From contig OY969811.1 in NCBI GenBank assembly GCA_963703315.1, forward strand, positions 4,160,001-4,224,000: a stretch of 64,000 nucleotides of DNA, in the 5' to 3' direction. Positions 1 through 64,000 of the stretch are shown in pieces. Position numbers and translations under genes: made by a program. The notes under the pieces are model-generated. The model was not told the DNA's origin. It was given only the letters and a program-made list of their open reading frames with translations, and made no database searches. Every line of letters begins with the position of its first letter. Within the stretch, counting starts at the first letter, position 1. The DNA comes from an uncultured cyanobacterium (GTDB lineage: Bacteria; Cyanobacteriota; Cyanobacteriia; Pseudanabaenales; Pseudanabaenaceae).

Positions 1-215
1 AGTGGAACATTCCTCTAGAGCAGGTTTTGGTGAATGGTGGATCGGGTGGCGATGAAGATATGCTGCGTGGCAATACTTTGGGCGTGGTCGTTGATAATCG
101 TCACCGTGAAGAGCTATTGAATTTGAGTGATAGCGATCGCGTATATTTTGCCGATAGCGCTCATGCTGGCGGCATTTTAGAGGCGATCGCCCACTATGAT
201 TTCTTTAATTTATAG
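1..215 (+). CDS. sps: Sucrose-phosphate synthase, C-terminal HAD-like domain (5'-truncated by the window edge)
   Basis: Frame is open from position 3: WNIPLEQVLVNGGSGGDEDMLRGNTLGVVV...GILEAIAHYDF, matching the C-terminus of bidomain SPS. Upstream of SPP-like and amylosucrase genes. Confidence 0.8.
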   Translation, partial: WNIPLEQVLVNGGSGGDEDMLRGNTLGVVVDNRHREELLNLSDSDRVYFADSAHAGGILEAIAHYDFFNL

Positions 216-223
216 CGTTTCTT

Positions 224-308
224 AGCCTAGAGCAGATGTTTGCCCACCAAAGGCGGGCAAACATCTGCTCTAGGCTGAAAGTTTCCCCTCTTTGGGTGGG
301 GAAACTTT
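224..308. repeat. Two adjacent palindromes (AGCCTAGAGCAGATGTTTGCCC...GGGCAAACATCTGCTCTAGGCT and AAAGTTTCCCC...GGGGAAACTTT), REP/MITE-like
   Basis: Inverted repeats read directly; preceded by TATAGC, as in the element at 55533. Confidence 0.7.
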
Positions 309-335
309 CCCCACTAACTAATACAATTGTGACCT

Positions 336-1181
336 ATGCAGAAATTATTGATTTGTACTGACCTTGACCGTACTCTATTACCCAATGGAACTCAACCAGA
401 ATCTCCTGAAGCGCGAACCATATTTACCCGTTTAGTCAGCCGCCCCGAAGTCTGCTTAGTATATGTGAGCGGTAGAAATCTTACATTAGTTCAAGAAGCA
501 ATCCAAGAATATGATTTGCCAGCACCGCATTGGATAGTTGGTGATGTCGGTAGCACGATGTATCAATTTGATGGCGATCGCTGGAAATCTTGGCAAAGCT
601 GGACACAGCAGATTGCGGTTGATTGGCGTGGTTTAAGCGCTGTAGATTTAGAGCCTTGGTTTAGCGATTTAGCGGAAATATCGCATTTAGTCTTGCAAGA
701 ACCCGATCAACAAAGCCGTTTTAAACTTAGTTACTATCTGCCATTGGATATGGAAAAAGATGCTTTGCAGCAGTACATTAGCGATCGCCTTGAAGAACAA
801 AATATTGCTGCAAGTTTGATTTATAGCGTTGATGAAGCTAAGGAAATTGGACTACTAGATATCTTGCCAGCCCATGCCACCAAACTCCATGCAGTGGAAT
901 TTCTGATGGATCAATTGGATTTTGATCACACTAATACAGTTTTTGCAGGTGACAGTGGTAATGATCTACCATTACTGATTAGTCCTGTGCCTTCTATTTT
1001 GGTCGCCAATGCCCATTTCGATGTAATTGCTCAATCTCAACAACAAGCTAAAGAACTAGGAAACACGCATAGATTATATTTGGCTGAGGGTGGCTTTTTG
1101 GGGATGAATGGGAATTACAGCGCAGGGATTTTAGAAGGAATTGTCCATTATTATCCAGACACACAAAAATGGATAGAATGA
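336..1181 (+). CDS. spp: HAD-IIB hydrolase, sucrose-phosphate phosphatase-like
   Basis: DLDRTL motif I, VSGR, and GDSGNDL motif IV; lies between sps and amylosucrase. Confidence 0.8.
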   Translation: MQKLLICTDLDRTLLPNGTQPESPEARTIFTRLVSRPEVCLVYVSGRNLTLVQEAIQEYDLPAPHWIVGDVGSTMYQFDGDRWKSWQSWTQQIAVDWRGLSAVDLEPWFSDLAEISHLVLQEPDQQSRFKLSYYLPLDMEKDALQQYISDRLEEQNIAASLIYSVDEAKEIGLLDILPAHATKLHAVEFLMDQLDFDHTNTVFAGDSGNDLPLLISPVPSILVANAHFDVIAQSQQQAKELGNTHRLYLAEGGFLGMNGNYSAGILEGIVHYYPDTQKWIE

Positions 1182-1213
1182 TGTGCCGCGCAAAGCGCGG
1201 CACATCATTCTAT
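1173..1213. repeat. Perfect 19-bp-arm palindrome with GCGC-AAA-GCGC apex
   Basis: ATAGAATGATGTGCCGCGC AAA GCGCGGCACATCATTCTAT; the left arm includes the last codons and stop of spp. Confidence 0.85.
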
Positions 1214-1239
1214 AAGCAAACATATTTTAGGAAAACTCC

Positions 1240-3192
1240 ATGTACGAACAAATCTCTCATTCCCTTTTAAATTCTATTCTTGATGATTTAAAGCCCGAAA
1301 TTCGCCGTCAAGACTTGCGACATTTTTATACGCGACTAGGAGCTAATTTTTATGCAATCCATTCGCTGTTTTATACGCTGTACGGACATCGTAATGATTT
1401 TAAATTACAAATGTTGCGTCTCGTGGAAACAATGGCGAAGGGATATATAGAACGCTCTGCGGAATTGGAGCGTTTGGATATTCTGCGCGAACAGGATCAT
1501 AACTGGTTTTTGTCCCAACAGTGGGTGGGGATGGCGCTCTATTCCAATGGGTTTGCGAATAATTTAAAAGATCTTGCCGATAAATCCAGCTATTTTCAAG
1601 AATTAGGCATCAATTTAGTGCATATTATGCCAATTTTGAAATGTCCTGAAGGTAAAAGTGATGGCGGCTATGCAATCAGTGATTTTCGGCAAATTGATGA
1701 GCGTGTGGGTGATCTAGAAGATATTCGCCACATTGCCGCCGACTTCCGCAAACGCGATATTTTATTAGTCCTCGATATTGTTCTCAATCATACTTCTGAT
1801 GAACATGAATGGGCTAAGAAAGCGATTAAAGGCGATCGCCGCTTTCAGGAATATTACTATATTTTTGAAGGGCGAGAAGTCCCTGATATGTTTGAGCAGA
1901 ATATGCCAGAGATATTTCCTGAAACTTCCCCAGGGAATTTTACTTGGAATCCTGAAATGCAGAAATGGGTAATGACAGTTTTCCATGATTATCAATGGGA
2001 TTTGAACTACAGCAACCCTAATGTATTTATTGAAATGCTGGACATTATTCTGTTTTGGGCAAATCAAGGTGTGGATATTTTGCGTCTTGATGCGGTGGCT
2101 TTTTTGTGGAAGAAGATCGGTACTTCCTGTCAAAACGAACGCAAAGCGCATTTGATTTTGCAGTTAATGAAGGACTGTTGCCAAGTAACCGCTCCAGGAG
2201 TGCTATTTATTGCCGAAGCGATCGTTGCTCCTGTGGAAGTGATTAAGTATTTTGGAGAAGATGCGATCGCTGCTAAAGAATGTGAAATTGCCTATAACGC
2301 AACTTTAATGGCGCTGCTCTGGGATAGCGTGGCAACTAAAAATACAAAACTCCTCAGCCAAGGGATCAAAAGCTTACCCAATAAACTGGAACGGGCAACT
2401 TGGCTAAATTATGTCCGCTGTCACGATGACATTGGTTTTGGCTTTGACGACAACGATATTCGCCTAGCGGGTTATGAACCCTATTCCCACAGACGCTTTT
2501 TAATTGACTACTTTAGCGGCAAGTATGATGGCTTAGCTAGAGGCTTAGAGTTTATGCATAATGAATCCACAGGCGATGGAAGAGTTTGTGGCTCCCTAGC
2601 TTCTTTAGTCGGTTTAGAATCGGCTCTAGAGACGCAAGACAAAAGTTTAATTGCCGCCGCTATTGATAGAATTCTCTTGCTTCATGGCATTATTCTCTCC
2701 TTCGGTGGAATCCCTCTAATTTATAACGGTGATGCCTTGGGTGTATTGAATGATTACAGTTTTTATGAAGATCCCAGCAAAGCCAATGATGCTCGCTGGG
2801 TGCATCGTCCCAAAATCGATTGGGAAAAAGCAGAATTACGCAAAAAACAAGGCACACCTCAATACGCAATTTTTACTGCTATGAAAAAGATGATTGCGAT
2901 CCGTAAAGAAATCTCGGCTTTTGCCGATTTTAATAATCGTGAACTGCTCCATCTAGATAATGAACATTTGCTTGGTTTTATAAGGTTTGATCATCAGCGT
3001 CCATCAGAAAAAGTGTTAGTACTGGCTAATTTTGATGTCAATCCCCAATATTTAGACTTATCAGCTTTAGGCAATACAGGTTTTAACATTTATACTCAAT
3101 TTATTGATTTATATAGTGGTAAAAAGCCTTCTCAACATGATGAACGCATTGTTCTTCAGGGTTATCAGTTTTACTGGCTGACAGCAACATAA
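1240..3192 (+). CDS. ams: Amylosucrase / GH13 sucrose-active glucosyltransferase
   Basis: SDGGYA, LNHTS, LRLDAVAFLWK, AEAIV and YVRCHDDIG motifs of GH13 amylosucrases. Confidence 0.88.
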   Translation: MYEQISHSLLNSILDDLKPEIRRQDLRHFYTRLGANFYAIHSLFYTLYGHRNDFKLQMLRLVETMAKGYIERSAELERLDILREQDHNWFLSQQWVGMALYSNGFANNLKDLADKSSYFQELGINLVHIMPILKCPEGKSDGGYAISDFRQIDERVGDLEDIRHIAADFRKRDILLVLDIVLNHTSDEHEWAKKAIKGDRRFQEYYYIFEGREVPDMFEQNMPEIFPETSPGNFTWNPEMQKWVMTVFHDYQWDLNYSNPNVFIEMLDIILFWANQGVDILRLDAVAFLWKKIGTSCQNERKAHLILQLMKDCCQVTAPGVLFIAEAIVAPVEVIKYFGEDAIAAKECEIAYNATLMALLWDSVATKNTKLLSQGIKSLPNKLERATWLNYVRCHDDIGFGFDDNDIRLAGYEPYSHRRFLIDYFSGKYDGLARGLEFMHNESTGDGRVCGSLASLVGLESALETQDKSLIAAAIDRILLLHGIILSFGGIPLIYNGDALGVLNDYSFYEDPSKANDARWVHRPKIDWEKAELRKKQGTPQYAIFTAMKKMIAIRKEISAFADFNNRELLHLDNEHLLGFIRFDHQRPSEKVLVLANFDVNPQYLDLSALGNTGFNIYTQFIDLYSGKKPSQHDERIVLQGYQFYWLTAT

Positions 3193-3219
3193 TACCGAAA
3201 CGAATGCGATCGCCGATCT

Positions 3220-3376
3220 TGTAGAGTTCGTTACGCAACAGCCCTGTAATAAATTACGGGCTAAAAGCTTAAACCCGTTGAAACGGGCTAATCATAGGAG
3301 TGTTTTAGTCTGCTTTAGCTGACTTTAGCTTTCAGCCAAGAACTTGAGTTCTTGGTTAGTTTGCGTAAGTCCTATA
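3220..3376. mobile_element. Degenerate MITE-like element with a TGCGTAAGTCCTA right end and internal hairpins
   Basis: Right end TGCGTAAGTCCTA (3362-3374); decayed left end ...GTTACGCA; internal hairpins CCCGTTGAAACGGG and CCAAGAACTTGAGTTCTTGG. Confidence 0.5.
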
Positions 3377-3444
3377 CTTAATGCTAATAGTTTGTGCGTT
3401 ACAGCTTCTTGATGCTTCAAGGGATACAAAAAAACTTTTTGCTA

Positions 3445-4593
3445 TTACTTTGAGGATAATTTATCGGCTATTCCGATCAAAGCTGACTCCATTTTGGAAG
3501 ACATCTCTACCTTGCCCGATCGCAAATGGAGATCACGCTGCGGAAAAGGAATCTCGATTTGATTTTGGTTAAGAACTTCATAGATCAGAAAATATAAATC
3601 ACTTTTGAGCAAAAATTGTTTATCTGGTTCCGCTGTCCAAACTAATAACTCAAAATCTAAGGAGCTATCACCAAACCCTTTAAATAATAGGCTAGGAGCA
3701 GGTGATGCTAATACCTTGGGATGTTCGCTAGCAGCTTCTATCAACACTGTCCGCACGTGCTGGGGATCGGAGCCATAGGCAACGCCCAAGGGCAAATGTA
3801 ACCGCGAGATCGGGTTGCCATGACTCCAATTAATCACTTCACTATCGAGAAATCGTGAATTCGGCACAATAATGGAGACACGATCTAAGGTGCGAATCTC
3901 TGTACTCCTTGCCCCAATTCTTTCTACAGTTCCATTCAAATCTCCGACTTCGATAAAATCCCCCACTTGAATCGGACGCTCAAACACCAGAATTAAGCCG
4001 CTACCAAAGTTTTTGGCAATATTCTGTAAGCCAATACCTAAACCAATACTCAAGGCACTAGCCAAAATTGTGAGCGAACTCAAGTCTAGTCCCCAGATCT
4101 GCAATAAAACTAATGTACCAATAAAGATCAGGGTGTACTGCACAATTACCGCGATCGCTTCCTGTGCGCCACGGTTTAGCCCCGCAATACTAAGCACGCG
4201 GTCTTTAAAGATATCGATAATGGCTCTAACGAGAAGGATTAAGCCAAATAGCAATGCGCCTAAAATCGATAGATTGATGATTGAATAAGAGCTTTTGCCA
4301 AGGGTCAAAACTGGTGCGTTAAAACTAGATATTAGAACATCGCGAATTTGTTGGCTGATGGCGCGAGAATCTGGGAAAAGATCAGCAATATAGAGTATCC
4401 CCGCCACCCAAACGGAGATCCGAGCGATCGATAAAATTACTGTAAAAAATAAATCTAATCCCTTGGTAATTGACTCGCGTTCTGTACCTGCTAACTTTTG
4501 TTTGAGGGTACGCGATAAGTACCGCCGCAACATTCCTAAGCCCCAAGAAATGGCGATCGCACCCACAATAATTACAATTGACAAAATAATCAT
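3445..4593 (-). CDS. MscS-family mechanosensitive channel
   Basis: GLGIGLQNIAKNFGSGLILVFERPIQVGD, IIVPNS and IEIPFPQRD motifs. Confidence 0.92.
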   Translation of the reverse strand: MIILSIVIIVGAIAISWGLGMLRRYLSRTLKQKLAGTERESITKGLDLFFTVILSIARISVWVAGILYIADLFPDSRAISQQIRDVLISSFNAPVLTLGKSSYSIINLSILGALLFGLILLVRAIIDIFKDRVLSIAGLNRGAQEAIAVIVQYTLIFIGTLVLLQIWGLDLSSLTILASALSIGLGIGLQNIAKNFGSGLILVFERPIQVGDFIEVGDLNGTVERIGARSTEIRTLDRVSIIVPNSRFLDSEVINWSHGNPISRLHLPLGVAYGSDPQHVRTVLIEAASEHPKVLASPAPSLLFKGFGDSSLDFELLVWTAEPDKQFLLKSDLYFLIYEVLNQNQIEIPFPQRDLHLRSGKVEMSSKMESALIGIADKLSSK

Positions 4594-4619
4594 AAAGTTA
4601 AGTTCGGTGGTTATTGCCC

Positions 4620-6308
4620 TTAGCTATGTTGGCTATTTTCAGGATTGAGCGTAAAAGTGTTTTCTAGCAAAAAAGCCTGTTGAGGAATACCGATCGCAAT
4701 GTTTTCTTGTTCCAAAACTAACTTGAGGCGACGACGAAACTCGCGTGCCACAGCCCATTGCTGAAGCGGTTGGGTTTTAATCCAAAGGCGGATTAGCATC
4801 CCTGAATGCTGCAAATCATCAATACCTAAAACTTCAGGTGGTTCCATAATCTTCGCTCGCCAAATCTGCTCTTGATAAATCTCTTGCGCTAATTTCCGTA
4901 GGATATCTAAGGCATGATCGGGATTAGTATCATAGGCAACCCGAATGCTCAGATCCACTCGCGCCCAGTCTTTAGAAAGATTCTGCACGATCGCGATCGC
5001 ACTATTTGGGATTGTAATCAATTGACCTTCATTATTCCGAACTTGCGTGATCCGCAGATTCATATTTTCGACTAAGCCACCTAATTCGCCCACGATAATT
5101 ACATCACCTACCGCATATTGATCTTCTAAAATAATCAGAAATCCATTAATTACATCTTTAATCAACCCCTGAGCCGCAAAGGATATCGCAATTCCCACGA
5201 TTCCCGCCCCTGCTAACAGTGGAATTAAGTCAAATCCGATCGCTGAGAGGATCGCTAAAGTTCCTAATCCAGCTAACACGATCGCGGTAATATTGCGGAG
5301 AACTTGCGAAACCGTCGATACTCGCAAATCCAAGCGTTGATAGGGCTTCAGCATTGCAAAATCCCTAGCTTTTAAGAAGCCTGAAAAGCGTTCGATTAAC
5401 AAGTTGCTGATCCGAATTAACAAATAAGTCACAAAGGCGATCGCTACAACTTGCAGAGGAGTCGATAGCAAGAAAGATTGCAACCAACGACTATAGGGAA
5501 ATAGTCCCAAAACAATGAAGATCCCACATCCCAAAATCCCTACATAGCCTAGTTCCAAAGCACGTCGTTGCAGATCACTCAGATTTGCTTTTTGCTGCTG
5601 TGCCAGTTGTTGCTGTAAGTCAATTACCGCAATAGACTCAAGGTAAGGCGGGGCTTCATGTTCAATATTCGCCTTAATCGTGTCTTTCTGTAACTTTAAA
5701 CGCCCCTGCCAGTAAGTAATCAACCGAAGCACGATCAACATCACCGTAATGATCCAAGCCGCAATTAATCCCTGACGGATTAAAGCTTGTGGTTGGCGCT
5801 CTTGTTTAGCCCTAGTCAAAGCCTCACGCAGTATTAATGTGATTTGATTTGCCCAACCTTGCGGATCACGTCCTTGCAGTTGAGCATCCATCGTCGTTAC
5901 GGTCATCAAGTAGCGATCGCCAATCGCAATCACAGGCTGTCCACTTTGCTCATCAATATTTGCCGTTACCTGCAAACTAGCGGGGTCAAAGTTGCTATTG
6001 GCAATGCGATGAAGCTCTTCTTCAATGCCCTGTACCCGTTGTTCCAGTGGAAATCGTTGATTAACCGTTGGGGCGGCTAGCACAAACAATCTATAGCCAT
6101 CAAGTTTAACCTCAGCATGATCGATGCTGGACACATTGGTATTGCTTTGTCTCGTTAACCAACTTAGTTTTAAAAGTTCAGCTTGCCCCCAAGCACTTTG
6201 GTTATGAGAAAGAAGGAATGTTAAAGCGATCGCGGTCACGCATAAAACAGCAGCACGAAACCACTTCTTCCAAAAGTGGATTTTGGTTTGGATTAAACGA
6301 TTGAACAT
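4620..6308 (-). CDS. MscS-family mechanosensitive channel with N-terminal periplasmic domain
   Basis: AISFAAQGLIKDVINGFLIILEDQYAVGD and ITIPNS motifs; N-terminal signal-like segment. Confidence 0.92.
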   Translation of the reverse strand: MFNRLIQTKIHFWKKWFRAAVLCVTAIALTFLLSHNQSAWGQAELLKLSWLTRQSNTNVSSIDHAEVKLDGYRLFVLAAPTVNQRFPLEQRVQGIEEELHRIANSNFDPASLQVTANIDEQSGQPVIAIGDRYLMTVTTMDAQLQGRDPQGWANQITLILREALTRAKQERQPQALIRQGLIAAWIITVMLIVLRLITYWQGRLKLQKDTIKANIEHEAPPYLESIAVIDLQQQLAQQQKANLSDLQRRALELGYVGILGCGIFIVLGLFPYSRWLQSFLLSTPLQVVAIAFVTYLLIRISNLLIERFSGFLKARDFAMLKPYQRLDLRVSTVSQVLRNITAIVLAGLGTLAILSAIGFDLIPLLAGAGIVGIAISFAAQGLIKDVINGFLIILEDQYAVGDVIIVGELGGLVENMNLRITQVRNNEGQLITIPNSAIAIVQNLSKDWARVDLSIRVAYDTNPDHALDILRKLAQEIYQEQIWRAKIMEPPEVLGIDDLQHSGMLIRLWIKTQPLQQWAVAREFRRRLKLVLEQENIAIGIPQQAFLLENTFTLNPENSQHS

Positions 6309-6314
6309 ATTTTT

Positions 6315-7661
6315 CTATTTTGCAAACACTAGGAACCTAACACTGATGAAAATAGCTGCTCCCAGAATTTGTAAAGCGGCTATAGGAATACCGTATTTAG
6401 CGAATCTACTAAAAGAAATAGGTTTGCCATGAATTTCAGAAATACCTGCGCCAACGATATTCGCTGAAGCTCCTACAACAGTTGCATTCCCCCCTAGAGT
6501 GGCTCCAAACATCATGGCGTAGAAAAGTGGTAAAACCGCATCGGGAAATTGTCCGTTAAAGTTGGTAACGAGAATCCATGATGGTGCTAGATCTACATTT
6601 ACAAGGTATTCCTTCATCATCGGAACCATTGCGACCACAAGGGGAATATTTGGAATAACAGTAGAAATTAGAGCTACGGATATCAAAATTACGATTGCTC
6701 CTAGCGCAATATTTGTTCCTAATGCAAATGCAAATAAATTAGAAGCTTGGGCAATTAAACCTGTTTTTTGTAATCCTCCAATTAAAACAAAAGTTGACAT
6801 AAAAAATAGCAACGTACTCCAATCTACATCTCGTAAAACATGATTAATCGAGTCAATCTTGTTATGATGAGAAAGAAATAAAGCCAATCCAGCTCCTAAT
6901 AAAGCAACTGCGGCAGGGGAAATTGGTGTAGGTAAAGAGTCGCCAATCACAAATAAGACTAGTACAAATAAAGCAATGACACCGCCGAGAATTAAAGTGC
7001 GGGGATGATTGATTTTAGGAACTTCGATGCGATCGCTAATTTCTATATTCTTACGCCAGATTTTGCCAAACAAAAATGGCAAAGTACATACAACGATCAC
7101 AATGAAAATAACTCCCCCCAAACTTAAACGCGTTAGGTAGTCGGCAAAGCTGATATTAATCGCATTACCAACAATAAACGTTGCAGGATCACCCACAAGC
7201 GTTAAGAGTCCTGCACTATTCGAGACAACTACCATCAAAATGATCAAGGGGACAAAATCTATGCCGATAATTTTTGCCAAGGGTGGAATCATCGGAGCCA
7301 AAAGCATTATGGTTGTGGCATTGGGCAGTACAGCACATACCAGAGACGTAATCCCCACAATTGCTAGCAGTAATCGACTCCCTTTACCTTTAGCAAGCAG
7401 CACCATCTGCACAGCTAAGTAATCAAATACTTTGGTTGGCTCAAAAGCCCGTACGATAACCATTACACCAAATAGCAAACTGATAGTGGCATAACTTTTA
7501 CCGATATATCTTGTTGCTTCTTCTAAAGTCATAATTTTGGCGGCAACTAATAGTAAGGCTCCCAAAAAAGCGGCGATCGTTAAATGCACTTTCTCAGTAA
7601 CAATTAGAACAATTACTACTACAAAGGTCACGCCTGTAAAAATAGCTTGCCAATTATCCAT
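6315..7661 (-). CDS. ArsB/NhaD (SLC13-like) ion transporter
   Basis: Multi-pass membrane protein with LPNATT, TLVGDPATFIV, VDWSTLLFF and LGGNATVVGASANIV motifs. Confidence 0.85.
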   Translation of the reverse strand: MDNWQAIFTGVTFVVVIVLIVTEKVHLTIAAFLGALLLVAAKIMTLEEATRYIGKSYATISLLFGVMVIVRAFEPTKVFDYLAVQMVLLAKGKGSRLLLAIVGITSLVCAVLPNATTIMLLAPMIPPLAKIIGIDFVPLIILMVVVSNSAGLLTLVGDPATFIVGNAINISFADYLTRLSLGGVIFIVIVVCTLPFLFGKIWRKNIEISDRIEVPKINHPRTLILGGVIALFVLVLFVIGDSLPTPISPAAVALLGAGLALFLSHHNKIDSINHVLRDVDWSTLLFFMSTFVLIGGLQKTGLIAQASNLFAFALGTNIALGAIVILISVALISTVIPNIPLVVAMVPMMKEYLVNVDLAPSWILVTNFNGQFPDAVLPLFYAMMFGATLGGNATVVGASANIVGAGISEIHGKPISFSRFAKYGIPIAALQILGAAIFISVRFLVFAK

Positions 7662-7713
7662 AGGTAATAATTAAGTAATAATTTTGACTTTAGTAGTTTA
7701 GAATAATTCAAGA

Positions 7714-8400
7714 TTAAAATTGCTTGAGCCTATAGCCCAAGCCATGTACAGTCTCAATAAGATCGTCAGGAGCATCGATCATTCTAAATTTTTGGCGGAG
7801 ACTGCGGATATGAGACTTGACAGCTTCCTCACTGGGTGGATCATCCAGTGACCAGAGACGCTCAATAATACCCGGACGACTGAGAACCCGTCTCCCACTG
7901 GAAACTAATAGCTCTAAGAGTTGATATTCTTTCGGAGTTAGTGACAATGGCTCACCATCGTAAGTAACTTCATAGGTACTAATATTAAGAGCCAAGGCTC
8001 CCCATGACAGCATCGAACTATTGCTCTTGCCACCCCGTCGAATTAGCGCTCGCACCTGAGCCATGAGTTCACCCATATCAAAGGGTTTAACCATATAGAC
8101 ATCGGCTCCTGCATCTAGTCCAAAAATTTTGTCAGCGATCGTATCCCTAGCCGTCAGCATTAACACAGGAGTATTAGCGTTATTCTGAAGATTACTTTCG
8201 CGCAATTTATGACAAAGGCGTAACCCATCCATTTTTGGCAAAGTCACATCCAAAATCACCAGATCGTATTCCAGCGTTTCTAAACAATGCCATGCCATAT
8301 CACCATCATTAGCAACATCAACCACAAATTGTTGATTGGTCAGGGCTTCGGTTAGCATATCGGCTAACTGCATATCATCTTCGACTACTAATATTCTCAT
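7714..8400 (-). CDS. OmpR-family response regulator
   Basis: MRILVVEDD receiver start, LDVTLP, KPF; winged-helix end IETVHGLGYRL. Confidence 0.95.
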   Translation of the reverse strand: MRILVVEDDMQLADMLTEALTNQQFVVDVANDGDMAWHCLETLEYDLVILDVTLPKMDGLRLCHKLRESNLQNNANTPVLMLTARDTIADKIFGLDAGADVYMVKPFDMGELMAQVRALIRRGGKSNSSMLSWGALALNISTYEVTYDGEPLSLTPKEYQLLELLVSSGRRVLSRPGIIERLWSLDDPPSEEAVKSHIRSLRQKFRMIDAPDDLIETVHGLGYRLKQF

Positions 8401-8403
8401 ATT

Positions 8404-9777
8404 ATGAAATGGAACTTAGAAAAACATTTGGTTGCTGGAGGCTTGTGTGCGGCTCTATTACTGCTAGCAACAATTAGTTTTGTTTCTTATCAAAATGCGA
8501 TTCAATTAATTAAAAGTACCGAGCGCATTAAAGGAACTTATTCCACTTTAGAGCATCTTGCCGAAATTCAGGCAACTCTTAATGAAGCAGAGTCAGAAAG
8601 GCGTGGCTATCTGTTATTTGGCTCACAAATTGAGTTGGATCGGTATAATTTAGCGATCGCCAGATTGGTTAAAGCTCTTGACACTCTAGAGCAGTCTATC
8701 GAAACAAACACCTTACAAAGCGAGCGGTTACACCAACTGCGATCGCTAATTGAACAACGAAATCAACTATATCAACAATCGAATATTTTATTTTGGTTCA
8801 GTCTCAGTGAATTATCTGCCAATCATCCAATAGTTATTGCTAGCAACCAAAATCGTGCAAATCTAAGACAAATATTCGTCGCTATACAAGCAGAAGAACA
8901 GCGTTTGTTAGAGCTTTGGATTCAAATTTCTAGCAGACATATGCAGTATCGGATCGTGATTGAGAGTACTAGCACATTACTTAGCTTCACCGTTTTCTTA
9001 ACGCTTTATATCGTCTTATATCAGCAATTGTTAAAGCGACAAGAAGCAGAAAGAATGCAGCAAAAGTTTGCTCAAGAGAAAGAATTAAGTGAACTCAAAT
9101 TAGAATTTTTAGCCCTAGTATCCCATGAATTTCGGACTCCTTTAAGTGTAATTTTAGGTTCGGCACAATTGCTCAAAGATACGCTTGCCGACAAAGTTGA
9201 GCGATCGCGTTTACGCAGTTTGACCCGCATTGAATCCTCAGCCAAAGCAATGAAGCAGATGTTTGCAGATGTCCTGACGATCGCCCGTGCCGATGCAGGA
9301 AAATTGGAATATCAACCCAGTTGGCTAGAACTGCAATCTTTTTGTTTGAATTTGGTGGAAGATATGCAGTTAAGTGAGCAGCAAGATCTCGTAATTAAGC
9401 TGATTGATTTAGGCGATCGCACTCATGGCTGGTTAGATGAAGCATTGATCTATTCAGCTTTAAGTAATTTGCTGTCCAATGCGATTAAGTATGCACCTTT
9501 AGGCAGCCATATCGACTTTATTCTCGATGGTAAAATTGATATGATCACCTTCCAAGTTAAAGATCAAGGTATGGGTATTTCACTAGAGGAACAAGCCACT
9601 TTATTTGAACCATTTACGCGAGGTGTAAATGTCAAAAATATTATTGGTACTGGATTAGGACTAGCTCTAGTAAAGCGCTGTATTGATTTGCATCAAGGTA
9701 ATATTTTGGTTGATAGTGATGTAGGCGAGGGAACAACTTTTACAATTCAAATTCCCCAAACTCGACAGGTTTCATAA
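8404..9777 (+). CDS. CHASE3-type sensor histidine kinase
   Basis: Two TM helices flanking EAESERRGYLL (CHASE3); SHEFRTPL H-box; NAIKY, DQGMG and GTGLGL boxes. Confidence 0.93.
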   Translation: MKWNLEKHLVAGGLCAALLLLATISFVSYQNAIQLIKSTERIKGTYSTLEHLAEIQATLNEAESERRGYLLFGSQIELDRYNLAIARLVKALDTLEQSIETNTLQSERLHQLRSLIEQRNQLYQQSNILFWFSLSELSANHPIVIASNQNRANLRQIFVAIQAEEQRLLELWIQISSRHMQYRIVIESTSTLLSFTVFLTLYIVLYQQLLKRQEAERMQQKFAQEKELSELKLEFLALVSHEFRTPLSVILGSAQLLKDTLADKVERSRLRSLTRIESSAKAMKQMFADVLTIARADAGKLEYQPSWLELQSFCLNLVEDMQLSEQQDLVIKLIDLGDRTHGWLDEALIYSALSNLLSNAIKYAPLGSHIDFILDGKIDMITFQVKDQGMGISLEEQATLFEPFTRGVNVKNIIGTGLGLALVKRCIDLHQGNILVDSDVGEGTTFTIQIPQTRQVS

Positions 9778-9858
9778 CAACCAGAAGATGAGTTGCGGCA
9801 CGAAGTGCCGCAACTCATCTTCTGGTTGTTATGTCCTAAGCAAAACTGGCATTGCTAT
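9773..9858. repeat. 29-bp-arm palindrome (GAA loop) plus the GCTATA right end of a TATAGC-type element
   Basis: CATAACAACCAGAAGATGAGTTGCGGCAC GAA GTGCCGCAACTCATCTTCTGGTTGTTATG, followed by TCCTAAGCAAAACTGGCATTGCTATA. Confidence 0.8.
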
Positions 9859-9881
9859 ATAGCATTTCACACGAGGTACAG

Positions 9882-9920
9882 AGGATTGTTTCCCCCGCCG
9901 AAGGCGGGGGAAACAATCCT
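9882..9920. repeat. Palindrome with a C-GAA-G apex between convergent genes; possible bidirectional terminator
   Basis: AGGATTGTTTCCCCCGCC GAA GGCGGGGGAAACAATCCT. Confidence 0.8.
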
Positions 9921-9936
9921 GCAAGTTGATATAGCT

Positions 9937-11304
9937 TTAAGCGCTAAATAATCCTAATGGCACTTGCTTTTCAGACGGAGAGAACCTCTTGCGAGAAATT
10001 AGAGACTCATACAGATAATGAATTTTTTCTGCAACTGCACTTTGACTATAGAGAGAATGCACTCGACGATAGCCTGAAGCTCCCATAGCTTGAGCCATTT
10101 GGGGATCTTCCAGTAACTTAGCGATCGCCTCAGCCAAAGCTTCTGGATCACGGATTGGCACTAATAAGCCAGTTAAACCATCTAGCACTGTTTCCTTCAA
10201 TCCACCGACTTTACTGGCAATTACAGGGGTTCCTGCTGCCATTGCCTCGATCGCCACTAACCCAAAAGGCTCATAATAGCTAGGAATCACACACATATCC
10301 GCCGCTGCATAGTAAGCAGGGATATCGGTTTGGTCGATCGCACCTGTAAAAGTGGCGATCGCATTTAAGCCCAGTTCATTCACTAAGCCACGAATGCGTT
10401 GTTGCTCTTCCGTATCGACACCACCTTGACGGCTACCACCAACAAAATAGATTTGGCATTGGTTTTTAAGTACCGATGGCAGTTGAGCGCAAGCTCTGAC
10501 TAAGGTTTCGATGCCCTTACGCTCATCAAAGCGACCTACATATAGAATCATTTTTGTGTTTTCGGCAATGCCCAACTGGTTGCGAGCAGAGGCTTGATCA
10601 ACTTGAGAGAAATGCTGAATATCGACACTGCAAGGAATGATCTGAATGTTGCCGTGCGGGGATACCAACTCACGAAGATCTTGCTGCTCTTGTAAACTAG
10701 TCGCAATCACACAGTCAGTCTGTTCTAGACAAGCCCATTCCACTCCTAAGCGCGAAAGTGCAATCTCTGGCAGTGGCTGATGATGATTCATCTCCTTGTA
10801 CTTAACGGCTCCCACCGAGTGATAAGTATGCACTTGAGGAATGTCCAGTCGCGATCGCAGTTGCATCCCAACCCATCCTGATAACCAATAATTAGAATGA
10901 ATCAGATTGTAAGTAAGTCTATTCTGCCGTTGAAAGTTGAGCCATGCTTCCACAAATGCGGGTAGATAGGGAAATAACTGGTCACGGTGAATAAATTCAG
11001 TAGGTCCAGCAGTGAGGCGGATTGTCCTACATCCATTGTTGTGTTGCACAATCTTAGGCTGTTCAGGATCTTCGCGACGGGTGAACATATCAACCTGACA
11101 GCCGCGTTTTGCTAGTGATAAGCCTAAAGATTTAACGTAGAGGTTTTGACCACCTGCACCATCCTTGCCAAGTTGGGCAGCAGGATCTCCATGTACTGAG
11201 ATTAGAGCATAACGATGTGGTGGGATAATTGGGATAGATAGACTTCGCTCTAAGATTTCAGTTTTCCATTTGGGCTGTGTAAATAGTTTGCTAGTCATAA
11301 TCAC
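9937..11304 (-). CDS. GT4 glycosyltransferase (single-domain SPS / MshA-like)
   Basis: ISVHGDP, AGGQNLYV, IHSNYWLSG, YVGRFDERKGIE and EPFGLVAIEAMAAG motifs; start may be the ATG at 11298. Confidence 0.85.
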   Translation of the reverse strand: MIMTSKLFTQPKWKTEILERSLSIPIIPPHRYALISVHGDPAAQLGKDGAGGQNLYVKSLGLSLAKRGCQVDMFTRREDPEQPKIVQHNNGCRTIRLTAGPTEFIHRDQLFPYLPAFVEAWLNFQRQNRLTYNLIHSNYWLSGWVGMQLRSRLDIPQVHTYHSVGAVKYKEMNHHQPLPEIALSRLGVEWACLEQTDCVIATSLQEQQDLRELVSPHGNIQIIPCSVDIQHFSQVDQASARNQLGIAENTKMILYVGRFDERKGIETLVRACAQLPSVLKNQCQIYFVGGSRQGGVDTEEQQRIRGLVNELGLNAIATFTGAIDQTDIPAYYAAADMCVIPSYYEPFGLVAIEAMAAGTPVIASKVGGLKETVLDGLTGLLVPIRDPEALAEAIAKLLEDPQMAQAMGASGYRRVHSLYSQSAVAEKIHYLYESLISRKRFSPSEKQVPLGLFSA

Positions 11305-11377
11305 ATCTCGATTAACGATGTGCTTAAACTAAGTTCTTTCTAGTTAGGAAAATGAGGTTGAAACGGGGATAATTCGG

Positions 11378-11437
11378 GAGTCTGTCTAAAGAGATAGAAT
11401 TAAATTCTCTCTCAAGAGTCTGTCTAAAGAGATAGAA
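11378..11437. promoter_or_regulatory. Exact 22-bp direct repeat, each copy containing an imperfect palindrome; putative tandem operator upstream of the GT4 gene
   Basis: GAGTCTGTCTAAAGAGATAGAA at 11378-11399 and 11416-11437. Confidence 0.5.
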
Positions 11438-11457
11438 CAAAGCGATTGCTTCAACCC

Positions 11458-11508
11458 AAAACTAGAGCTTGTGCCGCCCGCTACGCGGGCGGCACAAGCT
11501 CTAGTTTT
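11458..11508. repeat. Perfect 24-bp-arm palindrome with GC-TAC-GC apex
   Basis: AAAACTAGAGCTTGTGCCGCCCGC TAC GCGGGCGGCACAAGCTCTAGTTTT; may also terminate the fibrillin gene. Confidence 0.85.
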
Positions 11509-11527
11509 AGGTTTACGACTTAGAGTT

Positions 11528-12121
11528 TTAAATTCTTCTCAAAACAAATAGATTACCTTCATTGCCTCTACCAATTCGCAGATCTTGATCAAGATAGGTT
11601 GTCTCTAACCAACCTTTTTGATCTTCGCGTTTAATTTGGAAGTCGATCGCCAATAACTTCTTAGGCGATCGCAAAGTATCAATAAAACTATTCACATCCT
11701 GATAGCCCACCAAAGTTTGAGAGCCAGCTACTAAACGCTCAAAATTCACCTTGACTCGTTTCTCATTTACTACGGAGAAATTGGCACAGACGCTTACTAA
11801 TCCACCTAGTAGTGGCAAACCCTTAATTTCGGCAATATTGAAAATTTTGCCTTCAGTTACCCGCAAACATTGATAGATATTGCCTAGTTTATAAAATGGA
11901 AAGCGATCTATTCCTAAAAGCTCTTGACTGGTGGTAAATAGCAATAGCCAATTTCCATCTAATAACTCAGGGCTTTGTGTCGGTGCAGGGGTAGGATTTA
12001 GCTCTTCGAGATAGGCAACCGCCGAAAAAATTGCCTTGCGCTGATCCTCAGTCATATTCAAGCCGCGATTCACAGGGGCGATCGCCTGAAGGAGATTTGC
12101 TTTGCGAGTAGTACTAGTCAT
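11528..12121 (-). CDS. PAP/fibrillin family protein
   Basis: LEELNPTPAP, LDGNWLLLFTTS and GWLETTYLDQDLRIGRGNEGNLFVL motifs. Confidence 0.93.
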   Translation of the reverse strand: MTSTTRKANLLQAIAPVNRGLNMTEDQRKAIFSAVAYLEELNPTPAPTQSPELLDGNWLLLFTTSQELLGIDRFPFYKLGNIYQCLRVTEGKIFNIAEIKGLPLLGGLVSVCANFSVVNEKRVKVNFERLVAGSQTLVGYQDVNSFIDTLRSPKKLLAIDFQIKREDQKGWLETTYLDQDLRIGRGNEGNLFVLRRI

Positions 12122-12163
12122 AGCCTTGTTTTTACGATATTTCTGCGTATTTCTCAGGTATAA

Positions 12164-12235
12164 AAACTAAAAACTGTAAAGCGCAGCGTGCGTTACAGTT
12201 TTTAGTTCTGATTTTTAATTATGTCCAGCTACTTA
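12164..12235. mobile_element. MITE remnant: degenerate hairpin plus an AATTATGTCCAGCTACTTA terminus
   Basis: AACTAAAAACTGTAA...TTACAGTTTTTAGTT hairpin; the terminus resembles the TIR of the 54773 element; partner end not found. Confidence 0.45.
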
Positions 12236-12718
12236 TGACCAACTCGGCTCTCAGGATTATAAAAAATTAACAACCACAACATTGCGCTCACTAAAGAGCA
12301 TAATGTATGATATAGAATGTATTGGCAATAAAACAATATAAGCTTTAGATGTTGTAGATCTAAAGGCTCTTCTGGGTTCATGGAAATAAGCGCAGCTAAT
12401 AGTAGCCAGAAGCATTTCTGAGCAACAGTTATAGCTTTATCACGCCGCCAATTCTAGTGACTACGCTAATCAAACGTTAGCGATAGGTTTTTACTGCTTG
12501 GACATAGGTTCGCTTGAAATTGATTCAGAATCTACTTTGTAACTAAATAAATTTGATTTTCCTTAATCATAGTCTTAACCAACATTCTCAAATATATTAG
12601 TCAAGTTTTAGCTAAAAGTCAAGTCTTGATAGCTCGCTGCTATCAAAACCATGGAAATGTTTCAACATTTCCTCTAGAGAAACACGTCATCGCTTTTTAG
12701 TGAGGAAAATCGGAATTC

Positions 12719-15355
12719 ATGCCTAATCATAGTAAAAAAACTAACTCAAGGTCTTCATCCTATCGGTTGATAGCAGCGACATTGACAATGAGTGGGGTGT
12801 CATCTTTACTACCATACCTTGCGATCGCTCAAGTTGTGCCACCAACGCCAGCAGGTGTCCAAATCCTCAACCGTGCATCAGGTACTTATAGAGACCCAAA
12901 TAATCCTAATGACGAGATTAACGCCACTTCCAACACCGTCACCGTTACCGTCGCAGAGGTAGCAGGGATCACCAATGTGCCTGCGGGAATTATCGATGTC
13001 AACGGTGGTAGTGTATCCGTCAACGATGTAATTAACTTTGACTTTTTAGTTACGAATACAGGAAATGCTCCTACCAATATTGTTTTCCCCGCAATTGGTA
13101 ATATTACTACCCAAGGCTTAAACGCTGGTACATTGCAGTATCAATTAGACCTCAACAATGATGGAGATTTTCTTGATGCTGGTGAAGGCTTGCAGACAGG
13201 TACATTTACCACCACCACCCCAATTCCTGCGGGTAGCTCTGTGCGTGTCAGAGTTGTTGGCACAGTAACTGCCACAAACGCAGGTGATACCGTCAGTGTT
13301 CAACTAGGTAATACAGGATTAAATAACAACTCGGCTGGAACTCAAAATCAGCCAGACTCAGGGGCTGAGCCTCCTGCCGCAGGTGGTGAAGGTAGTAATG
13401 CTAATGAGGTTCGTACCGTCAACTTTGGTCCTGATTTACCCGTTAATGGTGAACGTGAAGCTTCAGCAATTCAATCAACGACAGTGGCTACGGCTGTTCG
13501 TAATATTGCCTTAGCCACTGTTCTAAAAACTAGAGCAGCTTACGATGCGGGGGTGGCAAATACAGTAGTAGATGATCGCCTCACCTATCGACTTAATTTA
13601 AGAGTTGCAGGGACATCTCCTGCTCCTGCCCAATTCACTCCAGCTAACCTCGAAGGAACTACAGTTAATGTTGATGGTTCTAGCGCAACTCCCCGCATCT
13701 TAATTTCTGACGTGATTCCCGCAGGAACCAGAATTGATGAAACATTTAATGCGGCTGCAAATTTACCTGCGGGTTGGCAAGCCGTCTATCAATATACTGG
13801 AACCGCCGCCGCTACTACACCTGTCGGCAGCGCTCCTCCAGCAGTAGCATGGTCAACTACCGCACCAACTGCTGGAACTGCACCAAATGTTGTCCGCGTT
13901 GGCTATATTTTTACAGGAACACTTGCTCCGGGCTTTAGTACTGAATTAGTTGCGAATGCTTTCCAATTCAGAGTGGTCACATCAGGATTGCCAGCTACAG
14001 GTGGGGTGATTAATAACATTGCTCAGGTATTTGGGGAAACCGTAGGCGATCCTACCAATCGCGTGGTCTATGACGAATCAGGCGACCAAAATCCCAATAA
14101 CTTTGAAGGAGCTACTCCGCCTGCTCCTGAAGGTACACTATATACACCTGCTACAGATACTGGTGTACCCGATCCTGCGGTACAAAATACTGACCCAAAT
14201 AACAACAACACAGGTACAGGACCTGGCGGGGAAGTCAACATTTTCCCAATTGTGCAAGCAGGTGGCATTCTGAATGGAACCAATAATGTTCCGGGGGCGA
14301 TCGGACGAAGTAATACCAACCAAGATGACTTTACTAACCGTTCTACACCTTTGATTGCCGCAGAATCAGTGCCTGGGCAAACAACTGCGTTTAATCCGCC
14401 ACCAATTATTTTTAACAACACCTTCCAAAACCCACCCAGCAACACGACTAACCTAGATACAGTAAGGTTGCTACCATTACCTCCTAATAATCCCTCTGTA
14501 CCTGGAGTGTCACAACAACCAGATGCAGACATTCCCATTGGTACAAGGGTGACAATTACTTTTGGTACACAGATCGCCGTGTATGACTATACAGCAGTAG
14601 GTGTTTATACCTTTAATGCAGGAGCAAGCTCTGGACTTCCTGTTGGTTCGACAAGCGTATTAGTCAATGGTTTAGCGCCCAACGTGCTGAATAACTATAC
14701 TGTCACGCTTGATTTGCCATCAGGTAATCAGAATACACTTCTATCTGTAGATCGTTTCTTGGCAAATGGAGCCGATCGTGCAGGTTTTAATGTACCGATT
14801 GTTGCTTTTGTGGATAACGACAATAATGGAGCCTTCGTTGCCGCGAATGATCCAATCTATAACATCACAATCGATCGCGGTTACACAGGTTATGTAAGGT
14901 TGCGGAAACAGTCTCAAGTCTTGCAAGGTACTAGTCCGCGCCCTGTCACTCCAGCCACAAATGGAGTGCTTGATGAAACGGCTAAGACCGCAGAACCGGG
15001 CAATATAATTCGCTATGTGATTGAGTACGTCAACTTCTCAACGCCTCTAACTGCGGCTGGTGCTGGTAGCGTAGTTCTAGATGCGGCAACCTTGGTGATT
15101 ACCGAAAATGGCGCAACTGCACCTAATAACTGGGCAGGCGTGTCATTACACTTTAACAATCCCGCCGTAGTTGGTGGATTTGCTCAAAATACTTTTGCTT
15201 CCCAAGGCACTGTTACTTTTAATGGCGCTGCAATCCCAGATCCAGCGACAGGAGCAGCTATCACGACTTATGTAAATAATGTCGGCACAATTCAGCCTGC
15301 AACAAATCCAGCCACCTTCCAAGGGTCTTTCCGTTTCCATCGTCAGTTGCAATAA
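12719..15355 (+). CDS. Secreted DUF11-type Ig-like repeat protein A (putative shaft subunit)
   Basis: Signal peptide (..LAIA/Q); N-terminal AGVQILNRASGTY..SNTVTVTV; internal VLKT..SDVIPAG..INNIA domain; C-terminal RLRKQ..PGNIIRYVIEYVN..FRFHRQLQ. Confidence 0.75.
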   Translation: MPNHSKKTNSRSSSYRLIAATLTMSGVSSLLPYLAIAQVVPPTPAGVQILNRASGTYRDPNNPNDEINATSNTVTVTVAEVAGITNVPAGIIDVNGGSVSVNDVINFDFLVTNTGNAPTNIVFPAIGNITTQGLNAGTLQYQLDLNNDGDFLDAGEGLQTGTFTTTTPIPAGSSVRVRVVGTVTATNAGDTVSVQLGNTGLNNNSAGTQNQPDSGAEPPAAGGEGSNANEVRTVNFGPDLPVNGEREASAIQSTTVATAVRNIALATVLKTRAAYDAGVANTVVDDRLTYRLNLRVAGTSPAPAQFTPANLEGTTVNVDGSSATPRILISDVIPAGTRIDETFNAAANLPAGWQAVYQYTGTAAATTPVGSAPPAVAWSTTAPTAGTAPNVVRVGYIFTGTLAPGFSTELVANAFQFRVVTSGLPATGGVINNIAQVFGETVGDPTNRVVYDESGDQNPNNFEGATPPAPEGTLYTPATDTGVPDPAVQNTDPNNNNTGTGPGGEVNIFPIVQAGGILNGTNNVPGAIGRSNTNQDDFTNRSTPLIAAESVPGQTTAFNPPPIIFNNTFQNPPSNTTNLDTVRLLPLPPNNPSVPGVSQQPDADIPIGTRVTITFGTQIAVYDYTAVGVYTFNAGASSGLPVGSTSVLVNGLAPNVLNNYTVTLDLPSGNQNTLLSVDRFLANGADRAGFNVPIVAFVDNDNNGAFVAANDPIYNITIDRGYTGYVRLRKQSQVLQGTSPRPVTPATNGVLDETAKTAEPGNIIRYVIEYVNFSTPLTAAGAGSVVLDAATLVITENGATAPNNWAGVSLHFNNPAVVGGFAQNTFASQGTVTFNGAAIPDPATGAAITTYVNNVGTIQPATNPATFQGSFRFHRQLQ

Positions 15356-15513
15356 CAATCCTAGTCTATCAGGATTTTCCAATGAGCATATACTCATTGG
15401 AAAATCCCCAAAGGTTGACTTAGCGAGGCTTTCGCCTTTTCAATTTACTAGACACAATTGAACAAGAATGCAAAACAGTCTAATTAAATTTTATTGAGGT
15501 TTTGGAATCAATC

Positions 15514-16095
15514 ATGAAAAAATTTGAAATTAAATCATTGTATCTAGCGGTTGGTGCGGTGGTGCTACCGATGTTGCTATTGTCTACCGCGATCGCTAGC
15601 AATACTAGTTCTACTAATTCTGCTGTTCAAGATCTACGAGTCGCCCAAAAACAGCAGCCTGTAGAATTATTACTAGCAGCCGAAAAGCGTCAAATCAGCC
15701 GTGATGAGTCAGGGAAAGACAAGATTTCTTGGAATGCACTTCCTTCTAATTCGCAAGTGATTCCCGGTAGTGTTTTGCGCTATACAGTAATTGCCAAAAA
15801 CAACACTAGTCGGAATATGCGTAACCTTACGGTAATTCAACCGATTCCTAATGGCATGGTGTACATCATTGCATCGGCAACTGCTTTAAATACATCAGGC
15901 GCTAAATTGGAATTTAGTATTGATGGCGGTAAAACTTTTAGCGTTAACCCAATTATTCGCGTGCGGGGTCGTGATGGCAAGATCGAAGAGCGTCCTGCTC
16001 CTGCTGATGCTTATACCCATGTGCGTTGGAACTTTGGGGAGAGTTTACCAGCAAATTCTCAGTTAACAGTTGCTTATCAGGTTCGCGTTAAGTAG
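15514..16095 (+). CDS. Small secreted single-DUF11 protein B
   Basis: Signal peptide; PGSVLRYTVIAKN, QPIPNGMVY, FSIDGGKTF, YTHVRW and terminal AYQVRVK. Confidence 0.8.
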   Translation: MKKFEIKSLYLAVGAVVLPMLLLSTAIASNTSSTNSAVQDLRVAQKQQPVELLLAAEKRQISRDESGKDKISWNALPSNSQVIPGSVLRYTVIAKNNTSRNMRNLTVIQPIPNGMVYIIASATALNTSGAKLEFSIDGGKTFSVNPIIRVRGRDGKIEERPAPADAYTHVRWNFGESLPANSQLTVAYQVRVK

Positions 16096-16140
16096 TTGAT
16101 GTAATGATGCACTGTGTCAAGCACAGTGCATCATTAACCA

Positions 16141-16176
16141 TGATTAAAACTGATTCATTGATTAAAACTGATTCAT
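16141..16176. repeat. Tandem 18-bp duplication, preceded by a palindrome at about 16102-16136
   Basis: TGATTAAAACTGATTCAT x2; TAATGATGCACTGTG..CACAGTGCATCATTA. Confidence 0.8.
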
Positions 16177-16208
16177 TCCGTTTGAATATCTAGAGTGATA
16201 GAACTTTG

Positions 16209-17711
16209 ATGAATATGCGATCGCTTAAAATAATAGTAAAGCGATATGCTTTCTTTTTCTGGCTGTGGCTGGGAAGTTTAGCGTTATGTCTTTGTCTGAT
16301 GAATAGTAGTGCTTACGGTCAAGCACGAAATTTTGAAGTGCGTAACCAAGCAAGTGGTAGCTATAACACTATAGGTGTAACTGATTCAGTTCAAACTTCT
16401 TCAACACAAACCAGTATTAATGGCGATCGCCTCATCGATCCTCTAGGTCAGATTCTCGATTGCGGAGGTAATGAGTTTGAGGATTACACTGGGTTTACGG
16501 TGGGATTATATCAAGCAGTTGGTAGCAATGGTGAAATTGGTGCTCCCATTGCTTTACCCCCAACCAATCCGCCAAACACGACTTCGCCGATAGGTATTGC
16601 TCCCAATATTGCCAACATTAATCCCTATGCAATCACTAATGTCGCAGTAAACGCTAGACGTGGTGTATATAACTTTCTGTTAAATACTAGTCAGACAACT
16701 TCAGGAAGTACCTACATCTTAGTTGTTAATCCACCTGCGAGCCTTGCTCTTGGACAGAGGCGCATTCGCATTGTCATTGGCACTCTTAATGGTATTCGTT
16801 TACCCTATACCGCAACAGCCGTAGATGGTAGACCAATTGGAGTGAACGGACTTTTTTCAGTTACTGATTCTGTCGTGGTTAACAATGCTGATGAAAATGC
16901 TTTATCCCTAGTTGCGATGCAACTGAATGCAGCTATATCTGTATGTGAAGCCCGCGAGATTCAAATTATCAAAACAGGCGATCGCGCTGCTGCTGAACCG
17001 GGAGATATTCCTTCCTATCGACTGACGATCAAAAATCTCACCAATACAACATTAAGCAATCTAGTGGCTACAGATTCTCTACCGATCGGATTGCGCTATG
17101 TGCAGAATTCCGCGAGAGCTTCTGTTAATGGCAACTTAGTTCCTGTTGCGGTTCAGGAAAATGGGAATAATTTAATCTTTGCGATCCAAGGACAAATACC
17201 TGCTGGAAAGGTAAGTGCTTTGGTTGCCTATGCGGTCACAGTCACTCCCGATGCCATCAGAGGGACTGGTAGGAATTCGGCTTCAGCCTCTGCCGTCAGA
17301 GTGGACAACAATTACACAGTTCGGGATGGTCCCGCTATTTTTACGATGCGAATTCGTCCTGGCATTGTTACTGATTGCGCTACTTTAATTGGCAGAGTCT
17401 TTGTAGATAAGAATTTTGATGGAGAGCAGCAGGATGGCGAACCGGGAGTTCCCAATGCTGTGGTGTTTATGGACGATGGTAATCGCATTGTTACCGATGC
17501 CAATGGATTATATTCTATTGCCAATGTGATTCCGGGCGATCGCACTGTGGTCTTAGATTTAAGTTCTTTGTCTGGATATACCTTAGCCCCCAACTTGTAC
17601 TTTATCGAACGAAACACTCAGTCTCGGCTGGTGCGTCTATCACCAGGTGGTTTAGCTAGGGCTAATTTTGCGGTAACTCCAACGTTTAGGGGTCTGGCAG
17701 GGCAACAATAA
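16209..17711 (+). CDS. Secreted DUF11 + SdrD-B-like protein C (putative base/adaptor)
   Basis: Signal peptide; VRNQASGSY; IIKTGDRAAAEPGD..TDSLPIG..GRNSASA; IGRVFVDKNFDGEQQDGEPGVP; its stop overlaps the next ATG (TAATG). Confidence 0.78.
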   Translation: MNMRSLKIIVKRYAFFFWLWLGSLALCLCLMNSSAYGQARNFEVRNQASGSYNTIGVTDSVQTSSTQTSINGDRLIDPLGQILDCGGNEFEDYTGFTVGLYQAVGSNGEIGAPIALPPTNPPNTTSPIGIAPNIANINPYAITNVAVNARRGVYNFLLNTSQTTSGSTYILVVNPPASLALGQRRIRIVIGTLNGIRLPYTATAVDGRPIGVNGLFSVTDSVVVNNADENALSLVAMQLNAAISVCEAREIQIIKTGDRAAAEPGDIPSYRLTIKNLTNTTLSNLVATDSLPIGLRYVQNSARASVNGNLVPVAVQENGNNLIFAIQGQIPAGKVSALVAYAVTVTPDAIRGTGRNSASASAVRVDNNYTVRDGPAIFTMRIRPGIVTDCATLIGRVFVDKNFDGEQQDGEPGVPNAVVFMDDGNRIVTDANGLYSIANVIPGDRTVVLDLSSLSGYTLAPNLYFIERNTQSRLVRLSPGGLARANFAVTPTFRGLAGQQ

Positions 17712-20700
17712 TGAAATATCTATTAAAAACCAATTTAAAGTCTCAATTGTGGTTACATTTACTTGGTTTTATCAGTTTGTGGCTAGGAATGACTGCATCT
17801 AGTGCGATCGCCTCCAACGCCATCAGCGATTCACAAGCATCTTCGCTTGCAACCGATCAACTATCTTTAACGCCAGATTCTCATCATGCCAATGCTGAGC
17901 CTACAGTACAAATCGCCGTCCAAACCACTCAACCAGAAAGTTCATCAAATCAACCACCAAATCAACCACCAAATCAACCACCAAATCAACCAGAGAATAA
18001 TGTAACATCACCGAAATTACCGACTGTAAACAAAGATCAATCTGCTTCGCAAGTCACCATTCTTTTTCCTGTGAACACATCCTTAATGGATGTACCTGCA
18101 ACTGCGGTGATCTTACGCATTCCCGTTGGCAGAGAAGTAGAACTATCAGTTAATGGTAGAAAGGTTAATCCTAATGCGATCGGTCGTTCTGAGGTGGACA
18201 CTAACGCGGGCGTCGTCACCCAAACTTGGTATGGTGTGACCCTAGATGAAGGTGAGAATAAAATTACCGCGAAGTTAGCTGGTAGTGATGCGAGTCAAAG
18301 TGTGATTGTGCGCCTGCGTAGTGCGGCTGCCAAAATTCAGGTCAGTACTCTAGAGTCAAGTATTCCTGCCGATGGTCGTACCACTGCGACAGTGCAGGGT
18401 TTACTGTTGGATGAAAAAGGCGATCGCTCTAATCGGAGTGCTTTTATCACACTCACTACCAGCGAAGGTGAGTTCATTGGCAATGATGCTCAGCCCGATC
18501 AACCCGGTTTTCAGGTAGAAGCAAGAGAAGGTAAATTTTCTGCAACCCTGCGTTCTGGACTCACTTCTGGCAATGTTCGTATTCGCGCTAGTTCCGTCAT
18601 TAATAATCGTGAGATTGAAGCCTTTACCCGAATTCAACTCGAAACTAATCTTCGTCCTTCGATCCTCACAGGAGTGGTTAGCTTACGGATAGGCGCAAGA
18701 GGAACTGATTACTATCGTAGTTTTCGTGATTTTCTGCCCACTGATGGCAATAACTCTAGCAATGTCGATTTTTATGCGGCGGCTTTTGGCACAGGTCGAG
18801 TTGGTGAGTGGTTAATCACAGGAGCATTTAATACCCGTCGGACTCTTAACGAAGATTGCGAAGGTAGAAGCCGTCTATTTCGAGATGTTCAATTTTGCCA
18901 GCAAGTCTATCCTGTCTATGGGGATAGTTCCACCTTAACCACTGAGACTCCTTCTCTAACTAGTGTGTTTTTACGAGCAGAGCGAACTTCTCCCGTTCCC
19001 AGAGCAGGTACTGATTTCTTGATGTGGGGAGATTTTCGCACTGAAGAATTTGCCAGTCGTTCTCAAGAGTTTACAGCATTTACTCGACAGTTAAATGGAT
19101 TGAAGTTTAACTATAATTTTGGCGACTTACAAGCCACAGGGTTGTATAGCAATAATACACGCGGATTTCAGCGCGATATTATTCCTCCCGATGGTACGAG
19201 TGGATTCTTTTTTCTCTCACGGCGGTTAGTCACCCCCGGTAGCGAAAATGTATTTGTGGAATCAGAAGAACTACTCCGTCCTGGTAATATTGTCCGCCGT
19301 GTCAAGCTCGATCGCAGTCAAGACTATGAGATTGATTACGATCGCGGTTCTCTGCAATTTCGTCAGCCAATCCTCCAAACAGATATCGGTACAGGTGGTG
19401 AAACCCTTGTGAGACGTATTATCGTTTCCTACGAATACGACAATGAAGGCGGCACTAGCAACGGTAGTAACAACAATAGTATTTATGCAGCCCAATTGCG
19501 CTATCACTTCAATCGCGAGATTGGGGCGGAAAGCTGGTTAGGAGCTAATTATTTTAAAGAAAATCAAGGAGCGCGGGACTTTCAACTCTATGGAGCTAAT
19601 GCTCTAATTTCCTTTGGCAAAAGTTCTTATATCATTGCCGAATATGCGCGATCGCAAAATAACTCCAGTGATTTACCCGCACCAGTTACAGGTTCGGCTT
19701 TTCGTTTTGAAGCCGTTAGCGAATTTATACAGGGAATTACGGCTAAGGCTTTCTATCGCCAAGCGGATACAGGCTTTGTGAATAATGCCACAATTAGCTT
19801 TGTACCCGGCCAGACAAGGTTGGGCGTTAGTCTGGATGCTAAGCTATCCGATGCTACTACACTCAGGGCAAGCTATGAGCGTGAAGAAAATCGCGGTATT
19901 GCCCCTCAACCATTTACGCTGACTAACTTTCTGGAGCTTAATCCTCAATCTCCAGCAGGAACTCCCGTTGACAATCGACTCAGCACTTTTACTGTGGGCT
20001 TCTTGCAAAAATTGGGGGCAGCCACTGCTGAACTTGATTTTCTGATGCGCGATCGCCAAGATAACTTAAACTCAACATTTTCTGGTGCTTCTAGTCAATT
20101 GCGATCGCGCTTCACCCTGCCAATTCTCGACAACTTAAAATTTATTGCTCAAAATGAGATCAGTCTATCGAATGCTCCTGATACTATTCTGCCCGATCGC
20201 ACAGCCCTAGTTTTAGATTGGCAAGTAATGGATGGTATTAGTTTGCGTCTAGGACAGCAGTGGTTTAGTAGTGGCGTACTTGCGGGTAGCACCTTTACTA
20301 CTGGGGAAGTTGTGGGCAATTACAAACTATTTCCTGACACCACACTTTTAGGACGATACACATTGGTGGGCGGCGCAAATACCACTAGCACCCAAGGAGC
20401 GATCGGCTTCAATCAACGCTGGGTAATTTCCCCCGGACTAAGAGTTGATTTTGGCTATGAAAGGATTTTTGGGAATGACCAAGTTAGAAATTCCGCAGGT
20501 GTTACGCAGGTGTTACAGCCTCTGACCACTGGCTCCAACACTTCTACCCTTGCACTTCAAAGTGGTGATAACTACAATATTGGCTTTGAATATACCGATA
20601 ATCCTGATTTTAAAGCAAGTGCGCGTTATGAATATCGCAACTCTTCGGCAGGGGCAAACTCAGTGATTAATGCCTCTGCGCTCGGTAAGATCACCCCTGC

Positions 20701-22699
20701 GCTCACAGGGCTATTGCGCTATCAGCGATCGGGTATTGCTAACCAAACGATCAATAATTTTGGTGATACCTCTAGTCTACGTTTGGGACTCGCCTATCGC
20801 GATCCTGCCAATGATGCGTTTAATGCCCTATTGCGCTATGAGTATCGCCAGAACCCTAGCATTATTCCTGAAAGCTTTATAGGAGGAATTGGTTCAGGAA
20901 CTGAAGAACAAGTCCTCGCTCTTGAAGCAATCTATTCACCAAACTGGCAATGGGAATTTTACGGAAAATATGCTCTTCGCAATAATACTTCTTACTTGGC
21001 GAAGGACTTAATTGGAACTTCGTCAATTAATTTGGCACAGCTACGAGCGACCTATCGCCTTGGCTATAACTTCGATCTCACGGCTGAAGGTAGAATGATC
21101 AACCAGCCCACAGCAGGATTTAATGAAGTTGGCTTTGTCGCGGAGCTAGGCTATTATGCTACACCCAACTTGCGCCTAGCTGCGGGCTATAGTTCGGGTA
21201 CGGTCAATAACGATCGCGACTTTAGTGGTACACGCTCAGCAGGTGGACTGTATGCAGCAATTACATTTAAACTCAATGAGCTATTTGATGGATTTGGGTT
21301 ACAAAAAATTGCACCACCACAGCAAAAGGAACCACTCGATCCTACTACTCCCATTGAGTTACCTAATGCTAAAAAATCTGGTGTGACAACGGCTGCGCTT
21401 CCTAGCAATATGTCTGAGGTGGTGAGAGTTTCCCTTGCTCAGACTGTGGAATTCCCCACGGCGCAAGTTGATTTATCACCTATTAACCAAGTGGTTTTAG
21501 ATAATTTGGTTACGGTCTTACGCGAATATCCTGCCCTGAATATTGATGTCCAAGGTCGTTTGGCATCGCTCACAGAAGTTACGACTAACAGTCCTGATGC
21601 TCAACGACTTGGTAAGGTGCGAGCGTACCTACTCAAGCGTGGGGTTGATGGTAGTCGGATTACCATGCGATCGCTTGGTGCTATAGAAACTGCCGATAAG
21701 CCTCAAGTTCTACTAGCCCTTGGTGGGACAAGAGAGACTTTTACGCAAATATCGAATCGGATCAAGGAGGGCAATGGCAGTAGCATTCTTCAGAATGTTT
21801 TGCCTAGTGACTTGTCCAATGTATCTTCTAATTCACCCATTGCGGCTGCACCTCTTCGAGTTCAAGCGATTTCACAACGGATTGAGTTTGCTCCTATTGG
21901 TAAAATGACTGATCCGAGCAATGCCAATTTGGATTTGTTAATCAGTCTGATTGTTGATACCCCAGAGGTTGTAATCGAGTTACAAGGTAATCTGGATGGC
22001 TCAGAACTTGAGGTCAATCGCTTGATGGGACTACGCAGTTATCTGCTGCAAAAGGGCATTGCTAGCGATCGCATTTTGATTAGTCCAGCCAATAGCAATA
22101 TTGCTAATAGTGATACCGCTAATAGCATTACACTCACCCTTGCAAACTTGGAAGGATTGCCGATCGCCCAATTGCCTAACGATTCTGCACCTGCGAAACC
22201 GATCGCCCAGCAAGGTAATGGTAATCGCCTGAGCTTAAATCTCCCGAATTTGGAAATAACGCCATCTTCTTTACTCAGTCAGCTTCTCGACTCTGAAAAC
22301 TATAGCCGTCAGGTTTTGGGATTATTGCCTAGTCCACAACTGCTAACGATGCTTTTAGAGCCACAAACTCAACCAACTCTGCTATCAACTAACTTCTCCA
22401 CGCTCCTATCGGGCTTCCCGTCACCTGAAAATGCACCGCGTTGGTCATCGATACCTGCAACCCAAATTTTATCTCTCCTATTGCCTGATCCAAATGCAGC
22501 ACCAGAGAGACAGCCAGACTTGATTGCCGAAGATTCTCAGCGTGACTTGAGTACTCGCCGCTTAGTATCAGCCTTGAACTTCCTGTTAAGTCGCGATCGC
22601 GATGTGCTGACAGCTTTGTTGCGATCGCTCAATGAGTCGCAACCTGAACTACGCGGCGAAGTCATCCGACCTGAATTATTTGAAGAGGGACAACCATGA
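17711..22699 (+). CDS. Large outer-membrane protein D: Ig/invasin-like domain (IPADGR), predicted beta-barrel and degenerate OmpA-like domains
   Basis: Signal peptide; YPVYGDSS and DYEIDYDRG motifs; long run of amphipathic aromatic-ended strands ending LYAAITFKL; two OmpA-like segments (VRAYLLKRGVDGSRI, LRSYLLQKGIASDRI). Confidence 0.72.
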   Translation: MKYLLKTNLKSQLWLHLLGFISLWLGMTASSAIASNAISDSQASSLATDQLSLTPDSHHANAEPTVQIAVQTTQPESSSNQPPNQPPNQPPNQPENNVTSPKLPTVNKDQSASQVTILFPVNTSLMDVPATAVILRIPVGREVELSVNGRKVNPNAIGRSEVDTNAGVVTQTWYGVTLDEGENKITAKLAGSDASQSVIVRLRSAAAKIQVSTLESSIPADGRTTATVQGLLLDEKGDRSNRSAFITLTTSEGEFIGNDAQPDQPGFQVEAREGKFSATLRSGLTSGNVRIRASSVINNREIEAFTRIQLETNLRPSILTGVVSLRIGARGTDYYRSFRDFLPTDGNNSSNVDFYAAAFGTGRVGEWLITGAFNTRRTLNEDCEGRSRLFRDVQFCQQVYPVYGDSSTLTTETPSLTSVFLRAERTSPVPRAGTDFLMWGDFRTEEFASRSQEFTAFTRQLNGLKFNYNFGDLQATGLYSNNTRGFQRDIIPPDGTSGFFFLSRRLVTPGSENVFVESEELLRPGNIVRRVKLDRSQDYEIDYDRGSLQFRQPILQTDIGTGGETLVRRIIVSYEYDNEGGTSNGSNNNSIYAAQLRYHFNREIGAESWLGANYFKENQGARDFQLYGANALISFGKSSYIIAEYARSQNNSSDLPAPVTGSAFRFEAVSEFIQGITAKAFYRQADTGFVNNATISFVPGQTRLGVSLDAKLSDATTLRASYEREENRGIAPQPFTLTNFLELNPQSPAGTPVDNRLSTFTVGFLQKLGAATAELDFLMRDRQDNLNSTFSGASSQLRSRFTLPILDNLKFIAQNEISLSNAPDTILPDRTALVLDWQVMDGISLRLGQQWFSSGVLAGSTFTTGEVVGNYKLFPDTTLLGRYTLVGGANTTSTQGAIGFNQRWVISPGLRVDFGYERIFGNDQVRNSAGVTQVLQPLTTGSNTSTLALQSGDNYNIGFEYTDNPDFKASARYEYRNSSAGANSVINASALGKITPALTGLLRYQRSGIANQTINNFGDTSSLRLGLAYRDPANDAFNALLRYEYRQNPSIIPESFIGGIGSGTEEQVLALEAIYSPNWQWEFYGKYALRNNTSYLAKDLIGTSSINLAQLRATYRLGYNFDLTAEGRMINQPTAGFNEVGFVAELGYYATPNLRLAAGYSSGTVNNDRDFSGTRSAGGLYAAITFKLNELFDGFGLQKIAPPQQKEPLDPTTPIELPNAKKSGVTTAALPSNMSEVVRVSLAQTVEFPTAQVDLSPINQVVLDNLVTVLREYPALNIDVQGRLASLTEVTTNSPDAQRLGKVRAYLLKRGVDGSRITMRSLGAIETADKPQVLLALGGTRETFTQISNRIKEGNGSSILQNVLPSDLSNVSSNSPIAAAPLRVQAISQRIEFAPIGKMTDPSNANLDLLISLIVDTPEVVIELQGNLDGSELEVNRLMGLRSYLLQKGIASDRILISPANSNIANSDTANSITLTLANLEGLPIAQLPNDSAPAKPIAQQGNGNRLSLNLPNLEITPSSLLSQLLDSENYSRQVLGLLPSPQLLTMLLEPQTQPTLLSTNFSTLLSGFPSPENAPRWSSIPATQILSLLLPDPNAAPERQPDLIAEDSQRDLSTRRLVSALNFLLSRDRDVLTALLRSLNESQPELRGEVIRPELFEEGQP

Positions 22700-22756
22700 A
22701 CCAAAGATTTACCCTCGTTATTTTAATGATGGCAGAGTTTCTAGCATTGTCTCTTA

Positions 22757-25700
22757 ATGAGCGATCGCTTATGTCAACGTAATCATCACCATAAACATCA
22801 CCATAAACATCCTCAGTACAACTTAGAAAGTCGAACATATATGAAAAGCAACGTTAAAGCCATAGTGCAGTCGATATTGCGCTTGGGTCGGAGAATACAG
22901 CGATCTTTTATTTTAATAGGACAACCATTAGGTCAAATTTTCCCGAACCGACAATATCGTTTGAGTGCGGTTTTATTTGGATTGTCTTTTCTCATGGCAT
23001 TGGGATTTTCGCTAACCAATCAACCCAATCCTGCCTATGCAGCAGCAGCAGTATCGAAAGTATTTGCGCCCAACGTAGTTAATCCTGGGGAAAAGTCTCG
23101 AGCCACCATCACAATTACAAATAACAATAATTTTGATCTAACCAATGCAGGTATTACTGATGCCATGCCTAGTGCAATCAAAATTTATAATCCCGCTAGT
23201 GCTACGACCACTTGCGGGGCTGGAATTGTCACAGCAACACCTGGTGGGAGTACTGTAACCTTAAGCAGTGGTACAGTCCCAGCCACCGTAGGAGCAACAA
23301 CTGGTACTTGTACGATTAGCTTTGATGTCTATTCCAATGCCTCTGGAACTACTCAAAATAGTAATATCCCCGCAGGTAGTTTAACGAATACTCAAAATGA
23401 TACTAACGGCAACCTTGACGTTACTTTAACCATTCGTCCCATTACCTACTCTTCCGTAACTGGATCTAAATCCTTCGCACCAGCTTCATTTGCTGCAACG
23501 GGATCTAGTACTGCCACCATTACCCTAACTAACCCTAATGCCGTAGCTATGGATGGGGCAACTTTAATTGATGACCTCAACTTAGTTGGCGCAGGTTTAA
23601 CCGTACAGGGTAGTCCTAGTTCTACTTGTTTAGGAACTAATGGCACTGTCAGTAATACTGCTACTACAGTCACATTAAATAATGGGCGCATTCCTGCTAA
23701 CAGTAGCTGTACAATCACCTTCAGTGTGACGGGGACAATTCCCGCTACCTACACTAATAGGATTCCCGCTAATGCTCTAAGTACGTTTCAAGGGGCAACT
23801 AATAATGCTCAATTCGAACAAAATGTAACTATTACCGAGCCTGTGTCCCTTGCAAAATCATTTTCTGTTAGTCCGATCAAGCAAGGAGATATCAGCCGCG
23901 CCACCGTCACCATCACCAACAACAGCACATCGCAACTTACAAATTTAACTGTCCCTGATAACCTTGCTAGTCCAGGTTCAGGACTACTATATCGCAGTGA
24001 CCTAGCCCCCTCAACAACCTGCACAGGCGGATCAGTAGCTGTTACTGGTGCTTCAGGCACAGCCGCAACGATCACCCTCCAGAATGCAACTCTAAACGCA
24101 GGGGCTTCTTGTGCCTTCAGTTTTGACGTGACCTCAAATAGCCTCGGTAATCGCACTAATACAGTTTTAGCAACTGCTGTTAATAACAATCTAGCTCTCA
24201 GACCAGTAAATAACGGCACGGCAACCCTCGTAGTCAATCCGTTGCTCACAATCAATAAGTCTTACAGCGCAACTGTGCCAAGCAGCAATACCACCGTATC
24301 TGTTGGTGAAACGACTAATCTCTTCATCGACATTACTAATCCCCCTACCAGTAATGTTGATCCCGTCAATATCACTAGTATGACCGATGCTTTTAATACC
24401 TCTGGACGAGTTGTTCTAGTCACTACAGGGGTTGGCGCGGGGACTTCAAGTTGCGGCGGCACAATTACTGGCACAAGTTCCAATGCCTTTACTTTTAGTG
24501 GTGGTGCGATCGCCAGAGGCGCAACCTGTAGACTCACAATTCCCATTCGTGGAAGTACTTCTGGCTCAACCACTAACGACATCCCTGCAAACAATATAAC
24601 CAGTACTCAAGGAGTAAGTAACGTTGCTTCCAACACTCCTACAATTACAGTTAACTCACCTTTCACAGTGCAGAAGGTATACGGAACTCCTGCCCCCAGA
24701 CAGGGTGATCCCACTTTACTGACTATTACCCTCAGAAATCGCAGTACTCTACCAGCAACAAACGTCAGCCTCACTGATACCTTAGACTCACGGTTACGGA
24801 TCGTCTCACCCGCAACACCTGGTTTGATTACTACTGGCGTAGTAACTGCCCCCGCTACCACCTGTGGTGGCATATTAACTGCTCCTCTGAATACTGGCGG
24901 TCCTACAATTTCTCTGACTGGCGGCACTATTCCCGCAGGGACAGCAAGCACTCCCACTTCTTGTACGATCACCTTCTATGTCCAGACTGATGTACTCCCC
25001 GTCGATGCGACAGTCCCACCCCTAGCAACCGCAGGTACATATCGCAACACAATTCCTTTAGCAACGACAACCGCCGACTATGGCAGTGGACCAAGCCCTG
25101 CTGTAGTGGAATCGGCTAACTCCAACCGCGCCGACCTAACACCAACAGGAGCGTTGGATATTAGCAATAAGCAGGTTGCTAACTCTCCCTACACCACTTT
25201 TGTCGGCAACGTTACAACCAACATTAATACTCCTATTGCGGTTCGAATCACTTTACGAAATAGATCAGCAAACTTAAATCTCGCAGGATTAAATTTGACT
25301 GACAGCTTTCCGACCGCAGCCAATGGTGGGGGATTTGTGTTGTATCGACCTGGTGCAGCACCTTTCGAGCCTAGCACTACCTGTAATTACTTGAGTACCC
25401 CCGTATTCACTGGTACTAATGGCGGCACGAGCTTGGCAATGGCATCGGGGGGATTACAGAGTGCCGCTTCTATTGGTGGTAACAGAACTTGTACGATTAC
25501 TTTTTATGTAATCGCTACCCAAGAAGGTGGGACTACAGGGACTGCTTATAACAATACGTTACCCATTGGCAGCGTCAAAGCCACCAACACTAGTGTGGTC
25601 ACAGGTCAAGCCGACAATATTTACAGTACTGATACTGCCCCCGATACGGCTTCAGCTACAGCCAACTCACCGCTAACCATTGGGAAAGCCTTCAGTGTCG

Positions 25701-28700
25701 CCAGTACTTCCATTAACACTAATGCCACAGCTACTATCACCTTAACCAACAACTATGCAGCTATCGCAGTAGCTCCCAACGCTAATAGTTTAACTAATCT
25801 AGGATTCACAGATACTTTACCTGCTAACCTCAGAGCCGTAGCAGGTACTACTGGAGGTACTTGTGTAACAGCCAGAGGCGGTACAGCAGACATCATCAAA
25901 GACGTTGCTCTTAATCAAGATCGCGTCACTTTGACTGGTACAACCCTCCCCCAAGGACAAAGCTGTACAGTCACCTTCACAGTCACATCTAGCAATGTTG
26001 CCGCTTTTACCAATACCATCAACCGCAGCACCGAAGTTACTAACGCTCAATCTTTACCAGCACAGGCAAATGCCACCGCCAATATTAGTTTTATTGCGGG
26101 TCTAAGTGTCACCAAAACCTTTGACAATCTGGCTTCGCAAACTATTCTTGCAGGGCAAACCTCAGTATTGAGAATCGCGATTAATAACACCAGTGGTCAA
26201 AACCTAGCCGCCGTTAGTCTAGATGATAATCTTCCTGCCAATGTCCTGATTGCCTCACCCGCCAATGCTTCGGCTACAGCCGCTTGTGGCTCACCCACCC
26301 TGACCGCAGATCCCAACACCAATCTTGTGCGGATCACCAATGCCTCAATTAACAATACTCAAACCTGTACGGTAGCGGTAACAGTCATTAGCAGCGTCAC
26401 CAGTACTGGCTATGTAAATACTATTCCTGCCAATGCCGTCAATACGGGAGTAGGCGTAACTAATACCAGCCCTGCCACAGCTACCCTAATTGTCACAAGT
26501 CCTCTAAGTATCACAAAATCCTTTAACTCTTCTACGATTGGAGGAAATGGAACTTCTACGGTTACATTGACCATTGCGAACCGATTCCCTGGAGTAGTAG
26601 ATTTCACCAGTACTCCTGTTGGTCTGACAGATACTTGGGCAGCAGCAAACATCCAAATTGCCAATCCTCCCAATGCTTCGACAACTTGTGCAGGTGGTAC
26701 GGTTAATGCGATCGCAGGTCAAAAGACTGTCACCTTAAGCGGTGGACAAATTCTGGCAGGCTCAGTAACTACTCCTAGCACTTGTTTAGTGCAGTTTGAT
26801 GTAGTTGCTACTGCGGCTACTCCCACTCCCTTCACAAATACAATTCCTGCTAACAACCTCAGTACAGTTCAAGGCTTTACCAATAGCACAGCCGCCACAG
26901 CTAACCTCACAATAACTAGCTATAACCTGATTGTTGGTAAATCCTTTAACCCATCGACCGTTGATGGTGGTACACCCACAGTTCTCAAAATTGATATTGA
27001 AAATCCTAGTACTGGTATTCCCCTCACTAACTTGAGATTTGTAGACAATATGCCTGCGGGGATGATTGTTTACTCAGTCCCCAATCCGATTGTGTCCGCG
27101 AACTGTCCAGGGGGTGTAGTCAGCGCGACCCCTGGGGCTGGAAGCTTTAGCTTTAGCGGTGGTTCTTTAGCTCCCAATCAAACCTGTACGATTACACTTA
27201 ATGTGACATCAGTACAGCAAGGAACTTTAACCAACTCGATTCCACCTTCTAACTTTGGTACTAATCAAGGCATTCTCACCAAGGAAGGTATTGGCTATCC
27301 ATCCACAGTGGCGGCTAACTTCTCTGTGTTGCCATCAGCAGAGTTTTCTAAAGAGTTTGATCTACCTAGTATTCCCCCTGGTGGTGTAAGCACACTAAAA
27401 ATTAGTGTGGCTAATACTGCCATTTCGGTCAATCTGACAGGAATGAATTTCCAAGACAATTTACCTACTGGTTTGATTGTTGCTCCTATTCCAAACATTC
27501 AGAATAATGGTTGTAATGGCACGATTACTGCTAATGCTGGCTCTAGCTTGATTCAGTTGGCAGGAGGTTCACTTCTTGCTAGTTCGAGTTGTTCAATTCA
27601 GGTAGATGTTACAGCCGCTAGTTCTGGTATATACAACAACACTATTCCTTCTGGCAATTTACAAACTACTCAGAACATTACCAATAAACAACCTGCAACT
27701 ACTTTATTCCCAGTACAGCCACAGCCCAATATTGCTAAGATTTTTAATCCTAGTACTTCACCTGTTGGTGGAACATCGCAAATGACAATTACAATTACCA
27801 ATCCGCATACGGCTGGTTTAGTAAATGTCAATCTCGATGACAATTTACCAGCTAACTTGGTCATTGCTCCGACAGCAGGAGCGACAACTACCTGCGGTGG
27901 TTCCCTTACTGCTGTAAGTAATACATCCCTAGTTCGATTGACTAACGGTAGTATCACCGCTAATAACAGTTGTACAATTCAAGTGAATGTGACTTCTGGA
28001 GTTGGTGGTAGCTATACAAATACGATTCCAGCTAGGGCTTTAACTTCATCAGTGGTCAATGGTGCGAATCCCCCAATACCAGGTCCTAGCAATGCAAATC
28101 CTGCGAGTGCTACGTTAGTTTTTGGAACAACTTCAATTAGTAAGTCATTTGCTCCTACCACGATTAGTCAGAATGGAATTTCTACGCTGACACTGCAACT
28201 GAACAACAACACTGGGGTGACGTTGACTTTGACAAGCGCCTTGGTGGATACCTTGCCCTCTAATGTATTAGTGGCAGCGACACCTAACATTGGCGGAACT
28301 TGCACAACTGCTAATGTGGTTGCTAATGCTAATGGCAATACCATTACTTACAACAATGGCTCAACAATCCCAAATGGAGGTTGTACGATCTCGGTACAGG
28401 TTACGTCGGCAACTAATGGAGTATATGTAAATACAATACCTGCCAATGGATTGCAGACCACAGGTGGTAACAACCCCTCCTCTGCTACTGCCTCGTTAAC
28501 AGTTCAAGGTGGAGCACCAAACGTGGTTTTGGTAAAACGAATCACGCGCATTAATGGTAATGATTTTAATGTTTACGAGAATGATCCCCTTACCACGAAT
28601 GATGACAATACGAACAACTGGCCGACACCTCTAAGTGATTCCCTAAGGGGTGTAATCTCGCAAACCAATGTTCGTCCGCAAGATGAGGTAGAGTACACGA

Positions 28701-29140
28701 TTTACTATCTCAATATTGGTTTAAATTATGCAGAGAGCTTAAGGATCTGTGACCCTGTGCCTACTAATACCAGCTATATCGCCAATGCTTTTAATGGCTC
28801 TACACCTACCGATGGTGGGTTGCCTGCGGATTTGGGTATTGCTTTACAAACAGGTACAACTGTAGCCGATCGCCGATTCCTCACGGGGATAAATGATGGC
28901 GATCGCGGTCGATATTACGATCCTCTATTGAGTGAAGTACCCGCAGGATTACCTCCAGAGCGCTGTGTTGATCCGAACAATACATCGGTGGCGATCTCTA
29001 GCAATCCCAATGGCATCGTGGCAGTTAATGTCACACGTACTACAGGTACGCCAACTTTTCCCTCGGTTCCCAATGCCACAGGTGCAGGTGTTCCACCTAG
29101 TTCCTATGGATTTGTGAGATTTAGAGTACGAGTACGTTAG
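22757..29140 (+). CDS. Giant secreted adhesin E: 13 Cys-paired DUF11-like Ig repeats plus a C-terminal DUF11-type domain
   Basis: Extended signal peptide ending PAYA/A; 13 repeats of K-x-F..T-I-T-x-x-N..D-x-L-P..C..C-T-I-x-F..N-T-I-P; ends FVRFRVRVR; start may be 22841. Confidence 0.8.
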   Translation: MSDRLCQRNHHHKHHHKHPQYNLESRTYMKSNVKAIVQSILRLGRRIQRSFILIGQPLGQIFPNRQYRLSAVLFGLSFLMALGFSLTNQPNPAYAAAAVSKVFAPNVVNPGEKSRATITITNNNNFDLTNAGITDAMPSAIKIYNPASATTTCGAGIVTATPGGSTVTLSSGTVPATVGATTGTCTISFDVYSNASGTTQNSNIPAGSLTNTQNDTNGNLDVTLTIRPITYSSVTGSKSFAPASFAATGSSTATITLTNPNAVAMDGATLIDDLNLVGAGLTVQGSPSSTCLGTNGTVSNTATTVTLNNGRIPANSSCTITFSVTGTIPATYTNRIPANALSTFQGATNNAQFEQNVTITEPVSLAKSFSVSPIKQGDISRATVTITNNSTSQLTNLTVPDNLASPGSGLLYRSDLAPSTTCTGGSVAVTGASGTAATITLQNATLNAGASCAFSFDVTSNSLGNRTNTVLATAVNNNLALRPVNNGTATLVVNPLLTINKSYSATVPSSNTTVSVGETTNLFIDITNPPTSNVDPVNITSMTDAFNTSGRVVLVTTGVGAGTSSCGGTITGTSSNAFTFSGGAIARGATCRLTIPIRGSTSGSTTNDIPANNITSTQGVSNVASNTPTITVNSPFTVQKVYGTPAPRQGDPTLLTITLRNRSTLPATNVSLTDTLDSRLRIVSPATPGLITTGVVTAPATTCGGILTAPLNTGGPTISLTGGTIPAGTASTPTSCTITFYVQTDVLPVDATVPPLATAGTYRNTIPLATTTADYGSGPSPAVVESANSNRADLTPTGALDISNKQVANSPYTTFVGNVTTNINTPIAVRITLRNRSANLNLAGLNLTDSFPTAANGGGFVLYRPGAAPFEPSTTCNYLSTPVFTGTNGGTSLAMASGGLQSAASIGGNRTCTITFYVIATQEGGTTGTAYNNTLPIGSVKATNTSVVTGQADNIYSTDTAPDTASATANSPLTIGKAFSVASTSINTNATATITLTNNYAAIAVAPNANSLTNLGFTDTLPANLRAVAGTTGGTCVTARGGTADIIKDVALNQDRVTLTGTTLPQGQSCTVTFTVTSSNVAAFTNTINRSTEVTNAQSLPAQANATANISFIAGLSVTKTFDNLASQTILAGQTSVLRIAINNTSGQNLAAVSLDDNLPANVLIASPANASATAACGSPTLTADPNTNLVRITNASINNTQTCTVAVTVISSVTSTGYVNTIPANAVNTGVGVTNTSPATATLIVTSPLSITKSFNSSTIGGNGTSTVTLTIANRFPGVVDFTSTPVGLTDTWAAANIQIANPPNASTTCAGGTVNAIAGQKTVTLSGGQILAGSVTTPSTCLVQFDVVATAATPTPFTNTIPANNLSTVQGFTNSTAATANLTITSYNLIVGKSFNPSTVDGGTPTVLKIDIENPSTGIPLTNLRFVDNMPAGMIVYSVPNPIVSANCPGGVVSATPGAGSFSFSGGSLAPNQTCTITLNVTSVQQGTLTNSIPPSNFGTNQGILTKEGIGYPSTVAANFSVLPSAEFSKEFDLPSIPPGGVSTLKISVANTAISVNLTGMNFQDNLPTGLIVAPIPNIQNNGCNGTITANAGSSLIQLAGGSLLASSSCSIQVDVTAASSGIYNNTIPSGNLQTTQNITNKQPATTLFPVQPQPNIAKIFNPSTSPVGGTSQMTITITNPHTAGLVNVNLDDNLPANLVIAPTAGATTTCGGSLTAVSNTSLVRLTNGSITANNSCTIQVNVTSGVGGSYTNTIPARALTSSVVNGANPPIPGPSNANPASATLVFGTTSISKSFAPTTISQNGISTLTLQLNNNTGVTLTLTSALVDTLPSNVLVAATPNIGGTCTTANVVANANGNTITYNNGSTIPNGGCTISVQVTSATNGVYVNTIPANGLQTTGGNNPSSATASLTVQGGAPNVVLVKRITRINGNDFNVYENDPLTTNDDNTNNWPTPLSDSLRGVISQTNVRPQDEVEYTIYYLNIGLNYAESLRICDPVPTNTSYIANAFNGSTPTDGGLPADLGIALQTGTTVADRRFLTGINDGDRGRYYDPLLSEVPAGLPPERCVDPNNTSVAISSNPNGIVAVNVTRTTGTPTFPSVPNATGAGVPPSSYGFVRFRVRVR

Positions 29141-29160
29141 TCTAGGTCGGCTCTATGACA

Positions 29161-29203
29161 AGAAAAAGCCCACCATAATAATTAATTATGGTGGGCTTTT
29201 TCT
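29161..29203. terminator. Bidirectional intrinsic terminator between the adhesin gene and rpmJ2
   Basis: AGAAAAAGCCCACCATAAT..ATTATGGTGGGCTTTTTCT, with A/T tails on both sides between convergent genes. Confidence 0.8.
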
Positions 29204-29230
29204 TTTTGATAAATAACGACAAGTCGTTGA

Positions 29231-29356
29231 TTATCCTTGACGAGCTTTGAACTTTGGGTTTGTCTTACAAATGACATATATTCTGCCGCGACGACGTACA
29301 ACTTTGCAGTCTTTATGGCGAGTTTTTGCCGATCTGAGGGAGCTAACAACTTTCAT
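29231..29356 (-). CDS. ykgO: 50S ribosomal protein L36, type B (zinc-independent, YkgO-like); absent from the ORF track
   Basis: Manual translation: [41 protein letters not shown] (41 aa). Confidence 0.93.
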
Positions 29357-29430
29357 GGATTAATCCCTAACGCTTACTTATGCTAAAAATTTTCACACGG
29401 CTTTTAATTCTAACATGATTATTGACCAGA

Positions 29431-29497
29431 CATTAAAGCCAATTTAAAGATAGCGCTTAGCACTATCTTTAGATTGGCTTTTAAATTGGCTTTAATG
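29431..29497. repeat. Nested inverted repeat between rpmJ2 and the wecA-like gene
   Basis: CATTAAAGCCAATTTAAA...TTTAAATTGGCTTTAATG surrounding GATAGCGCTTAGCACTATC. Confidence 0.65.
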
Positions 29498-29573
29498 GTT
29501 GTGTTTAGCCAATCCAATGCTATGCTTGCAAGCATAAATTTGCCCAATCCCAATAATCAATTTTATTTCTGTA

Positions 29574-30677
29574 ATGCTGCACCCAACCGCCATTCCTTAC
29601 TTGGTCGCCTTTGCAGTATCTGCGATCGTGGTGTGGCTAAGTACACCGATTATTCGTTATTTTGGACTGAAAGCAGGATTAGTAGACAAGCCCAATGGTC
29701 GCAAGATGCATACAACGCCTGTGGTGCGTGTTGGTGGCGTAGCAATTTTTTTGGGTAGCGTCAGTGCTTTATTACTGGTCTGGGCGGGAGGATACTTTGG
29801 GATTTTACCGCCAACTAGAGAATATGAGGTTTGGGGCGTAACCATTGGCGGAGCAGCTTTCTTCTTAATCGGATTTGCCGACGATCTTTTCAACTTACCA
29901 CCATTACCCCGCTTAATCGCTCAATTAGCAGTATCTGCTGCCGCTTGGCGCGTTGGTGTCAGAATTGACTTTATCTCAGTACCATTTATCGGCATCATCA
30001 AATTTGGTTGGTTTAGTTTACCGATTACGATGGTATGGCTATCGGGCATGGCAAATGCCATTAACTGGCTGGATGGACTGGATGGACTCGCAGCAGGGGT
30101 AACCACGATCGCTGCTGCCGTCATTTTAGTTACCAGCCTATTTATGAAGCAACCCGCCGCCGCCCTGATTGCTGCGGCTCTAGCGGGTGGATGTCTAGGG
30201 TTTCTCCGCTATAACTTCAAGCCTAAGAGTTCTGCCGAAATCTTTATGGGTGATGGTGGGGCGTACTTTTTGGGATTTACCCTTGCAGGGGTGAGTGTAA
30301 TCGGACTAGTCAAAGCCGTTGCAACTGTTGCCCTGATTATGCCTTACTTAATTTTGGCAGTGCCGATTGTGGATGCGACGGCGGTAATTTTGCAGCGTCT
30401 GGGTAGAGGTGAATCGCCCATGACGGCGGGTAAACACCATTTACACCATCGTCTAGTCCAAGCAGGTGTCTCCAAACGCCTCACGGTTTTGTTTATCTAT
30501 GCTTTGACTCTATGGGTGGGTAGTATTGCGATGGCAGTGTCAGGAATGCCTGCGGGGGGGACTTACGCTGCCATCAGTACATTATTGATGGGTTACGCTT
30601 GTTTTAAAGTCTGGCAACGCATTAGAGCTAAGGAATTGCGATCGCAAAAAGAGCAGTCCTCTCATCTGAGTGAATAA
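29574..30677 (+). CDS. WecA/TagO-like undecaprenyl-phosphate GlcNAc-1-phosphate transferase (MraY family)
   Basis: DKPNGRKMHTTP, GFADD, NAINWLDGLDGL, FMGDGG and HLHHRL motifs. Confidence 0.9.
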   Translation: MLHPTAIPYLVAFAVSAIVVWLSTPIIRYFGLKAGLVDKPNGRKMHTTPVVRVGGVAIFLGSVSALLLVWAGGYFGILPPTREYEVWGVTIGGAAFFLIGFADDLFNLPPLPRLIAQLAVSAAAWRVGVRIDFISVPFIGIIKFGWFSLPITMVWLSGMANAINWLDGLDGLAAGVTTIAAAVILVTSLFMKQPAAALIAAALAGGCLGFLRYNFKPKSSAEIFMGDGGAYFLGFTLAGVSVIGLVKAVATVALIMPYLILAVPIVDATAVILQRLGRGESPMTAGKHHLHHRLVQAGVSKRLTVLFIYALTLWVGSIAMAVSGMPAGGTYAAISTLLMGYACFKVWQRIRAKELRSQKEQSSHLSE

Positions 30678-30779
30678 TACCAATTCACAAAAGTGTTGTC
30701 ACACTTTTGTGAATTAAAAATTAAATCTAGTAATGGTTTTAAAAGCTAAAAATGGTGTTGCCATTTTTAGCTTTTGTAT
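30677..30779. mobile_element. 103-bp MITE-like element with two internal hairpins (copy 1)
   Basis: ATACCAA...TTTGTAT ends; near reverse complement of 37251-37353. Confidence 0.75.
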
Positions 30780-30945
30780 AAAGGACAGTGCAAAACGCTG
30801 CCTTTTATTATAATTTCAGGAATAGCTGTACTCTGAATCTGTGATAAATTAGTGTACTGCAAACATTTTAGAAATATTTTTGGCAACGAGCAAAAGCCTC
30901 GCTCCTCAAAATGTTGCCCTAGACAGTCCCAATAAGTTTATTAAT

Positions 30946-31572
30946 ATGGCAGAAATCACTACCCAACAAATTCAAGAACTGCGTGCAAGAACTGGCGCAG
31001 GTATCAAAGACTGTAAAGCAGCACTCGTCGATTCTGAAGGCGATTTTACTAAGGCTACCGAATACCTTAGACAAAAAGGACTAGCTTCTGCTGTCAAAAA
31101 AGCAAGCCGTGCTGCCTCTGAAGGAATCGTCCATAGTTATATTCACTTTGGTAGCCGCATTGGTGTGCTAGTCGAAGTTAACTGCGAAACCGATTTTGTG
31201 GCACGTCGTGAAGAACTCAAAGAACTAGCTGACAGCGTAGCCAAGCAAATCGCCGCTTGCCCTAATGTGGAATATGTCAGTGTTGCTGATATTCCTGCCG
31301 CTTTTGTAGAAAATGAAAAGCAAATCGAAGCAGGTAAAGATGACTTAGCCAGCAAGCCTGCGGCTATTCGTGACAAGATCGTCCTTGGACGTATCGAAAA
31401 GCGTTTGAAAGAATTGTGCTTGCTCGATCAGCCTTACATTAAAGATCAAAGCATTACCGTTGATGAGTTGGTAAAACTAACTGGTACTAAGCTTAGTGAA
31501 AATGTTAAGGTTCGTCGCTTTGTGCGCTTTGTGGTCGGTGAAGAAGTTGCTTCTGAAACTCCCGCAGCATAG
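30946..31572 (+). CDS. tsf: Translation elongation factor Ts
   Basis: MAEIT..ELRARTGAGIKDCKAAL and EVNCETDFVAR; short cyanobacterial form. Confidence 0.97.
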   Translation: MAEITTQQIQELRARTGAGIKDCKAALVDSEGDFTKATEYLRQKGLASAVKKASRAASEGIVHSYIHFGSRIGVLVEVNCETDFVARREELKELADSVAKQIAACPNVEYVSVADIPAAFVENEKQIEAGKDDLASKPAAIRDKIVLGRIEKRLKELCLLDQPYIKDQSITVDELVKLTGTKLSENVKVRRFVRFVVGEEVASETPAA

Positions 31573-31585
31573 TTTAGTTAAATAA

Positions 31586-31612
31586 TATGGGTGGTGTAAA
31601 AAACCACCCATA
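31586..31612 (+). terminator. Stem-loop after tsf
   Basis: TATGGGTGGT..ACCACCCATA; no strong U-tail. Confidence 0.45.
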
Positions 31613-31654
31613 CTCATGTTTATACGGCAAGAACAAGAAATAGTGTGAACTCGG

Positions 31655-32254
31655 ATGCTGGTGCGTATTGATCAAGATATTCGCAATATTCAACAGGCGA
31701 TCGCTGATGTGATTAGTCGGATTGATGCCATTCATCTGGAGTACTCACAGGCGATCTCGATCGCTGTGCAGCAACAGATTTTGCTGACCGTATTTAAGTT
31801 CTGCACCCAAAAATGTCCTGATGCATTTCTGGCGCTATCCCTTTCAGAGCGTCAAAAACTGCAAGAAGCGCTGCGAAAAACGATCAAATTGCTCTGCGAT
31901 CAGATGCAAAAAAGCTTAGAAGAATGCGATCGCGACAGTCGCACCAATCAAGAAAATCTCGATAATCTGCTCAGTAAGCTCCTCAATGAAAGTATTGATC
32001 ATCTCAACCAGCTTTTAGTTGAGCATAAAGTGTTAAAGGCAGAAAATATCAAAGCTCAAGATGATCAAGCTCCTAAAATGAGTATTTGTCTTGCCGAAAT
32101 TGAGTTTACTGATCGCAAGGTGATGTCTCATCGAGGTGAATTGCGAGTTTTATCGGCAAGGCTAGCGCATTTACACAAAGAATTAGAGAAAAAATATCAG
32201 CAAAAGACGATCGCGGAAGCAGAACTAGCATGGCGATCGGCATGGGTGGAATAA
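31655..32254 (+). CDS. Conserved cyanobacterial hypothetical coiled-coil protein
   Basis: FCTQKCPDAFLALS and AEAELAWRSAW, resembling proteins usually found downstream of tsf. Confidence 0.7.
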   Translation: MLVRIDQDIRNIQQAIADVISRIDAIHLEYSQAISIAVQQQILLTVFKFCTQKCPDAFLALSLSERQKLQEALRKTIKLLCDQMQKSLEECDRDSRTNQENLDNLLSKLLNESIDHLNQLLVEHKVLKAENIKAQDDQAPKMSICLAEIEFTDRKVMSHRGELRVLSARLAHLHKELEKKYQQKTIAEAELAWRSAWVE

Positions 32255-32580
32255 TGGTCAAAAATCGTGTAGTTTACCGTGAGTTTGGCGCACCTGAGGA
32301 AGACGATTCTGAGCAAAAAGAGATCGATCTGCCACCGCAACAACAAAATCCCCGTATTCAAGTAACTAGACGCGGCAAGGGTGGCAAGACCGTAACCGAG
32401 GTCACAGGCTTCCAAACGACAACTGAGAATTTGGCTAAGTTAACGAAACAGTTAAAAAATCAATGCGGTTCTGGTGGTACATCAAAGGATCAAGCGATCG
32501 AAATTCAGGGGGATTGTAGTCAGAAAATCTTGCAGATTTTGCTTAGTTTGGGATATAAAGCAAAAATAAGTGGCAAGTAA
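32254..32580 (+). CDS. Translation initiation factor SUI1 / YciH
   Basis: RRGKGGKTVT, LKNQCGSGGT and IEIQGD; ATG overlaps the upstream TAA. Confidence 0.92.
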   Translation: MVKNRVVYREFGAPEEDDSEQKEIDLPPQQQNPRIQVTRRGKGGKTVTEVTGFQTTTENLAKLTKQLKNQCGSGGTSKDQAIEIQGDCSQKILQILLSLGYKAKISGK

Positions 32581-32628
32581 ATCCGTTAAAGTGGAGAATA
32601 TCGACCATTTGCTTAAGGTGTTTTACCA

Positions 32629-32919
32629 TTGCGCTACCTACTGCTCGTAATACTCATAATTCTCCCTAGTTTAGTGGGAGTTACAATATTTGGTTATTAT
32701 GCACTCATAGATTGGGATGCTCTGCAAAAGGCTTATAACCATTTTGTAGATGTTACTAAAAGTAGTGCCAACTTAGAAACATTGTTTGTTGCAGAAGCAC
32801 AGCAAAATATTCACCGAATTAACCTGTTTGCGGATGGTGTGTGGACAATGCTAAGTGTCATAATCGGAGCAATTGGTCTTCACGGTGTTTGTACAATTCC
32901 CAAGAAATCAAGGGGATAG
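32629..32919 (+). CDS. Hypothetical two-TM membrane protein
   Basis: Two hydrophobic segments around AQQNIHRINLFADGVW; TTG start. Confidence 0.65.
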   Translation: MRYLLLVILIILPSLVGVTIFGYYALIDWDALQKAYNHFVDVTKSSANLETLFVAEAQQNIHRINLFADGVWTMLSVIIGAIGLHGVCTIPKKSRG

Positions 32920-32933
32920 ATAAATACCTTGCA

Positions 32934-33473
32934 TTAGCGATTTAAGCAACCGAAAATTTGATTCGGAGTTAGTTGTAATGACATTTCCTCTAAAAAAGTT
33001 AGACGATTATCACCGCTAACAAGTTGGAGAGGCTGATTTGGGCGAAAAATCATGATTATTTGTTCTTGACTATCAATTAACCAACCAAGCTTAGTTCCCT
33101 CAGTTAGACAAGTTTGAATTTTTGTGATTAGTTTTGTTGTACTTTGATTATTTGAGAGAATCTCAATCATCCAGTCTGGAGCTCCTAAAATCGGAGAATT
33201 ATCTAGAGGTATGCGATTTTTATGAATAATCGTTATATCAGGAACTACAGAGATCTCACTCAAGATACAACGCAGTTCTGGAAAAGCCTCATAACAACTA
33301 TCAGTATTGTCGATCGCTCTGACTAAATATTTTTGCAAAAGGCTGTGGTAAAAAGTAGGCATTGGCTTTTGCAGGACTTGACCATTAATCAATTCCCAAG
33401 CTGGAGATTCTTCGATGTTGGGAAGTCTAGAAAACTCATCTAAAGTGATTGGAGAAAGGGCTGCTAAAACCAT
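32934..33473 (-). CDS. Uma2 (DUF820) family endonuclease-like protein
   Basis: ELINGQVLQKPMP, VPDI, APDWMIEILS and LGWLID motifs. Confidence 0.9.
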   Translation of the reverse strand: MVLAALSPITLDEFSRLPNIEESPAWELINGQVLQKPMPTFYHSLLQKYLVRAIDNTDSCYEAFPELRCILSEISVVPDITIIHKNRIPLDNSPILGAPDWMIEILSNNQSTTKLITKIQTCLTEGTKLGWLIDSQEQIIMIFRPNQPLQLVSGDNRLTFLEEMSLQLTPNQIFGCLNR

Positions 33474-33573
33474 AAGCCGCTTTATCTCAACTAAAACCAA
33501 TAATCTAAACTTTATCACATCAACGCAGCAAATTTTATTGAGATTTTGCTTTGCAAAATCTCAATAAAATTTC

Positions 33574-35193
33574 TTACAGGGAAAATCCAACGCCACTCCA
33601 GCGCATTCTCTCCTCGACTTGGGGAATTAATTGCGTCGGCGTGAGATCTGTCTCAGGAACAATTTCATGACTGGGTAAGGCTTTTAAAATATCGATGGTA
33701 GAACGATACATCTTTAAGGCGCGATCGCGATCGCGCTCTCGACCATACATATCACCAAGGGCGAGATAGGCAGCAACAAAATAGAGATCAAGATAAATTG
33801 CCTTTTTGAGAAGCTGTTTTACTTCATCATATCTGCCCATTTCATCAGCAATATGCGCCATCAAGTAATAGGTTTTCGGAGAATTGGGTTCTACTCTAAT
33901 TACTTCTTGGCAATGGTGATATGCCGATTTGAGTTCGCCTAAGTTGGCGTAGGTCAGCGCACTCAATTGATGGATTTTTAAAGTATGTAAGCGTTTTTCT
34001 TGAATTTGATCTAAATATCTTAATGCTTCTCGATAAGCAGCCCGACTAATCGAACTTTCCGCCGCCGCAAGGCGATCCCAATCAGTTTTAATTTCTAATA
34101 GATCATGAATCTGTGTGTTAGGCACGACTCGATCTGCAAAGTTATTGGAAGCATGACGATAGGATTCCCACGTAGTACTATGAATCTCTGGTGGAATTGG
34201 CGCAGAGGAAGTTGCAGGGGATGGATTGATCGGGAAATTGATTTGAGGTTGGGAACTAGTTGGATAAGTGGAACTATTAGACGGAGGATTAGCTGGTGTG
34301 GGATAGTTGCGAAAGTCTGGACTAGTATAGGAATTGGGGCTGTTAGCATTACTGAGATCGCTTCTTTTATAAACCACCGCATCAGGAAATACATTCACTT
34401 TAAATCCATTCATGTCCTGTCCGTGTAGTTCCATGTGTCCAGCAATCAGGTAGCCATTATTTTTGAGTGCTGAGTGAAACCGACGTAAAACTTTTTTAAT
34501 TGCTTTGGGTTCAAAATAGATAAATACATTACGGCAAAGAATTAAATCAAAATTATGGAAATCTGATGACTTACTAAAATCATCGTCAACCAAATTATTA
34601 GAGTAAAAAGTCACCATTTTACAAAGGCTTTCATGGAGTCTCCATAATGCCCCTTGCTGGGTGAAATATAGGTTTTTTTGTTTATCGGTAAGGCTCCTTA
34701 AAGACCATTCGCTATAAATTGCTTGTCTTGCTTTTTGGACTACTTCAGGATTTAGGTCACTGCCGACAATGCGTAAGCGCCAATTTTGAATATCAGGAAT
34801 GAGTTCCTGTAACAAAATCGCGATCGAGTAGGCTTCTTCTCCCGTCGAACAACCAGCACTCCAAATGCGTAAGGTTTTACTCCCCTGTTGCGCTTGGATT
34901 AGCTCAGGCAAAATATTATTTTGTAATAGATGAATATGCCCCTTATCGCGCATAAAGTAAGTTTCGGCGATCGTCACTTGGCGAATTAGTTCGCGCCATT
35001 CCGATTGGCTCAGGTCTGAGGCACTAGTTAATAAGTCACAATAGGATTCGTAGGTGGATAGTTTGAGCGCCTGTACACGACTATGGATTTTTTTGCAAAA
35101 AGGCGCGTCATCTTGGGGGCGAATATATATGCCAAATCGCTCAGCGATCGCTGCTTTTAATTTATCTAAAACGGATTGAGGAATGGTAACCAT
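33574..35193 (-). CDS. cheR: CheR methyltransferase with C-terminal TPR (WspC-like)
   Basis: TIAETYFMRD, IWSAGCSTGEEAYS and FDLILCRNVFIYF; TPR region KKAIYLD. Confidence 0.93.
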   Translation of the reverse strand: MVTIPQSVLDKLKAAIAERFGIYIRPQDDAPFCKKIHSRVQALKLSTYESYCDLLTSASDLSQSEWRELIRQVTIAETYFMRDKGHIHLLQNNILPELIQAQQGSKTLRIWSAGCSTGEEAYSIAILLQELIPDIQNWRLRIVGSDLNPEVVQKARQAIYSEWSLRSLTDKQKNLYFTQQGALWRLHESLCKMVTFYSNNLVDDDFSKSSDFHNFDLILCRNVFIYFEPKAIKKVLRRFHSALKNNGYLIAGHMELHGQDMNGFKVNVFPDAVVYKRSDLSNANSPNSYTSPDFRNYPTPANPPSNSSTYPTSSQPQINFPINPSPATSSAPIPPEIHSTTWESYRHASNNFADRVVPNTQIHDLLEIKTDWDRLAAAESSISRAAYREALRYLDQIQEKRLHTLKIHQLSALTYANLGELKSAYHHCQEVIRVEPNSPKTYYLMAHIADEMGRYDEVKQLLKKAIYLDLYFVAAYLALGDMYGRERDRDRALKMYRSTIDILKALPSHEIVPETDLTPTQLIPQVEERMRWSGVGFSL

Positions 35194-35195
35194 TT

Positions 35196-36104
35196 TTATA
35201 TCTCGTAAATGAATAGCTTGGCTTCAACCCGTTCCATATTGTTATCAGGAGATTTGATTTTCACATCTCTCACTGTTATTTTATTTTGCAATTGTAACGA
35301 GATTATAGAGTCTTGATCGACTTTAGGGAAAGACTCATATTTCGACTTACGCATCAATATAATCATTTTAAAAGATATATTCTTGTTGGATTGGTCATTG
35401 CAAGATGTATCTAAAGATGAGTGTACAGTTGCGGGATGATCGATTTCCCACATCCCTCTAATCCTCAAATTACTAGCACCTAAAGGATCGATTTTATTTA
35501 CTCTGCCCAATTCATTGGTTCCCTCTATTTCTAATCCTTGAATATCATTGATGCCATCTTTTAGAGTTACTTTAATTCGTTCATAATATTCTTTGCTGGC
35601 AGCAGAACAATCACCATAAATTAGCCACAAAGAAGATAATCTATTTTTTGTTTTTTGAGTTTTTCCTGTTTTTTTAGAATCGATACAACCAATAAAGTAG
35701 ATAATATCTTTTTCATCCCAAACTTCACAATCTCGACATCTCGGAAGAATTAAAGGATTGCTGGAAAAAAGTTTTGCCGATGGATAAGAACTATTTAAAG
35801 CTATTCTTGAGGTTAACGAAGTGATTTTTTTTACTTCCACGGCATCTCCACCTTTAATCATAAAATCAGGAGGATGGTTAGCACTACCACCCCAAGAGAA
35901 AACTTTTATATGTGCTTCATCTTTTTTGCCTTTATCCTTAATTTTTACTGAGTCAGCAAATATATCTTTTGCAAAAAGTTCTAAGGCATCTCCAACAGAG
36001 TTGATACGGTTTTCACTGCGATAAAAATCGATCACATTAGGAATGCCGCTATCAACTACTACCTTAATAGCTTTAAGAATATTCGTTGTTGCTTGATCTG
36101 TCAT
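35196..36104 (-). CDS. Type II restriction endonuclease, NgoPII-like (predicted GGCC)
   Basis: NSVGDALE, NHPPDFMIKGGDAVEVKK, ALNSSYP and TNELGRVNKIDPLG..LRIRGMW; directly downstream of a C5 MTase. Confidence 0.8.
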   Translation of the reverse strand: MTDQATTNILKAIKVVVDSGIPNVIDFYRSENRINSVGDALELFAKDIFADSVKIKDKGKKDEAHIKVFSWGGSANHPPDFMIKGGDAVEVKKITSLTSRIALNSSYPSAKLFSSNPLILPRCRDCEVWDEKDIIYFIGCIDSKKTGKTQKTKNRLSSLWLIYGDCSAASKEYYERIKVTLKDGINDIQGLEIEGTNELGRVNKIDPLGASNLRIRGMWEIDHPATVHSSLDTSCNDQSNKNISFKMIILMRKSKYESFPKVDQDSIISLQLQNKITVRDVKIKSPDNNMERVEAKLFIYEI

Positions 36105-36119
36105 ATAGCCCCCATATAG

Positions 36120-37196
36120 TTATCCAGATATTTCTAAAGGGATTTTGAAATAGTCTGTATCCTTGATTGAAATATGTTGATGCTGATAGTTTTCTAAAGA
36201 AAAATCTAAATTCAGTTGTAGATTAATGGATTGTGCGATCGCATATCCTAAATTGACAGGAACCGCATTCCCAATCATCTTGTAAGCATTCCCTAAATCT
36301 TGATAATAGAAAACAAAATCATCAGGAAATGTTTGGATTCTGGCACATTCCCGTACTGTTAATCGACGATAAGGAAATGACGATTCTGGATCAAAAATCC
36401 ATTTGTCTTTACTGATATGAATCATCCGATTTGCTTGGGGATGGATCGGTGCATGACGACCACCCGCTTGAATGGTGAAGGATGGCTCATCCCATGTCCG
36501 CACTCGATTTCGCGACATATACATACTTGAGAAATCACCCTGCATATACTCATGGTTAGGAACATGACAATCTTTACCATTGGATTTGCTCCGACCGATC
36601 GCTGGTTTCTCAGTACCATGTAGATCCGCGATCGCCTGTTTTAGGTTGGGAATATTAGAAGATGGTGTTAATGCATTAAAGGAAAATTTCTTACCTAAAT
36701 CAGCCCGAAATCCGATAAAAATGACTCTTTTTCGCGCTTGGGGGACATGATAATGTTTGGCCTCTAGTAACTTGTAAGCGATCGAATAACCTGCTTCTTC
36801 AAAGGCAGCAATGATATTTGCCAATGCTACGCTATGTTTTTTGTGAAACATTCCCGAAACATTTTCCGCCAGAAAAAATAAGGGCTGCTTATCTTTGAGA
36901 ACGCGCACATATTCCATAAATAGCTGCCCTCGCTCATCATCAAACCCTTTTTGAGTTCCCGCTTCACTCCAACTCTGGCAAGGTGGCCCACCAATAATGC
37001 CAATACACTCAGGAATATCTTGTGAAGGGATTTTCCGAATATCGCGCCGATCTAAGACCGTATGCCGATGATTTTTGGCATAGGTTTCCCAGATTGCTTT
37101 GTCAAACTCATTAGCCCAGACCACATCAAATCCTGCTTTAGAAAAACCTAGATCTAATCCTCCACAGCCAGAAAATAGCGAAACGATTGACTTCAT
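36120..37196 (-). CDS. DNA (cytosine-5) methyltransferase, M.HaeIII/M.NgoPII-like
   Basis: FSGCGG, GGPPCQSWS and ENV motifs; target-recognition segment SRNRVR..FTIQAGGR; YKMIGNAVP. Confidence 0.93.
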   Translation of the reverse strand: MKSIVSLFSGCGGLDLGFSKAGFDVVWANEFDKAIWETYAKNHRHTVLDRRDIRKIPSQDIPECIGIIGGPPCQSWSEAGTQKGFDDERGQLFMEYVRVLKDKQPLFFLAENVSGMFHKKHSVALANIIAAFEEAGYSIAYKLLEAKHYHVPQARKRVIFIGFRADLGKKFSFNALTPSSNIPNLKQAIADLHGTEKPAIGRSKSNGKDCHVPNHEYMQGDFSSMYMSRNRVRTWDEPSFTIQAGGRHAPIHPQANRMIHISKDKWIFDPESSFPYRRLTVRECARIQTFPDDFVFYYQDLGNAYKMIGNAVPVNLGYAIAQSINLQLNLDFSLENYQHQHISIKDTDYFKIPLEISG

Positions 37197-37250
37197 AGGT
37201 TATGTACTAAAGGTATGTACTAAAATTTATATGCTTTAGATTAAATTGTT

Positions 37251-37353
37251 ATACCAAAATTAAAAATGGCTCTGCCATTTTTAATTTTAAAAACTTTTGT
37301 TGGGTTTAGTTTTTAATTCATCAAAATGTGACAACACTTTTATGAATTTGTAT
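37251..37353. mobile_element. 103-bp MITE-like element (copy 2, opposite orientation)
   Basis: Near reverse complement of 30677-30779, same length. Confidence 0.75.
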
Positions 37354-37363
37354 TATTGAGTGC

Positions 37364-38461
37364 TTAGAAAGTCGAGGAACTAGTTGTTTGGGTGGTGAGT
37401 ATGTGGTTCATCACAAAGGGGGCGATTTCTTGAATTGCCAGAATATTTTGGGCGGCTCCGATTTCGATCGCTACTCCCGGCATTCCAAACACAATACTGG
37501 TGGCTTCATTTTGGGCGATCGTTACACCGCCAGCTTTGCGAATTGCTAATAGCCCCGTTGCGCCATCTCGTCCCATGCCTGTTAACAAAATACCAATTGT
37601 TCTTGCACCATAGATCCTTGCGGCGGATTGGAATGTGACTGTCGCCGATGGACAATGACCATCCACAGGAAAGGCTGCCGTGTAAAAAAATCTACCGCGA
37701 TCGTCAAACTCTAACTGGCGATCCTCTGGCGCAAAGTAGATTGTGCCAGCTTCGGGCATGGTTCCCTGCACGGCAATTTTCACGGGCAGATGACAGAGAG
37801 AACCGAGCCAATCGATAAGTCCCATCAAAAAGCCGCGACTAATATGTTGTACGCATACAATCGGCGCAGGAAACCCGACGGGAATTTGGGTTAATAAAGT
37901 TTGTAATGCTTGAGGTCCCCCTGTGGACGCACCAATGGTGACTATTTGGGCATCAGGAGCGATCGCAAAAAATACAGGTGGTGGGGCTGGTTCTTTGTAG
38001 GTTTGCTTTTCGAGAGAGAGTAAAGTGTTGCGCTTAGTGCGAGTAAATACAGAAACCCCTGACAAAACCCGAATGCGTTCGATTAAGTCCTGTTGAATCT
38101 TTTTGTAATCTTCAAGCAAACCACTAGGAGGCTTAGGAAAAACATCGACTGCGCCCGACTCTAGCATTTTGAAAATGGTACGAGCATCTTCAGACTGTAC
38201 CGAAATACTAATTACCAAAATTGGGCGGGGATATTTCATCATTACCAATTCTGTGAGCTGCAAACCATTCATGCGTGGCATATGGTAATCGGTACAGATC
38301 ACATGGGGATTTACCTGTGGCAACAGGGCAAGGGCTTCAATCCCATCTTTGGCACAACCCACTACTTCGATATCGGGGGCTTGCGAGAGAATACGCTGAA
38401 GAATCTCTAGGGCAATATGTGAGTCATCAACCAGTAATACACGAATCGGCGGCTTAGACAT
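37364..38461 (-). CDS. cheB: Chemotaxis methylesterase/response regulator CheB
   Basis: Receiver domain plus GASTGGP, VQHI and LTGMGRDGA catalytic motifs. Confidence 0.95.
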   Translation of the reverse strand: MSKPPIRVLLVDDSHIALEILQRILSQAPDIEVVGCAKDGIEALALLPQVNPHVICTDYHMPRMNGLQLTELVMMKYPRPILVISISVQSEDARTIFKMLESGAVDVFPKPPSGLLEDYKKIQQDLIERIRVLSGVSVFTRTKRNTLLSLEKQTYKEPAPPPVFFAIAPDAQIVTIGASTGGPQALQTLLTQIPVGFPAPIVCVQHISRGFLMGLIDWLGSLCHLPVKIAVQGTMPEAGTIYFAPEDRQLEFDDRGRFFYTAAFPVDGHCPSATVTFQSAARIYGARTIGILLTGMGRDGATGLLAIRKAGGVTIAQNEATSIVFGMPGVAIEIGAAQNILAIQEIAPFVMNHILTTQTTSSSTF

Positions 38462-41086
38462 TTAGATCAGCCTCCCTAGTGTCTCTAAGAGAACGTTTTG
38501 ATCGAAGGCACTCTTGACGATGTAAGCATTGGCTCCCACCTCTGCCCCACGTCGTTTATCTTCTTCCGAAGCAAGGGACGTAACCAGAATTACGGGCAGA
38601 TCGGTATATTCCTTGTGCTGACGGATGCGGGCAGTCAGTTCTAAACCATCGAGGTGAGGCATTTGAATATCGGAAACGACAGCATCAACATTTTTGGTGC
38701 GTAATTTATCGTAGCCATCCAAACCATCGACTGCTGCAATGACTTCATAACCAGCGTTTTCGAGAATACGTTTGACTTGGGTACGGACTGTTATCGAATC
38801 TTCGACCATTAAGACTATTTTCTTGCGTTGTACGGATTCTAACAGTTTACTGGTTGAGATAAATCCTGAGCGTTTACGTGCCGATTTTAGTAGGTCAGAT
38901 GGGTTTAAGACCATGCAGACTTCACCAGTGCCGAGGATGGTCGCGCCGCTAACATTGCGAATGCGTTTCAGGAGCTTGCTTTGCGGTTTCATGACCACAT
39001 CCTGCTCGTCAAGGAGGGCATCGACGATTAAGCCTAGACGCTCTACGCCCATTTTTAGGATGATGCATGGCAGAGATTTAATGTTGGTAAGGTTGCGATC
39101 GCTGATATCTAGCTCCAGTAAATCTGACAACCAAGCCACCGAGACAGGGTGTTCATCGATCGTAATCGTGTGACTACCTTCGATCGAGAAAATATCTTTA
39201 TGGGGAATCAGGCGCGTGGTTTGCACAAATTCGACAGGGAGTGCATAGGGCGTATCTTTGACTGCCGCGATCAATACGTGGGTAGTCGCAAGGGTAGTGT
39301 CAATTTGCATTCGGAAAATGCAACCTTGTCCTGCCTTTGACTCTACCCACACATCACCTTTGAGCCGTTCGATGTTGGTGCGTACCACATCTAAACCCAC
39401 GCCGCGCCCTGACATTTGGGTAACAGCTAAGCGGGTGGAAAATCCTGACGTAAAAATGAGGTTTTGGATTTGGGATGCAGACATCGAAGATAGTTCTTCT
39501 TCGCGACAAATGCCACGCTGAATCGCAGCTTGACGGATCTGATCGATATTCAGTCCCCGACCATCATCATTGAGTTCGATGATGATACTGCGAGCATTTT
39601 GCAAACCACGTAAATAAATTGTGGCAACTCTGGGTTTACCAGCTTTTTCGCGCTCTGACGGTAACTCGATGCCATGATCGATCGCATTCCGAATCAAGTG
39701 CATCAGAGGATCTTTGATTTCTTCGAGAATATGTTTATCCGCGCAGGTGTCGCCGCCTTCGATGATCAGTTCGACTTCCTTGGCTTGTTGGCGAGCGAGG
39801 TCACGCACCATGCGGGGGAACAGATTAAACACAGTGGCAAGGGGTAATAAACGCAACGTGCTAATGCCTTCCTTGAGATCCCCTGCGATCGAGTCTAGCC
39901 TTGCATTATCCTCGTAAGTATTGCGGCGTAAATGATTGAGTTGATTACCGAGGCGATCGAGACGTTCTTCGAGACGACGATGGAAATTAGCATTCTTGGG
40001 GTTATTAGAATTTTGGAGTGACTGGCGATCGCCATTTAAGCCATTACTCGCTGCCCCTTTACCATGATTTTTTTCTAGAGCTAAACGACTGACAAAGGTA
40101 TCACGACTCCATTCTTCCCACAGGCTAATAATTTCTTCGATTTCCGTGAGACGTTGCGAGATCCGAATTTTGGTAACGGTTAATTCCCCCACTTGAGTCA
40201 TTAAAGCATCTAGCTTTTGCGGATCAACTCTGATCGTATCAATGCGATATTTATCAGTTTCACTAAAAGTGGCTTGGACATTGGGAGTGGCAGTAGGGTT
40301 ACTTGCACCATTGTTAGCCGATTTCACATCAGGTTGGGCATTTACTTCAGGCGATCGCGCTGCTATTGATTCTGGTATAGGTGCTGGAATAATTGGTGGA
40401 TTTATGTTTGAGGCGATCGCTTCTTTGTTTACAGGAGCATCTTGTGGAGGATTTTGTGGGAGACTTTGCTTACTACTAGGAGCCGTACTAGATGTATGCG
40501 TTTTTGGTGGGGTAATGACGATACCGATGTTATTCGCATTGCCATTACCATTGCTGTAGTTGCCATTACCATTGGTTAAGCTCAGGTTTTGAGGAATTAA
40601 GGTAATCGGTACATAGGGAGCAACTACGGGCGTACTCATCATGATGTTCGCATTGTCTTCAAAGGGATCACTATCCGCAGTTGTTTCTTCTTGATGAATT
40701 TCTGCCCCCATCAGTTGCGCCAAAACTTCAAAAATACTAATCCGTGCTTCTTCATCGGTAATTGCTTCATGCACCAATTGCCGAATTGCATCAAGTCCCA
40801 AATATAGGCGATCGAGCATCTTTCCCGACAGTTCCAATTCTCCCCGTTTTGCCGCCCCCAACAAATCTTCAACTTGGTGAGTCAGCGTCTCCACGCCCGA
40901 AATACCAAGCATTCTGGCATCACCTTTGAGGGTATGTGCTTCTCGCAAGGCTTCCTCTAAGTGCGCCAGATCCTGTGGATTTTTTTCGAGAAACAGAAAG
41001 TCTTCTTCTAGCTTCTGAATATGTTCTTCGCTAGCAATCTTAAAGACATTTCTCAGTTCTTCATCTTCGATGTACATATCACGCAC
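38462..41086 (-). CDS. cheA: Hybrid CheA (Hpt, HATPase, CheW, receiver)
   Basis: AHTLKG, LIRNAIDHGIE, SGRGVGLDVV; C-terminal receiver VVSDIQMP. Confidence 0.95.
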   Translation of the reverse strand: MRDMYIEDEELRNVFKIASEEHIQKLEEDFLFLEKNPQDLAHLEEALREAHTLKGDARMLGISGVETLTHQVEDLLGAAKRGELELSGKMLDRLYLGLDAIRQLVHEAITDEEARISIFEVLAQLMGAEIHQEETTADSDPFEDNANIMMSTPVVAPYVPITLIPQNLSLTNGNGNYSNGNGNANNIGIVITPPKTHTSSTAPSSKQSLPQNPPQDAPVNKEAIASNINPPIIPAPIPESIAARSPEVNAQPDVKSANNGASNPTATPNVQATFSETDKYRIDTIRVDPQKLDALMTQVGELTVTKIRISQRLTEIEEIISLWEEWSRDTFVSRLALEKNHGKGAASNGLNGDRQSLQNSNNPKNANFHRRLEERLDRLGNQLNHLRRNTYEDNARLDSIAGDLKEGISTLRLLPLATVFNLFPRMVRDLARQQAKEVELIIEGGDTCADKHILEEIKDPLMHLIRNAIDHGIELPSEREKAGKPRVATIYLRGLQNARSIIIELNDDGRGLNIDQIRQAAIQRGICREEELSSMSASQIQNLIFTSGFSTRLAVTQMSGRGVGLDVVRTNIERLKGDVWVESKAGQGCIFRMQIDTTLATTHVLIAAVKDTPYALPVEFVQTTRLIPHKDIFSIEGSHTITIDEHPVSVAWLSDLLELDISDRNLTNIKSLPCIILKMGVERLGLIVDALLDEQDVVMKPQSKLLKRIRNVSGATILGTGEVCMVLNPSDLLKSARKRSGFISTSKLLESVQRKKIVLMVEDSITVRTQVKRILENAGYEVIAAVDGLDGYDKLRTKNVDAVVSDIQMPHLDGLELTARIRQHKEYTDLPVILVTSLASEEDKRRGAEVGANAYIVKSAFDQNVLLETLGRLI

Positions 41087-41131
41087 TCCGTTTATATTTT
41101 ATGGAAAGTCTGCCTACGGCAGACTTTCCAT

Positions 41132-42583
41132 TTAGACCACTGCTTGCAACTTCTGAGCCGCAGAATTAAGTTGATGGGTGCTGACTTTGATTTGGGATAC
41201 GCCCGAAGCGGTTTCTCGCGCACCGAGGTTAATCGCATTCATCGCTTCCACGACTTGATTGATGGCTACCGCCTGTTGCTTGGCATTTAGCGAAATCTGT
41301 TGACTGCTGATGAAGACGTTATTGATCGAGTCAGATACGCCTGTAAAGGCTTCTGCCATGCTACGGGCAAGGGACAAGCCTTCGTTTACAGTCTTGTTGC
41401 CTTCATCGGTAACCATGACTGTGGAGTTAATCGCAGTTTGGATGTCTGAAACCAGAGTGTTGATTTTTTCAGCAGACTTCTTGCTTTGATCAGCAAGTTT
41501 ACGGATTTCTTCAGCAACTACGGCAAAACCTTTACCGTGATCCCCAGCACGGGCGGCTTCTACAGCAGCATTCAGCGCTAGCATATTAGTTTGGTTAGCA
41601 AGGTCGCCCACTAGTCCTGAAATATTACCGATCTGATTAGTTTGTTCACTGAGACGCAGAATTTGTTCGGCGATCGCCCCAACTTTATCTTTTAAGGTAG
41701 TCATCTCATCGAGGGTTTGACGGACTGCTTTTGTACCACCTTCAGTGAGAGAGAGGGCATGACGTGCGCCTGAAGCAGAGACTTCCGCTTGTTCCGCCGA
41801 TTGGCGAGATGATGTACCCAGTTCACCCATTGTGGTCGAGGTTTCATTGACCGAGCTAGCCTGTTGCGAAACGGTGCGCTCTTGCTCTTCGACCGCACTG
41901 GCAATCTGTGCCGAAGAACTGGCGATTTCGCTAGCGGCTTGGTTGAGGGTGCTAGCGATCGCCGACGAGATAATAAAGGCAACCACTAAAGCAATCACTA
42001 AAGATGTTGATGCGCCGATTACTGATAGGGTCACCAACAAGTTCAAAGAAGCTTTAGTATTGGTTTCTGCGTCACTGACAACAGCATCTTGACGGACATT
42101 GAACTCCTTCAAAATTGCTTCAAAGGTCTTGAGAACTTCTGCACCAGTCTCTACAGTGTCGATCACAAGCTTACGGTTACCAGCCTTAACTGCTTCCACT
42201 TGACCAGCAGTGATTTTTTGATACTGTTCCGTAATCGCCACCATCTTTTCCATGCGTTCCCTTTGTTCAGGAATTGCATCCTTAGTCACTTCCAAGGCAT
42301 GGGCTTGAGCTTCATTGAGCATTTTGACTCCAGCTTCGTAGCGCTCAAGTATTGCCTTATCGGTGGTAAGCGCATAGCCTCGCGACTGCCTTGAAGTCTG
42401 CGAGAGCCGTAGTTCAAGTTCACTAGCAGCTTTTCCTCGCACTTCCGATCTCAGTGCTGCTTCAAAGTTTTTGCTGACATTTTGGGCTGTTGTATAGACA
42501 CCGATCGCCAACCCTGTAATCAATACCACTGGCACGGAGTAGCCAAGTAGCATTTTACCCCTGAGTTTCAAGTTGCTAAACAT
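41132..42583 (-). CDS. Methyl-accepting chemotaxis protein (two TM, periplasmic helical sensor)
   Basis: [34 protein letters not shown] signalling hairpin. Confidence 0.95.
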
Positions 42584-42669
42584 AGTCTTTAATCCTAATT
42601 AGTCTCAATTTTTAATGTACGAGTAATGAACTATGGAATAAATCAAGAATTTTATGCCTAGATGCATCA

Positions 42670-43824
42670 CTAAACTTCTTCATTAACGGAAAGGTTGCCC
42701 TCCGCAAAGATTTTGCTCAAGTTCAAAATTCCCATCATTTTTTCTTGATAGAGAACTGTACCTTGCAGATAGTCGCGATCGCCTTCACTGGTTGCCATCG
42801 GATTTGGTTTGATATCGCTCTTTTGTAAATACAGCACATCAAACACACGCTCAACAGGAATGCCCATCACTAGATCGTCAATATGCACAACGATCGCCTT
42901 AGAAGTCTGTTTCTGAGTATCTGCCTGCATATGTAAAGCACGGCGAATATCAATCAGGGTAACGATTTCGCCCCGTAGATTGATATTGCCCACCACGTGA
43001 TCAGGACAGCAGGGGATCGGTGTCACTTTATGAAATTCGGTAAATTCGCGCACAACCTCCAGATCTAAACCAAAATATTCATCGCCCAATCCCACGACCG
43101 CGAGGGGGCGTAACCCCATCAAGTCATTGCGTTGTGACTGCTGCATCAAATGCTCAGCACGAGTATGGAAAGTATGCTTTTCCCTTTCCGTGATCTGGGG
43201 GCAGAAGGTATCAAAAAAATCACCCTGCCTCTTTACCCAATGGTTAGAAGCGATCGCCTCCCTTAATGATGCCAATTCTTCAGCATCATCATGGAAATGC
43301 TCATGGTCTGAGTGATGCGGAGTTGTTGATTTTGAATGGGTAGATTTGGTGGTGATCTCCTCCATTGCATCAGCATAGTCAAATAGAGCCTCACTTTTCA
43401 GCAAAGCAATATTTTCTGATCCCAGTTTTGCCACGCTGCTGATCAGGCGTGATGGGTGACGTGTATAGATCGTACTTTCAATTAATTCAGGGGCGATCGC
43501 AATTACCTCCCGCACTTGATTGACCACAATACCGAGTATCTCCCCCTCATGCTCAATGGCAATCACCGAATCTGACAACTTATAGCCTTGAAAAGGATAA
43601 CCAAAGCGGCGGTTGAGATCCATCACAGGAATTAGCTTGCCCCTCAGATTTAATAAACCCACAATATCTTCAGGTGCATCTATGGCGATCGCCAACTCAG
43701 GTAGCGAGAAAATTTCCTTTACGGTAATCGCATCAATCCCGTAGGTTAATCCATGCAAAGAGAAGATCACGTAAGACGCTTGCGTATACTCTTGAGTCAA
43801 CATCACACTCTCCCCTAACTGCAC
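42670..43824 (-). CDS. cheW: Double-domain CheW
   Basis: Two CheW motifs, GLLNLRGKLIPVMDL and GNINLRGEIVTLID; start may be the ATG at 43803. Confidence 0.9.
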   Translation of the reverse strand: MQLGESVMLTQEYTQASYVIFSLHGLTYGIDAITVKEIFSLPELAIAIDAPEDIVGLLNLRGKLIPVMDLNRRFGYPFQGYKLSDSVIAIEHEGEILGIVVNQVREVIAIAPELIESTIYTRHPSRLISSVAKLGSENIALLKSEALFDYADAMEEITTKSTHSKSTTPHHSDHEHFHDDAEELASLREAIASNHWVKRQGDFFDTFCPQITEREKHTFHTRAEHLMQQSQRNDLMGLRPLAVVGLGDEYFGLDLEVVREFTEFHKVTPIPCCPDHVVGNINLRGEIVTLIDIRRALHMQADTQKQTSKAIVVHIDDLVMGIPVERVFDVLYLQKSDIKPNPMATSEGDRDYLQGTVLYQEKMMGILNLSKIFAEGNLSVNEEV

Positions 43825-45107
43825 TGATATTGAATGCGAGTTACCATTTCATCCTTTGCCGAGGATGTTTTGGTAGCAGTCTGCGTCCCCGAAACTTGTT
43901 GTGTCCGATCAGATCTTTGGTCAAGGTTTTGTCCAGATTTCTGATCTACCCCCGATAGATTGAGATATTGACGTACGAGTTGTTTGAGACTCTCAGCTTC
44001 AAAGGGCTTCGTAATGTATTCATTAGATCCAGCCATTCTGCCTTTCATTTTGTCAAAAAAACCATCTTTCCCCGTCAACATAATGATTGGCAAATCACTG
44101 AATTGAGGCATCCGCCGAATTGTGCGACATACTTCCAAGCCATCGATTTCTGGCATCATCACATCTAGCAACAATAACTTAACGGGCTGATGATACATAA
44201 TACTCAGTCCATCTACAGCATTGCTTGCCACCGCTACTCGACATAGTGGCGATAATGTCCGTTGAATCATCTGCTGCACCACTGCACTATCGTCGATCGC
44301 TAACACCAAAGGCATCGTATCGGCTTTAGGCTGAAAAGTGACCCATCTTTCTTGTACCCATTTAGCGTAGGAATGAGCAATTTGTAAGGGGTCTTTATCC
44401 ACACAGTAAGCAATTTCTTCTAGCGATCGCTTGCCATCCACCCATTCTGTTAAATGCTTTTTGACGCTGGGTGGAATATTGTTGGTACTTCCCACCGTCA
44501 CGTAAGGGATTAATTGCATTGACGTGATCATTGGTTTCAATGATGTCCACCGATCCTTACGATGGGCAAGCTCTAGCAATAGATCCCCAACTTTCCAAGC
44601 GCTGCGTAGTTCGAGAGTTAATTTTTTCTCTAACCGAAAATTCCCCGCACAGTCCCAAATTTGCTCTAACCGCACAATCGTCTGCGCGTAAAATACTGCT
44701 TCAATCTCCCCCCATGTAAATAGCTCCATTGCGATCAATCGTTCAATCAACTCTTGAGTTGAATTAGCATCCTTTAGTTGCCGTGAAGCAAACTCGACGG
44801 CTGGAGCAATCCATTGCCGTTGTAACTTATGTTCGAGGAAATGGATGATTGAATGAATATCTGGTAAGCACGGCACTGCATACATCAGTTGCCCTTGCCT
44901 CCACGCGAGAATACAATTCGAGATTTTCTCGTCTTTAGTGTCTAGTTTCAGGTTTACAGTTCCTGAAAAAGCTATACTCTCTAACTTTTTTAAGAGAGAT
45001 AGCAGTTGTTGATTGTGAAACTTACCTTGCACAGTTTCCACCTCCTGCCCAAATGAGTGTGGATGAATCTCAAAGCTCTTGTTAAGTGAATTAATAATCA
45101 ATTTCAA
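43815..45107 (-). CDS. PatA-type response regulator (N-terminal PATAN/DUF4388-like domain plus receiver)
   Basis: FSGTV..W..GQLMYA N-domain; IDDS, LDVMMP, GFFDKMKGRMAGSNEYITKPF; start uncertain. Confidence 0.8.
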   Translation of the reverse strand: MKLIINSLNKSFEIHPHSFGQEVETVQGKFHNQQLLSLLKKLESIAFSGTVNLKLDTKDEKISNCILAWRQGQLMYAVPCLPDIHSIIHFLEHKLQRQWIAPAVEFASRQLKDANSTQELIERLIAMELFTWGEIEAVFYAQTIVRLEQIWDCAGNFRLEKKLTLELRSAWKVGDLLLELAHRKDRWTSLKPMITSMQLIPYVTVGSTNNIPPSVKKHLTEWVDGKRSLEEIAYCVDKDPLQIAHSYAKWVQERWVTFQPKADTMPLVLAIDDSAVVQQMIQRTLSPLCRVAVASNAVDGLSIMYHQPVKLLLLDVMMPEIDGLEVCRTIRRMPQFSDLPIIMLTGKDGFFDKMKGRMAGSNEYITKPFEAESLKQLVRQYLNLSGVDQKSGQNLDQRSDRTQQVSGTQTATKTSSAKDEMVTRIQYQCS

Positions 45108-45363
45108 GTAATTAAAAATAAATTCTATTCATCTGGTTATTAATTACTTTGTGTTGAGCAAGAGACTACATAGATATTTACGTCTTTTATTATATTAAGG
45201 TTTTTTCGTGATTTAGACGTAATCTCAAACATTAAACTTAACTTTTGTCTATCAGCAATAACTCGTGATATGTCGATGACTGGCAAACCCCAAAAGAGAG
45301 TAGCGGCGCTTTGTACTGCCACTTTCCTTTGGGGTTTTAGCTGTAGCTATAGCTATCAAGAGC

Positions 45364-46572
45364 TTATGTGAGTTGATAACACTCACAAGCAATTTCCCAG
45401 TCTTCTTGAGTATGAATTACTAAAATTCTGACCTTAGAGTTAGGGGTAGAAATATCACAATCGATCGCCCGTTGGTTGTTTTTAGCTAAGTCTAATTGCA
45501 GTCCTAAAAACTCAAACCCACTACAAGCCGCTTCCCTAACTACAGCCGCATTTTCACCCACGCCTGCGGTAAATATCAAAGCATCTAAGCCGCCTAAACT
45601 GGCAATCATTGCGCCAATATGCGATCGCAAGCTATGTACATACACATCAAATGCTAGTTGGGCTTGCTGATTGCCCTCAGCGATCGCCTCAAGAATCGGG
45701 CGCAAATCTGCGGAAATGTCTGAAACTCCTAACAAACCTGATTCACGATTTAAAAGGCGATCGAGTTTTTCCACATTCATGTCAGGTTGTCGCAACAAAT
45801 GGATGAGAATACCTGCATCAATAGAACCAGAGCGACTGCCCATCATTAACCCTTCAAGGGGTGTAAACCCCATTGTTGTATCAATACTCTGTCCATTCTT
45901 AATTGCGGCAAGTGAACATCCATTTCCTAAATGACAAGTAATCATCCGTAAATCTTCGACTTTGCGATTGAGAATTTGAGCGGCGCGATCGCGGCAATAT
46001 TGATGACTAATTCCATGAAATCCATAGCGACGAATTCCCTGTTCTGTATATTTTGTTGGAATCGCGTAGGTATAAGCAGCAGGTGCTAAATGTGCATGAA
46101 AAGCGGTGTCAAATACTGCCACTTGAGGAACATTCCCAAATACTTTTTCAGCAGCGATAATTCCTTCCAAATTGGCAGGATTATGGACTGGTGCGAATAT
46201 GGCTAATTTGGCGATCGCCTCTTTCACCTGATCATTAATGATCGTACTTTGGCGATATTCTGCACCACCATGCACCACCCGATGCCCGATGATATCAACT
46301 TCTGATGGGCTTTTGAGGACTGGGGATTCGCCACTCCATAAAGTTTCCAGCATATTGGTAATAATCTCAGATCGAGAAGTTGCCGCGATTTCTTTTTCGA
46401 TAACTTTCCCATGTTGAGGTTTAACCTTTATTTCGGCAAATCCTTGATGATGTGTCCAGTCGATACTTGCTTCCCAAATTGGCTCAGGTGGCGTGTCGGG
46501 TAGTGCATCTTCTAAATCATATAAGCAACTTTTTTGACTGCTCGATCCTGCATTGAGAATTAGTATTTTCAT
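45364..46572 (-). CDS. ackA: Acetate kinase
   Basis: LNAGSSSQK, GHRVVHGG, FDTAFH, YGFHGISH, HLGNGCS and MGFTPLEG motifs. Confidence 0.97.
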   Translation of the reverse strand: MKILILNAGSSSQKSCLYDLEDALPDTPPEPIWEASIDWTHHQGFAEIKVKPQHGKVIEKEIAATSRSEIITNMLETLWSGESPVLKSPSEVDIIGHRVVHGGAEYRQSTIINDQVKEAIAKLAIFAPVHNPANLEGIIAAEKVFGNVPQVAVFDTAFHAHLAPAAYTYAIPTKYTEQGIRRYGFHGISHQYCRDRAAQILNRKVEDLRMITCHLGNGCSLAAIKNGQSIDTTMGFTPLEGLMMGSRSGSIDAGILIHLLRQPDMNVEKLDRLLNRESGLLGVSDISADLRPILEAIAEGNQQAQLAFDVYVHSLRSHIGAMIASLGGLDALIFTAGVGENAAVVREAACSGFEFLGLQLDLAKNNQRAIDCDISTPNSKVRILVIHTQEDWEIACECYQLT

Positions 46573-46587
46573 GGCTCTATTTTTGAT

Positions 46588-46935
46588 TCAATCTGAAATA
46601 TTCAAGAGTTTTAAGATTATTGATTTTAGTGGTTCTAGATGTTGCTGTGTGACCTCCTAAACTGTCTCTAAATCAGCATCCCAATAATGATGTATCAGAA
46701 TATCGCGCATTCCTGCGATCGCTTTCCAAGGGATTTCAGGATTTTGCATTCTTACGGATTGGGGGATTTTTTTGACTGCTTCGCCAATTAGTTCAAGGGA
46801 TCTAATTACTGCATAGGTAGTTTTTTCATCTTGCTCAAATTGCTGAAGGCTTTTTATGTCAGATGTAAACCTTTCTATCCTCTCAATTTCACGGAGAATA
46901 TCTTGCAAGAAATCGTCAAGTGGTCGTTCGGTCAT
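46588..46935 (-). pseudogene. hepT: HepT (DUF86, HEPN) toxin with a premature TAG at 46657-46659
   Basis: [17 protein letters not shown] (RX4HXY); frame continues DLETV*EVTQQHLEPLKSIILKLL to TGA at 46588. Confidence 0.78.
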
Positions 46936-47372
46936 AGGTAGATGACCTCTGCTAAGATTTTTTCTTTAATTTGGGGCTTGAGTCCATCTTTTGTGACTAG
47001 ATCGATTTTCATTTGGAGGCGATCGCTTAGATAGTTTTGCAGTTCAATTAACCCAAATAGGCTAGGTTTTTGAGCATATTCTACAAGAACATCTATATCA
47101 CTGGCTGAGTTGTAATCACCTCTGGCGTATGAGCCAAAGATTCCTAGCTGGCGAACGTGATATTTATCTGTTAGTTCGTTTTTTAGCTCGGTGAGTATGT
47201 TTTGGATTTCTCTTAGAGTTTTGAGTGGTGTGCCTATGGAATGATTGGGAACTTCCGCAGCACGATCTAGAATGCCTAGAATGTAGCTCTCAACCGTGAC
47301 ATTGCTTTGATTGGCGATTTCAATCAGCTTTTGTTGTAATGATTCAGGAATTTCTATAGTTAATGGTTTCAT
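46932..47372 (-). CDS. mntA: MntA-like minimal nucleotidyltransferase antitoxin with an N-terminal RHH-like extension
   Basis: [21 protein letters not shown] (GSX10DXD); overlaps the hepT start; N-terminus [15 protein letters not shown]. Confidence 0.85.
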
Positions 47373-47398
47373 TTTACAAATCCTTCCATACTTCATTA

Positions 47399-47611
47399 CT
47401 ATGCTGCTAGGGTTTCAAAGGAAAATCTGAGATTAGATGATTCTTGGAGGCTGTAGTTGAGCTTTTCAAATCCAATAACTACACCAGATTTATTTTTCAT
47501 CAGGATTACTTCATCGCCTGTTTCTTCGCAGATATATTCTTGGTTAGGATCACCAAACCAGACGGTGAGAGTGTTTCCTAGTTTGTCGTAGTAGACTTTT
47601 ACTTCTGCCAT
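47399..47611 (-). CDS. DUF2283-like putative antitoxin (70 aa)
   Basis: KVYYDKLGNTLTVWF..GDEVILMKNKSGVVIGFE; overlaps the upstream gene. Confidence 0.75.
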   Translation of the reverse strand: MAEVKVYYDKLGNTLTVWFGDPNQEYICEETGDEVILMKNKSGVVIGFEKLNYSLQESSNLRFSFETLAA

Positions 47612-47913
47612 AGTTTTTCTCCTTCTTTGATTGCATCGGTGGGATAGGTGGTAATCAGGAATCCGTTGCCGTTGAGTCGTCTGGTGACTGCACAGACCCA
47701 ACGTTTTTGATTTCTGGCTCGATAGAACAGGTAAACATCGCGATCGCTTTTACTGCAACGGATTTCATCGGGTTGTGCGAGGGTTTCGCGGACTTCGGCT
47801 TCACAGTTGAGCATGATCGGATGTTTGATGGTGGTGATGATGTCCCAATAGGCTTGGGTGACGCGAACTGTGAAGTTAAGTGGTGTAAGTACTTCAAATA
47901 GTAATTCCTCCAT
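47599..47913 (-). CDS. DUF4258-like / RelE-BrnT-fold putative toxin
   Basis: KHPIM, PDEIRCSKSD..VYLFY and FLITTYPTD; paired with the DUF2283-like gene. Confidence 0.7.
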   Translation of the reverse strand: MEELLFEVLTPLNFTVRVTQAYWDIITTIKHPIMLNCEAEVRETLAQPDEIRCSKSDRDVYLFYRARNQKRWVCAVTRRLNGNGFLITTYPTDAIKEGEKLWQK

Positions 47914-47963
47914 TTTTGTTTACCCATTGTTTTCAATGAAGTTTTTCATTTACTCTTATCCTC

Positions 47964-50900
47964 CTATGTACAGTTCAGACAACCAAGATTCGATTTTGAC
48001 GATGAGTTGTTTTGTGGAGAATGCCATGCAAAGTAGAAATCGGAATAAGTCATATTTTGAGAACAGTGCCACAAAACCAAATAAGAATTTTTGTACGAAC
48101 TAAAATTCTCTTTTTTGACAGTATTTTTTATACAATTTCTTAACCTACTAACTAACTGCACAAGCAACTCATTGTTTGTGATTCTTTCTAAATATTGATG
48201 ACACTGTTCGTGTACTTTGTTATCCAGAGAATTTATTAGAAGAGATATAAGTATTTTTGTAGAGTAATAATTTGTTTGATCTACGTCTAAGATAGTGGCT
48301 GCCATATATAACTTAGTATTATCATCTTCGGCATTATCTAATACTCTCATTAGATGTGCTATAACTCTTTGATCAAAGATACCCAACCATCGCAAAACTA
48401 AATCTAATATTTGAAAGTCAGATTTTTCTTGGCATTCAGAAATTGCTAAAAGTATTTTATATACTGATCTTTCAATGTCTACGTCTATTAAATCTATAAT
48501 TTCTAAAAGAGGTTGTGGTGTATATGGAATCTCAAGACTTTTATGTAGAGTTTTTGCTGGATTTTGTGGATGTGGTAAATAGTAGTCAATTACATAAGAA
48601 TGAGTTTTAATATAATTATTATTTTTAGTAATCAAACAGAGATTGTCTTCTTCTATAGGGTAAAGTTCTTTTAAAAGCTGCTGAGCAATTAAAAAAATAT
48701 TTTCATTTTTTGTATTTTCTAAGATTGAAAATAATCCTACAATAGCATCAATATTATCAATTTCTCTACTAGTAATACTAACAATAATTGCAATGCGAAT
48801 TATTTCATCAATATCTGAATTTAAGATGTTATTATATATTTCTTTTGTTTTTAAATCATGAGGAGAAACTTTAAATAAATATTCGCAAATGTGAAAACAT
48901 TTCCAAGCTATAGCATTATCATGAACAAGTTTATTCTCATGAAAATTCAATAATTGATTTAGTTTATATTTAATTCTAATTGGATCTAACTTACCTAAAA
49001 TCTCTCTCGCTATTCTAATATTTACTTCTAATATGTTGTCAGAATTGAAAGACCATTCAATAATCTGATCTATAATTGTATTAGTGAATTCATGATCATA
49101 AAATTCACTAGTAATCTTCGCAGCTAAACAATACGCATAATAATTATAGAGATTCATACAGCCGTCATAAAAGTGAAGTAGACTTTTGATAAAATCACTT
49201 TTTATATTTATCTCATTGCGCCCCAACCAAATTAGAATTACTTCTTCCCAAGACAGAGAAAAAGCTCTGTATTTTTCATCCTGTATTGGTCTGTCTAAAT
49301 GATTTTTAGGCAAAAAGAAATCCCAATCAGAAATTGATAAAGCAGCAAAATACTCTTGAAACGTTGTATGCCAAAAAGCATACGTGTTCTTATTAAGATT
49401 TTTTGAATATTTCCCTACTTGATTTAGTAGTCCAAATTTTTTGGTTGCTTGCCAAAACAAGCTATTTTCATCTTCTAAATCACCGAGGATTTTGCTGATC
49501 TCATCTTCTGGCAATAAATATCTATAGTCTTCACTGTCGAGTGCAAATACAGCTAATTTACCTAATGCATTTTCTAATTGCTTGCTAGATTGTATTCCTT
49601 TCTGTTTATAGAATGCTTTAAGCATTAACCGATAAAGTTCTGCTCTTGTATCAGGTAAATTTTCTTCTCCATTTTTCCACAAATAACATAGTAAAGCTAA
49701 GCGTAAAGGGTTTGCGACCATATCCCGAAGTCTTGACTTGCTTTCATCTCTTAATACTTCCTTTAGACTACCAGCAAGATTCTCTCCATCTCCCCAAGAA
49801 AACCGATCAATAAAATCCTCTACCTGATCTGGATAAGTAAATGGAATAATTCGATATACATCAAATGCACCTTGCCATTGAGTATCCCAAGTATTAATAC
49901 GACAAGTTAAAATAACCTGAACATTATCAAAAAGAGTTTTTTTTAACTGTTCGCGTAGATTACCTAAAATATTTTGTTCATTTGACTCATCCGCGCCATC
50001 AAGTAACAAAACAACTCGACCACTATTTAATAAATCATTCAAAGATTGTAGATACTGATCTGCAATCTTTAGACTAGAAGATTTTCTTGTTACTTCTTTC
50101 AGGTATTCATCTTCTAGATAAGCTTCGATATTTTGGGTAACTTGCTTCAATGAAATCCATATTGGCACTAGATCCTTATTCAGAGATTCAAGGTAAATAC
50201 CAATACGCTGAAGCAACGTAGTCTTTCCTGCTCCTGCTTCACCAGTAATTGCAATCCTTAAACCTTGGCTGTTTTTTGTCTTGCGATCGCGAATAATCTC
50301 ATCCAAAAACTTATCCGTAGTTGGAAACCTTTCACCTTCCTCATTTTCAGTGGGTTGATAAAAGCTTGATCCTTGCTCAGAACTCAGAATGTCATCACGT
50401 TTTTTTGATATTTGCTTGCGTTCTACTATTTCTAGAGAGACAACATTACTCTGATCGGCAGTCAGTCCAATTTCTGCCATCAAAGGATTTTCGTTAGTCG
50501 TTAAGTATTTATAACTTCTTTTAGAGGCTTCTTTACACAGTTCATCTATATTAAGTTTGACATAATCTGAAGCTAATTGAATCCCATCAGAACTCAGTAA
50601 TCGTTTCCAATGTTGTAAATTTCGACATCCACGAATTGTTATAAGTTGTAGACCCTCCGCACAAAGGATTTTCCAAACACTAGCTGACTGATTACGATCA
50701 TGTAAAAGTTGAGATAGCAGATATTGAACTTTATTCCCATCCTGTAATCCTTCATCTAGATCTCGGACAATAATTACCATCCTTCTAAAAAATTCTAGAT
50801 CAGATTCAGGTAAATTTGCTTCAAGAAACTTACTTTGAACTTCTTTTGTTATCGTCTTTAGATCGTCATTACGTCCTTGCCCCAGACGCTTAAAATCATG

Positions 50901-51242
50901 GCGTAAGTCTTCTCGAATAGTTTTGCTAGCAGTCGAGTCAGTTAGGATTACTCCATAAAGTTCGGGATCAGCCTTAAGTCCTTTTCCTAGCTTTATCAAA
51001 GGTTCCCAGAGCTTATCTTTTTGCAATCCATGTTTAGCTTGGAGTTCGATCTTAATACCACTACGCAGAGTGATACATAAGTCATCGCCAGCCCCACCAG
51101 TTTCGCTAGCTACAGAAATTGGCACGTCAGGGTCGTTATCTTCAATCCAGCGCAAACTTTCTTCAGCCAAAATGTGAGCAGCGACATAGGCTGTTGCTCT
51201 AGCTTGATATTCATATCCGCCGCCACCACCACTACCACTCAT
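47964..51242 (-). CDS. NACHT (STAND) NTPase with an N-terminal PD-(D/E)xK-like nuclease domain and C-terminal helical repeats
   Basis: Walker A GEAGAGKTT, Walker B LLLDGADE, NPLRL, FWHTTFQEYFAA; N-terminal GYEYQ..GDDL..IELQAKH; end NMTYSDFYFAWH. Confidence 0.85.
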   Translation of the reverse strand: MSGSGGGGGYEYQARATAYVAAHILAEESLRWIEDNDPDVPISVASETGGAGDDLCITLRSGIKIELQAKHGLQKDKLWEPLIKLGKGLKADPELYGVILTDSTASKTIREDLRHDFKRLGQGRNDDLKTITKEVQSKFLEANLPESDLEFFRRMVIIVRDLDEGLQDGNKVQYLLSQLLHDRNQSASVWKILCAEGLQLITIRGCRNLQHWKRLLSSDGIQLASDYVKLNIDELCKEASKRSYKYLTTNENPLMAEIGLTADQSNVVSLEIVERKQISKKRDDILSSEQGSSFYQPTENEEGERFPTTDKFLDEIIRDRKTKNSQGLRIAITGEAGAGKTTLLQRIGIYLESLNKDLVPIWISLKQVTQNIEAYLEDEYLKEVTRKSSSLKIADQYLQSLNDLLNSGRVVLLLDGADESNEQNILGNLREQLKKTLFDNVQVILTCRINTWDTQWQGAFDVYRIIPFTYPDQVEDFIDRFSWGDGENLAGSLKEVLRDESKSRLRDMVANPLRLALLCYLWKNGEENLPDTRAELYRLMLKAFYKQKGIQSSKQLENALGKLAVFALDSEDYRYLLPEDEISKILGDLEDENSLFWQATKKFGLLNQVGKYSKNLNKNTYAFWHTTFQEYFAALSISDWDFFLPKNHLDRPIQDEKYRAFSLSWEEVILIWLGRNEINIKSDFIKSLLHFYDGCMNLYNYYAYCLAAKITSEFYDHEFTNTIIDQIIEWSFNSDNILEVNIRIAREILGKLDPIRIKYKLNQLLNFHENKLVHDNAIAWKCFHICEYLFKVSPHDLKTKEIYNNILNSDIDEIIRIAIIVSITSREIDNIDAIVGLFSILENTKNENIFLIAQQLLKELYPIEEDNLCLITKNNNYIKTHSYVIDYYLPHPQNPAKTLHKSLEIPYTPQPLLEIIDLIDVDIERSVYKILLAISECQEKSDFQILDLVLRWLGIFDQRVIAHLMRVLDNAEDDNTKLYMAATILDVDQTNYYSTKILISLLINSLDNKVHEQCHQYLERITNNELLVQLVSRLRNCIKNTVKKENFSSYKNSYLVLWHCSQNMTYSDFYFAWHSPQNNSSSKSNLGCLNCT

Positions 51243-51483
51243 TCGATTAATTAACTTGACTTAACTGTGACAATTAACTGTAATCCTAACCCATTCAACC
51301 ATTGATTTAACTCATACACCGCTTGACTTTTATCACTTGCGTCAAAATCTTTCATCCATTGCCGATCGCCTTCACCACCCAATGCGATCGCCTATCCCTC
51401 AACCTCCTACGATAACTTGGTCGCGATCGCACGCAAATCGGCAAAATCTTCCGTTTTTTCGATTGGGATCGCTCACCAAATTT

Positions 51484-52122
51484 TTAAGTGCCAGATAGCG
51501 ATCGCAAATCAGCATCCATAAAACTGCGATCGCCTAAAACCTTGAGCATTGGACCCAATGCACCAAACTGAACTACGCTCAGCGAGGCGGCTGGTACATC
51601 AATGCGATCGCGATATCTGCCCATATCAATTCCCAATAAACCACAGAGAATGACGCGAATTGTTGCCTTGTGGGAAACGACTAATACATTACCCGATGGA
51701 TACATTTCTTGGATTTCAGCAACTACGAAGGAAGCACGACTCGCAAGTTGTACCGCCGTTTCGCCGCCTGTGGGTGGATTCCAAGCAGGTTCCGTTAACC
51801 AACGTAGATAATCATCCGTATAATTCTCTTTGACAAAATCATTAGTCAATCCTTCCCATTTGCCATAGCGCAATTCTCGCAAACCATCGCGAAATTGCAT
51901 TTCCATACCGATCGCCTTACATAAAGGAGTAGCAGTAGCGATTGTGCGTTTCATTGGACTCACAAACACAGCATCCCATGCGATCGCTTTATGGGCATTG
52001 GCAAAAGCTGCTGCCATTCTTTCGCCATTCTCAGTTAACTCAGGATCAAGATCGCCACAATAGCCACCAGTGCGACTATAGGCGGTTTCACCATGACGGA
52101 GTAGATATAGTTTTAAGCTCAT
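51484..52122 (-). CDS. Histidine phosphatase (phosphoglycerate mutase) family protein
   Basis: LLRHGET, SPMKR, ELRYGKWEG and VSH motifs. Confidence 0.93.
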   Translation of the reverse strand: MSLKLYLLRHGETAYSRTGGYCGDLDPELTENGERMAAAFANAHKAIAWDAVFVSPMKRTIATATPLCKAIGMEMQFRDGLRELRYGKWEGLTNDFVKENYTDDYLRWLTEPAWNPPTGGETAVQLASRASFVVAEIQEMYPSGNVLVVSHKATIRVILCGLLGIDMGRYRDRIDVPAASLSVVQFGALGPMLKVLGDRSFMDADLRSLSGT

Positions 52123-52139
52123 AATTCCTTATTGATTTG

Positions 52140-52177
52140 CTCCCCTCTCCCACTGGGAGAGGGGCTGGGGGTGAGGG
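52140..52177. repeat. CCCCTCTCCC..GGGAGAGGGG..GGGGTGAGGG small dispersed repeat
   Basis: Read directly; matches a widespread bacterial intergenic repeat pattern. Confidence 0.7.
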
Positions 52178-52178
52178 T

Positions 52179-54626
52179 TTAATGTGGATAACGCCAGTTC
52201 ACAATTTCGGGCTTATCGATGCCATGCTCGTAGGCATATTGACGACATTCGATTTGCTGATTGCGTAGGTCTTCCTTCGCATGAGCGCCGATATTTTGGA
52301 GCTTCGGCACACGGTCAATCACATCGATCGCCAGACTAAAACGATCAACTTGATTGTTAATCGCAAGTTCCAGAGGCGTATTGATATTGCCTTTCTCCTT
52401 GTAACCACGCACATGGAGATTCTTGTGATTGTTGCGGCGATAGGCGAGACGGTGAATCAACCAAGGATAGCCGTGGAAATTGAAAATGATCGGTTTATCA
52501 GTGGTGAAGAGCGAATCAAAATCGCGATCGCTTAAACCATGAGGATGCTCGGTATCAGGCTGTAACTTGAACAGATCCACGACATTGATAAAGCGAATCT
52601 TCAACTCTGGAAAATGCTCCCATAGCAAGATCGTAGCGGCTAAAGCTTCCTGTGTGAGAATATCACCACAGCCCACCATCACCACATCAGGCTCAGTGCC
52701 TTGATCATTACTTGCCCAATCCCAAATACCTAAGCCCTTAGTACAGTGCTTAATCGCTTCATCCATACTCAAATATTGCAAATGCGATTGCTTGTCACAG
52801 ACAATTACATTCACATAGTCAGTACTTCGCAAACAGTGATCAGAAACTGATAGCAAGGTATTCACATCTGGCGGTAAATAGATGCGGGTTACTTCGGCAC
52901 TCTTGTTGACCACCACATCCAAAAATCCGGGATCTTGGTGAGTAAAACCGTTATGGTCTTGTCGCCATACTGTTGAGGTAATCAACAGATTCAGAGAAGA
53001 GATTGGCGATCGCCAAGGAATCTCTTTACTGATTTCCAACCATTTACAATGCTGGTTAATCATTGAGTCGATTACATGGACAAAGGACTCATAAGTAGAA
53101 AAGAATCCATGTCTACCAGTCAGCAAATACCCCTCTAGCCAACCTTCTAAGGTATGTTCGCTGAGGATTTCCATGACGCGACCATCGGTAGCAAGTTCAC
53201 CACCATCAGCATCTTCGGGTAAGTATTCCGCAATCCAGAACTTCTTGCTGACTTCGTAAATAGCTTGCAATTTATTGGATGTATTTTCATCAGGACCAAA
53301 GACACGGAAGTTCTCCATGTTTTGACGCATCACATCGCGTAGAAATACACCAAGAGGCTTGGTATTCTCTGCTTCAATTGAGCCTGCCTTATCGATTTTC
53401 ACACCGTAATTACGGAAATCGGGCATTCTCAAAGCACGCCGCAGTAACCCACCATTAGCAACAGGGTTTGCACTCATACGGCGATCGCCCTTTGGTGCAA
53501 GTTCCTTCAATTCAGGAATTAATTTGCCTGAAGCATCAAACAATTCATGAGGCTTATAGCTCAGCATCCAATCGGATAGCATTTGCAGATGCTCAGGATT
53601 ATTATGCATTCCCGATAGTGGCACTTGGTGCGCTCTCCAGAACCCCTCAACCTTATGTCCATCGACTGACCCAGGTCCAGTCCAGCCCTTAGGAGTCCGC
53701 AACACAATCATGGGAAATTTGGCGCGTTTGGGAATACCAGTACTGCGGGATTCTTGCTGAATAGACTTAATTTCGTTGATGCAATGTTCGAGGGTAGCGG
53801 CGATCGCCTGATGCATCGACTCAGGATCAGAGCCTTCCACAAAATAAGGTTGATAGCCGTAGCCAATAAAGAGACTTTCTAGCTCTTCATGACTGATCCG
53901 CGAAAGCACCGTAGGATTATTAATCTTGTAGCCATTCAAATGCAGAATTGGTAATACTGCACCGTCACGAATCGGATTGATAAACTTATTAGAATGCCAA
54001 GCAGTTGCAAGCGGACCTGTTTCCGATTCACCGTCACCGACCATGACTACCGAGATCAGATCAGGATTATCAAATACAGTGCCATAGGCATGGGAAACAC
54101 TATAACCAAGTTCACCACCCTCATGGATTGACCCCGGAGTTTCAGGTGTGCAGTGGCTACCAATTCCTCCGGGGAAAGAAAACTGCTTGAAGAAATGCTT
54201 TATTCCTTCTTCGTCTTCACTGACATCATGATAAATCTCAGAATAGGTTCCTTCTAGATAAACAGGTCCTAAAACCCCTGGTGCGCCATGTCCAGGACCA
54301 GCGAGAAAGATGGTATTCAGATCGTATTTTTTAATCAGACGATTCAAATGCGTATAAACAAAACTCAGACCAGGACTTGATCCCCAATGTCCGAGCAAGC
54401 GATTTTTGATATGTTCTGGCTTGAGAGGTTCCCGCAAAAGTGGATTTTCGCGGAGATAGATCATCCCGATCGCTAGATAATTACAAGCTCTCCAATAGGC
54501 ATCGATTTTACGCAATTCATCGGCACTGAGAGGGGTTCCTGCAACGGTGGAGCGGGCAGTGCCATAGCAACTGATTGATGAGTTGAATGATTCTGGATCG
54601 GATATTTTTAGAGGAGTTGTTACCAT
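52179..54626 (-). CDS. xfp: Phosphoketolase (XFP)
   Basis: [28 protein letters not shown] and [11 protein letters not shown] motifs. Confidence 0.96.
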
Positions 54627-54772
54627 AAAATTACGATTTGTTCCTGTCGCTAATTAGTGTTTGACTTCTCGCCTCACAACTCTACATGATGTTGTAATGA
54701 TTCTTGGTGTTGTGCATATCTCTTTTATATTTGCGTGTGGTGATCGCTTATATCTAACTACAAGGTTTAGAA

Positions 54773-55022
54773 CTTAAGTACAGGACAAAAAAACAATTGA
54801 TTCGGTAGGGGCATAGCATTCTTGCAACAATTTATCCGTCTCACTAGGTTTGATATACAGGAATGCTCTGCCCTAGATTTAACGCTATCACAGGCTAACT
54901 TTTAACTGCGGAAAGGGTAGAGCATTTGCGAATTAAGATTTTAGTGGAAAGTTGAGAAATTGTGGCGCAAATGCTCTACCCCTACATCAAAATTGTTTGC
55001 CGATTTTTGTCCTGTACTTAGG
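54773..55022. mobile_element. 250-bp MITE with 19-bp TIRs and an 8-bp target-site duplication, carrying GTAG-type REP-like pairs
   Basis: TIRs CTTAAGTACAGGACAAAAA / TTTTTGTCCTGTACTTAGG (18/19 match); GTTTAGAA at 54765-54772 and 55023-55030. Confidence 0.85.
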
Positions 55023-55067
55023 GTTTAGAATTATAGCGAGTCAGAGTACCAATGAATTTAGGATTAC

Positions 55068-55472
55068 TTAGGATAGGAAAAACTGATAGCTGATGTTTCC
55101 TTCTTCACTAACATTAAAATCCGCGTTTAGTAGCTTTGCTTTATTGTCTAGATATTGCTTTGATTCTTCTAAGGAAAGCTTGGTGACGATCGCGAAATTA
55201 ATTGCTGTAATTTGTCCGTTGTTTTCTTGTAATAGTTCTAAAAAAGTAGTCTCAATTTGGCTGTAGCGTTCTTTTTCTAACTGTTCTTGTTTCTTTCTCA
55301 ACCCCCATACAATCCAAGCACCACCAGCTATTGGCGGCACACCAAGAATTATGCCCCCTAGTGCAGCACTTCTATCTTTTTCTGTAGGATTTTTTGTACT
55401 AATTGATGCAACTGTAACAGTCAAAAATATAAAACTAAACGAAAAAAGAATACCTGCGAATAGTTTCTGCAT
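55068..55472 (-). CDS. Hypothetical two-TM membrane protein with a C-terminal winged-helix-like domain
   Basis: Two hydrophobic helices, then GQITAINFAI..EESKQYLD..ADFNVSEEG; start taken at MQKLF because longer starts run into a repeat. Confidence 0.7.
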   Translation of the reverse strand: MQKLFAGILFSFSFIFLTVTVASISTKNPTEKDRSAALGGIILGVPPIAGGAWIVWGLRKKQEQLEKERYSQIETTFLELLQENNGQITAINFAIVTKLSLEESKQYLDNKAKLLNADFNVSEEGNISYQFFLS

Positions 55473-55532
55473 ATATCCAAACATCAAAGCGTGGTTTCCA
55501 TAAATATAGCAAAATAGTGTAATCATGATTTT

Positions 55533-55647
55533 TATAGCTGTCGCTAGTCTTGTTAAGACCAAACCTCAAGAAGTAAGTGGTGGCGCTTCGCGCCACCACT
55601 TACTTCTTGAGGTTTGATTTGACCTAATACAAATGGCGACAGCTATA
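55533..55647. mobile_element. 115-bp TATAGC...GCTATA MITE-like element with a central GCGC-TTC-GCGC palindrome
   Basis: TATAGCTGTCGC / GCGACAGCTATA ends; AAACCTCAAGAAGTAAGTGGTGGCGC TTC GCGCCACCACTTACTTCTTGAGGTTT. Confidence 0.75.
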
Positions 55648-55754
55648 TTTGGGGCAAAATGCATAGGGAATCAAATTTTGTTGTCAAAAAAAGTTAACAT
55701 TAACTTAACAATTCTAGAAACCGCTCTAACTCAAACCTCTTAAACTCAAACGTC

Positions 55755-56957
55755 ATGGCTCGACAACTCAAAAACATTGCACCGCATGGTGGTCAACTGA
55801 TTAATCGCATTGCCTCAGAAGCACAAAAAGAAGTTTTTTATAGCAAAGCTGACCACTTACCAGTTGTGCAACTGACTGAGCGATCGCTCTCCGATCTAGA
55901 GTTAATAGCGATCGGTGGATTTAGCCCACTGACTGGCTTTTTAGGTAAAGCTGACTATGAGTCCGTAGTTTTAAATATGCGTCTCGCCAATGGCTTGCCT
56001 TGGTCGATTCCCATTACTTTGCCTGTCACCTCTGAGATTGCCGATACCTTAAGCGTTGGTAACCTTGTCCGTCTTAATGATCCCAATGGCGTATTTATTG
56101 GCGTATTAGAACTAAGCGAAAAATACAAATACGACAAACTCAAGGAATCAATCCATGTCTATCGCACCAACGAAGAACGTCATCCTGGGGTCAAGGTGGT
56201 CTATGCCCAAGGTGATGTGTATCTGGCTGGCGATGTCTGGTTATTAGAGCGTCGTCCGCATCCACTTTTCCCTACCTATCAGATCGATCCTGTGGATTCT
56301 CGCGAGTTATTCATCGAAAAAGGTTGGCGCACCATTGTCGGTTTCCAAACCCGCAATCCGATCCACCGCGCCCATGAATATATTCAAAAATGTGCGCTAG
56401 AAATCGTCGATGGTTTATTCCTGCATCCATTGGTCGGCGCAACTAAAAGCGATGATGTACCCGCCGATGTGCGGATGCGTTGCTATGAAATCATGTTGGA
56501 GCATTACTTCCCATTAGATCGGGTAACTCTCGCAATTAATCCTGCGGCAATGCGTTACGCAGGTCCTCGCGAAGCAATTTTCCATGCCTTGATTCGCAAA
56601 AATTATGGCTGTACTCACTTCATCGTCGGGCGCGATCATGCAGGGGTGGGCGACTATTACGGAACCTATGACGCACAACATATTTTCTACGAATTTGAAG
56701 ATGGCGAATTGGGAATCACGCCTTTGATGTTTGAACACGCTTTCTATTGCAAACGCGCTCAGGGTATGGCAACTACCAAAACCAGTGCTAGCCTCCCCGA
56801 AGAGCGAGTTCATCTCTCAGGTACAAAAGTCCGCGAGATGCTCCGTCGTGGTGAATGTCCTCCTCCAGAGTTCTCCCGTCCTGAAGTAGCGGCAGAGTTA
56901 GCGAAAGTGATGCACAAAATGGCGATCGAGGAAGCTTCTACAGGTTTCGAGATCTAA
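55755..56957 (+). CDS. sat: Sulfate adenylyltransferase
   Basis: [32 protein letters not shown] and [10 protein letters not shown] motifs. Confidence 0.97.
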
Positions 56958-56997
56958 ATAAATGGAGGAGGCGCGGAAGCGCCTCCTCCATTTATTT
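56956..56997. terminator. Palindrome between convergent sat and csaB; probable bidirectional terminator
   Basis: AAATAAATGGAGGAGGCGC GGAA GCGCCTCCTCCATTTATTT. Confidence 0.7.
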
Positions 56998-57007
56998 GGG
57001 TTTATTG

Positions 57008-58048
57008 CTACATCAATATTTGTTGATGAATGAAAGCTTGTTGTTTGAAATGATGAATCCGATCGCTAAGTAACTGATTATAATTTTCCAGATCCTTTGT
57101 CCAAATATCTGTAAGTACTTGAGCATCATCAGGTAAGTTCTCTAGTTCCCAACCAGAAATACCTAACTCTTCCATCAGATAAGAGACTTTTGGATCATAG
57201 CTAATTGCCGAACAATGACAACCTTCCGATGCTGCCATGATCAGACCATGTAAGCGCATGGCGATCGCTAAATCCACACCGTGAAAAATTCCCTTCAGAC
57301 GACGCGGATCTTTTTGAATGATTACTTGACTATGATTAGGAACCTTCTCATTGAGAGAGTCACAAATTGCTTGGGCGATCGCTTTATCTTGAGATGGTTG
57401 AAAGGGAATTAGCAAAATCTGGGCATCGGTCTGCCTTTGCAAATTTTGTAAAGCTTCCGTAATCGTAGCAAGGCGACAAGACGTTAATTGAGGATGCGAT
57501 CGCAAAACTACGGCTACACGAGGTTTTGATAAATCACGATACATATTAATCGGAGTTGCTTCTAACGCCCATACAGGATCAGGCGCAACGACACTCTCGA
57601 CTTGCCAATCAGCTAATAACTCTGCCGAATAGCGATCGCGCACCGATACCGCATTACAACCTTGAAAAGCTCGTTTTCCAATCCATTGACTCAACTTACG
57701 CTTTAAAGGACCAACCCCCTGCGCCCATGCGATCGTTTGCAGTCCCATCCCCTGCGCTAGCCCCATCAGTCCACCGTAATAAATCGGATTTCTGGCACTA
57801 GTGGCATCTTGCATCAAGCTACCGCCCCCCCAAATAAATAAATCTGATTGTTTCAAAACATTGATCAGACTAAAGACTGAATAGCGATCGCTTGCCTCGA
57901 CTTGATGTAAATCTTCGGTAACCTTTGGTTTTGCTGATAGTACAAGCGGTTGGATATCCTTTGGTAACATTTGCAACAAGGTAGCTAGCAAAGCTTCATC
58001 ACCACCATTCCCCATTCCGTAATATCCACATAAAACCGCACGTCGCAT
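57008..58048 (-). CDS. csaB: Polysaccharide pyruvyl transferase CsaB
   Basis: GYYGMGNGGDEA, GGGSLMQDATS, SVRD, MRLHGLI and SYDPKV motifs. Confidence 0.93.
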   Translation of the reverse strand: MRRAVLCGYYGMGNGGDEALLATLLQMLPKDIQPLVLSAKPKVTEDLHQVEASDRYSVFSLINVLKQSDLFIWGGGSLMQDATSARNPIYYGGLMGLAQGMGLQTIAWAQGVGPLKRKLSQWIGKRAFQGCNAVSVRDRYSAELLADWQVESVVAPDPVWALEATPINMYRDLSKPRVAVVLRSHPQLTSCRLATITEALQNLQRQTDAQILLIPFQPSQDKAIAQAICDSLNEKVPNHSQVIIQKDPRRLKGIFHGVDLAIAMRLHGLIMAASEGCHCSAISYDPKVSYLMEELGISGWELENLPDDAQVLTDIWTKDLENYNQLLSDRIHHFKQQAFIHQQILM

Positions 58049-58109
58049 ACTTCTTAATCCAACTATTTTTCAGTATTTCTTCCGCAATCTAATTGTCGCG
58101 CATTTAGAT

Positions 58110-58160
58110 CCAAATTAAAGAGAGTTACGGCGCTTTGCGCCGTAACTCTCTTTAATTTGG
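58110..58160. repeat. Perfect 24-bp-arm palindrome with GCGC-TTT-GCGC apex
   Basis: CCAAATTAAAGAGAGTTACGGCGC TTT GCGCCGTAACTCTCTTTAATTTGG. Confidence 0.85.
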
Positions 58161-58161
58161 G

Positions 58162-58659
58162 TTAGGATAACTCGCCAAAAGTGGCACTTACTACTAGCAT
58201 CACGCCAATTAACAACCAAATGAGGGGCATTAGGTCAGTGTTAATCAAACTACTACCTAGCTGGAACAAGGCGATCGCAATGCCCGTAATACTAGCGATC
58301 GCGATCGCCAAAAACCAATGCCAACGAAAATGACTAGATCGTTTAGATCGCTTTTTTAAAATATTAGTGTATGAATTTTGAGGATAGACTTGAGTTTGAT
58401 GAGTCTTAGAATGATTGATTTTAGATAGAGAATGATTGATTGGTAGAGTTTTTTGCCCTTTTGGTAATGATCTGGTCGATATTTTCTGCTTGAATCGTGA
58501 TTTTAAGATTTTAGGGCTATATATACGGGTTTCAATTTTCTTGAGACGTAACCAAAATAGGATAAACAGGGCGATCGCGATCGCGCTTAGCACAACTGCT
58601 AACTTGACTAAGAAAAGCAGCAAGTCCATGTTTTCTTGAAGAGATAAAACAAATGCCAT
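58162..58659 (-). CDS. Hypothetical three-TM membrane protein
   Basis: N-terminal TM, basic linker, two C-terminal TMs. Confidence 0.55.
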   Translation of the reverse strand: MAFVLSLQENMDLLLFLVKLAVVLSAIAIALFILFWLRLKKIETRIYSPKILKSRFKQKISTRSLPKGQKTLPINHSLSKINHSKTHQTQVYPQNSYTNILKKRSKRSSHFRWHWFLAIAIASITGIAIALFQLGSSLINTDLMPLIWLLIGVMLVVSATFGELS

Positions 58660-58739
58660 ATATGCTGCAATTAAGCCAAATTGCGGATTTATTACAAATT
58701 ATTGTGACACCTCGCTCTAAAATCCACGAACTAGAAATC

Positions 58740-58860
58740 GTCAGCAAAAATGTCAGCAAAAATGTCAGCAAAAACATGACACCCTCAAAATAAAAGAAGT
58801 CAGCGCGAAGCGCTGACTTCTTTTTAAGCAAAGGGGGGCGCATTGCGCCCCCTTTGCTTA
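58740..58860. repeat. 12-bp tandem repeat x3 followed by two GCGC-apex palindromes
   Basis: GTCAGCAAAAAT x3 (58740-58775, last copy ends in C); palindromes at 58792-58824 and 58825-58860. Confidence 0.8.
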
Positions 58861-59208
58861 GGTTTGGCTACTGCTCAGATAGGTTAATTCCACATTTGGA
58901 GCAAGCGTAATCACATCACCATTACGCAGATCATAGGAAGAAGCGATTTTCATGTGATGGTTAATAATTACACCATTGACACTGGGTTTTCCAGATAGAT
59001 CCCCATCAATAATTCGATACAAATAACGACCACCCTCCCCAGGGACACGTAGCAACACCGCGTGTTGACGCGAAACAAATCGTGAATAAAGTTGGATATT
59101 ATTATTCACATCCCGCCCGATTGTATACTTTAAGCCATCAAGTGCGAGTTTTCTACTACCTCTCGCATCTGTGATTAATAGCGTGTGACTAACGTGTATT
59201 TCGCTCAT
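58858..59208 (-). CDS. FHA-domain protein
   Basis: TIGRD, VSRQHA, SVNG and LRNGDVI motifs. Confidence 0.9.
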   Translation of the reverse strand: MSEIHVSHTLLITDARGSRKLALDGLKYTIGRDVNNNIQLYSRFVSRQHAVLLRVPGEGGRYLYRIIDGDLSGKPSVNGVIINHHMKIASSYDLRNGDVITLAPNVELTYLSSSQT

Positions 59209-59382
59209 TAGCTCACCCAAAAGAAGAAGTAGATGTCGCTTACCAGCGAAAAGTATATGCTACTGGTATGCATTTAGTGTAATCTCGCTCTACTTTACTC
59301 TACAAACTGATTGAATTATAGATTTTTTATCAATGGTTAGCACAGTATCTTCATCTAACATATCAAATTTAAGTTGAAGATC

Positions 59383-59787
59383 TCAATTTATCGTGGGTGC
59401 AAGATACAAAATATGTACCTCAGGCGCAAAGGTAATAATATCGCCATTCTGTAGATTGTAGGAAGATATTTTGCGTGATGCGTTTAAGACAATCCCATTT
59501 TTGCTACGTTTACCTGAAGCGCTACCATCAATAATCCGATATGTATGCGGTTGATGGCGCTGGCGGGCTTTGATTAAGATTGCGTGATAACGAGAAACAA
59601 AATCAGAATTTAAGCGTACAGTATTATCATCTTCACGACCAATTGTATACTGCTCATCAACTAGAGAGATCTTCCGAGTCCCACTATTGTCAGTGACTAC
59701 TAGAGTAGGTACGGGGGAAAGATTGATGCTAATTTCTGACTCTTCATGGATGTTGGCTTCCGACTCTTCATAGGTTTGGTTGGTCAT
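59383..59787 (-). CDS. FHA-domain protein (tandem paralog)
   Basis: TIGRE, VSRYHA, SKNG and LQNGDII motifs. Confidence 0.9.
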   Translation of the reverse strand: MTNQTYEESEANIHEESEISINLSPVPTLVVTDNSGTRKISLVDEQYTIGREDDNTVRLNSDFVSRYHAILIKARQRHQPHTYRIIDGSASGKRSKNGIVLNASRKISSYNLQNGDIITFAPEVHILYLAPTIN

Positions 59788-60013
59788 ATTCTTCACTAAC
59801 TCTTTAGAGCTGCTTGGGTTTTGGTTTGTACTAGCTAACTCTTTTTTGGCTATACCTCGACATAATTAAAAAATGCATTCATAAGCTAGGTTGCAGGCTG
59901 AGGGTGCAACTAAAAATTTAGCAAACTCTACCCATGATTTGTATCCGTCAAATTAACCTATAGTTGTAAGGGAGTAAAAGTATCTTTTAGATTATATTCG
60001 GAGAAATATTGCA

Positions 60014-61121
60014 GTGGACGTTACGGAGATCGCACGCCAAACTCAACTCCTATCTCAGCGCCTGAGCAAAGCTCAGGACTATCTTTGACGTACCTGCGAT
60101 CGCGGCAAAAATTAGTGACTTAGAGCAAACTGCTGCCCAACCAGAATTTTGGGAAAATAGCGACCAAGCGCAAAAAATAATGCGTGAGTTAGATGGACTC
60201 AAATCCCATCTTGAAAAATTTGCTCATTGGCGCAAGACCATCGAAAACCTTGAGGCGATCGCTGAATTGCTTGCCCTTGAGGATGATCCTTCCCTCGCTA
60301 ATGAAGCTAATCAAAGTCTTCAGCAACTATTGCAAGAATTAGATCGTTGGGATCTAGAGCAGTTACTTTCTGGCAAATATGACAAATATGACGCAGTTTT
60401 AACGATTAATGCGGGTGCTGGTGGTACGGACTCCCAAGATTGGACAGAAATGTTGCTGCGAATGTATACCCGTTTTTGTCAGTCTCAGGGCTATAAGGTG
60501 GAAATTTCCGAAATATCTGAGGGTGAAGAAGCGGGCATAAAGTCCGTAACTTTGCTCGTGCATGGACGCTATGCCTATGGTTATCTTGCGCCTGAAAAAG
60601 GCACTCATCGCCTTGTCCGAATTTCGCCCTTTAATGCCAATGACAAGCGCCAAACTAGCTTTGCGGGTGTAGAAATAATGCCCTTGCTCGAAGAAGATGT
60701 CGATCTAGAAATTGATCCAAAAGAGTTAGAAATTACGACCACTAGGGCTGGTGGTAAGGGTGGTCAAAACGTAAATAAAGTGGAGACAGCAGTACGAATT
60801 ACCCATTTACCCACAGGAATTTCGGTACGCTGTACGCAAGAGCGATCGCAGTTGCAAAACAAAGAAAATGCCATGCGATTACTTAAGGCAAAGTTGCTCA
60901 TCATTGCCCAAGAGCAACGCGCCCAGAAAATCGCCGATATTCGTGGAGATATGGTAGAGGCGGCTTGGGGTAACCAAATTCGTAACTATGTGTTTCATCC
61001 TTACCAATTGGTCAAGGATTTACGCACAGGTGAAGAAACTACAAATATTCAAAATGTGATGGATGGAGATCTTGATCCCTTCATTCAGTCATATTTGCGG
61101 CAACAAAATCAGCCAATTTAA
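60014..61121 (+). CDS. prfB: Peptide chain release factor 2 with programmed +1 frameshift (CTT TGA C at 60083-60089)
   Basis: GTG at 60014 gives 24 codons ending AQDYL, then TGA; the +1 frame DVPAIAAKI.. joins the ORF containing SPF and GGQ. Confidence 0.95.
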
Positions 61122-61174
61122 GTCAATATTTGTTATACGTCCTTAGAGTTTTTGGCGATTAATGGCGATCGATT

Positions 61175-61756
61175 ATGAATAGTTGGTATCAGAGACATTC
61201 GGTTGATCTACAAGATCATTTAACAAATCATGGTTTAAAGCATGATTTAAAAAGTCGTGTTAAAAAATATCTGGGTCGTGGCATTGGGGCGATCAGTTTA
61301 TTTGGTTTGTCCATAGTCATCAGCGCGATCGCCGATCCCTTGATTCATGGCGATCGCCTCTCAGCTTCGGCGGAAACCTGTACAAAATCATCATCTCTGC
61401 AAAATTTTCTGACTAAAGTTACCTTTGGGGATGACCATATTACTCGATATGCATCGGCAGCTAATGCGATCGAAAACAAACGTTTAGAAGTTTTCCGTGC
61501 CGCCAAGAAAAATGAAAACTGGAGTACGGTCGCCAAGGTCGCAGAATCTCAACAAACTAAGGTCTGCGACCTTGCTAATCCACCAGAATTCTTACAATCT
61601 CTCTGCAAACAATTACGCAGTTATAGTGAAGAAACAATTTGTCATTATGGATTTAGTACCAAAGAATTCAATCAAATTACCCTTGAGCAAATGCAAAATG
61701 CTCAGCTAAGAAGCTTGATCCAAGACAAACAAATGCAACTGCGAGGCAAAAAATAG
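61175..61756 (+). CDS. DUF4168-like exported protein
   Basis: Hydrophobic segment; ITRYASAANAIENKR..C..C..FNQIT pattern. Confidence 0.65.
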   Translation: MNSWYQRHSVDLQDHLTNHGLKHDLKSRVKKYLGRGIGAISLFGLSIVISAIADPLIHGDRLSASAETCTKSSSLQNFLTKVTFGDDHITRYASAANAIENKRLEVFRAAKKNENWSTVAKVAESQQTKVCDLANPPEFLQSLCKQLRSYSEETICHYGFSTKEFNQITLEQMQNAQLRSLIQDKQMQLRGKK

Positions 61757-61769
61757 GTCTATTCAATTC

Positions 61770-61926
61770 AGAGTTGTAGTACTTCGTGCTGCAACTCTAA
61801 TTTATTTCTGTCACCAGTCTTAAACCAGAAGCGAGTGGCGACGCTTTGCGCCGCCACTCGCTTCTGGGATTTTGAATAGCAAACAAAAAAAGAGTCGGGC
61901 TTAGCCCGACTCTTTTTTGTTTGCTA
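61770..61926. repeat. Cluster of three palindromes upstream of pilM
   Basis: AGAGTTGTAGTAC TTC GTGCTGCAACTCT; CCAGAAGCGAGTGGCGACGC TTT GCGCCGCCACTCGCTTCTGG; TAGCAAACAAAAAAAGAGTCGGGC TTA GCCCGACTCTTTTTTGTTTGCTA. Confidence 0.8.
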
Positions 61927-62094
61927 AAACGCTCAAAATCGTCTATAAGAAACAAGGCAAAATCAGACATCTACGATGTTAGTCATGATTATTTTTTCTT
62001 GTGCTATTGACAATGGTCACTTACAGTCTATAATCCCTCCATCGTTTAGTATGCCCAGTGCTACAAAAGCTACAAAACTCGTAAAGACACGCTT

Positions 62095-63204
62095 ATGTTC
62101 GGCTTAAAGTTTGGCGGAAAGTCTAAAAAAGGTATCGGAATTGAAATCACTTCCGAGAAAGTTAACCTAGTGCAATTGAAGCGTAAGGGGCAGTCCTCTT
62201 ACAAGCTATTGTCCTATGGTAGCGTTGAGCTTCCTGAAGGAACAGTTGAAGAAGGGCGTATTCTCGATCCCGTAGCGCTGGGCGAAGTAATTCGCAGTTT
62301 GCTGACGGAAAAGAAAATCAAGGTCAAGAAAGTTGCCACAGCTTTGCCAGGGCGTGAAACCGTTAGTCGCTTGATCCGATTACCTGCGGAAATTCCTGAT
62401 CTGGAATTGCGCGAAATGGTCTTGAATCAAGAAGCTAGTTTGTACTTACCTTTCCCTCGCGAAGATGCTGATGTGGATTATCAAAAATTGGGTACGGCTC
62501 TTGATGATGATGGCATCGAACGGATTGAAATCTTAATGGTGGCAACACCAAAAGAAGTAACAGATAGCTATATCCAAGCTTTGGAAATCGCCCAGCTACA
62601 GGTTGATGTTGTCGAGGTCAGCAGTTTTGCGCTAATTCGGGCAATGCACAATGAGCTAGCCAAATTTAGCACCTTAGCGGAAGCGGTGGCGATCGTGGAT
62701 ATTGAGTACGAAGCTACGGAAATTACCGTAACTGTTGATGGAGTTCCCCAATTTTCACGTACTTTCCCGATTGGCACGGCTCAGATTCAGAATGCTCAAT
62801 TACGGGCGATCAATTTGCCGCCACGACGGACAACGGATATGGAGATGTTGAGTTCCACCGTTGTCCCTGTGCAGTCGATGGACACCGCCAGTTTAGCGGG
62901 TGGTGGTAATACCCCAGGTGATGCTGCCATTATGCGTGTAGTTGGTGATCTATCCGATGAATTACGCCGTTCTATAGACTTCTATACTAGTCAGTCTCCA
63001 GGCTCAGATGTAGTACAGTTGTTGATTGCAGGACCTGGTGCTTGTATTGGTCAGTTAAATGAGTTCTTTAGTCAACGTCTTGGCATTGCGGCGATCGCAG
63101 TAGATCCACTAACGGCTATTGGTGTAACTGTTGATATTGATCTTCCTGTAGAGGAACGTATGTCATTGTCTATTGCTTTGGGTCTAGGTTTGAGGGAGGT
63201 TTAA
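62095..63204 (+). CDS. pilM: Type IV pilus assembly protein PilM
   Basis: Actin-like fold: GIGIEI, EASLYLPFP, ELRRSIDFY and ALGLGLR. Confidence 0.95.
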   Translation: MFGLKFGGKSKKGIGIEITSEKVNLVQLKRKGQSSYKLLSYGSVELPEGTVEEGRILDPVALGEVIRSLLTEKKIKVKKVATALPGRETVSRLIRLPAEIPDLELREMVLNQEASLYLPFPREDADVDYQKLGTALDDDGIERIEILMVATPKEVTDSYIQALEIAQLQVDVVEVSSFALIRAMHNELAKFSTLAEAVAIVDIEYEATEITVTVDGVPQFSRTFPIGTAQIQNAQLRAINLPPRRTTDMEMLSSTVVPVQSMDTASLAGGGNTPGDAAIMRVVGDLSDELRRSIDFYTSQSPGSDVVQLLIAGPGACIGQLNEFFSQRLGIAAIAVDPLTAIGVTVDIDLPVEERMSLSIALGLGLREV

Positions 63205-63213
63205 TAATAAAAG

Positions 63214-63924
63214 ATGTATATACTTGATATTAATTTTTTAAGCGATCGCGCTGCTGCTGAATCGCAAGCAGTAGAACGGCAGCCAATCGCTGATTCACAG
63301 TTCCTCATCTATGGTGGTGGTGTTGCAGTAGTTGCTCTCGCCTTAGTTGGTGGTGCATTTTTCTTCTTAAACTCAGCTAATGAAAATCTAAAGCAAGAAA
63401 TTTCTACTTTGACTGCTAAAGAAACTCAACTCAATAGCAGAATTACGGCTTTAAAAAGTCAAGAAACTCAATTACAGGCGATCGAATCGAGAACCGCCGA
63501 TCTCGTAAAGCTGTTTGTGGGTAACTTACCTGTGAGTGCGATCGCTGATGACATCAGAAAGCGTACTCCCTTAACAGTTCAAGTAGATTCAATTACCCAA
63601 GCACCTATACCTCCATCTCCTCAAAACCCAAATCCCACCTCAAGCATCACCCTAACTGGAAAAGCCACTAGCTACAACGAATTGAATGACTTTCTGTTAT
63701 TACTAAAAGCATCTCCTCTTTTAGAAGATAAAGAAACAAAGCTAGTTTCATCAACTTTGCAACAAGTGACTGCCGATAAAAACTTTACATTGGTTAATTT
63801 CCAAGTAAAAACGGCTCTTACTTCCAAAAGTCCTGCGGAAATATTGCCTGAACTTCAAAAAACAGGTGCAGATGGTCTAGTTACTAGAGTCAACCTATTA
63901 AAACAACAAGGAGTGATCAAATAA
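63214..63924 (+). CDS. pilN: Type IV pilus assembly protein PilN
   Basis: LDINFL N-terminal motif, a TM, coiled coil and NDFLLLLKASP; follows pilM. Confidence 0.92.
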   Translation: MYILDINFLSDRAAAESQAVERQPIADSQFLIYGGGVAVVALALVGGAFFFLNSANENLKQEISTLTAKETQLNSRITALKSQETQLQAIESRTADLVKLFVGNLPVSAIADDIRKRTPLTVQVDSITQAPIPPSPQNPNPTSSITLTGKATSYNELNDFLLLLKASPLLEDKETKLVSSTLQQVTADKNFTLVNFQVKTALTSKSPAEILPELQKTGADGLVTRVNLLKQQGVIK

Positions 63925-63925
63925 A

Positions 63926-64000
63926 ATGACAAATGTTGGAGCTGCTTCGGGTATCGAAGATGGTGCAGCAGGTGGAGTCACCCTATTTGGTGTCACCTTT
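63926..64000 (+). CDS. pilO: Type IV pilus assembly protein PilO (5' part, runs off the window)
   Basis: ATG just after the pilN stop; MTNVGAASGIEDGAAGGVTLFGVTF resembles cyanobacterial PilO N-termini. Confidence 0.7.
   Translation, partial: MTNVGAASGIEDGAAGGVTLFGVTF

Follow-up and report, generated by a model that had tools for sequence, protein, structure and literature searches.

A naturally split CnaA-like domain as a possible covalent link between large surface proteins and an outer-membrane barrel in diderm bacteria

Five adjacent genes (A to E) of an uncultured cyanobacterium are best read as a system in which strand complementation in trans would tie a cargo protein, E, optionally via A, to an anchor, C, at the barrel D, a reading that draws on conserved sequence motifs and on structure models. 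We give a probability of about 0.6 to a surface-protein anchoring or fibre system whose basis is a CnaA-like (CLIPPER/DUF11-type) domain that occurs naturally in split form, with an E <- A <- C chain held at D and a probable Lys-Asn lock. The initial annotation of this DNA, in which A was a polymer, E its tip, C its base and D an exporter or anchor, is partly supported. Coordinates are positions in the window, i.e., the whole stretch of 64,000 nt that was analysed (contig OY969811.1, 4,160,001-4,224,000, assembly GCA_963703315.1), and all features lie on the + strand.

Gene layout and split domains

Gene A (12719..15355, 878 aa) encodes a signal peptide, a donor hairpin, four beta domains, one of which is the complete CnaA-like isopeptide domain DUF7925 (residues 265-462), and an acceptor end domain, while gene B (15502..16095, 197 aa, likely start ATG 15514) encodes a signal peptide and a single DUF11-like domain. 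The putative anchor gene C (16206..17711, 501 aa) comprises a signal peptide, a donor hairpin, an unnamed beta domain, a complete DUF11 (252-370), an SdrD_B-like domain (397-460) and then a conserved tail. Gene D (17711..22699, 1662 aa) has a signal peptide, Ig-like N-terminal domains, a very large beta-barrel (approximately residues 300-1200) and, in its C-terminal part, two OmpA-like peptidoglycan-binding domains (residues 1233-1330 and 1398-1455). Gene E (22757..29140, 2127 aa), the putative cargo or tip, consists of a signal peptide, 13 DUF7933 repeats plus DUF11, and an acceptor end domain.

As proposed in the initial annotation, the chains of A, B and E terminate ahead of the Asn strand, ending in FRFHRQLQ, AYQVRVK and FRVRVR, respectively (the C-terminus of E reads YGFVRFRVRVR). 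The end domains of A (14858..15352, residues ~714-878, with Lys730 at 14906 and Glu796 of ITENG at 15104) and E (28508..29137, residues 1918-2127, with Lys1927 at 28535 and Cys1998-Asp1999 at 28748-28753, the codon of the acid Asp1999 in ICDPVP being at 28751) are all-beta and keep the Lys strand and the acid, the Asn strand being absent. An orphan Asn-bearing hairpin stands directly after the signal peptide both in A (12860..12952, residues 48-78, ILNRASGTY...SNTVTVTV, Asn51 codon 12869) and in C (16332..16421, residues 43-72, FEVRNQASGSY...TQTSIN, Asn47 codon 16344). The codon positions first reported for Asn51 and Lys730 of A, Asn47 of C and Lys1927 of E proved exact when checked against the sequence. 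C is donor-only, without an acceptor end, and E is acceptor-only, its first DUF7933 domain following the signal peptide directly with no donor, both as previously described. In the internal domains (DUF7925 of A, DUF11 of C, DUF7933 of E), Lys, acid and Asn all lie within one contiguous domain, an arrangement that the terminal domains of A, B and E lack.

The donors of A and C are homologous (probability 96.7%, E 4e-10 in a profile comparison), and neither gave a significant profile match to the last strands of a complete DUF11 domain (E 0.35, 0.41). The assignment of the end domains to DUF11 held only in part: those of E and B resemble Pfam DUF11, at 19.4 and 23.2 bits over profile positions 8-65 of 114 only and below the gathering score of 24.6 bits, while that of A matches no Pfam family. 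In hhalign comparisons with the complete DUF11 of C, which gave local alignments only (probabilities 63, 70, and 96%), the position of the acid in each of the three end domains (A, E and B) falls on the Asp of that DUF11. By computation, the split itself is real and conserved.

Conservation and exclusivity of the triad

Within the A family, the donor Asn is found in 56/57 sequences (N51), the Lys in 57/57 (K730) and the acid in 57/57 (E/D796), whereas in the E-type end domain the Lys, the Asp and the Cys pair are each present in 19/19. The donor Asn of C is kept in 14/14 sequences, and an Asn occurs in 15/15 fused anchor-barrels of other phyla. In having a conserved donor Asn on one chain and conserved Lys and acid on the acceptor chain, these proteins agree with donor-strand exchange and lock filaments. 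Among 114 near-full-length A homologues, the donor motif was recovered in 110 by regular expression and in 111 by eye, and the C-terminal motif in 113. The A homologues without a donor motif appear cut at the N-terminus.

When all 6347 ORFs of at least 90 aa in the 4.57-Mb genome were scanned, the donor expression matched only A, C and a second anchor, C2, in each case just after the signal peptide; the C-terminal motif occurred only in A, E and a second acceptor protein, E2, and an HMM of the E-type end domain recovered only E and E2, each of which adjoins a C-D pair. The exclusivity of the donor and acceptor motifs in the genome is greater than chance. Ordinary monomeric fibrillar adhesins lying beside an unrelated outer-membrane protein, with divergent and complete terminal domains, are how DUF11/CLIPPER proteins are described in PMC12617251, and Pfam indeed names only the internal complete domains here. 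This explanation is nevertheless already disfavoured, and we regard it as extremely improbable, given ends that are conserved across phyla, motifs that are exclusive within the genome, parts that are linked by synteny, fusion and co-occurrence, and the complex model below.

Complex and monomer models

The E end domain modelled together with C residues 39-78 gave a median ipSAE of 0.69 (0.63, 0.69, 0.77), with 0.00 for the best of 3 controls. In calibration, the ipSAE mark was reached by 116/157 solved pairs vs. 2/215 mismatched pairs, counts that hold only roughly for the shallow alignments used here. The runs had at least 64% of contacts in common, and the partner pLDDT was at least 52. The C donor strand (49-53) was placed antiparallel between strands 10-16 (with Lys16) and 81-88 (with Cys87-Asp88) of the E fragment, and from the register of the listed contacts we infer that Lys, Asn and acid would be adjacent. 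Part of the score may stem from the model having memorised complete CnaA-like domains and Tag/Catcher pairs.

In the AlphaFold monomer of A (pTM 0.65), the hairpin strands 48-59 and 62-78 were placed with a pLDDT of 91-95, a confident prediction compatible with A closing on itself. Such a closed ring of domains, i.e., a circular permutation with a 650-residue insertion, or a single entry of A as an adaptor, would leave anchoring only: one long adhesin on C-D without any polymer, the cargo end domain and the C hairpin being the sole trans pair. Besides the monomer model, loci with C, D and cargo that have no A or B speak for this possibility (the second locus of this genome, L040, L044, L045). 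Against it stand the A triad, conserved as well as that of E and C, cargo proteins at locus L032 that combine an A-type donor with an E-type end domain, and the Moraxellaceae operons described below; a self-closed A would moreover be unattached, because it has no other anchoring device. We therefore consider it unlikely, although worth keeping in view, and prefer the chain in which A, where present, would stand between E and C.

Protein B

B had been listed as a further acceptor. Its domain does end at AYQVRVK and Lys62 is present, but the acid position is occupied by Gln113 (VIQPIP) instead of Asp. Lys and acid were found together in 0/13 B proteins, and B is therefore probably unable to lock covalently. 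It occurs only where A occurs, and is likely a non-covalent accessory rather than just one more acceptor, to go by its residues; speculatively, it might be a non-covalent decoy acceptor acting as a chaperone or cap for the hairpin of A.

The barrel D and its link to C

The Ig-like N-terminal domains of D scored 24.4 bits against Invasin_D3, below the cut-off of 33. Barrels of the inverse autotransporter (invasin-intimin) family are 12-stranded, and the D model, of middling confidence (mean pLDDT 62.9, pTM 0.43), has a barrel of ~45 strands, for which the PDB matches were generic large barrels only (TM ~0.2). The barrel profile matched 3004 representative clusters at E up to 0.001. The initial claim that C is tied to D was confirmed and extended: the stop of C and the start of D overlap as TAATG, position 17711 being common to both genes, and elsewhere the two genes are fused. 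C and D form one polypeptide in the sister class (L046) as well as in Moraxella, Acinetobacter, Smithella, Wallbacteria, and Acidobacteriota records. To judge from how the domains are ordered in a fused relative, the anchor end would sit at the periplasmic face of the barrel. D would be a giant outer-membrane barrel holding C, its OmpA-like domains probably tying it to peptidoglycan, and it is the only candidate pore through which a chain might reach the surface.

Operon conservation and co-occurrence

The survey of the operon across phyla that had been suggested showed A-B-C-D to be kept in 12/16 loci, the remaining cyanobacterial loci being C-D-cargo, and C-D to be fused in other phyla. Every locus examined had one or more cargo proteins bearing the end domain. 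The second locus of the same genome holds only C2, D2, an OmpA protein and the acceptor-only E2. Operons of Moraxellaceae contain 2-3 both-ended proteins, exactly one acceptor-only protein, a B-like protein without the acid and exactly one donor-only anchor, which is fused to the barrel. This is what an ordered chain would look like, and it repeats the logic of the cyanobacterial operon.

Many unrelated passengers (GEVED, lamin-tail, DUF6923, vWA, and beta-helix) carry the E-type end domain as a modular tag, and some loci have only C, D and cargo; the core therefore appears to be an anchoring system to which the A shaft is an add-on. In one set of 301 genomes, the end domain was detected in 40, all of which have D, and in 0/257 D-negative genomes; D itself was present in 44, and in four of these (G128, G052, G076, G094) the end domain was undetected. 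This modularity and co-occurrence with D would also be expected if D recognised the end domain as a tag for secretion or sorting, in the way that the T9SS translocon recognises its C-terminal domain, with the Asn strands serving otherwise and chains not complementing each other. Such a tag would, however, leave unexplained why it is CnaA-like with an invariant Lys and Asp and without Asn strands, why an invariant Asn hairpin opens the D-coupled or D-fused anchor, and the complex model; neither the end domains (E-value up to 1) nor the whole proteins matched Por_secre_tail-type or other known sorting domains. As a replacement for strand complementation we hold it to be highly unlikely, and the two could both be true.

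Proposed mechanism and significance

Strand complementation in trans would work as follows. The end domains of A and E each keep the Lys strand and the catalytic acid of the fold and lack its last two strands, and the two-strand, Asn-bearing hairpin at the start of A and C would be the missing part. Once exported by Sec, each hairpin would complete the end domain of the protein that lies next to it on the outward side, as modelled for E and C, and a spontaneous Lys-Asn isopeptide bond would then probably form, to judge from the conservation of the triad. The resulting chain would run from E through A (one or several copies, or none) to C, leaving through D with its tip ahead and, like chaperone-usher pili, extending from the base, and the ancestral, minimal unit would be an anchor, a barrel, and one cargo.

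A bolder version, possible though doubtful, is a phylum-spanning new class of diderm pilus or surface display. Subunits would be strung at the periplasmic face of a giant, usher-like D, the irreversibility of the Lys-Asn bonds sealing the hairpin joints would power ATP-free export, catalytically dead B would be an "inverse" chaperone holding the hairpin of the shaft subunit until handover, and the end domain would be a natural Tag/Catcher for any passenger.

If the system works as proposed, diderms from cyanobacteria to Moraxella and Acinetobacter would mount large adhesins or fibres covalently and enzyme-free, a task so far ascribed to the sortases of Gram-positives. A further pilus or secretion class, with a barrel family of its own, would then join those known, and the retention on cells of hundreds of giants annotated as "DUF11 domain-containing" and lacking a recognisable anchor would be explained. 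Protein engineers would gain orthogonal Tag/Catcher pairs of natural origin, and surface display in production strains of cyanobacteria would become open to manipulation.

Comparison with known systems

We found no description in print of large surface proteins being tied to an outer-membrane barrel by a split self-crosslinking domain. In chaperone-usher pili (FimH/PapG tip, FimA/PapA rod, PapH terminator, FimD/PapC usher, FimC/PapD chaperone), an N-terminal extension completes the incomplete Ig-like fold of the preceding subunit, as is proposed here for the hairpins; as here, the tip protein is donor-less, the last protein is a terminator or anchor, the operon has a dedicated outer-membrane barrel, and subunits are exported by Sec to be assembled where ATP is absent. 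Unlike in those pili, the donor here is a two-strand hairpin, the subunits are multidomain proteins of 500-2100 aa with a CnaA-like fold and a probable covalent Lys-Asn lock, the barrel is far bigger, with peptidoglycan-binding domains attached, and the candidate chaperone B would accept a strand instead of donating one. The operon has no usher or PapD-like homologue: usher PF00577 had 0 matches genome-wide and none in D (the E. coli control was positive), and PF00345 (PapD_N) matched nothing in the genome, the operon included.

Donor-strand exchange and lock filaments are represented by Sulfolobus archaeal threads (PMC9715654) and by the TasA-family protein BsaA of Clostridium perfringens (PMC11580942). 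According to these sources, an Asn-bearing N-terminal strand enters the neighbour, where Lys and acid are located, and a spontaneous intermolecular isopeptide bond forms independently of sortase, a kind of bond that is proposed here too. Their subunits, as described there, are of another fold and family and form single-domain homopolymers in monoderms or archaea without an outer-membrane component, in contrast to the heterologous partners, modular cargo tag, barrel anchor and diderm hosts of the present system; A-E had no Pfam or NCBIfam match to TasA/BsaA or thread subunits. The CLIPPER/DUF11 and DUF7925/DUF7933 adhesin domains (PMC12617251; PDB 9IFR) have the superfamily and the Lys-Asp-Asn chemistry in common with it, DUF7925 of A and the DUF7933 repeats of E being complete members, and a homologue of A from Nostoc, Q8YS00 (Lys264/Asp326/Asn415), served as the seed for DUF7925. 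In that paper, however, the bond is intramolecular and the proteins are monomers, whereas here the terminal domains are without Asn strands, which sit on another chain.

Sortase-assembled pili of Gram-positives resemble the proposed system in their CnaA/CnaB pilins with internal isopeptide bonds, covalent subunit links, and tip, shaft and base in one operon. They differ in that the link here would be autocatalytic within a common domain, in a diderm host, with no sortase or LPXTG: sortase, whose absence had been presumed, had 0 matches to PF04203 in this 99.67% complete genome, and no LPXTG signal was found in A-E, all five of which end directly after a beta strand. With the T9SS, the proposed system would have in common a modular C-terminal beta-sandwich tag by which diverse cargo becomes covalently attached to the surface, and with the type V pili of Bacteroidota, strand exchange and a basal anchor protein; unlike in these, no homologous components were matched, and the operon is without a protease or sortase-like enzyme. 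Isopeptag/pilin-C, SpyTag/SpyCatcher, and SnoopTag/SnoopCatcher are engineered split isopeptide pairs, i.e., laboratory constructs in which a domain is cut and a short tag with one reactive residue rebuilds the fold and then bonds covalently, and A, C and E would represent a natural, conserved use of that same trick.

Operon layout and domain content

The operon comprises five co-directional genes on the forward strand, namely A (shaft or adaptor protein; 12719–15355, 878 aa), B (small accessory protein; 15502–16095, 197 aa), C (anchor; 16206–17711, 501 aa), D (giant outer-membrane barrel; 17711–22699, 1662 aa), and E (cargo; 22757–29140, 2127 aa). The intergenic gaps are 146, 110, −1, and 57 bases, the negative value being the C/D overlap TAATG, and a Sec signal peptide was recognized by eye at the start of all five products. 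Both flanks are unrelated to the operon: upstream lie genes for a GT4 glycosyltransferase and a PAP-fibrillin, downstream those for a family-4 glycosyltransferase (Pfam Glycos_transf_4) and EF-Ts. Judging by the names of homologues, the genome belongs with Pseudanabaena-like cyanobacteria.

Complete internal isopeptide-type domains were detected with Pfam in A (DUF7925, residues 265–462), C (DUF11 and SdrD_B), and in the interior of E (13 DUF7933 repeats and a DUF11). DUF7925 was defined in the Isopeptor survey from a homologue of A in Nostoc PCC 7120 (Q8YS00, Lys264/Asp326/Asn415), and the available text of that survey presents it as an intramolecular isopeptide domain (PMC12617251). For D, only sub-threshold matches were obtained, to an Invasin_D3-like domain (Pfam) and to parts of OmpA-like families at residues 1233–1330 and 1398–1455 (NCBIfam).

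Split domains and conservation of their residues

The initial annotation proposed that immunoglobulin-like domains of the DUF11 type are divided between chains, and most of its details held on inspection. A and C open, directly after the signal peptide, with an orphan Asn strand (x-N-x-A-S-G-[ST]-Y) followed by a second strand (hereafter, the donor hairpin), while A, B, and E stop 2–3 residues past an F/Y-x-V/F-x-V/R strand, leaving a C-terminal end domain that lacks the Asn strand (the acceptor). E has no donor, as it opens straight with the Lys strand of its first repeat, and C has no open end domain. All codon positions were exact: Asn51 (12869), Lys730 (14906), and Glu796 (in ITENG) of A, Asn47 of C (16344), as well as Lys1927 (28535) and Asp1999 (in ICDPVP) of E. 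The Lys-acid-Asn triad is split between chains and conserved, and one operon encodes proteins with a donor only, with an acceptor only, and with both ends.

Two of the claims stood in part. B has the truncated end of an acceptor, but carries Gln at the acid position. The naming of the end domains as DUF11 agrees with a profile-profile alignment, in which the acid position of the A, B, and E end domains lines up with the Asp of the complete DUF11 of C, but their membership in the Pfam family is weakly supported by sequence: the end domains of E and B matched the DUF11 profile below threshold and over positions 8–65 of 114 only, and the end domain of A matched no Pfam family. Comparing the donor profiles against the final strands of a complete DUF11 domain gave no significant match (E 0.35 and 0.41).

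Among the best 120 of 1156 homologues of A, 114 were near full length; the donor motif was present in 110 of these by regular expression and in 111 by eye (the others look N-terminally cut), and the C-terminal motif in 113, the exception appearing frameshifted. One of the homologues is named from the Picosynechococcus strain PCC 8807. Within the A family, Asn51 is kept in 56/57 sequences, and Lys730 and an acid (Glu or Asp) at position 796 in 57/57. Asn47 of the C donor is kept in 14/14, and the Lys, the Asp, and the Cys pair of the E-type end domain in 19/19 each. Throughout the 4.57-Mb genome (6347 ORFs ≥ 90 aa), the donor pattern is confined to A, C, and the paralogue C2 from a second locus, and the E-type end domain to E and its second-locus counterpart E2. 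Given this conservation of motifs and residues in homologues, together with the genome-wide exclusivity, the donor/acceptor split is, as judged from sequence, not a chance pattern.

Synteny and distribution in Cyanobacteria

The order A-B-C-D was found in 12 of the sixteen 20-kb loci examined around D homologues, and related operons occur in other phyla too. C almost always runs into D. Three loci (L040, L044, and L045) contain only C, D, and cargo, and in the remaining one, from another class (L046, G016:C1:970400–990300), C and D form one 2744-aa protein (1971–10205 of the locus) that retains a donor-like hairpin at its start and has three SLH domains separating its C-like part from the barrel; two cargo-like proteins, ending in VVIFRVIVK* and VNFRVKVD*, flank it. 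Anchor and barrel are linked either by coupling or by fusion.

At least one large downstream cargo was present in 16/16 loci, with a variable N-terminal part and a common end domain of approximately 180–220 residues (LVKRIT ... EYTIYFL ... CD..P ... SYGFVRFR..V*). The passengers of this end domain are varied (GEVED, lamin-tail, DUF6923, vWA, beta-helix, and DUF11 repeats), and in one locus (L032) two cargo proteins carry an A-type donor in addition to it. A profile of the end domain gave 435 matches at E ≤ 1e−5, and every organism-named match at this threshold was cyanobacterial. In a sample of 301 genomes of the phylum, D homologues were found in 44 (5 of them from another class) and the end domain in 40, all 40 of which have D; it was detectable neither in the other 4 D-positive genomes nor in any of the 257 D-negative ones. 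We read this co-occurrence as a strong association and not as a formal test, since related genomes do not count as independent cases.

The same genome carries the system a second time, in minimal form, on the minus strand (L047, G000:C1:3370898–3381218). It contains a donor-bearing anchor (C2), a barrel without OmpA domains (D2), a separate 730-aa beta-helix/NosD-like protein with a C-terminal OmpA domain, and an acceptor-only cargo of 957 aa (E2), and no homologue of A or B was found in it.

Related operons in other phyla

A barrel profile built from a trimmed alignment recovered 3004 representative clusters at E ≤ 0.001 and 1060 at E ≤ 1e−30. Among the best 150 of the 3004, 62 are at least 1500 aa long, several of them with the barrel at the C-terminus as in the fused protein of L046. 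A relaxed donor-like pattern within residues 15–110 was present in 42/62 of these long proteins, against a background of 386/6347 ORFs in the genome under study, and the donor Asn was invariant in an alignment of 15 long anchor-barrel proteins. Named members belong to Candidatus Wallbacteria, Smithella, Acidobacteriota, and Moraxella osloensis.

Using a single fused protein as query, gammaproteobacterial versions of the operon were located in M. osloensis (L049), Acinetobacter nectaris (L052), and A. rathckeae (L053). These Moraxellaceae loci encode an A-like protein, 2–3 both-ended proteins of about 890 aa each, a single acceptor-only protein (1347–1487 aa), a donor-only anchor fused to the barrel, and a B-like protein of 158–176 aa with Thr at the acid position. 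At the level of sequence and gene content, they repeat the operon logic of the cyanobacterial system.

B accompanies A in 12/12 loci, and is found neither in the 4 of the sixteen loci without A nor in the second locus of the genome itself. Its homologues combine Lys with Gln (11/13) or have Asp without Lys (2/13), and Lys and acid never occur together (0/13). For this reason, and because of the Thr in Moraxellaceae, the view of B as a plain further acceptor was dropped for a non-covalent role; we speculate that B could be a decoy acceptor that serves the A hairpin as a chaperone or cap.

Structure predictions

An AlphaFold2 model of A (57 homologues) had a mean pLDDT of 84.8 and a pTM of 0.65. 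Both strands of its hairpin (48–59 and 62–78) were predicted at pLDDT 91–95, in a monomer model that cannot separate cis from trans pairing, and residues 48–78 were in no structure-match row of the whole A model (Foldseek, VIA). Residues 79–256 resemble TTHA1873 (Z 7.5), residues 260–512 CnaA-like pilin domains and CLIPPER 9IFR (Z 7.9–8.4), and residues 516–725 the N-terminal domain of PorA (Z 10.0).

The E end domain (19-row alignment) was modelled together with the C hairpin (residues 39–78, 14 rows), as this pair is present in every locus. Its median ipSAE was 0.69 (0.63, 0.69, 0.77), versus 0.00 for the best of three controls; the ipSAE mark used is reached by 116/157 solved pairs vs. 2/215 mismatched pairs. 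The runs had at least 64% of contacts in common, with a partner pLDDT of at least 52. Donor residues 49–53 run antiparallel between strand 10–16 (Lys16) and strand 81–88 (Cys87-Asp88), and the register of the listed contacts would bring Asn47 next to the strand positions of Lys16 and Asp88. The model supports binding, short of showing it, and may lean on what the predictor has learned of complete CnaA-like domains and of Tag/Catcher pairs.

For D residues 300–1220, an all-beta fold with about 45 long strands was predicted at middling confidence (mean pLDDT 62.9). The barrel could not be placed in a family, as its PDB matches (SlpA, TonB-dependent receptors, LptD, and MtrB; TM about 0.2) are generic large barrels only; its sole matches in the ESM Atlas were unnamed "outer membrane protein" clusters.

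Transcripts and other genes of the window

In a freshwater metatranscriptome run (X1), 12 short contigs (158–255 nt, 95–100% alike) were scattered over A–E (14053–23917), which implies a near-identical strain in that sample. They may be a weak hint of operon expression, weak because DNA carry-over is possible.

Just upstream of the operon's neighbourhood, a CHASE3 histidine kinase and an OmpR-type regulator are encoded at 7714–9777. A chemotaxis-like cluster (33574–45107, minus strand) includes CheR-TPR, a CheA-type hybrid kinase (Hpt, CheW, receiver), and a CHASE3 MCP. An NgoPII-type restriction endonuclease gene lies beside a C-5 cytosine methyltransferase gene (35196–37196, minus strand), with a Uma2-family gene nearby (32934–33518). 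Between the acetate kinase and phosphoketolase genes, a gene for a NACHT/STAND NTPase of 1092 aa (47964–51242, minus strand) occupies a stretch of about 30% G+C (48001–50000) and adjoins a small nucleotidyltransferase gene (46932–47396); this region looks like an inserted defence-type island.

Proposed assembly and topology

After Sec export, the C hairpin would complete the end domain of the cargo or of A; where A intervenes, its own hairpin would complete the end domain of the cargo. We put the probability that such trans complementation operates in the A–E system at roughly three in four. A Lys-Asn bond would then form spontaneously at the junction, and we consider a covalent lock there probable, though with less assurance. 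D would hold the anchor, with its OmpA-like domains tying it to the peptidoglycan. SLH domains of diderm outer-membrane proteins (OmpM-, SlpA-type) bind the wall in the periplasm. As these domains precede the barrel in the L046 fusion and the OmpA-like domains come after the barrel in D, the anchor body is most simply placed in the periplasm. The chain would thread the barrel with its tip leading and be extended from the base, the same polarity as in chaperone-usher pili.

Whether A forms a true polymer is a more tentative matter, which we rate slightly below even odds, as A could also enter once as an adaptor or close on itself. Two considerations speak in favour of a chain over these options: A lacks any alternative way of being attached, and the Moraxellaceae loci have several both-ended paralogues, yet a single donor-only and a single acceptor-only protein. 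The pilus interpretation of the initial annotation is partly supported, and we extend it beyond a pilus to a modular system of covalent anchoring and fibres across diderm phyla.

Comparison with known systems

No sortase, usher, or PapD-like chaperone was found in the genome, and A–E all fall outside the usher, PapD, sortase, TasA, and T9SS families. A full-text literature search (few subscription journals, without supplements) returned no published description of a CnaA-like domain split between chains or of the A–E operon, and the Isopeptor survey as the only text naming DUF7925, DUF7927, or DUF7933. Three candidate prior descriptions were set aside, the tafi paper being matched through "DUF1102" alone and the Litorilinea and PCC 11901 papers, in their available text, mentioning other DUF11 proteins. 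The operon has its domain chemistry in common with CLIPPER/DUF11 proteins, for which the available text of the survey reports intramolecular bonds and monomers (PMC12617251). The available texts on archaeal threads (PMC9715654) and on Clostridium perfringens BsaA (PMC11580942) describe donor strands that insert and then form a spontaneous Asn-Lys bond, and the complementation principle is also common to chaperone-usher pili. The principle, donor-strand complementation with an isopeptide lock, is known, and the parts of the system have no known homologues in pilus systems.
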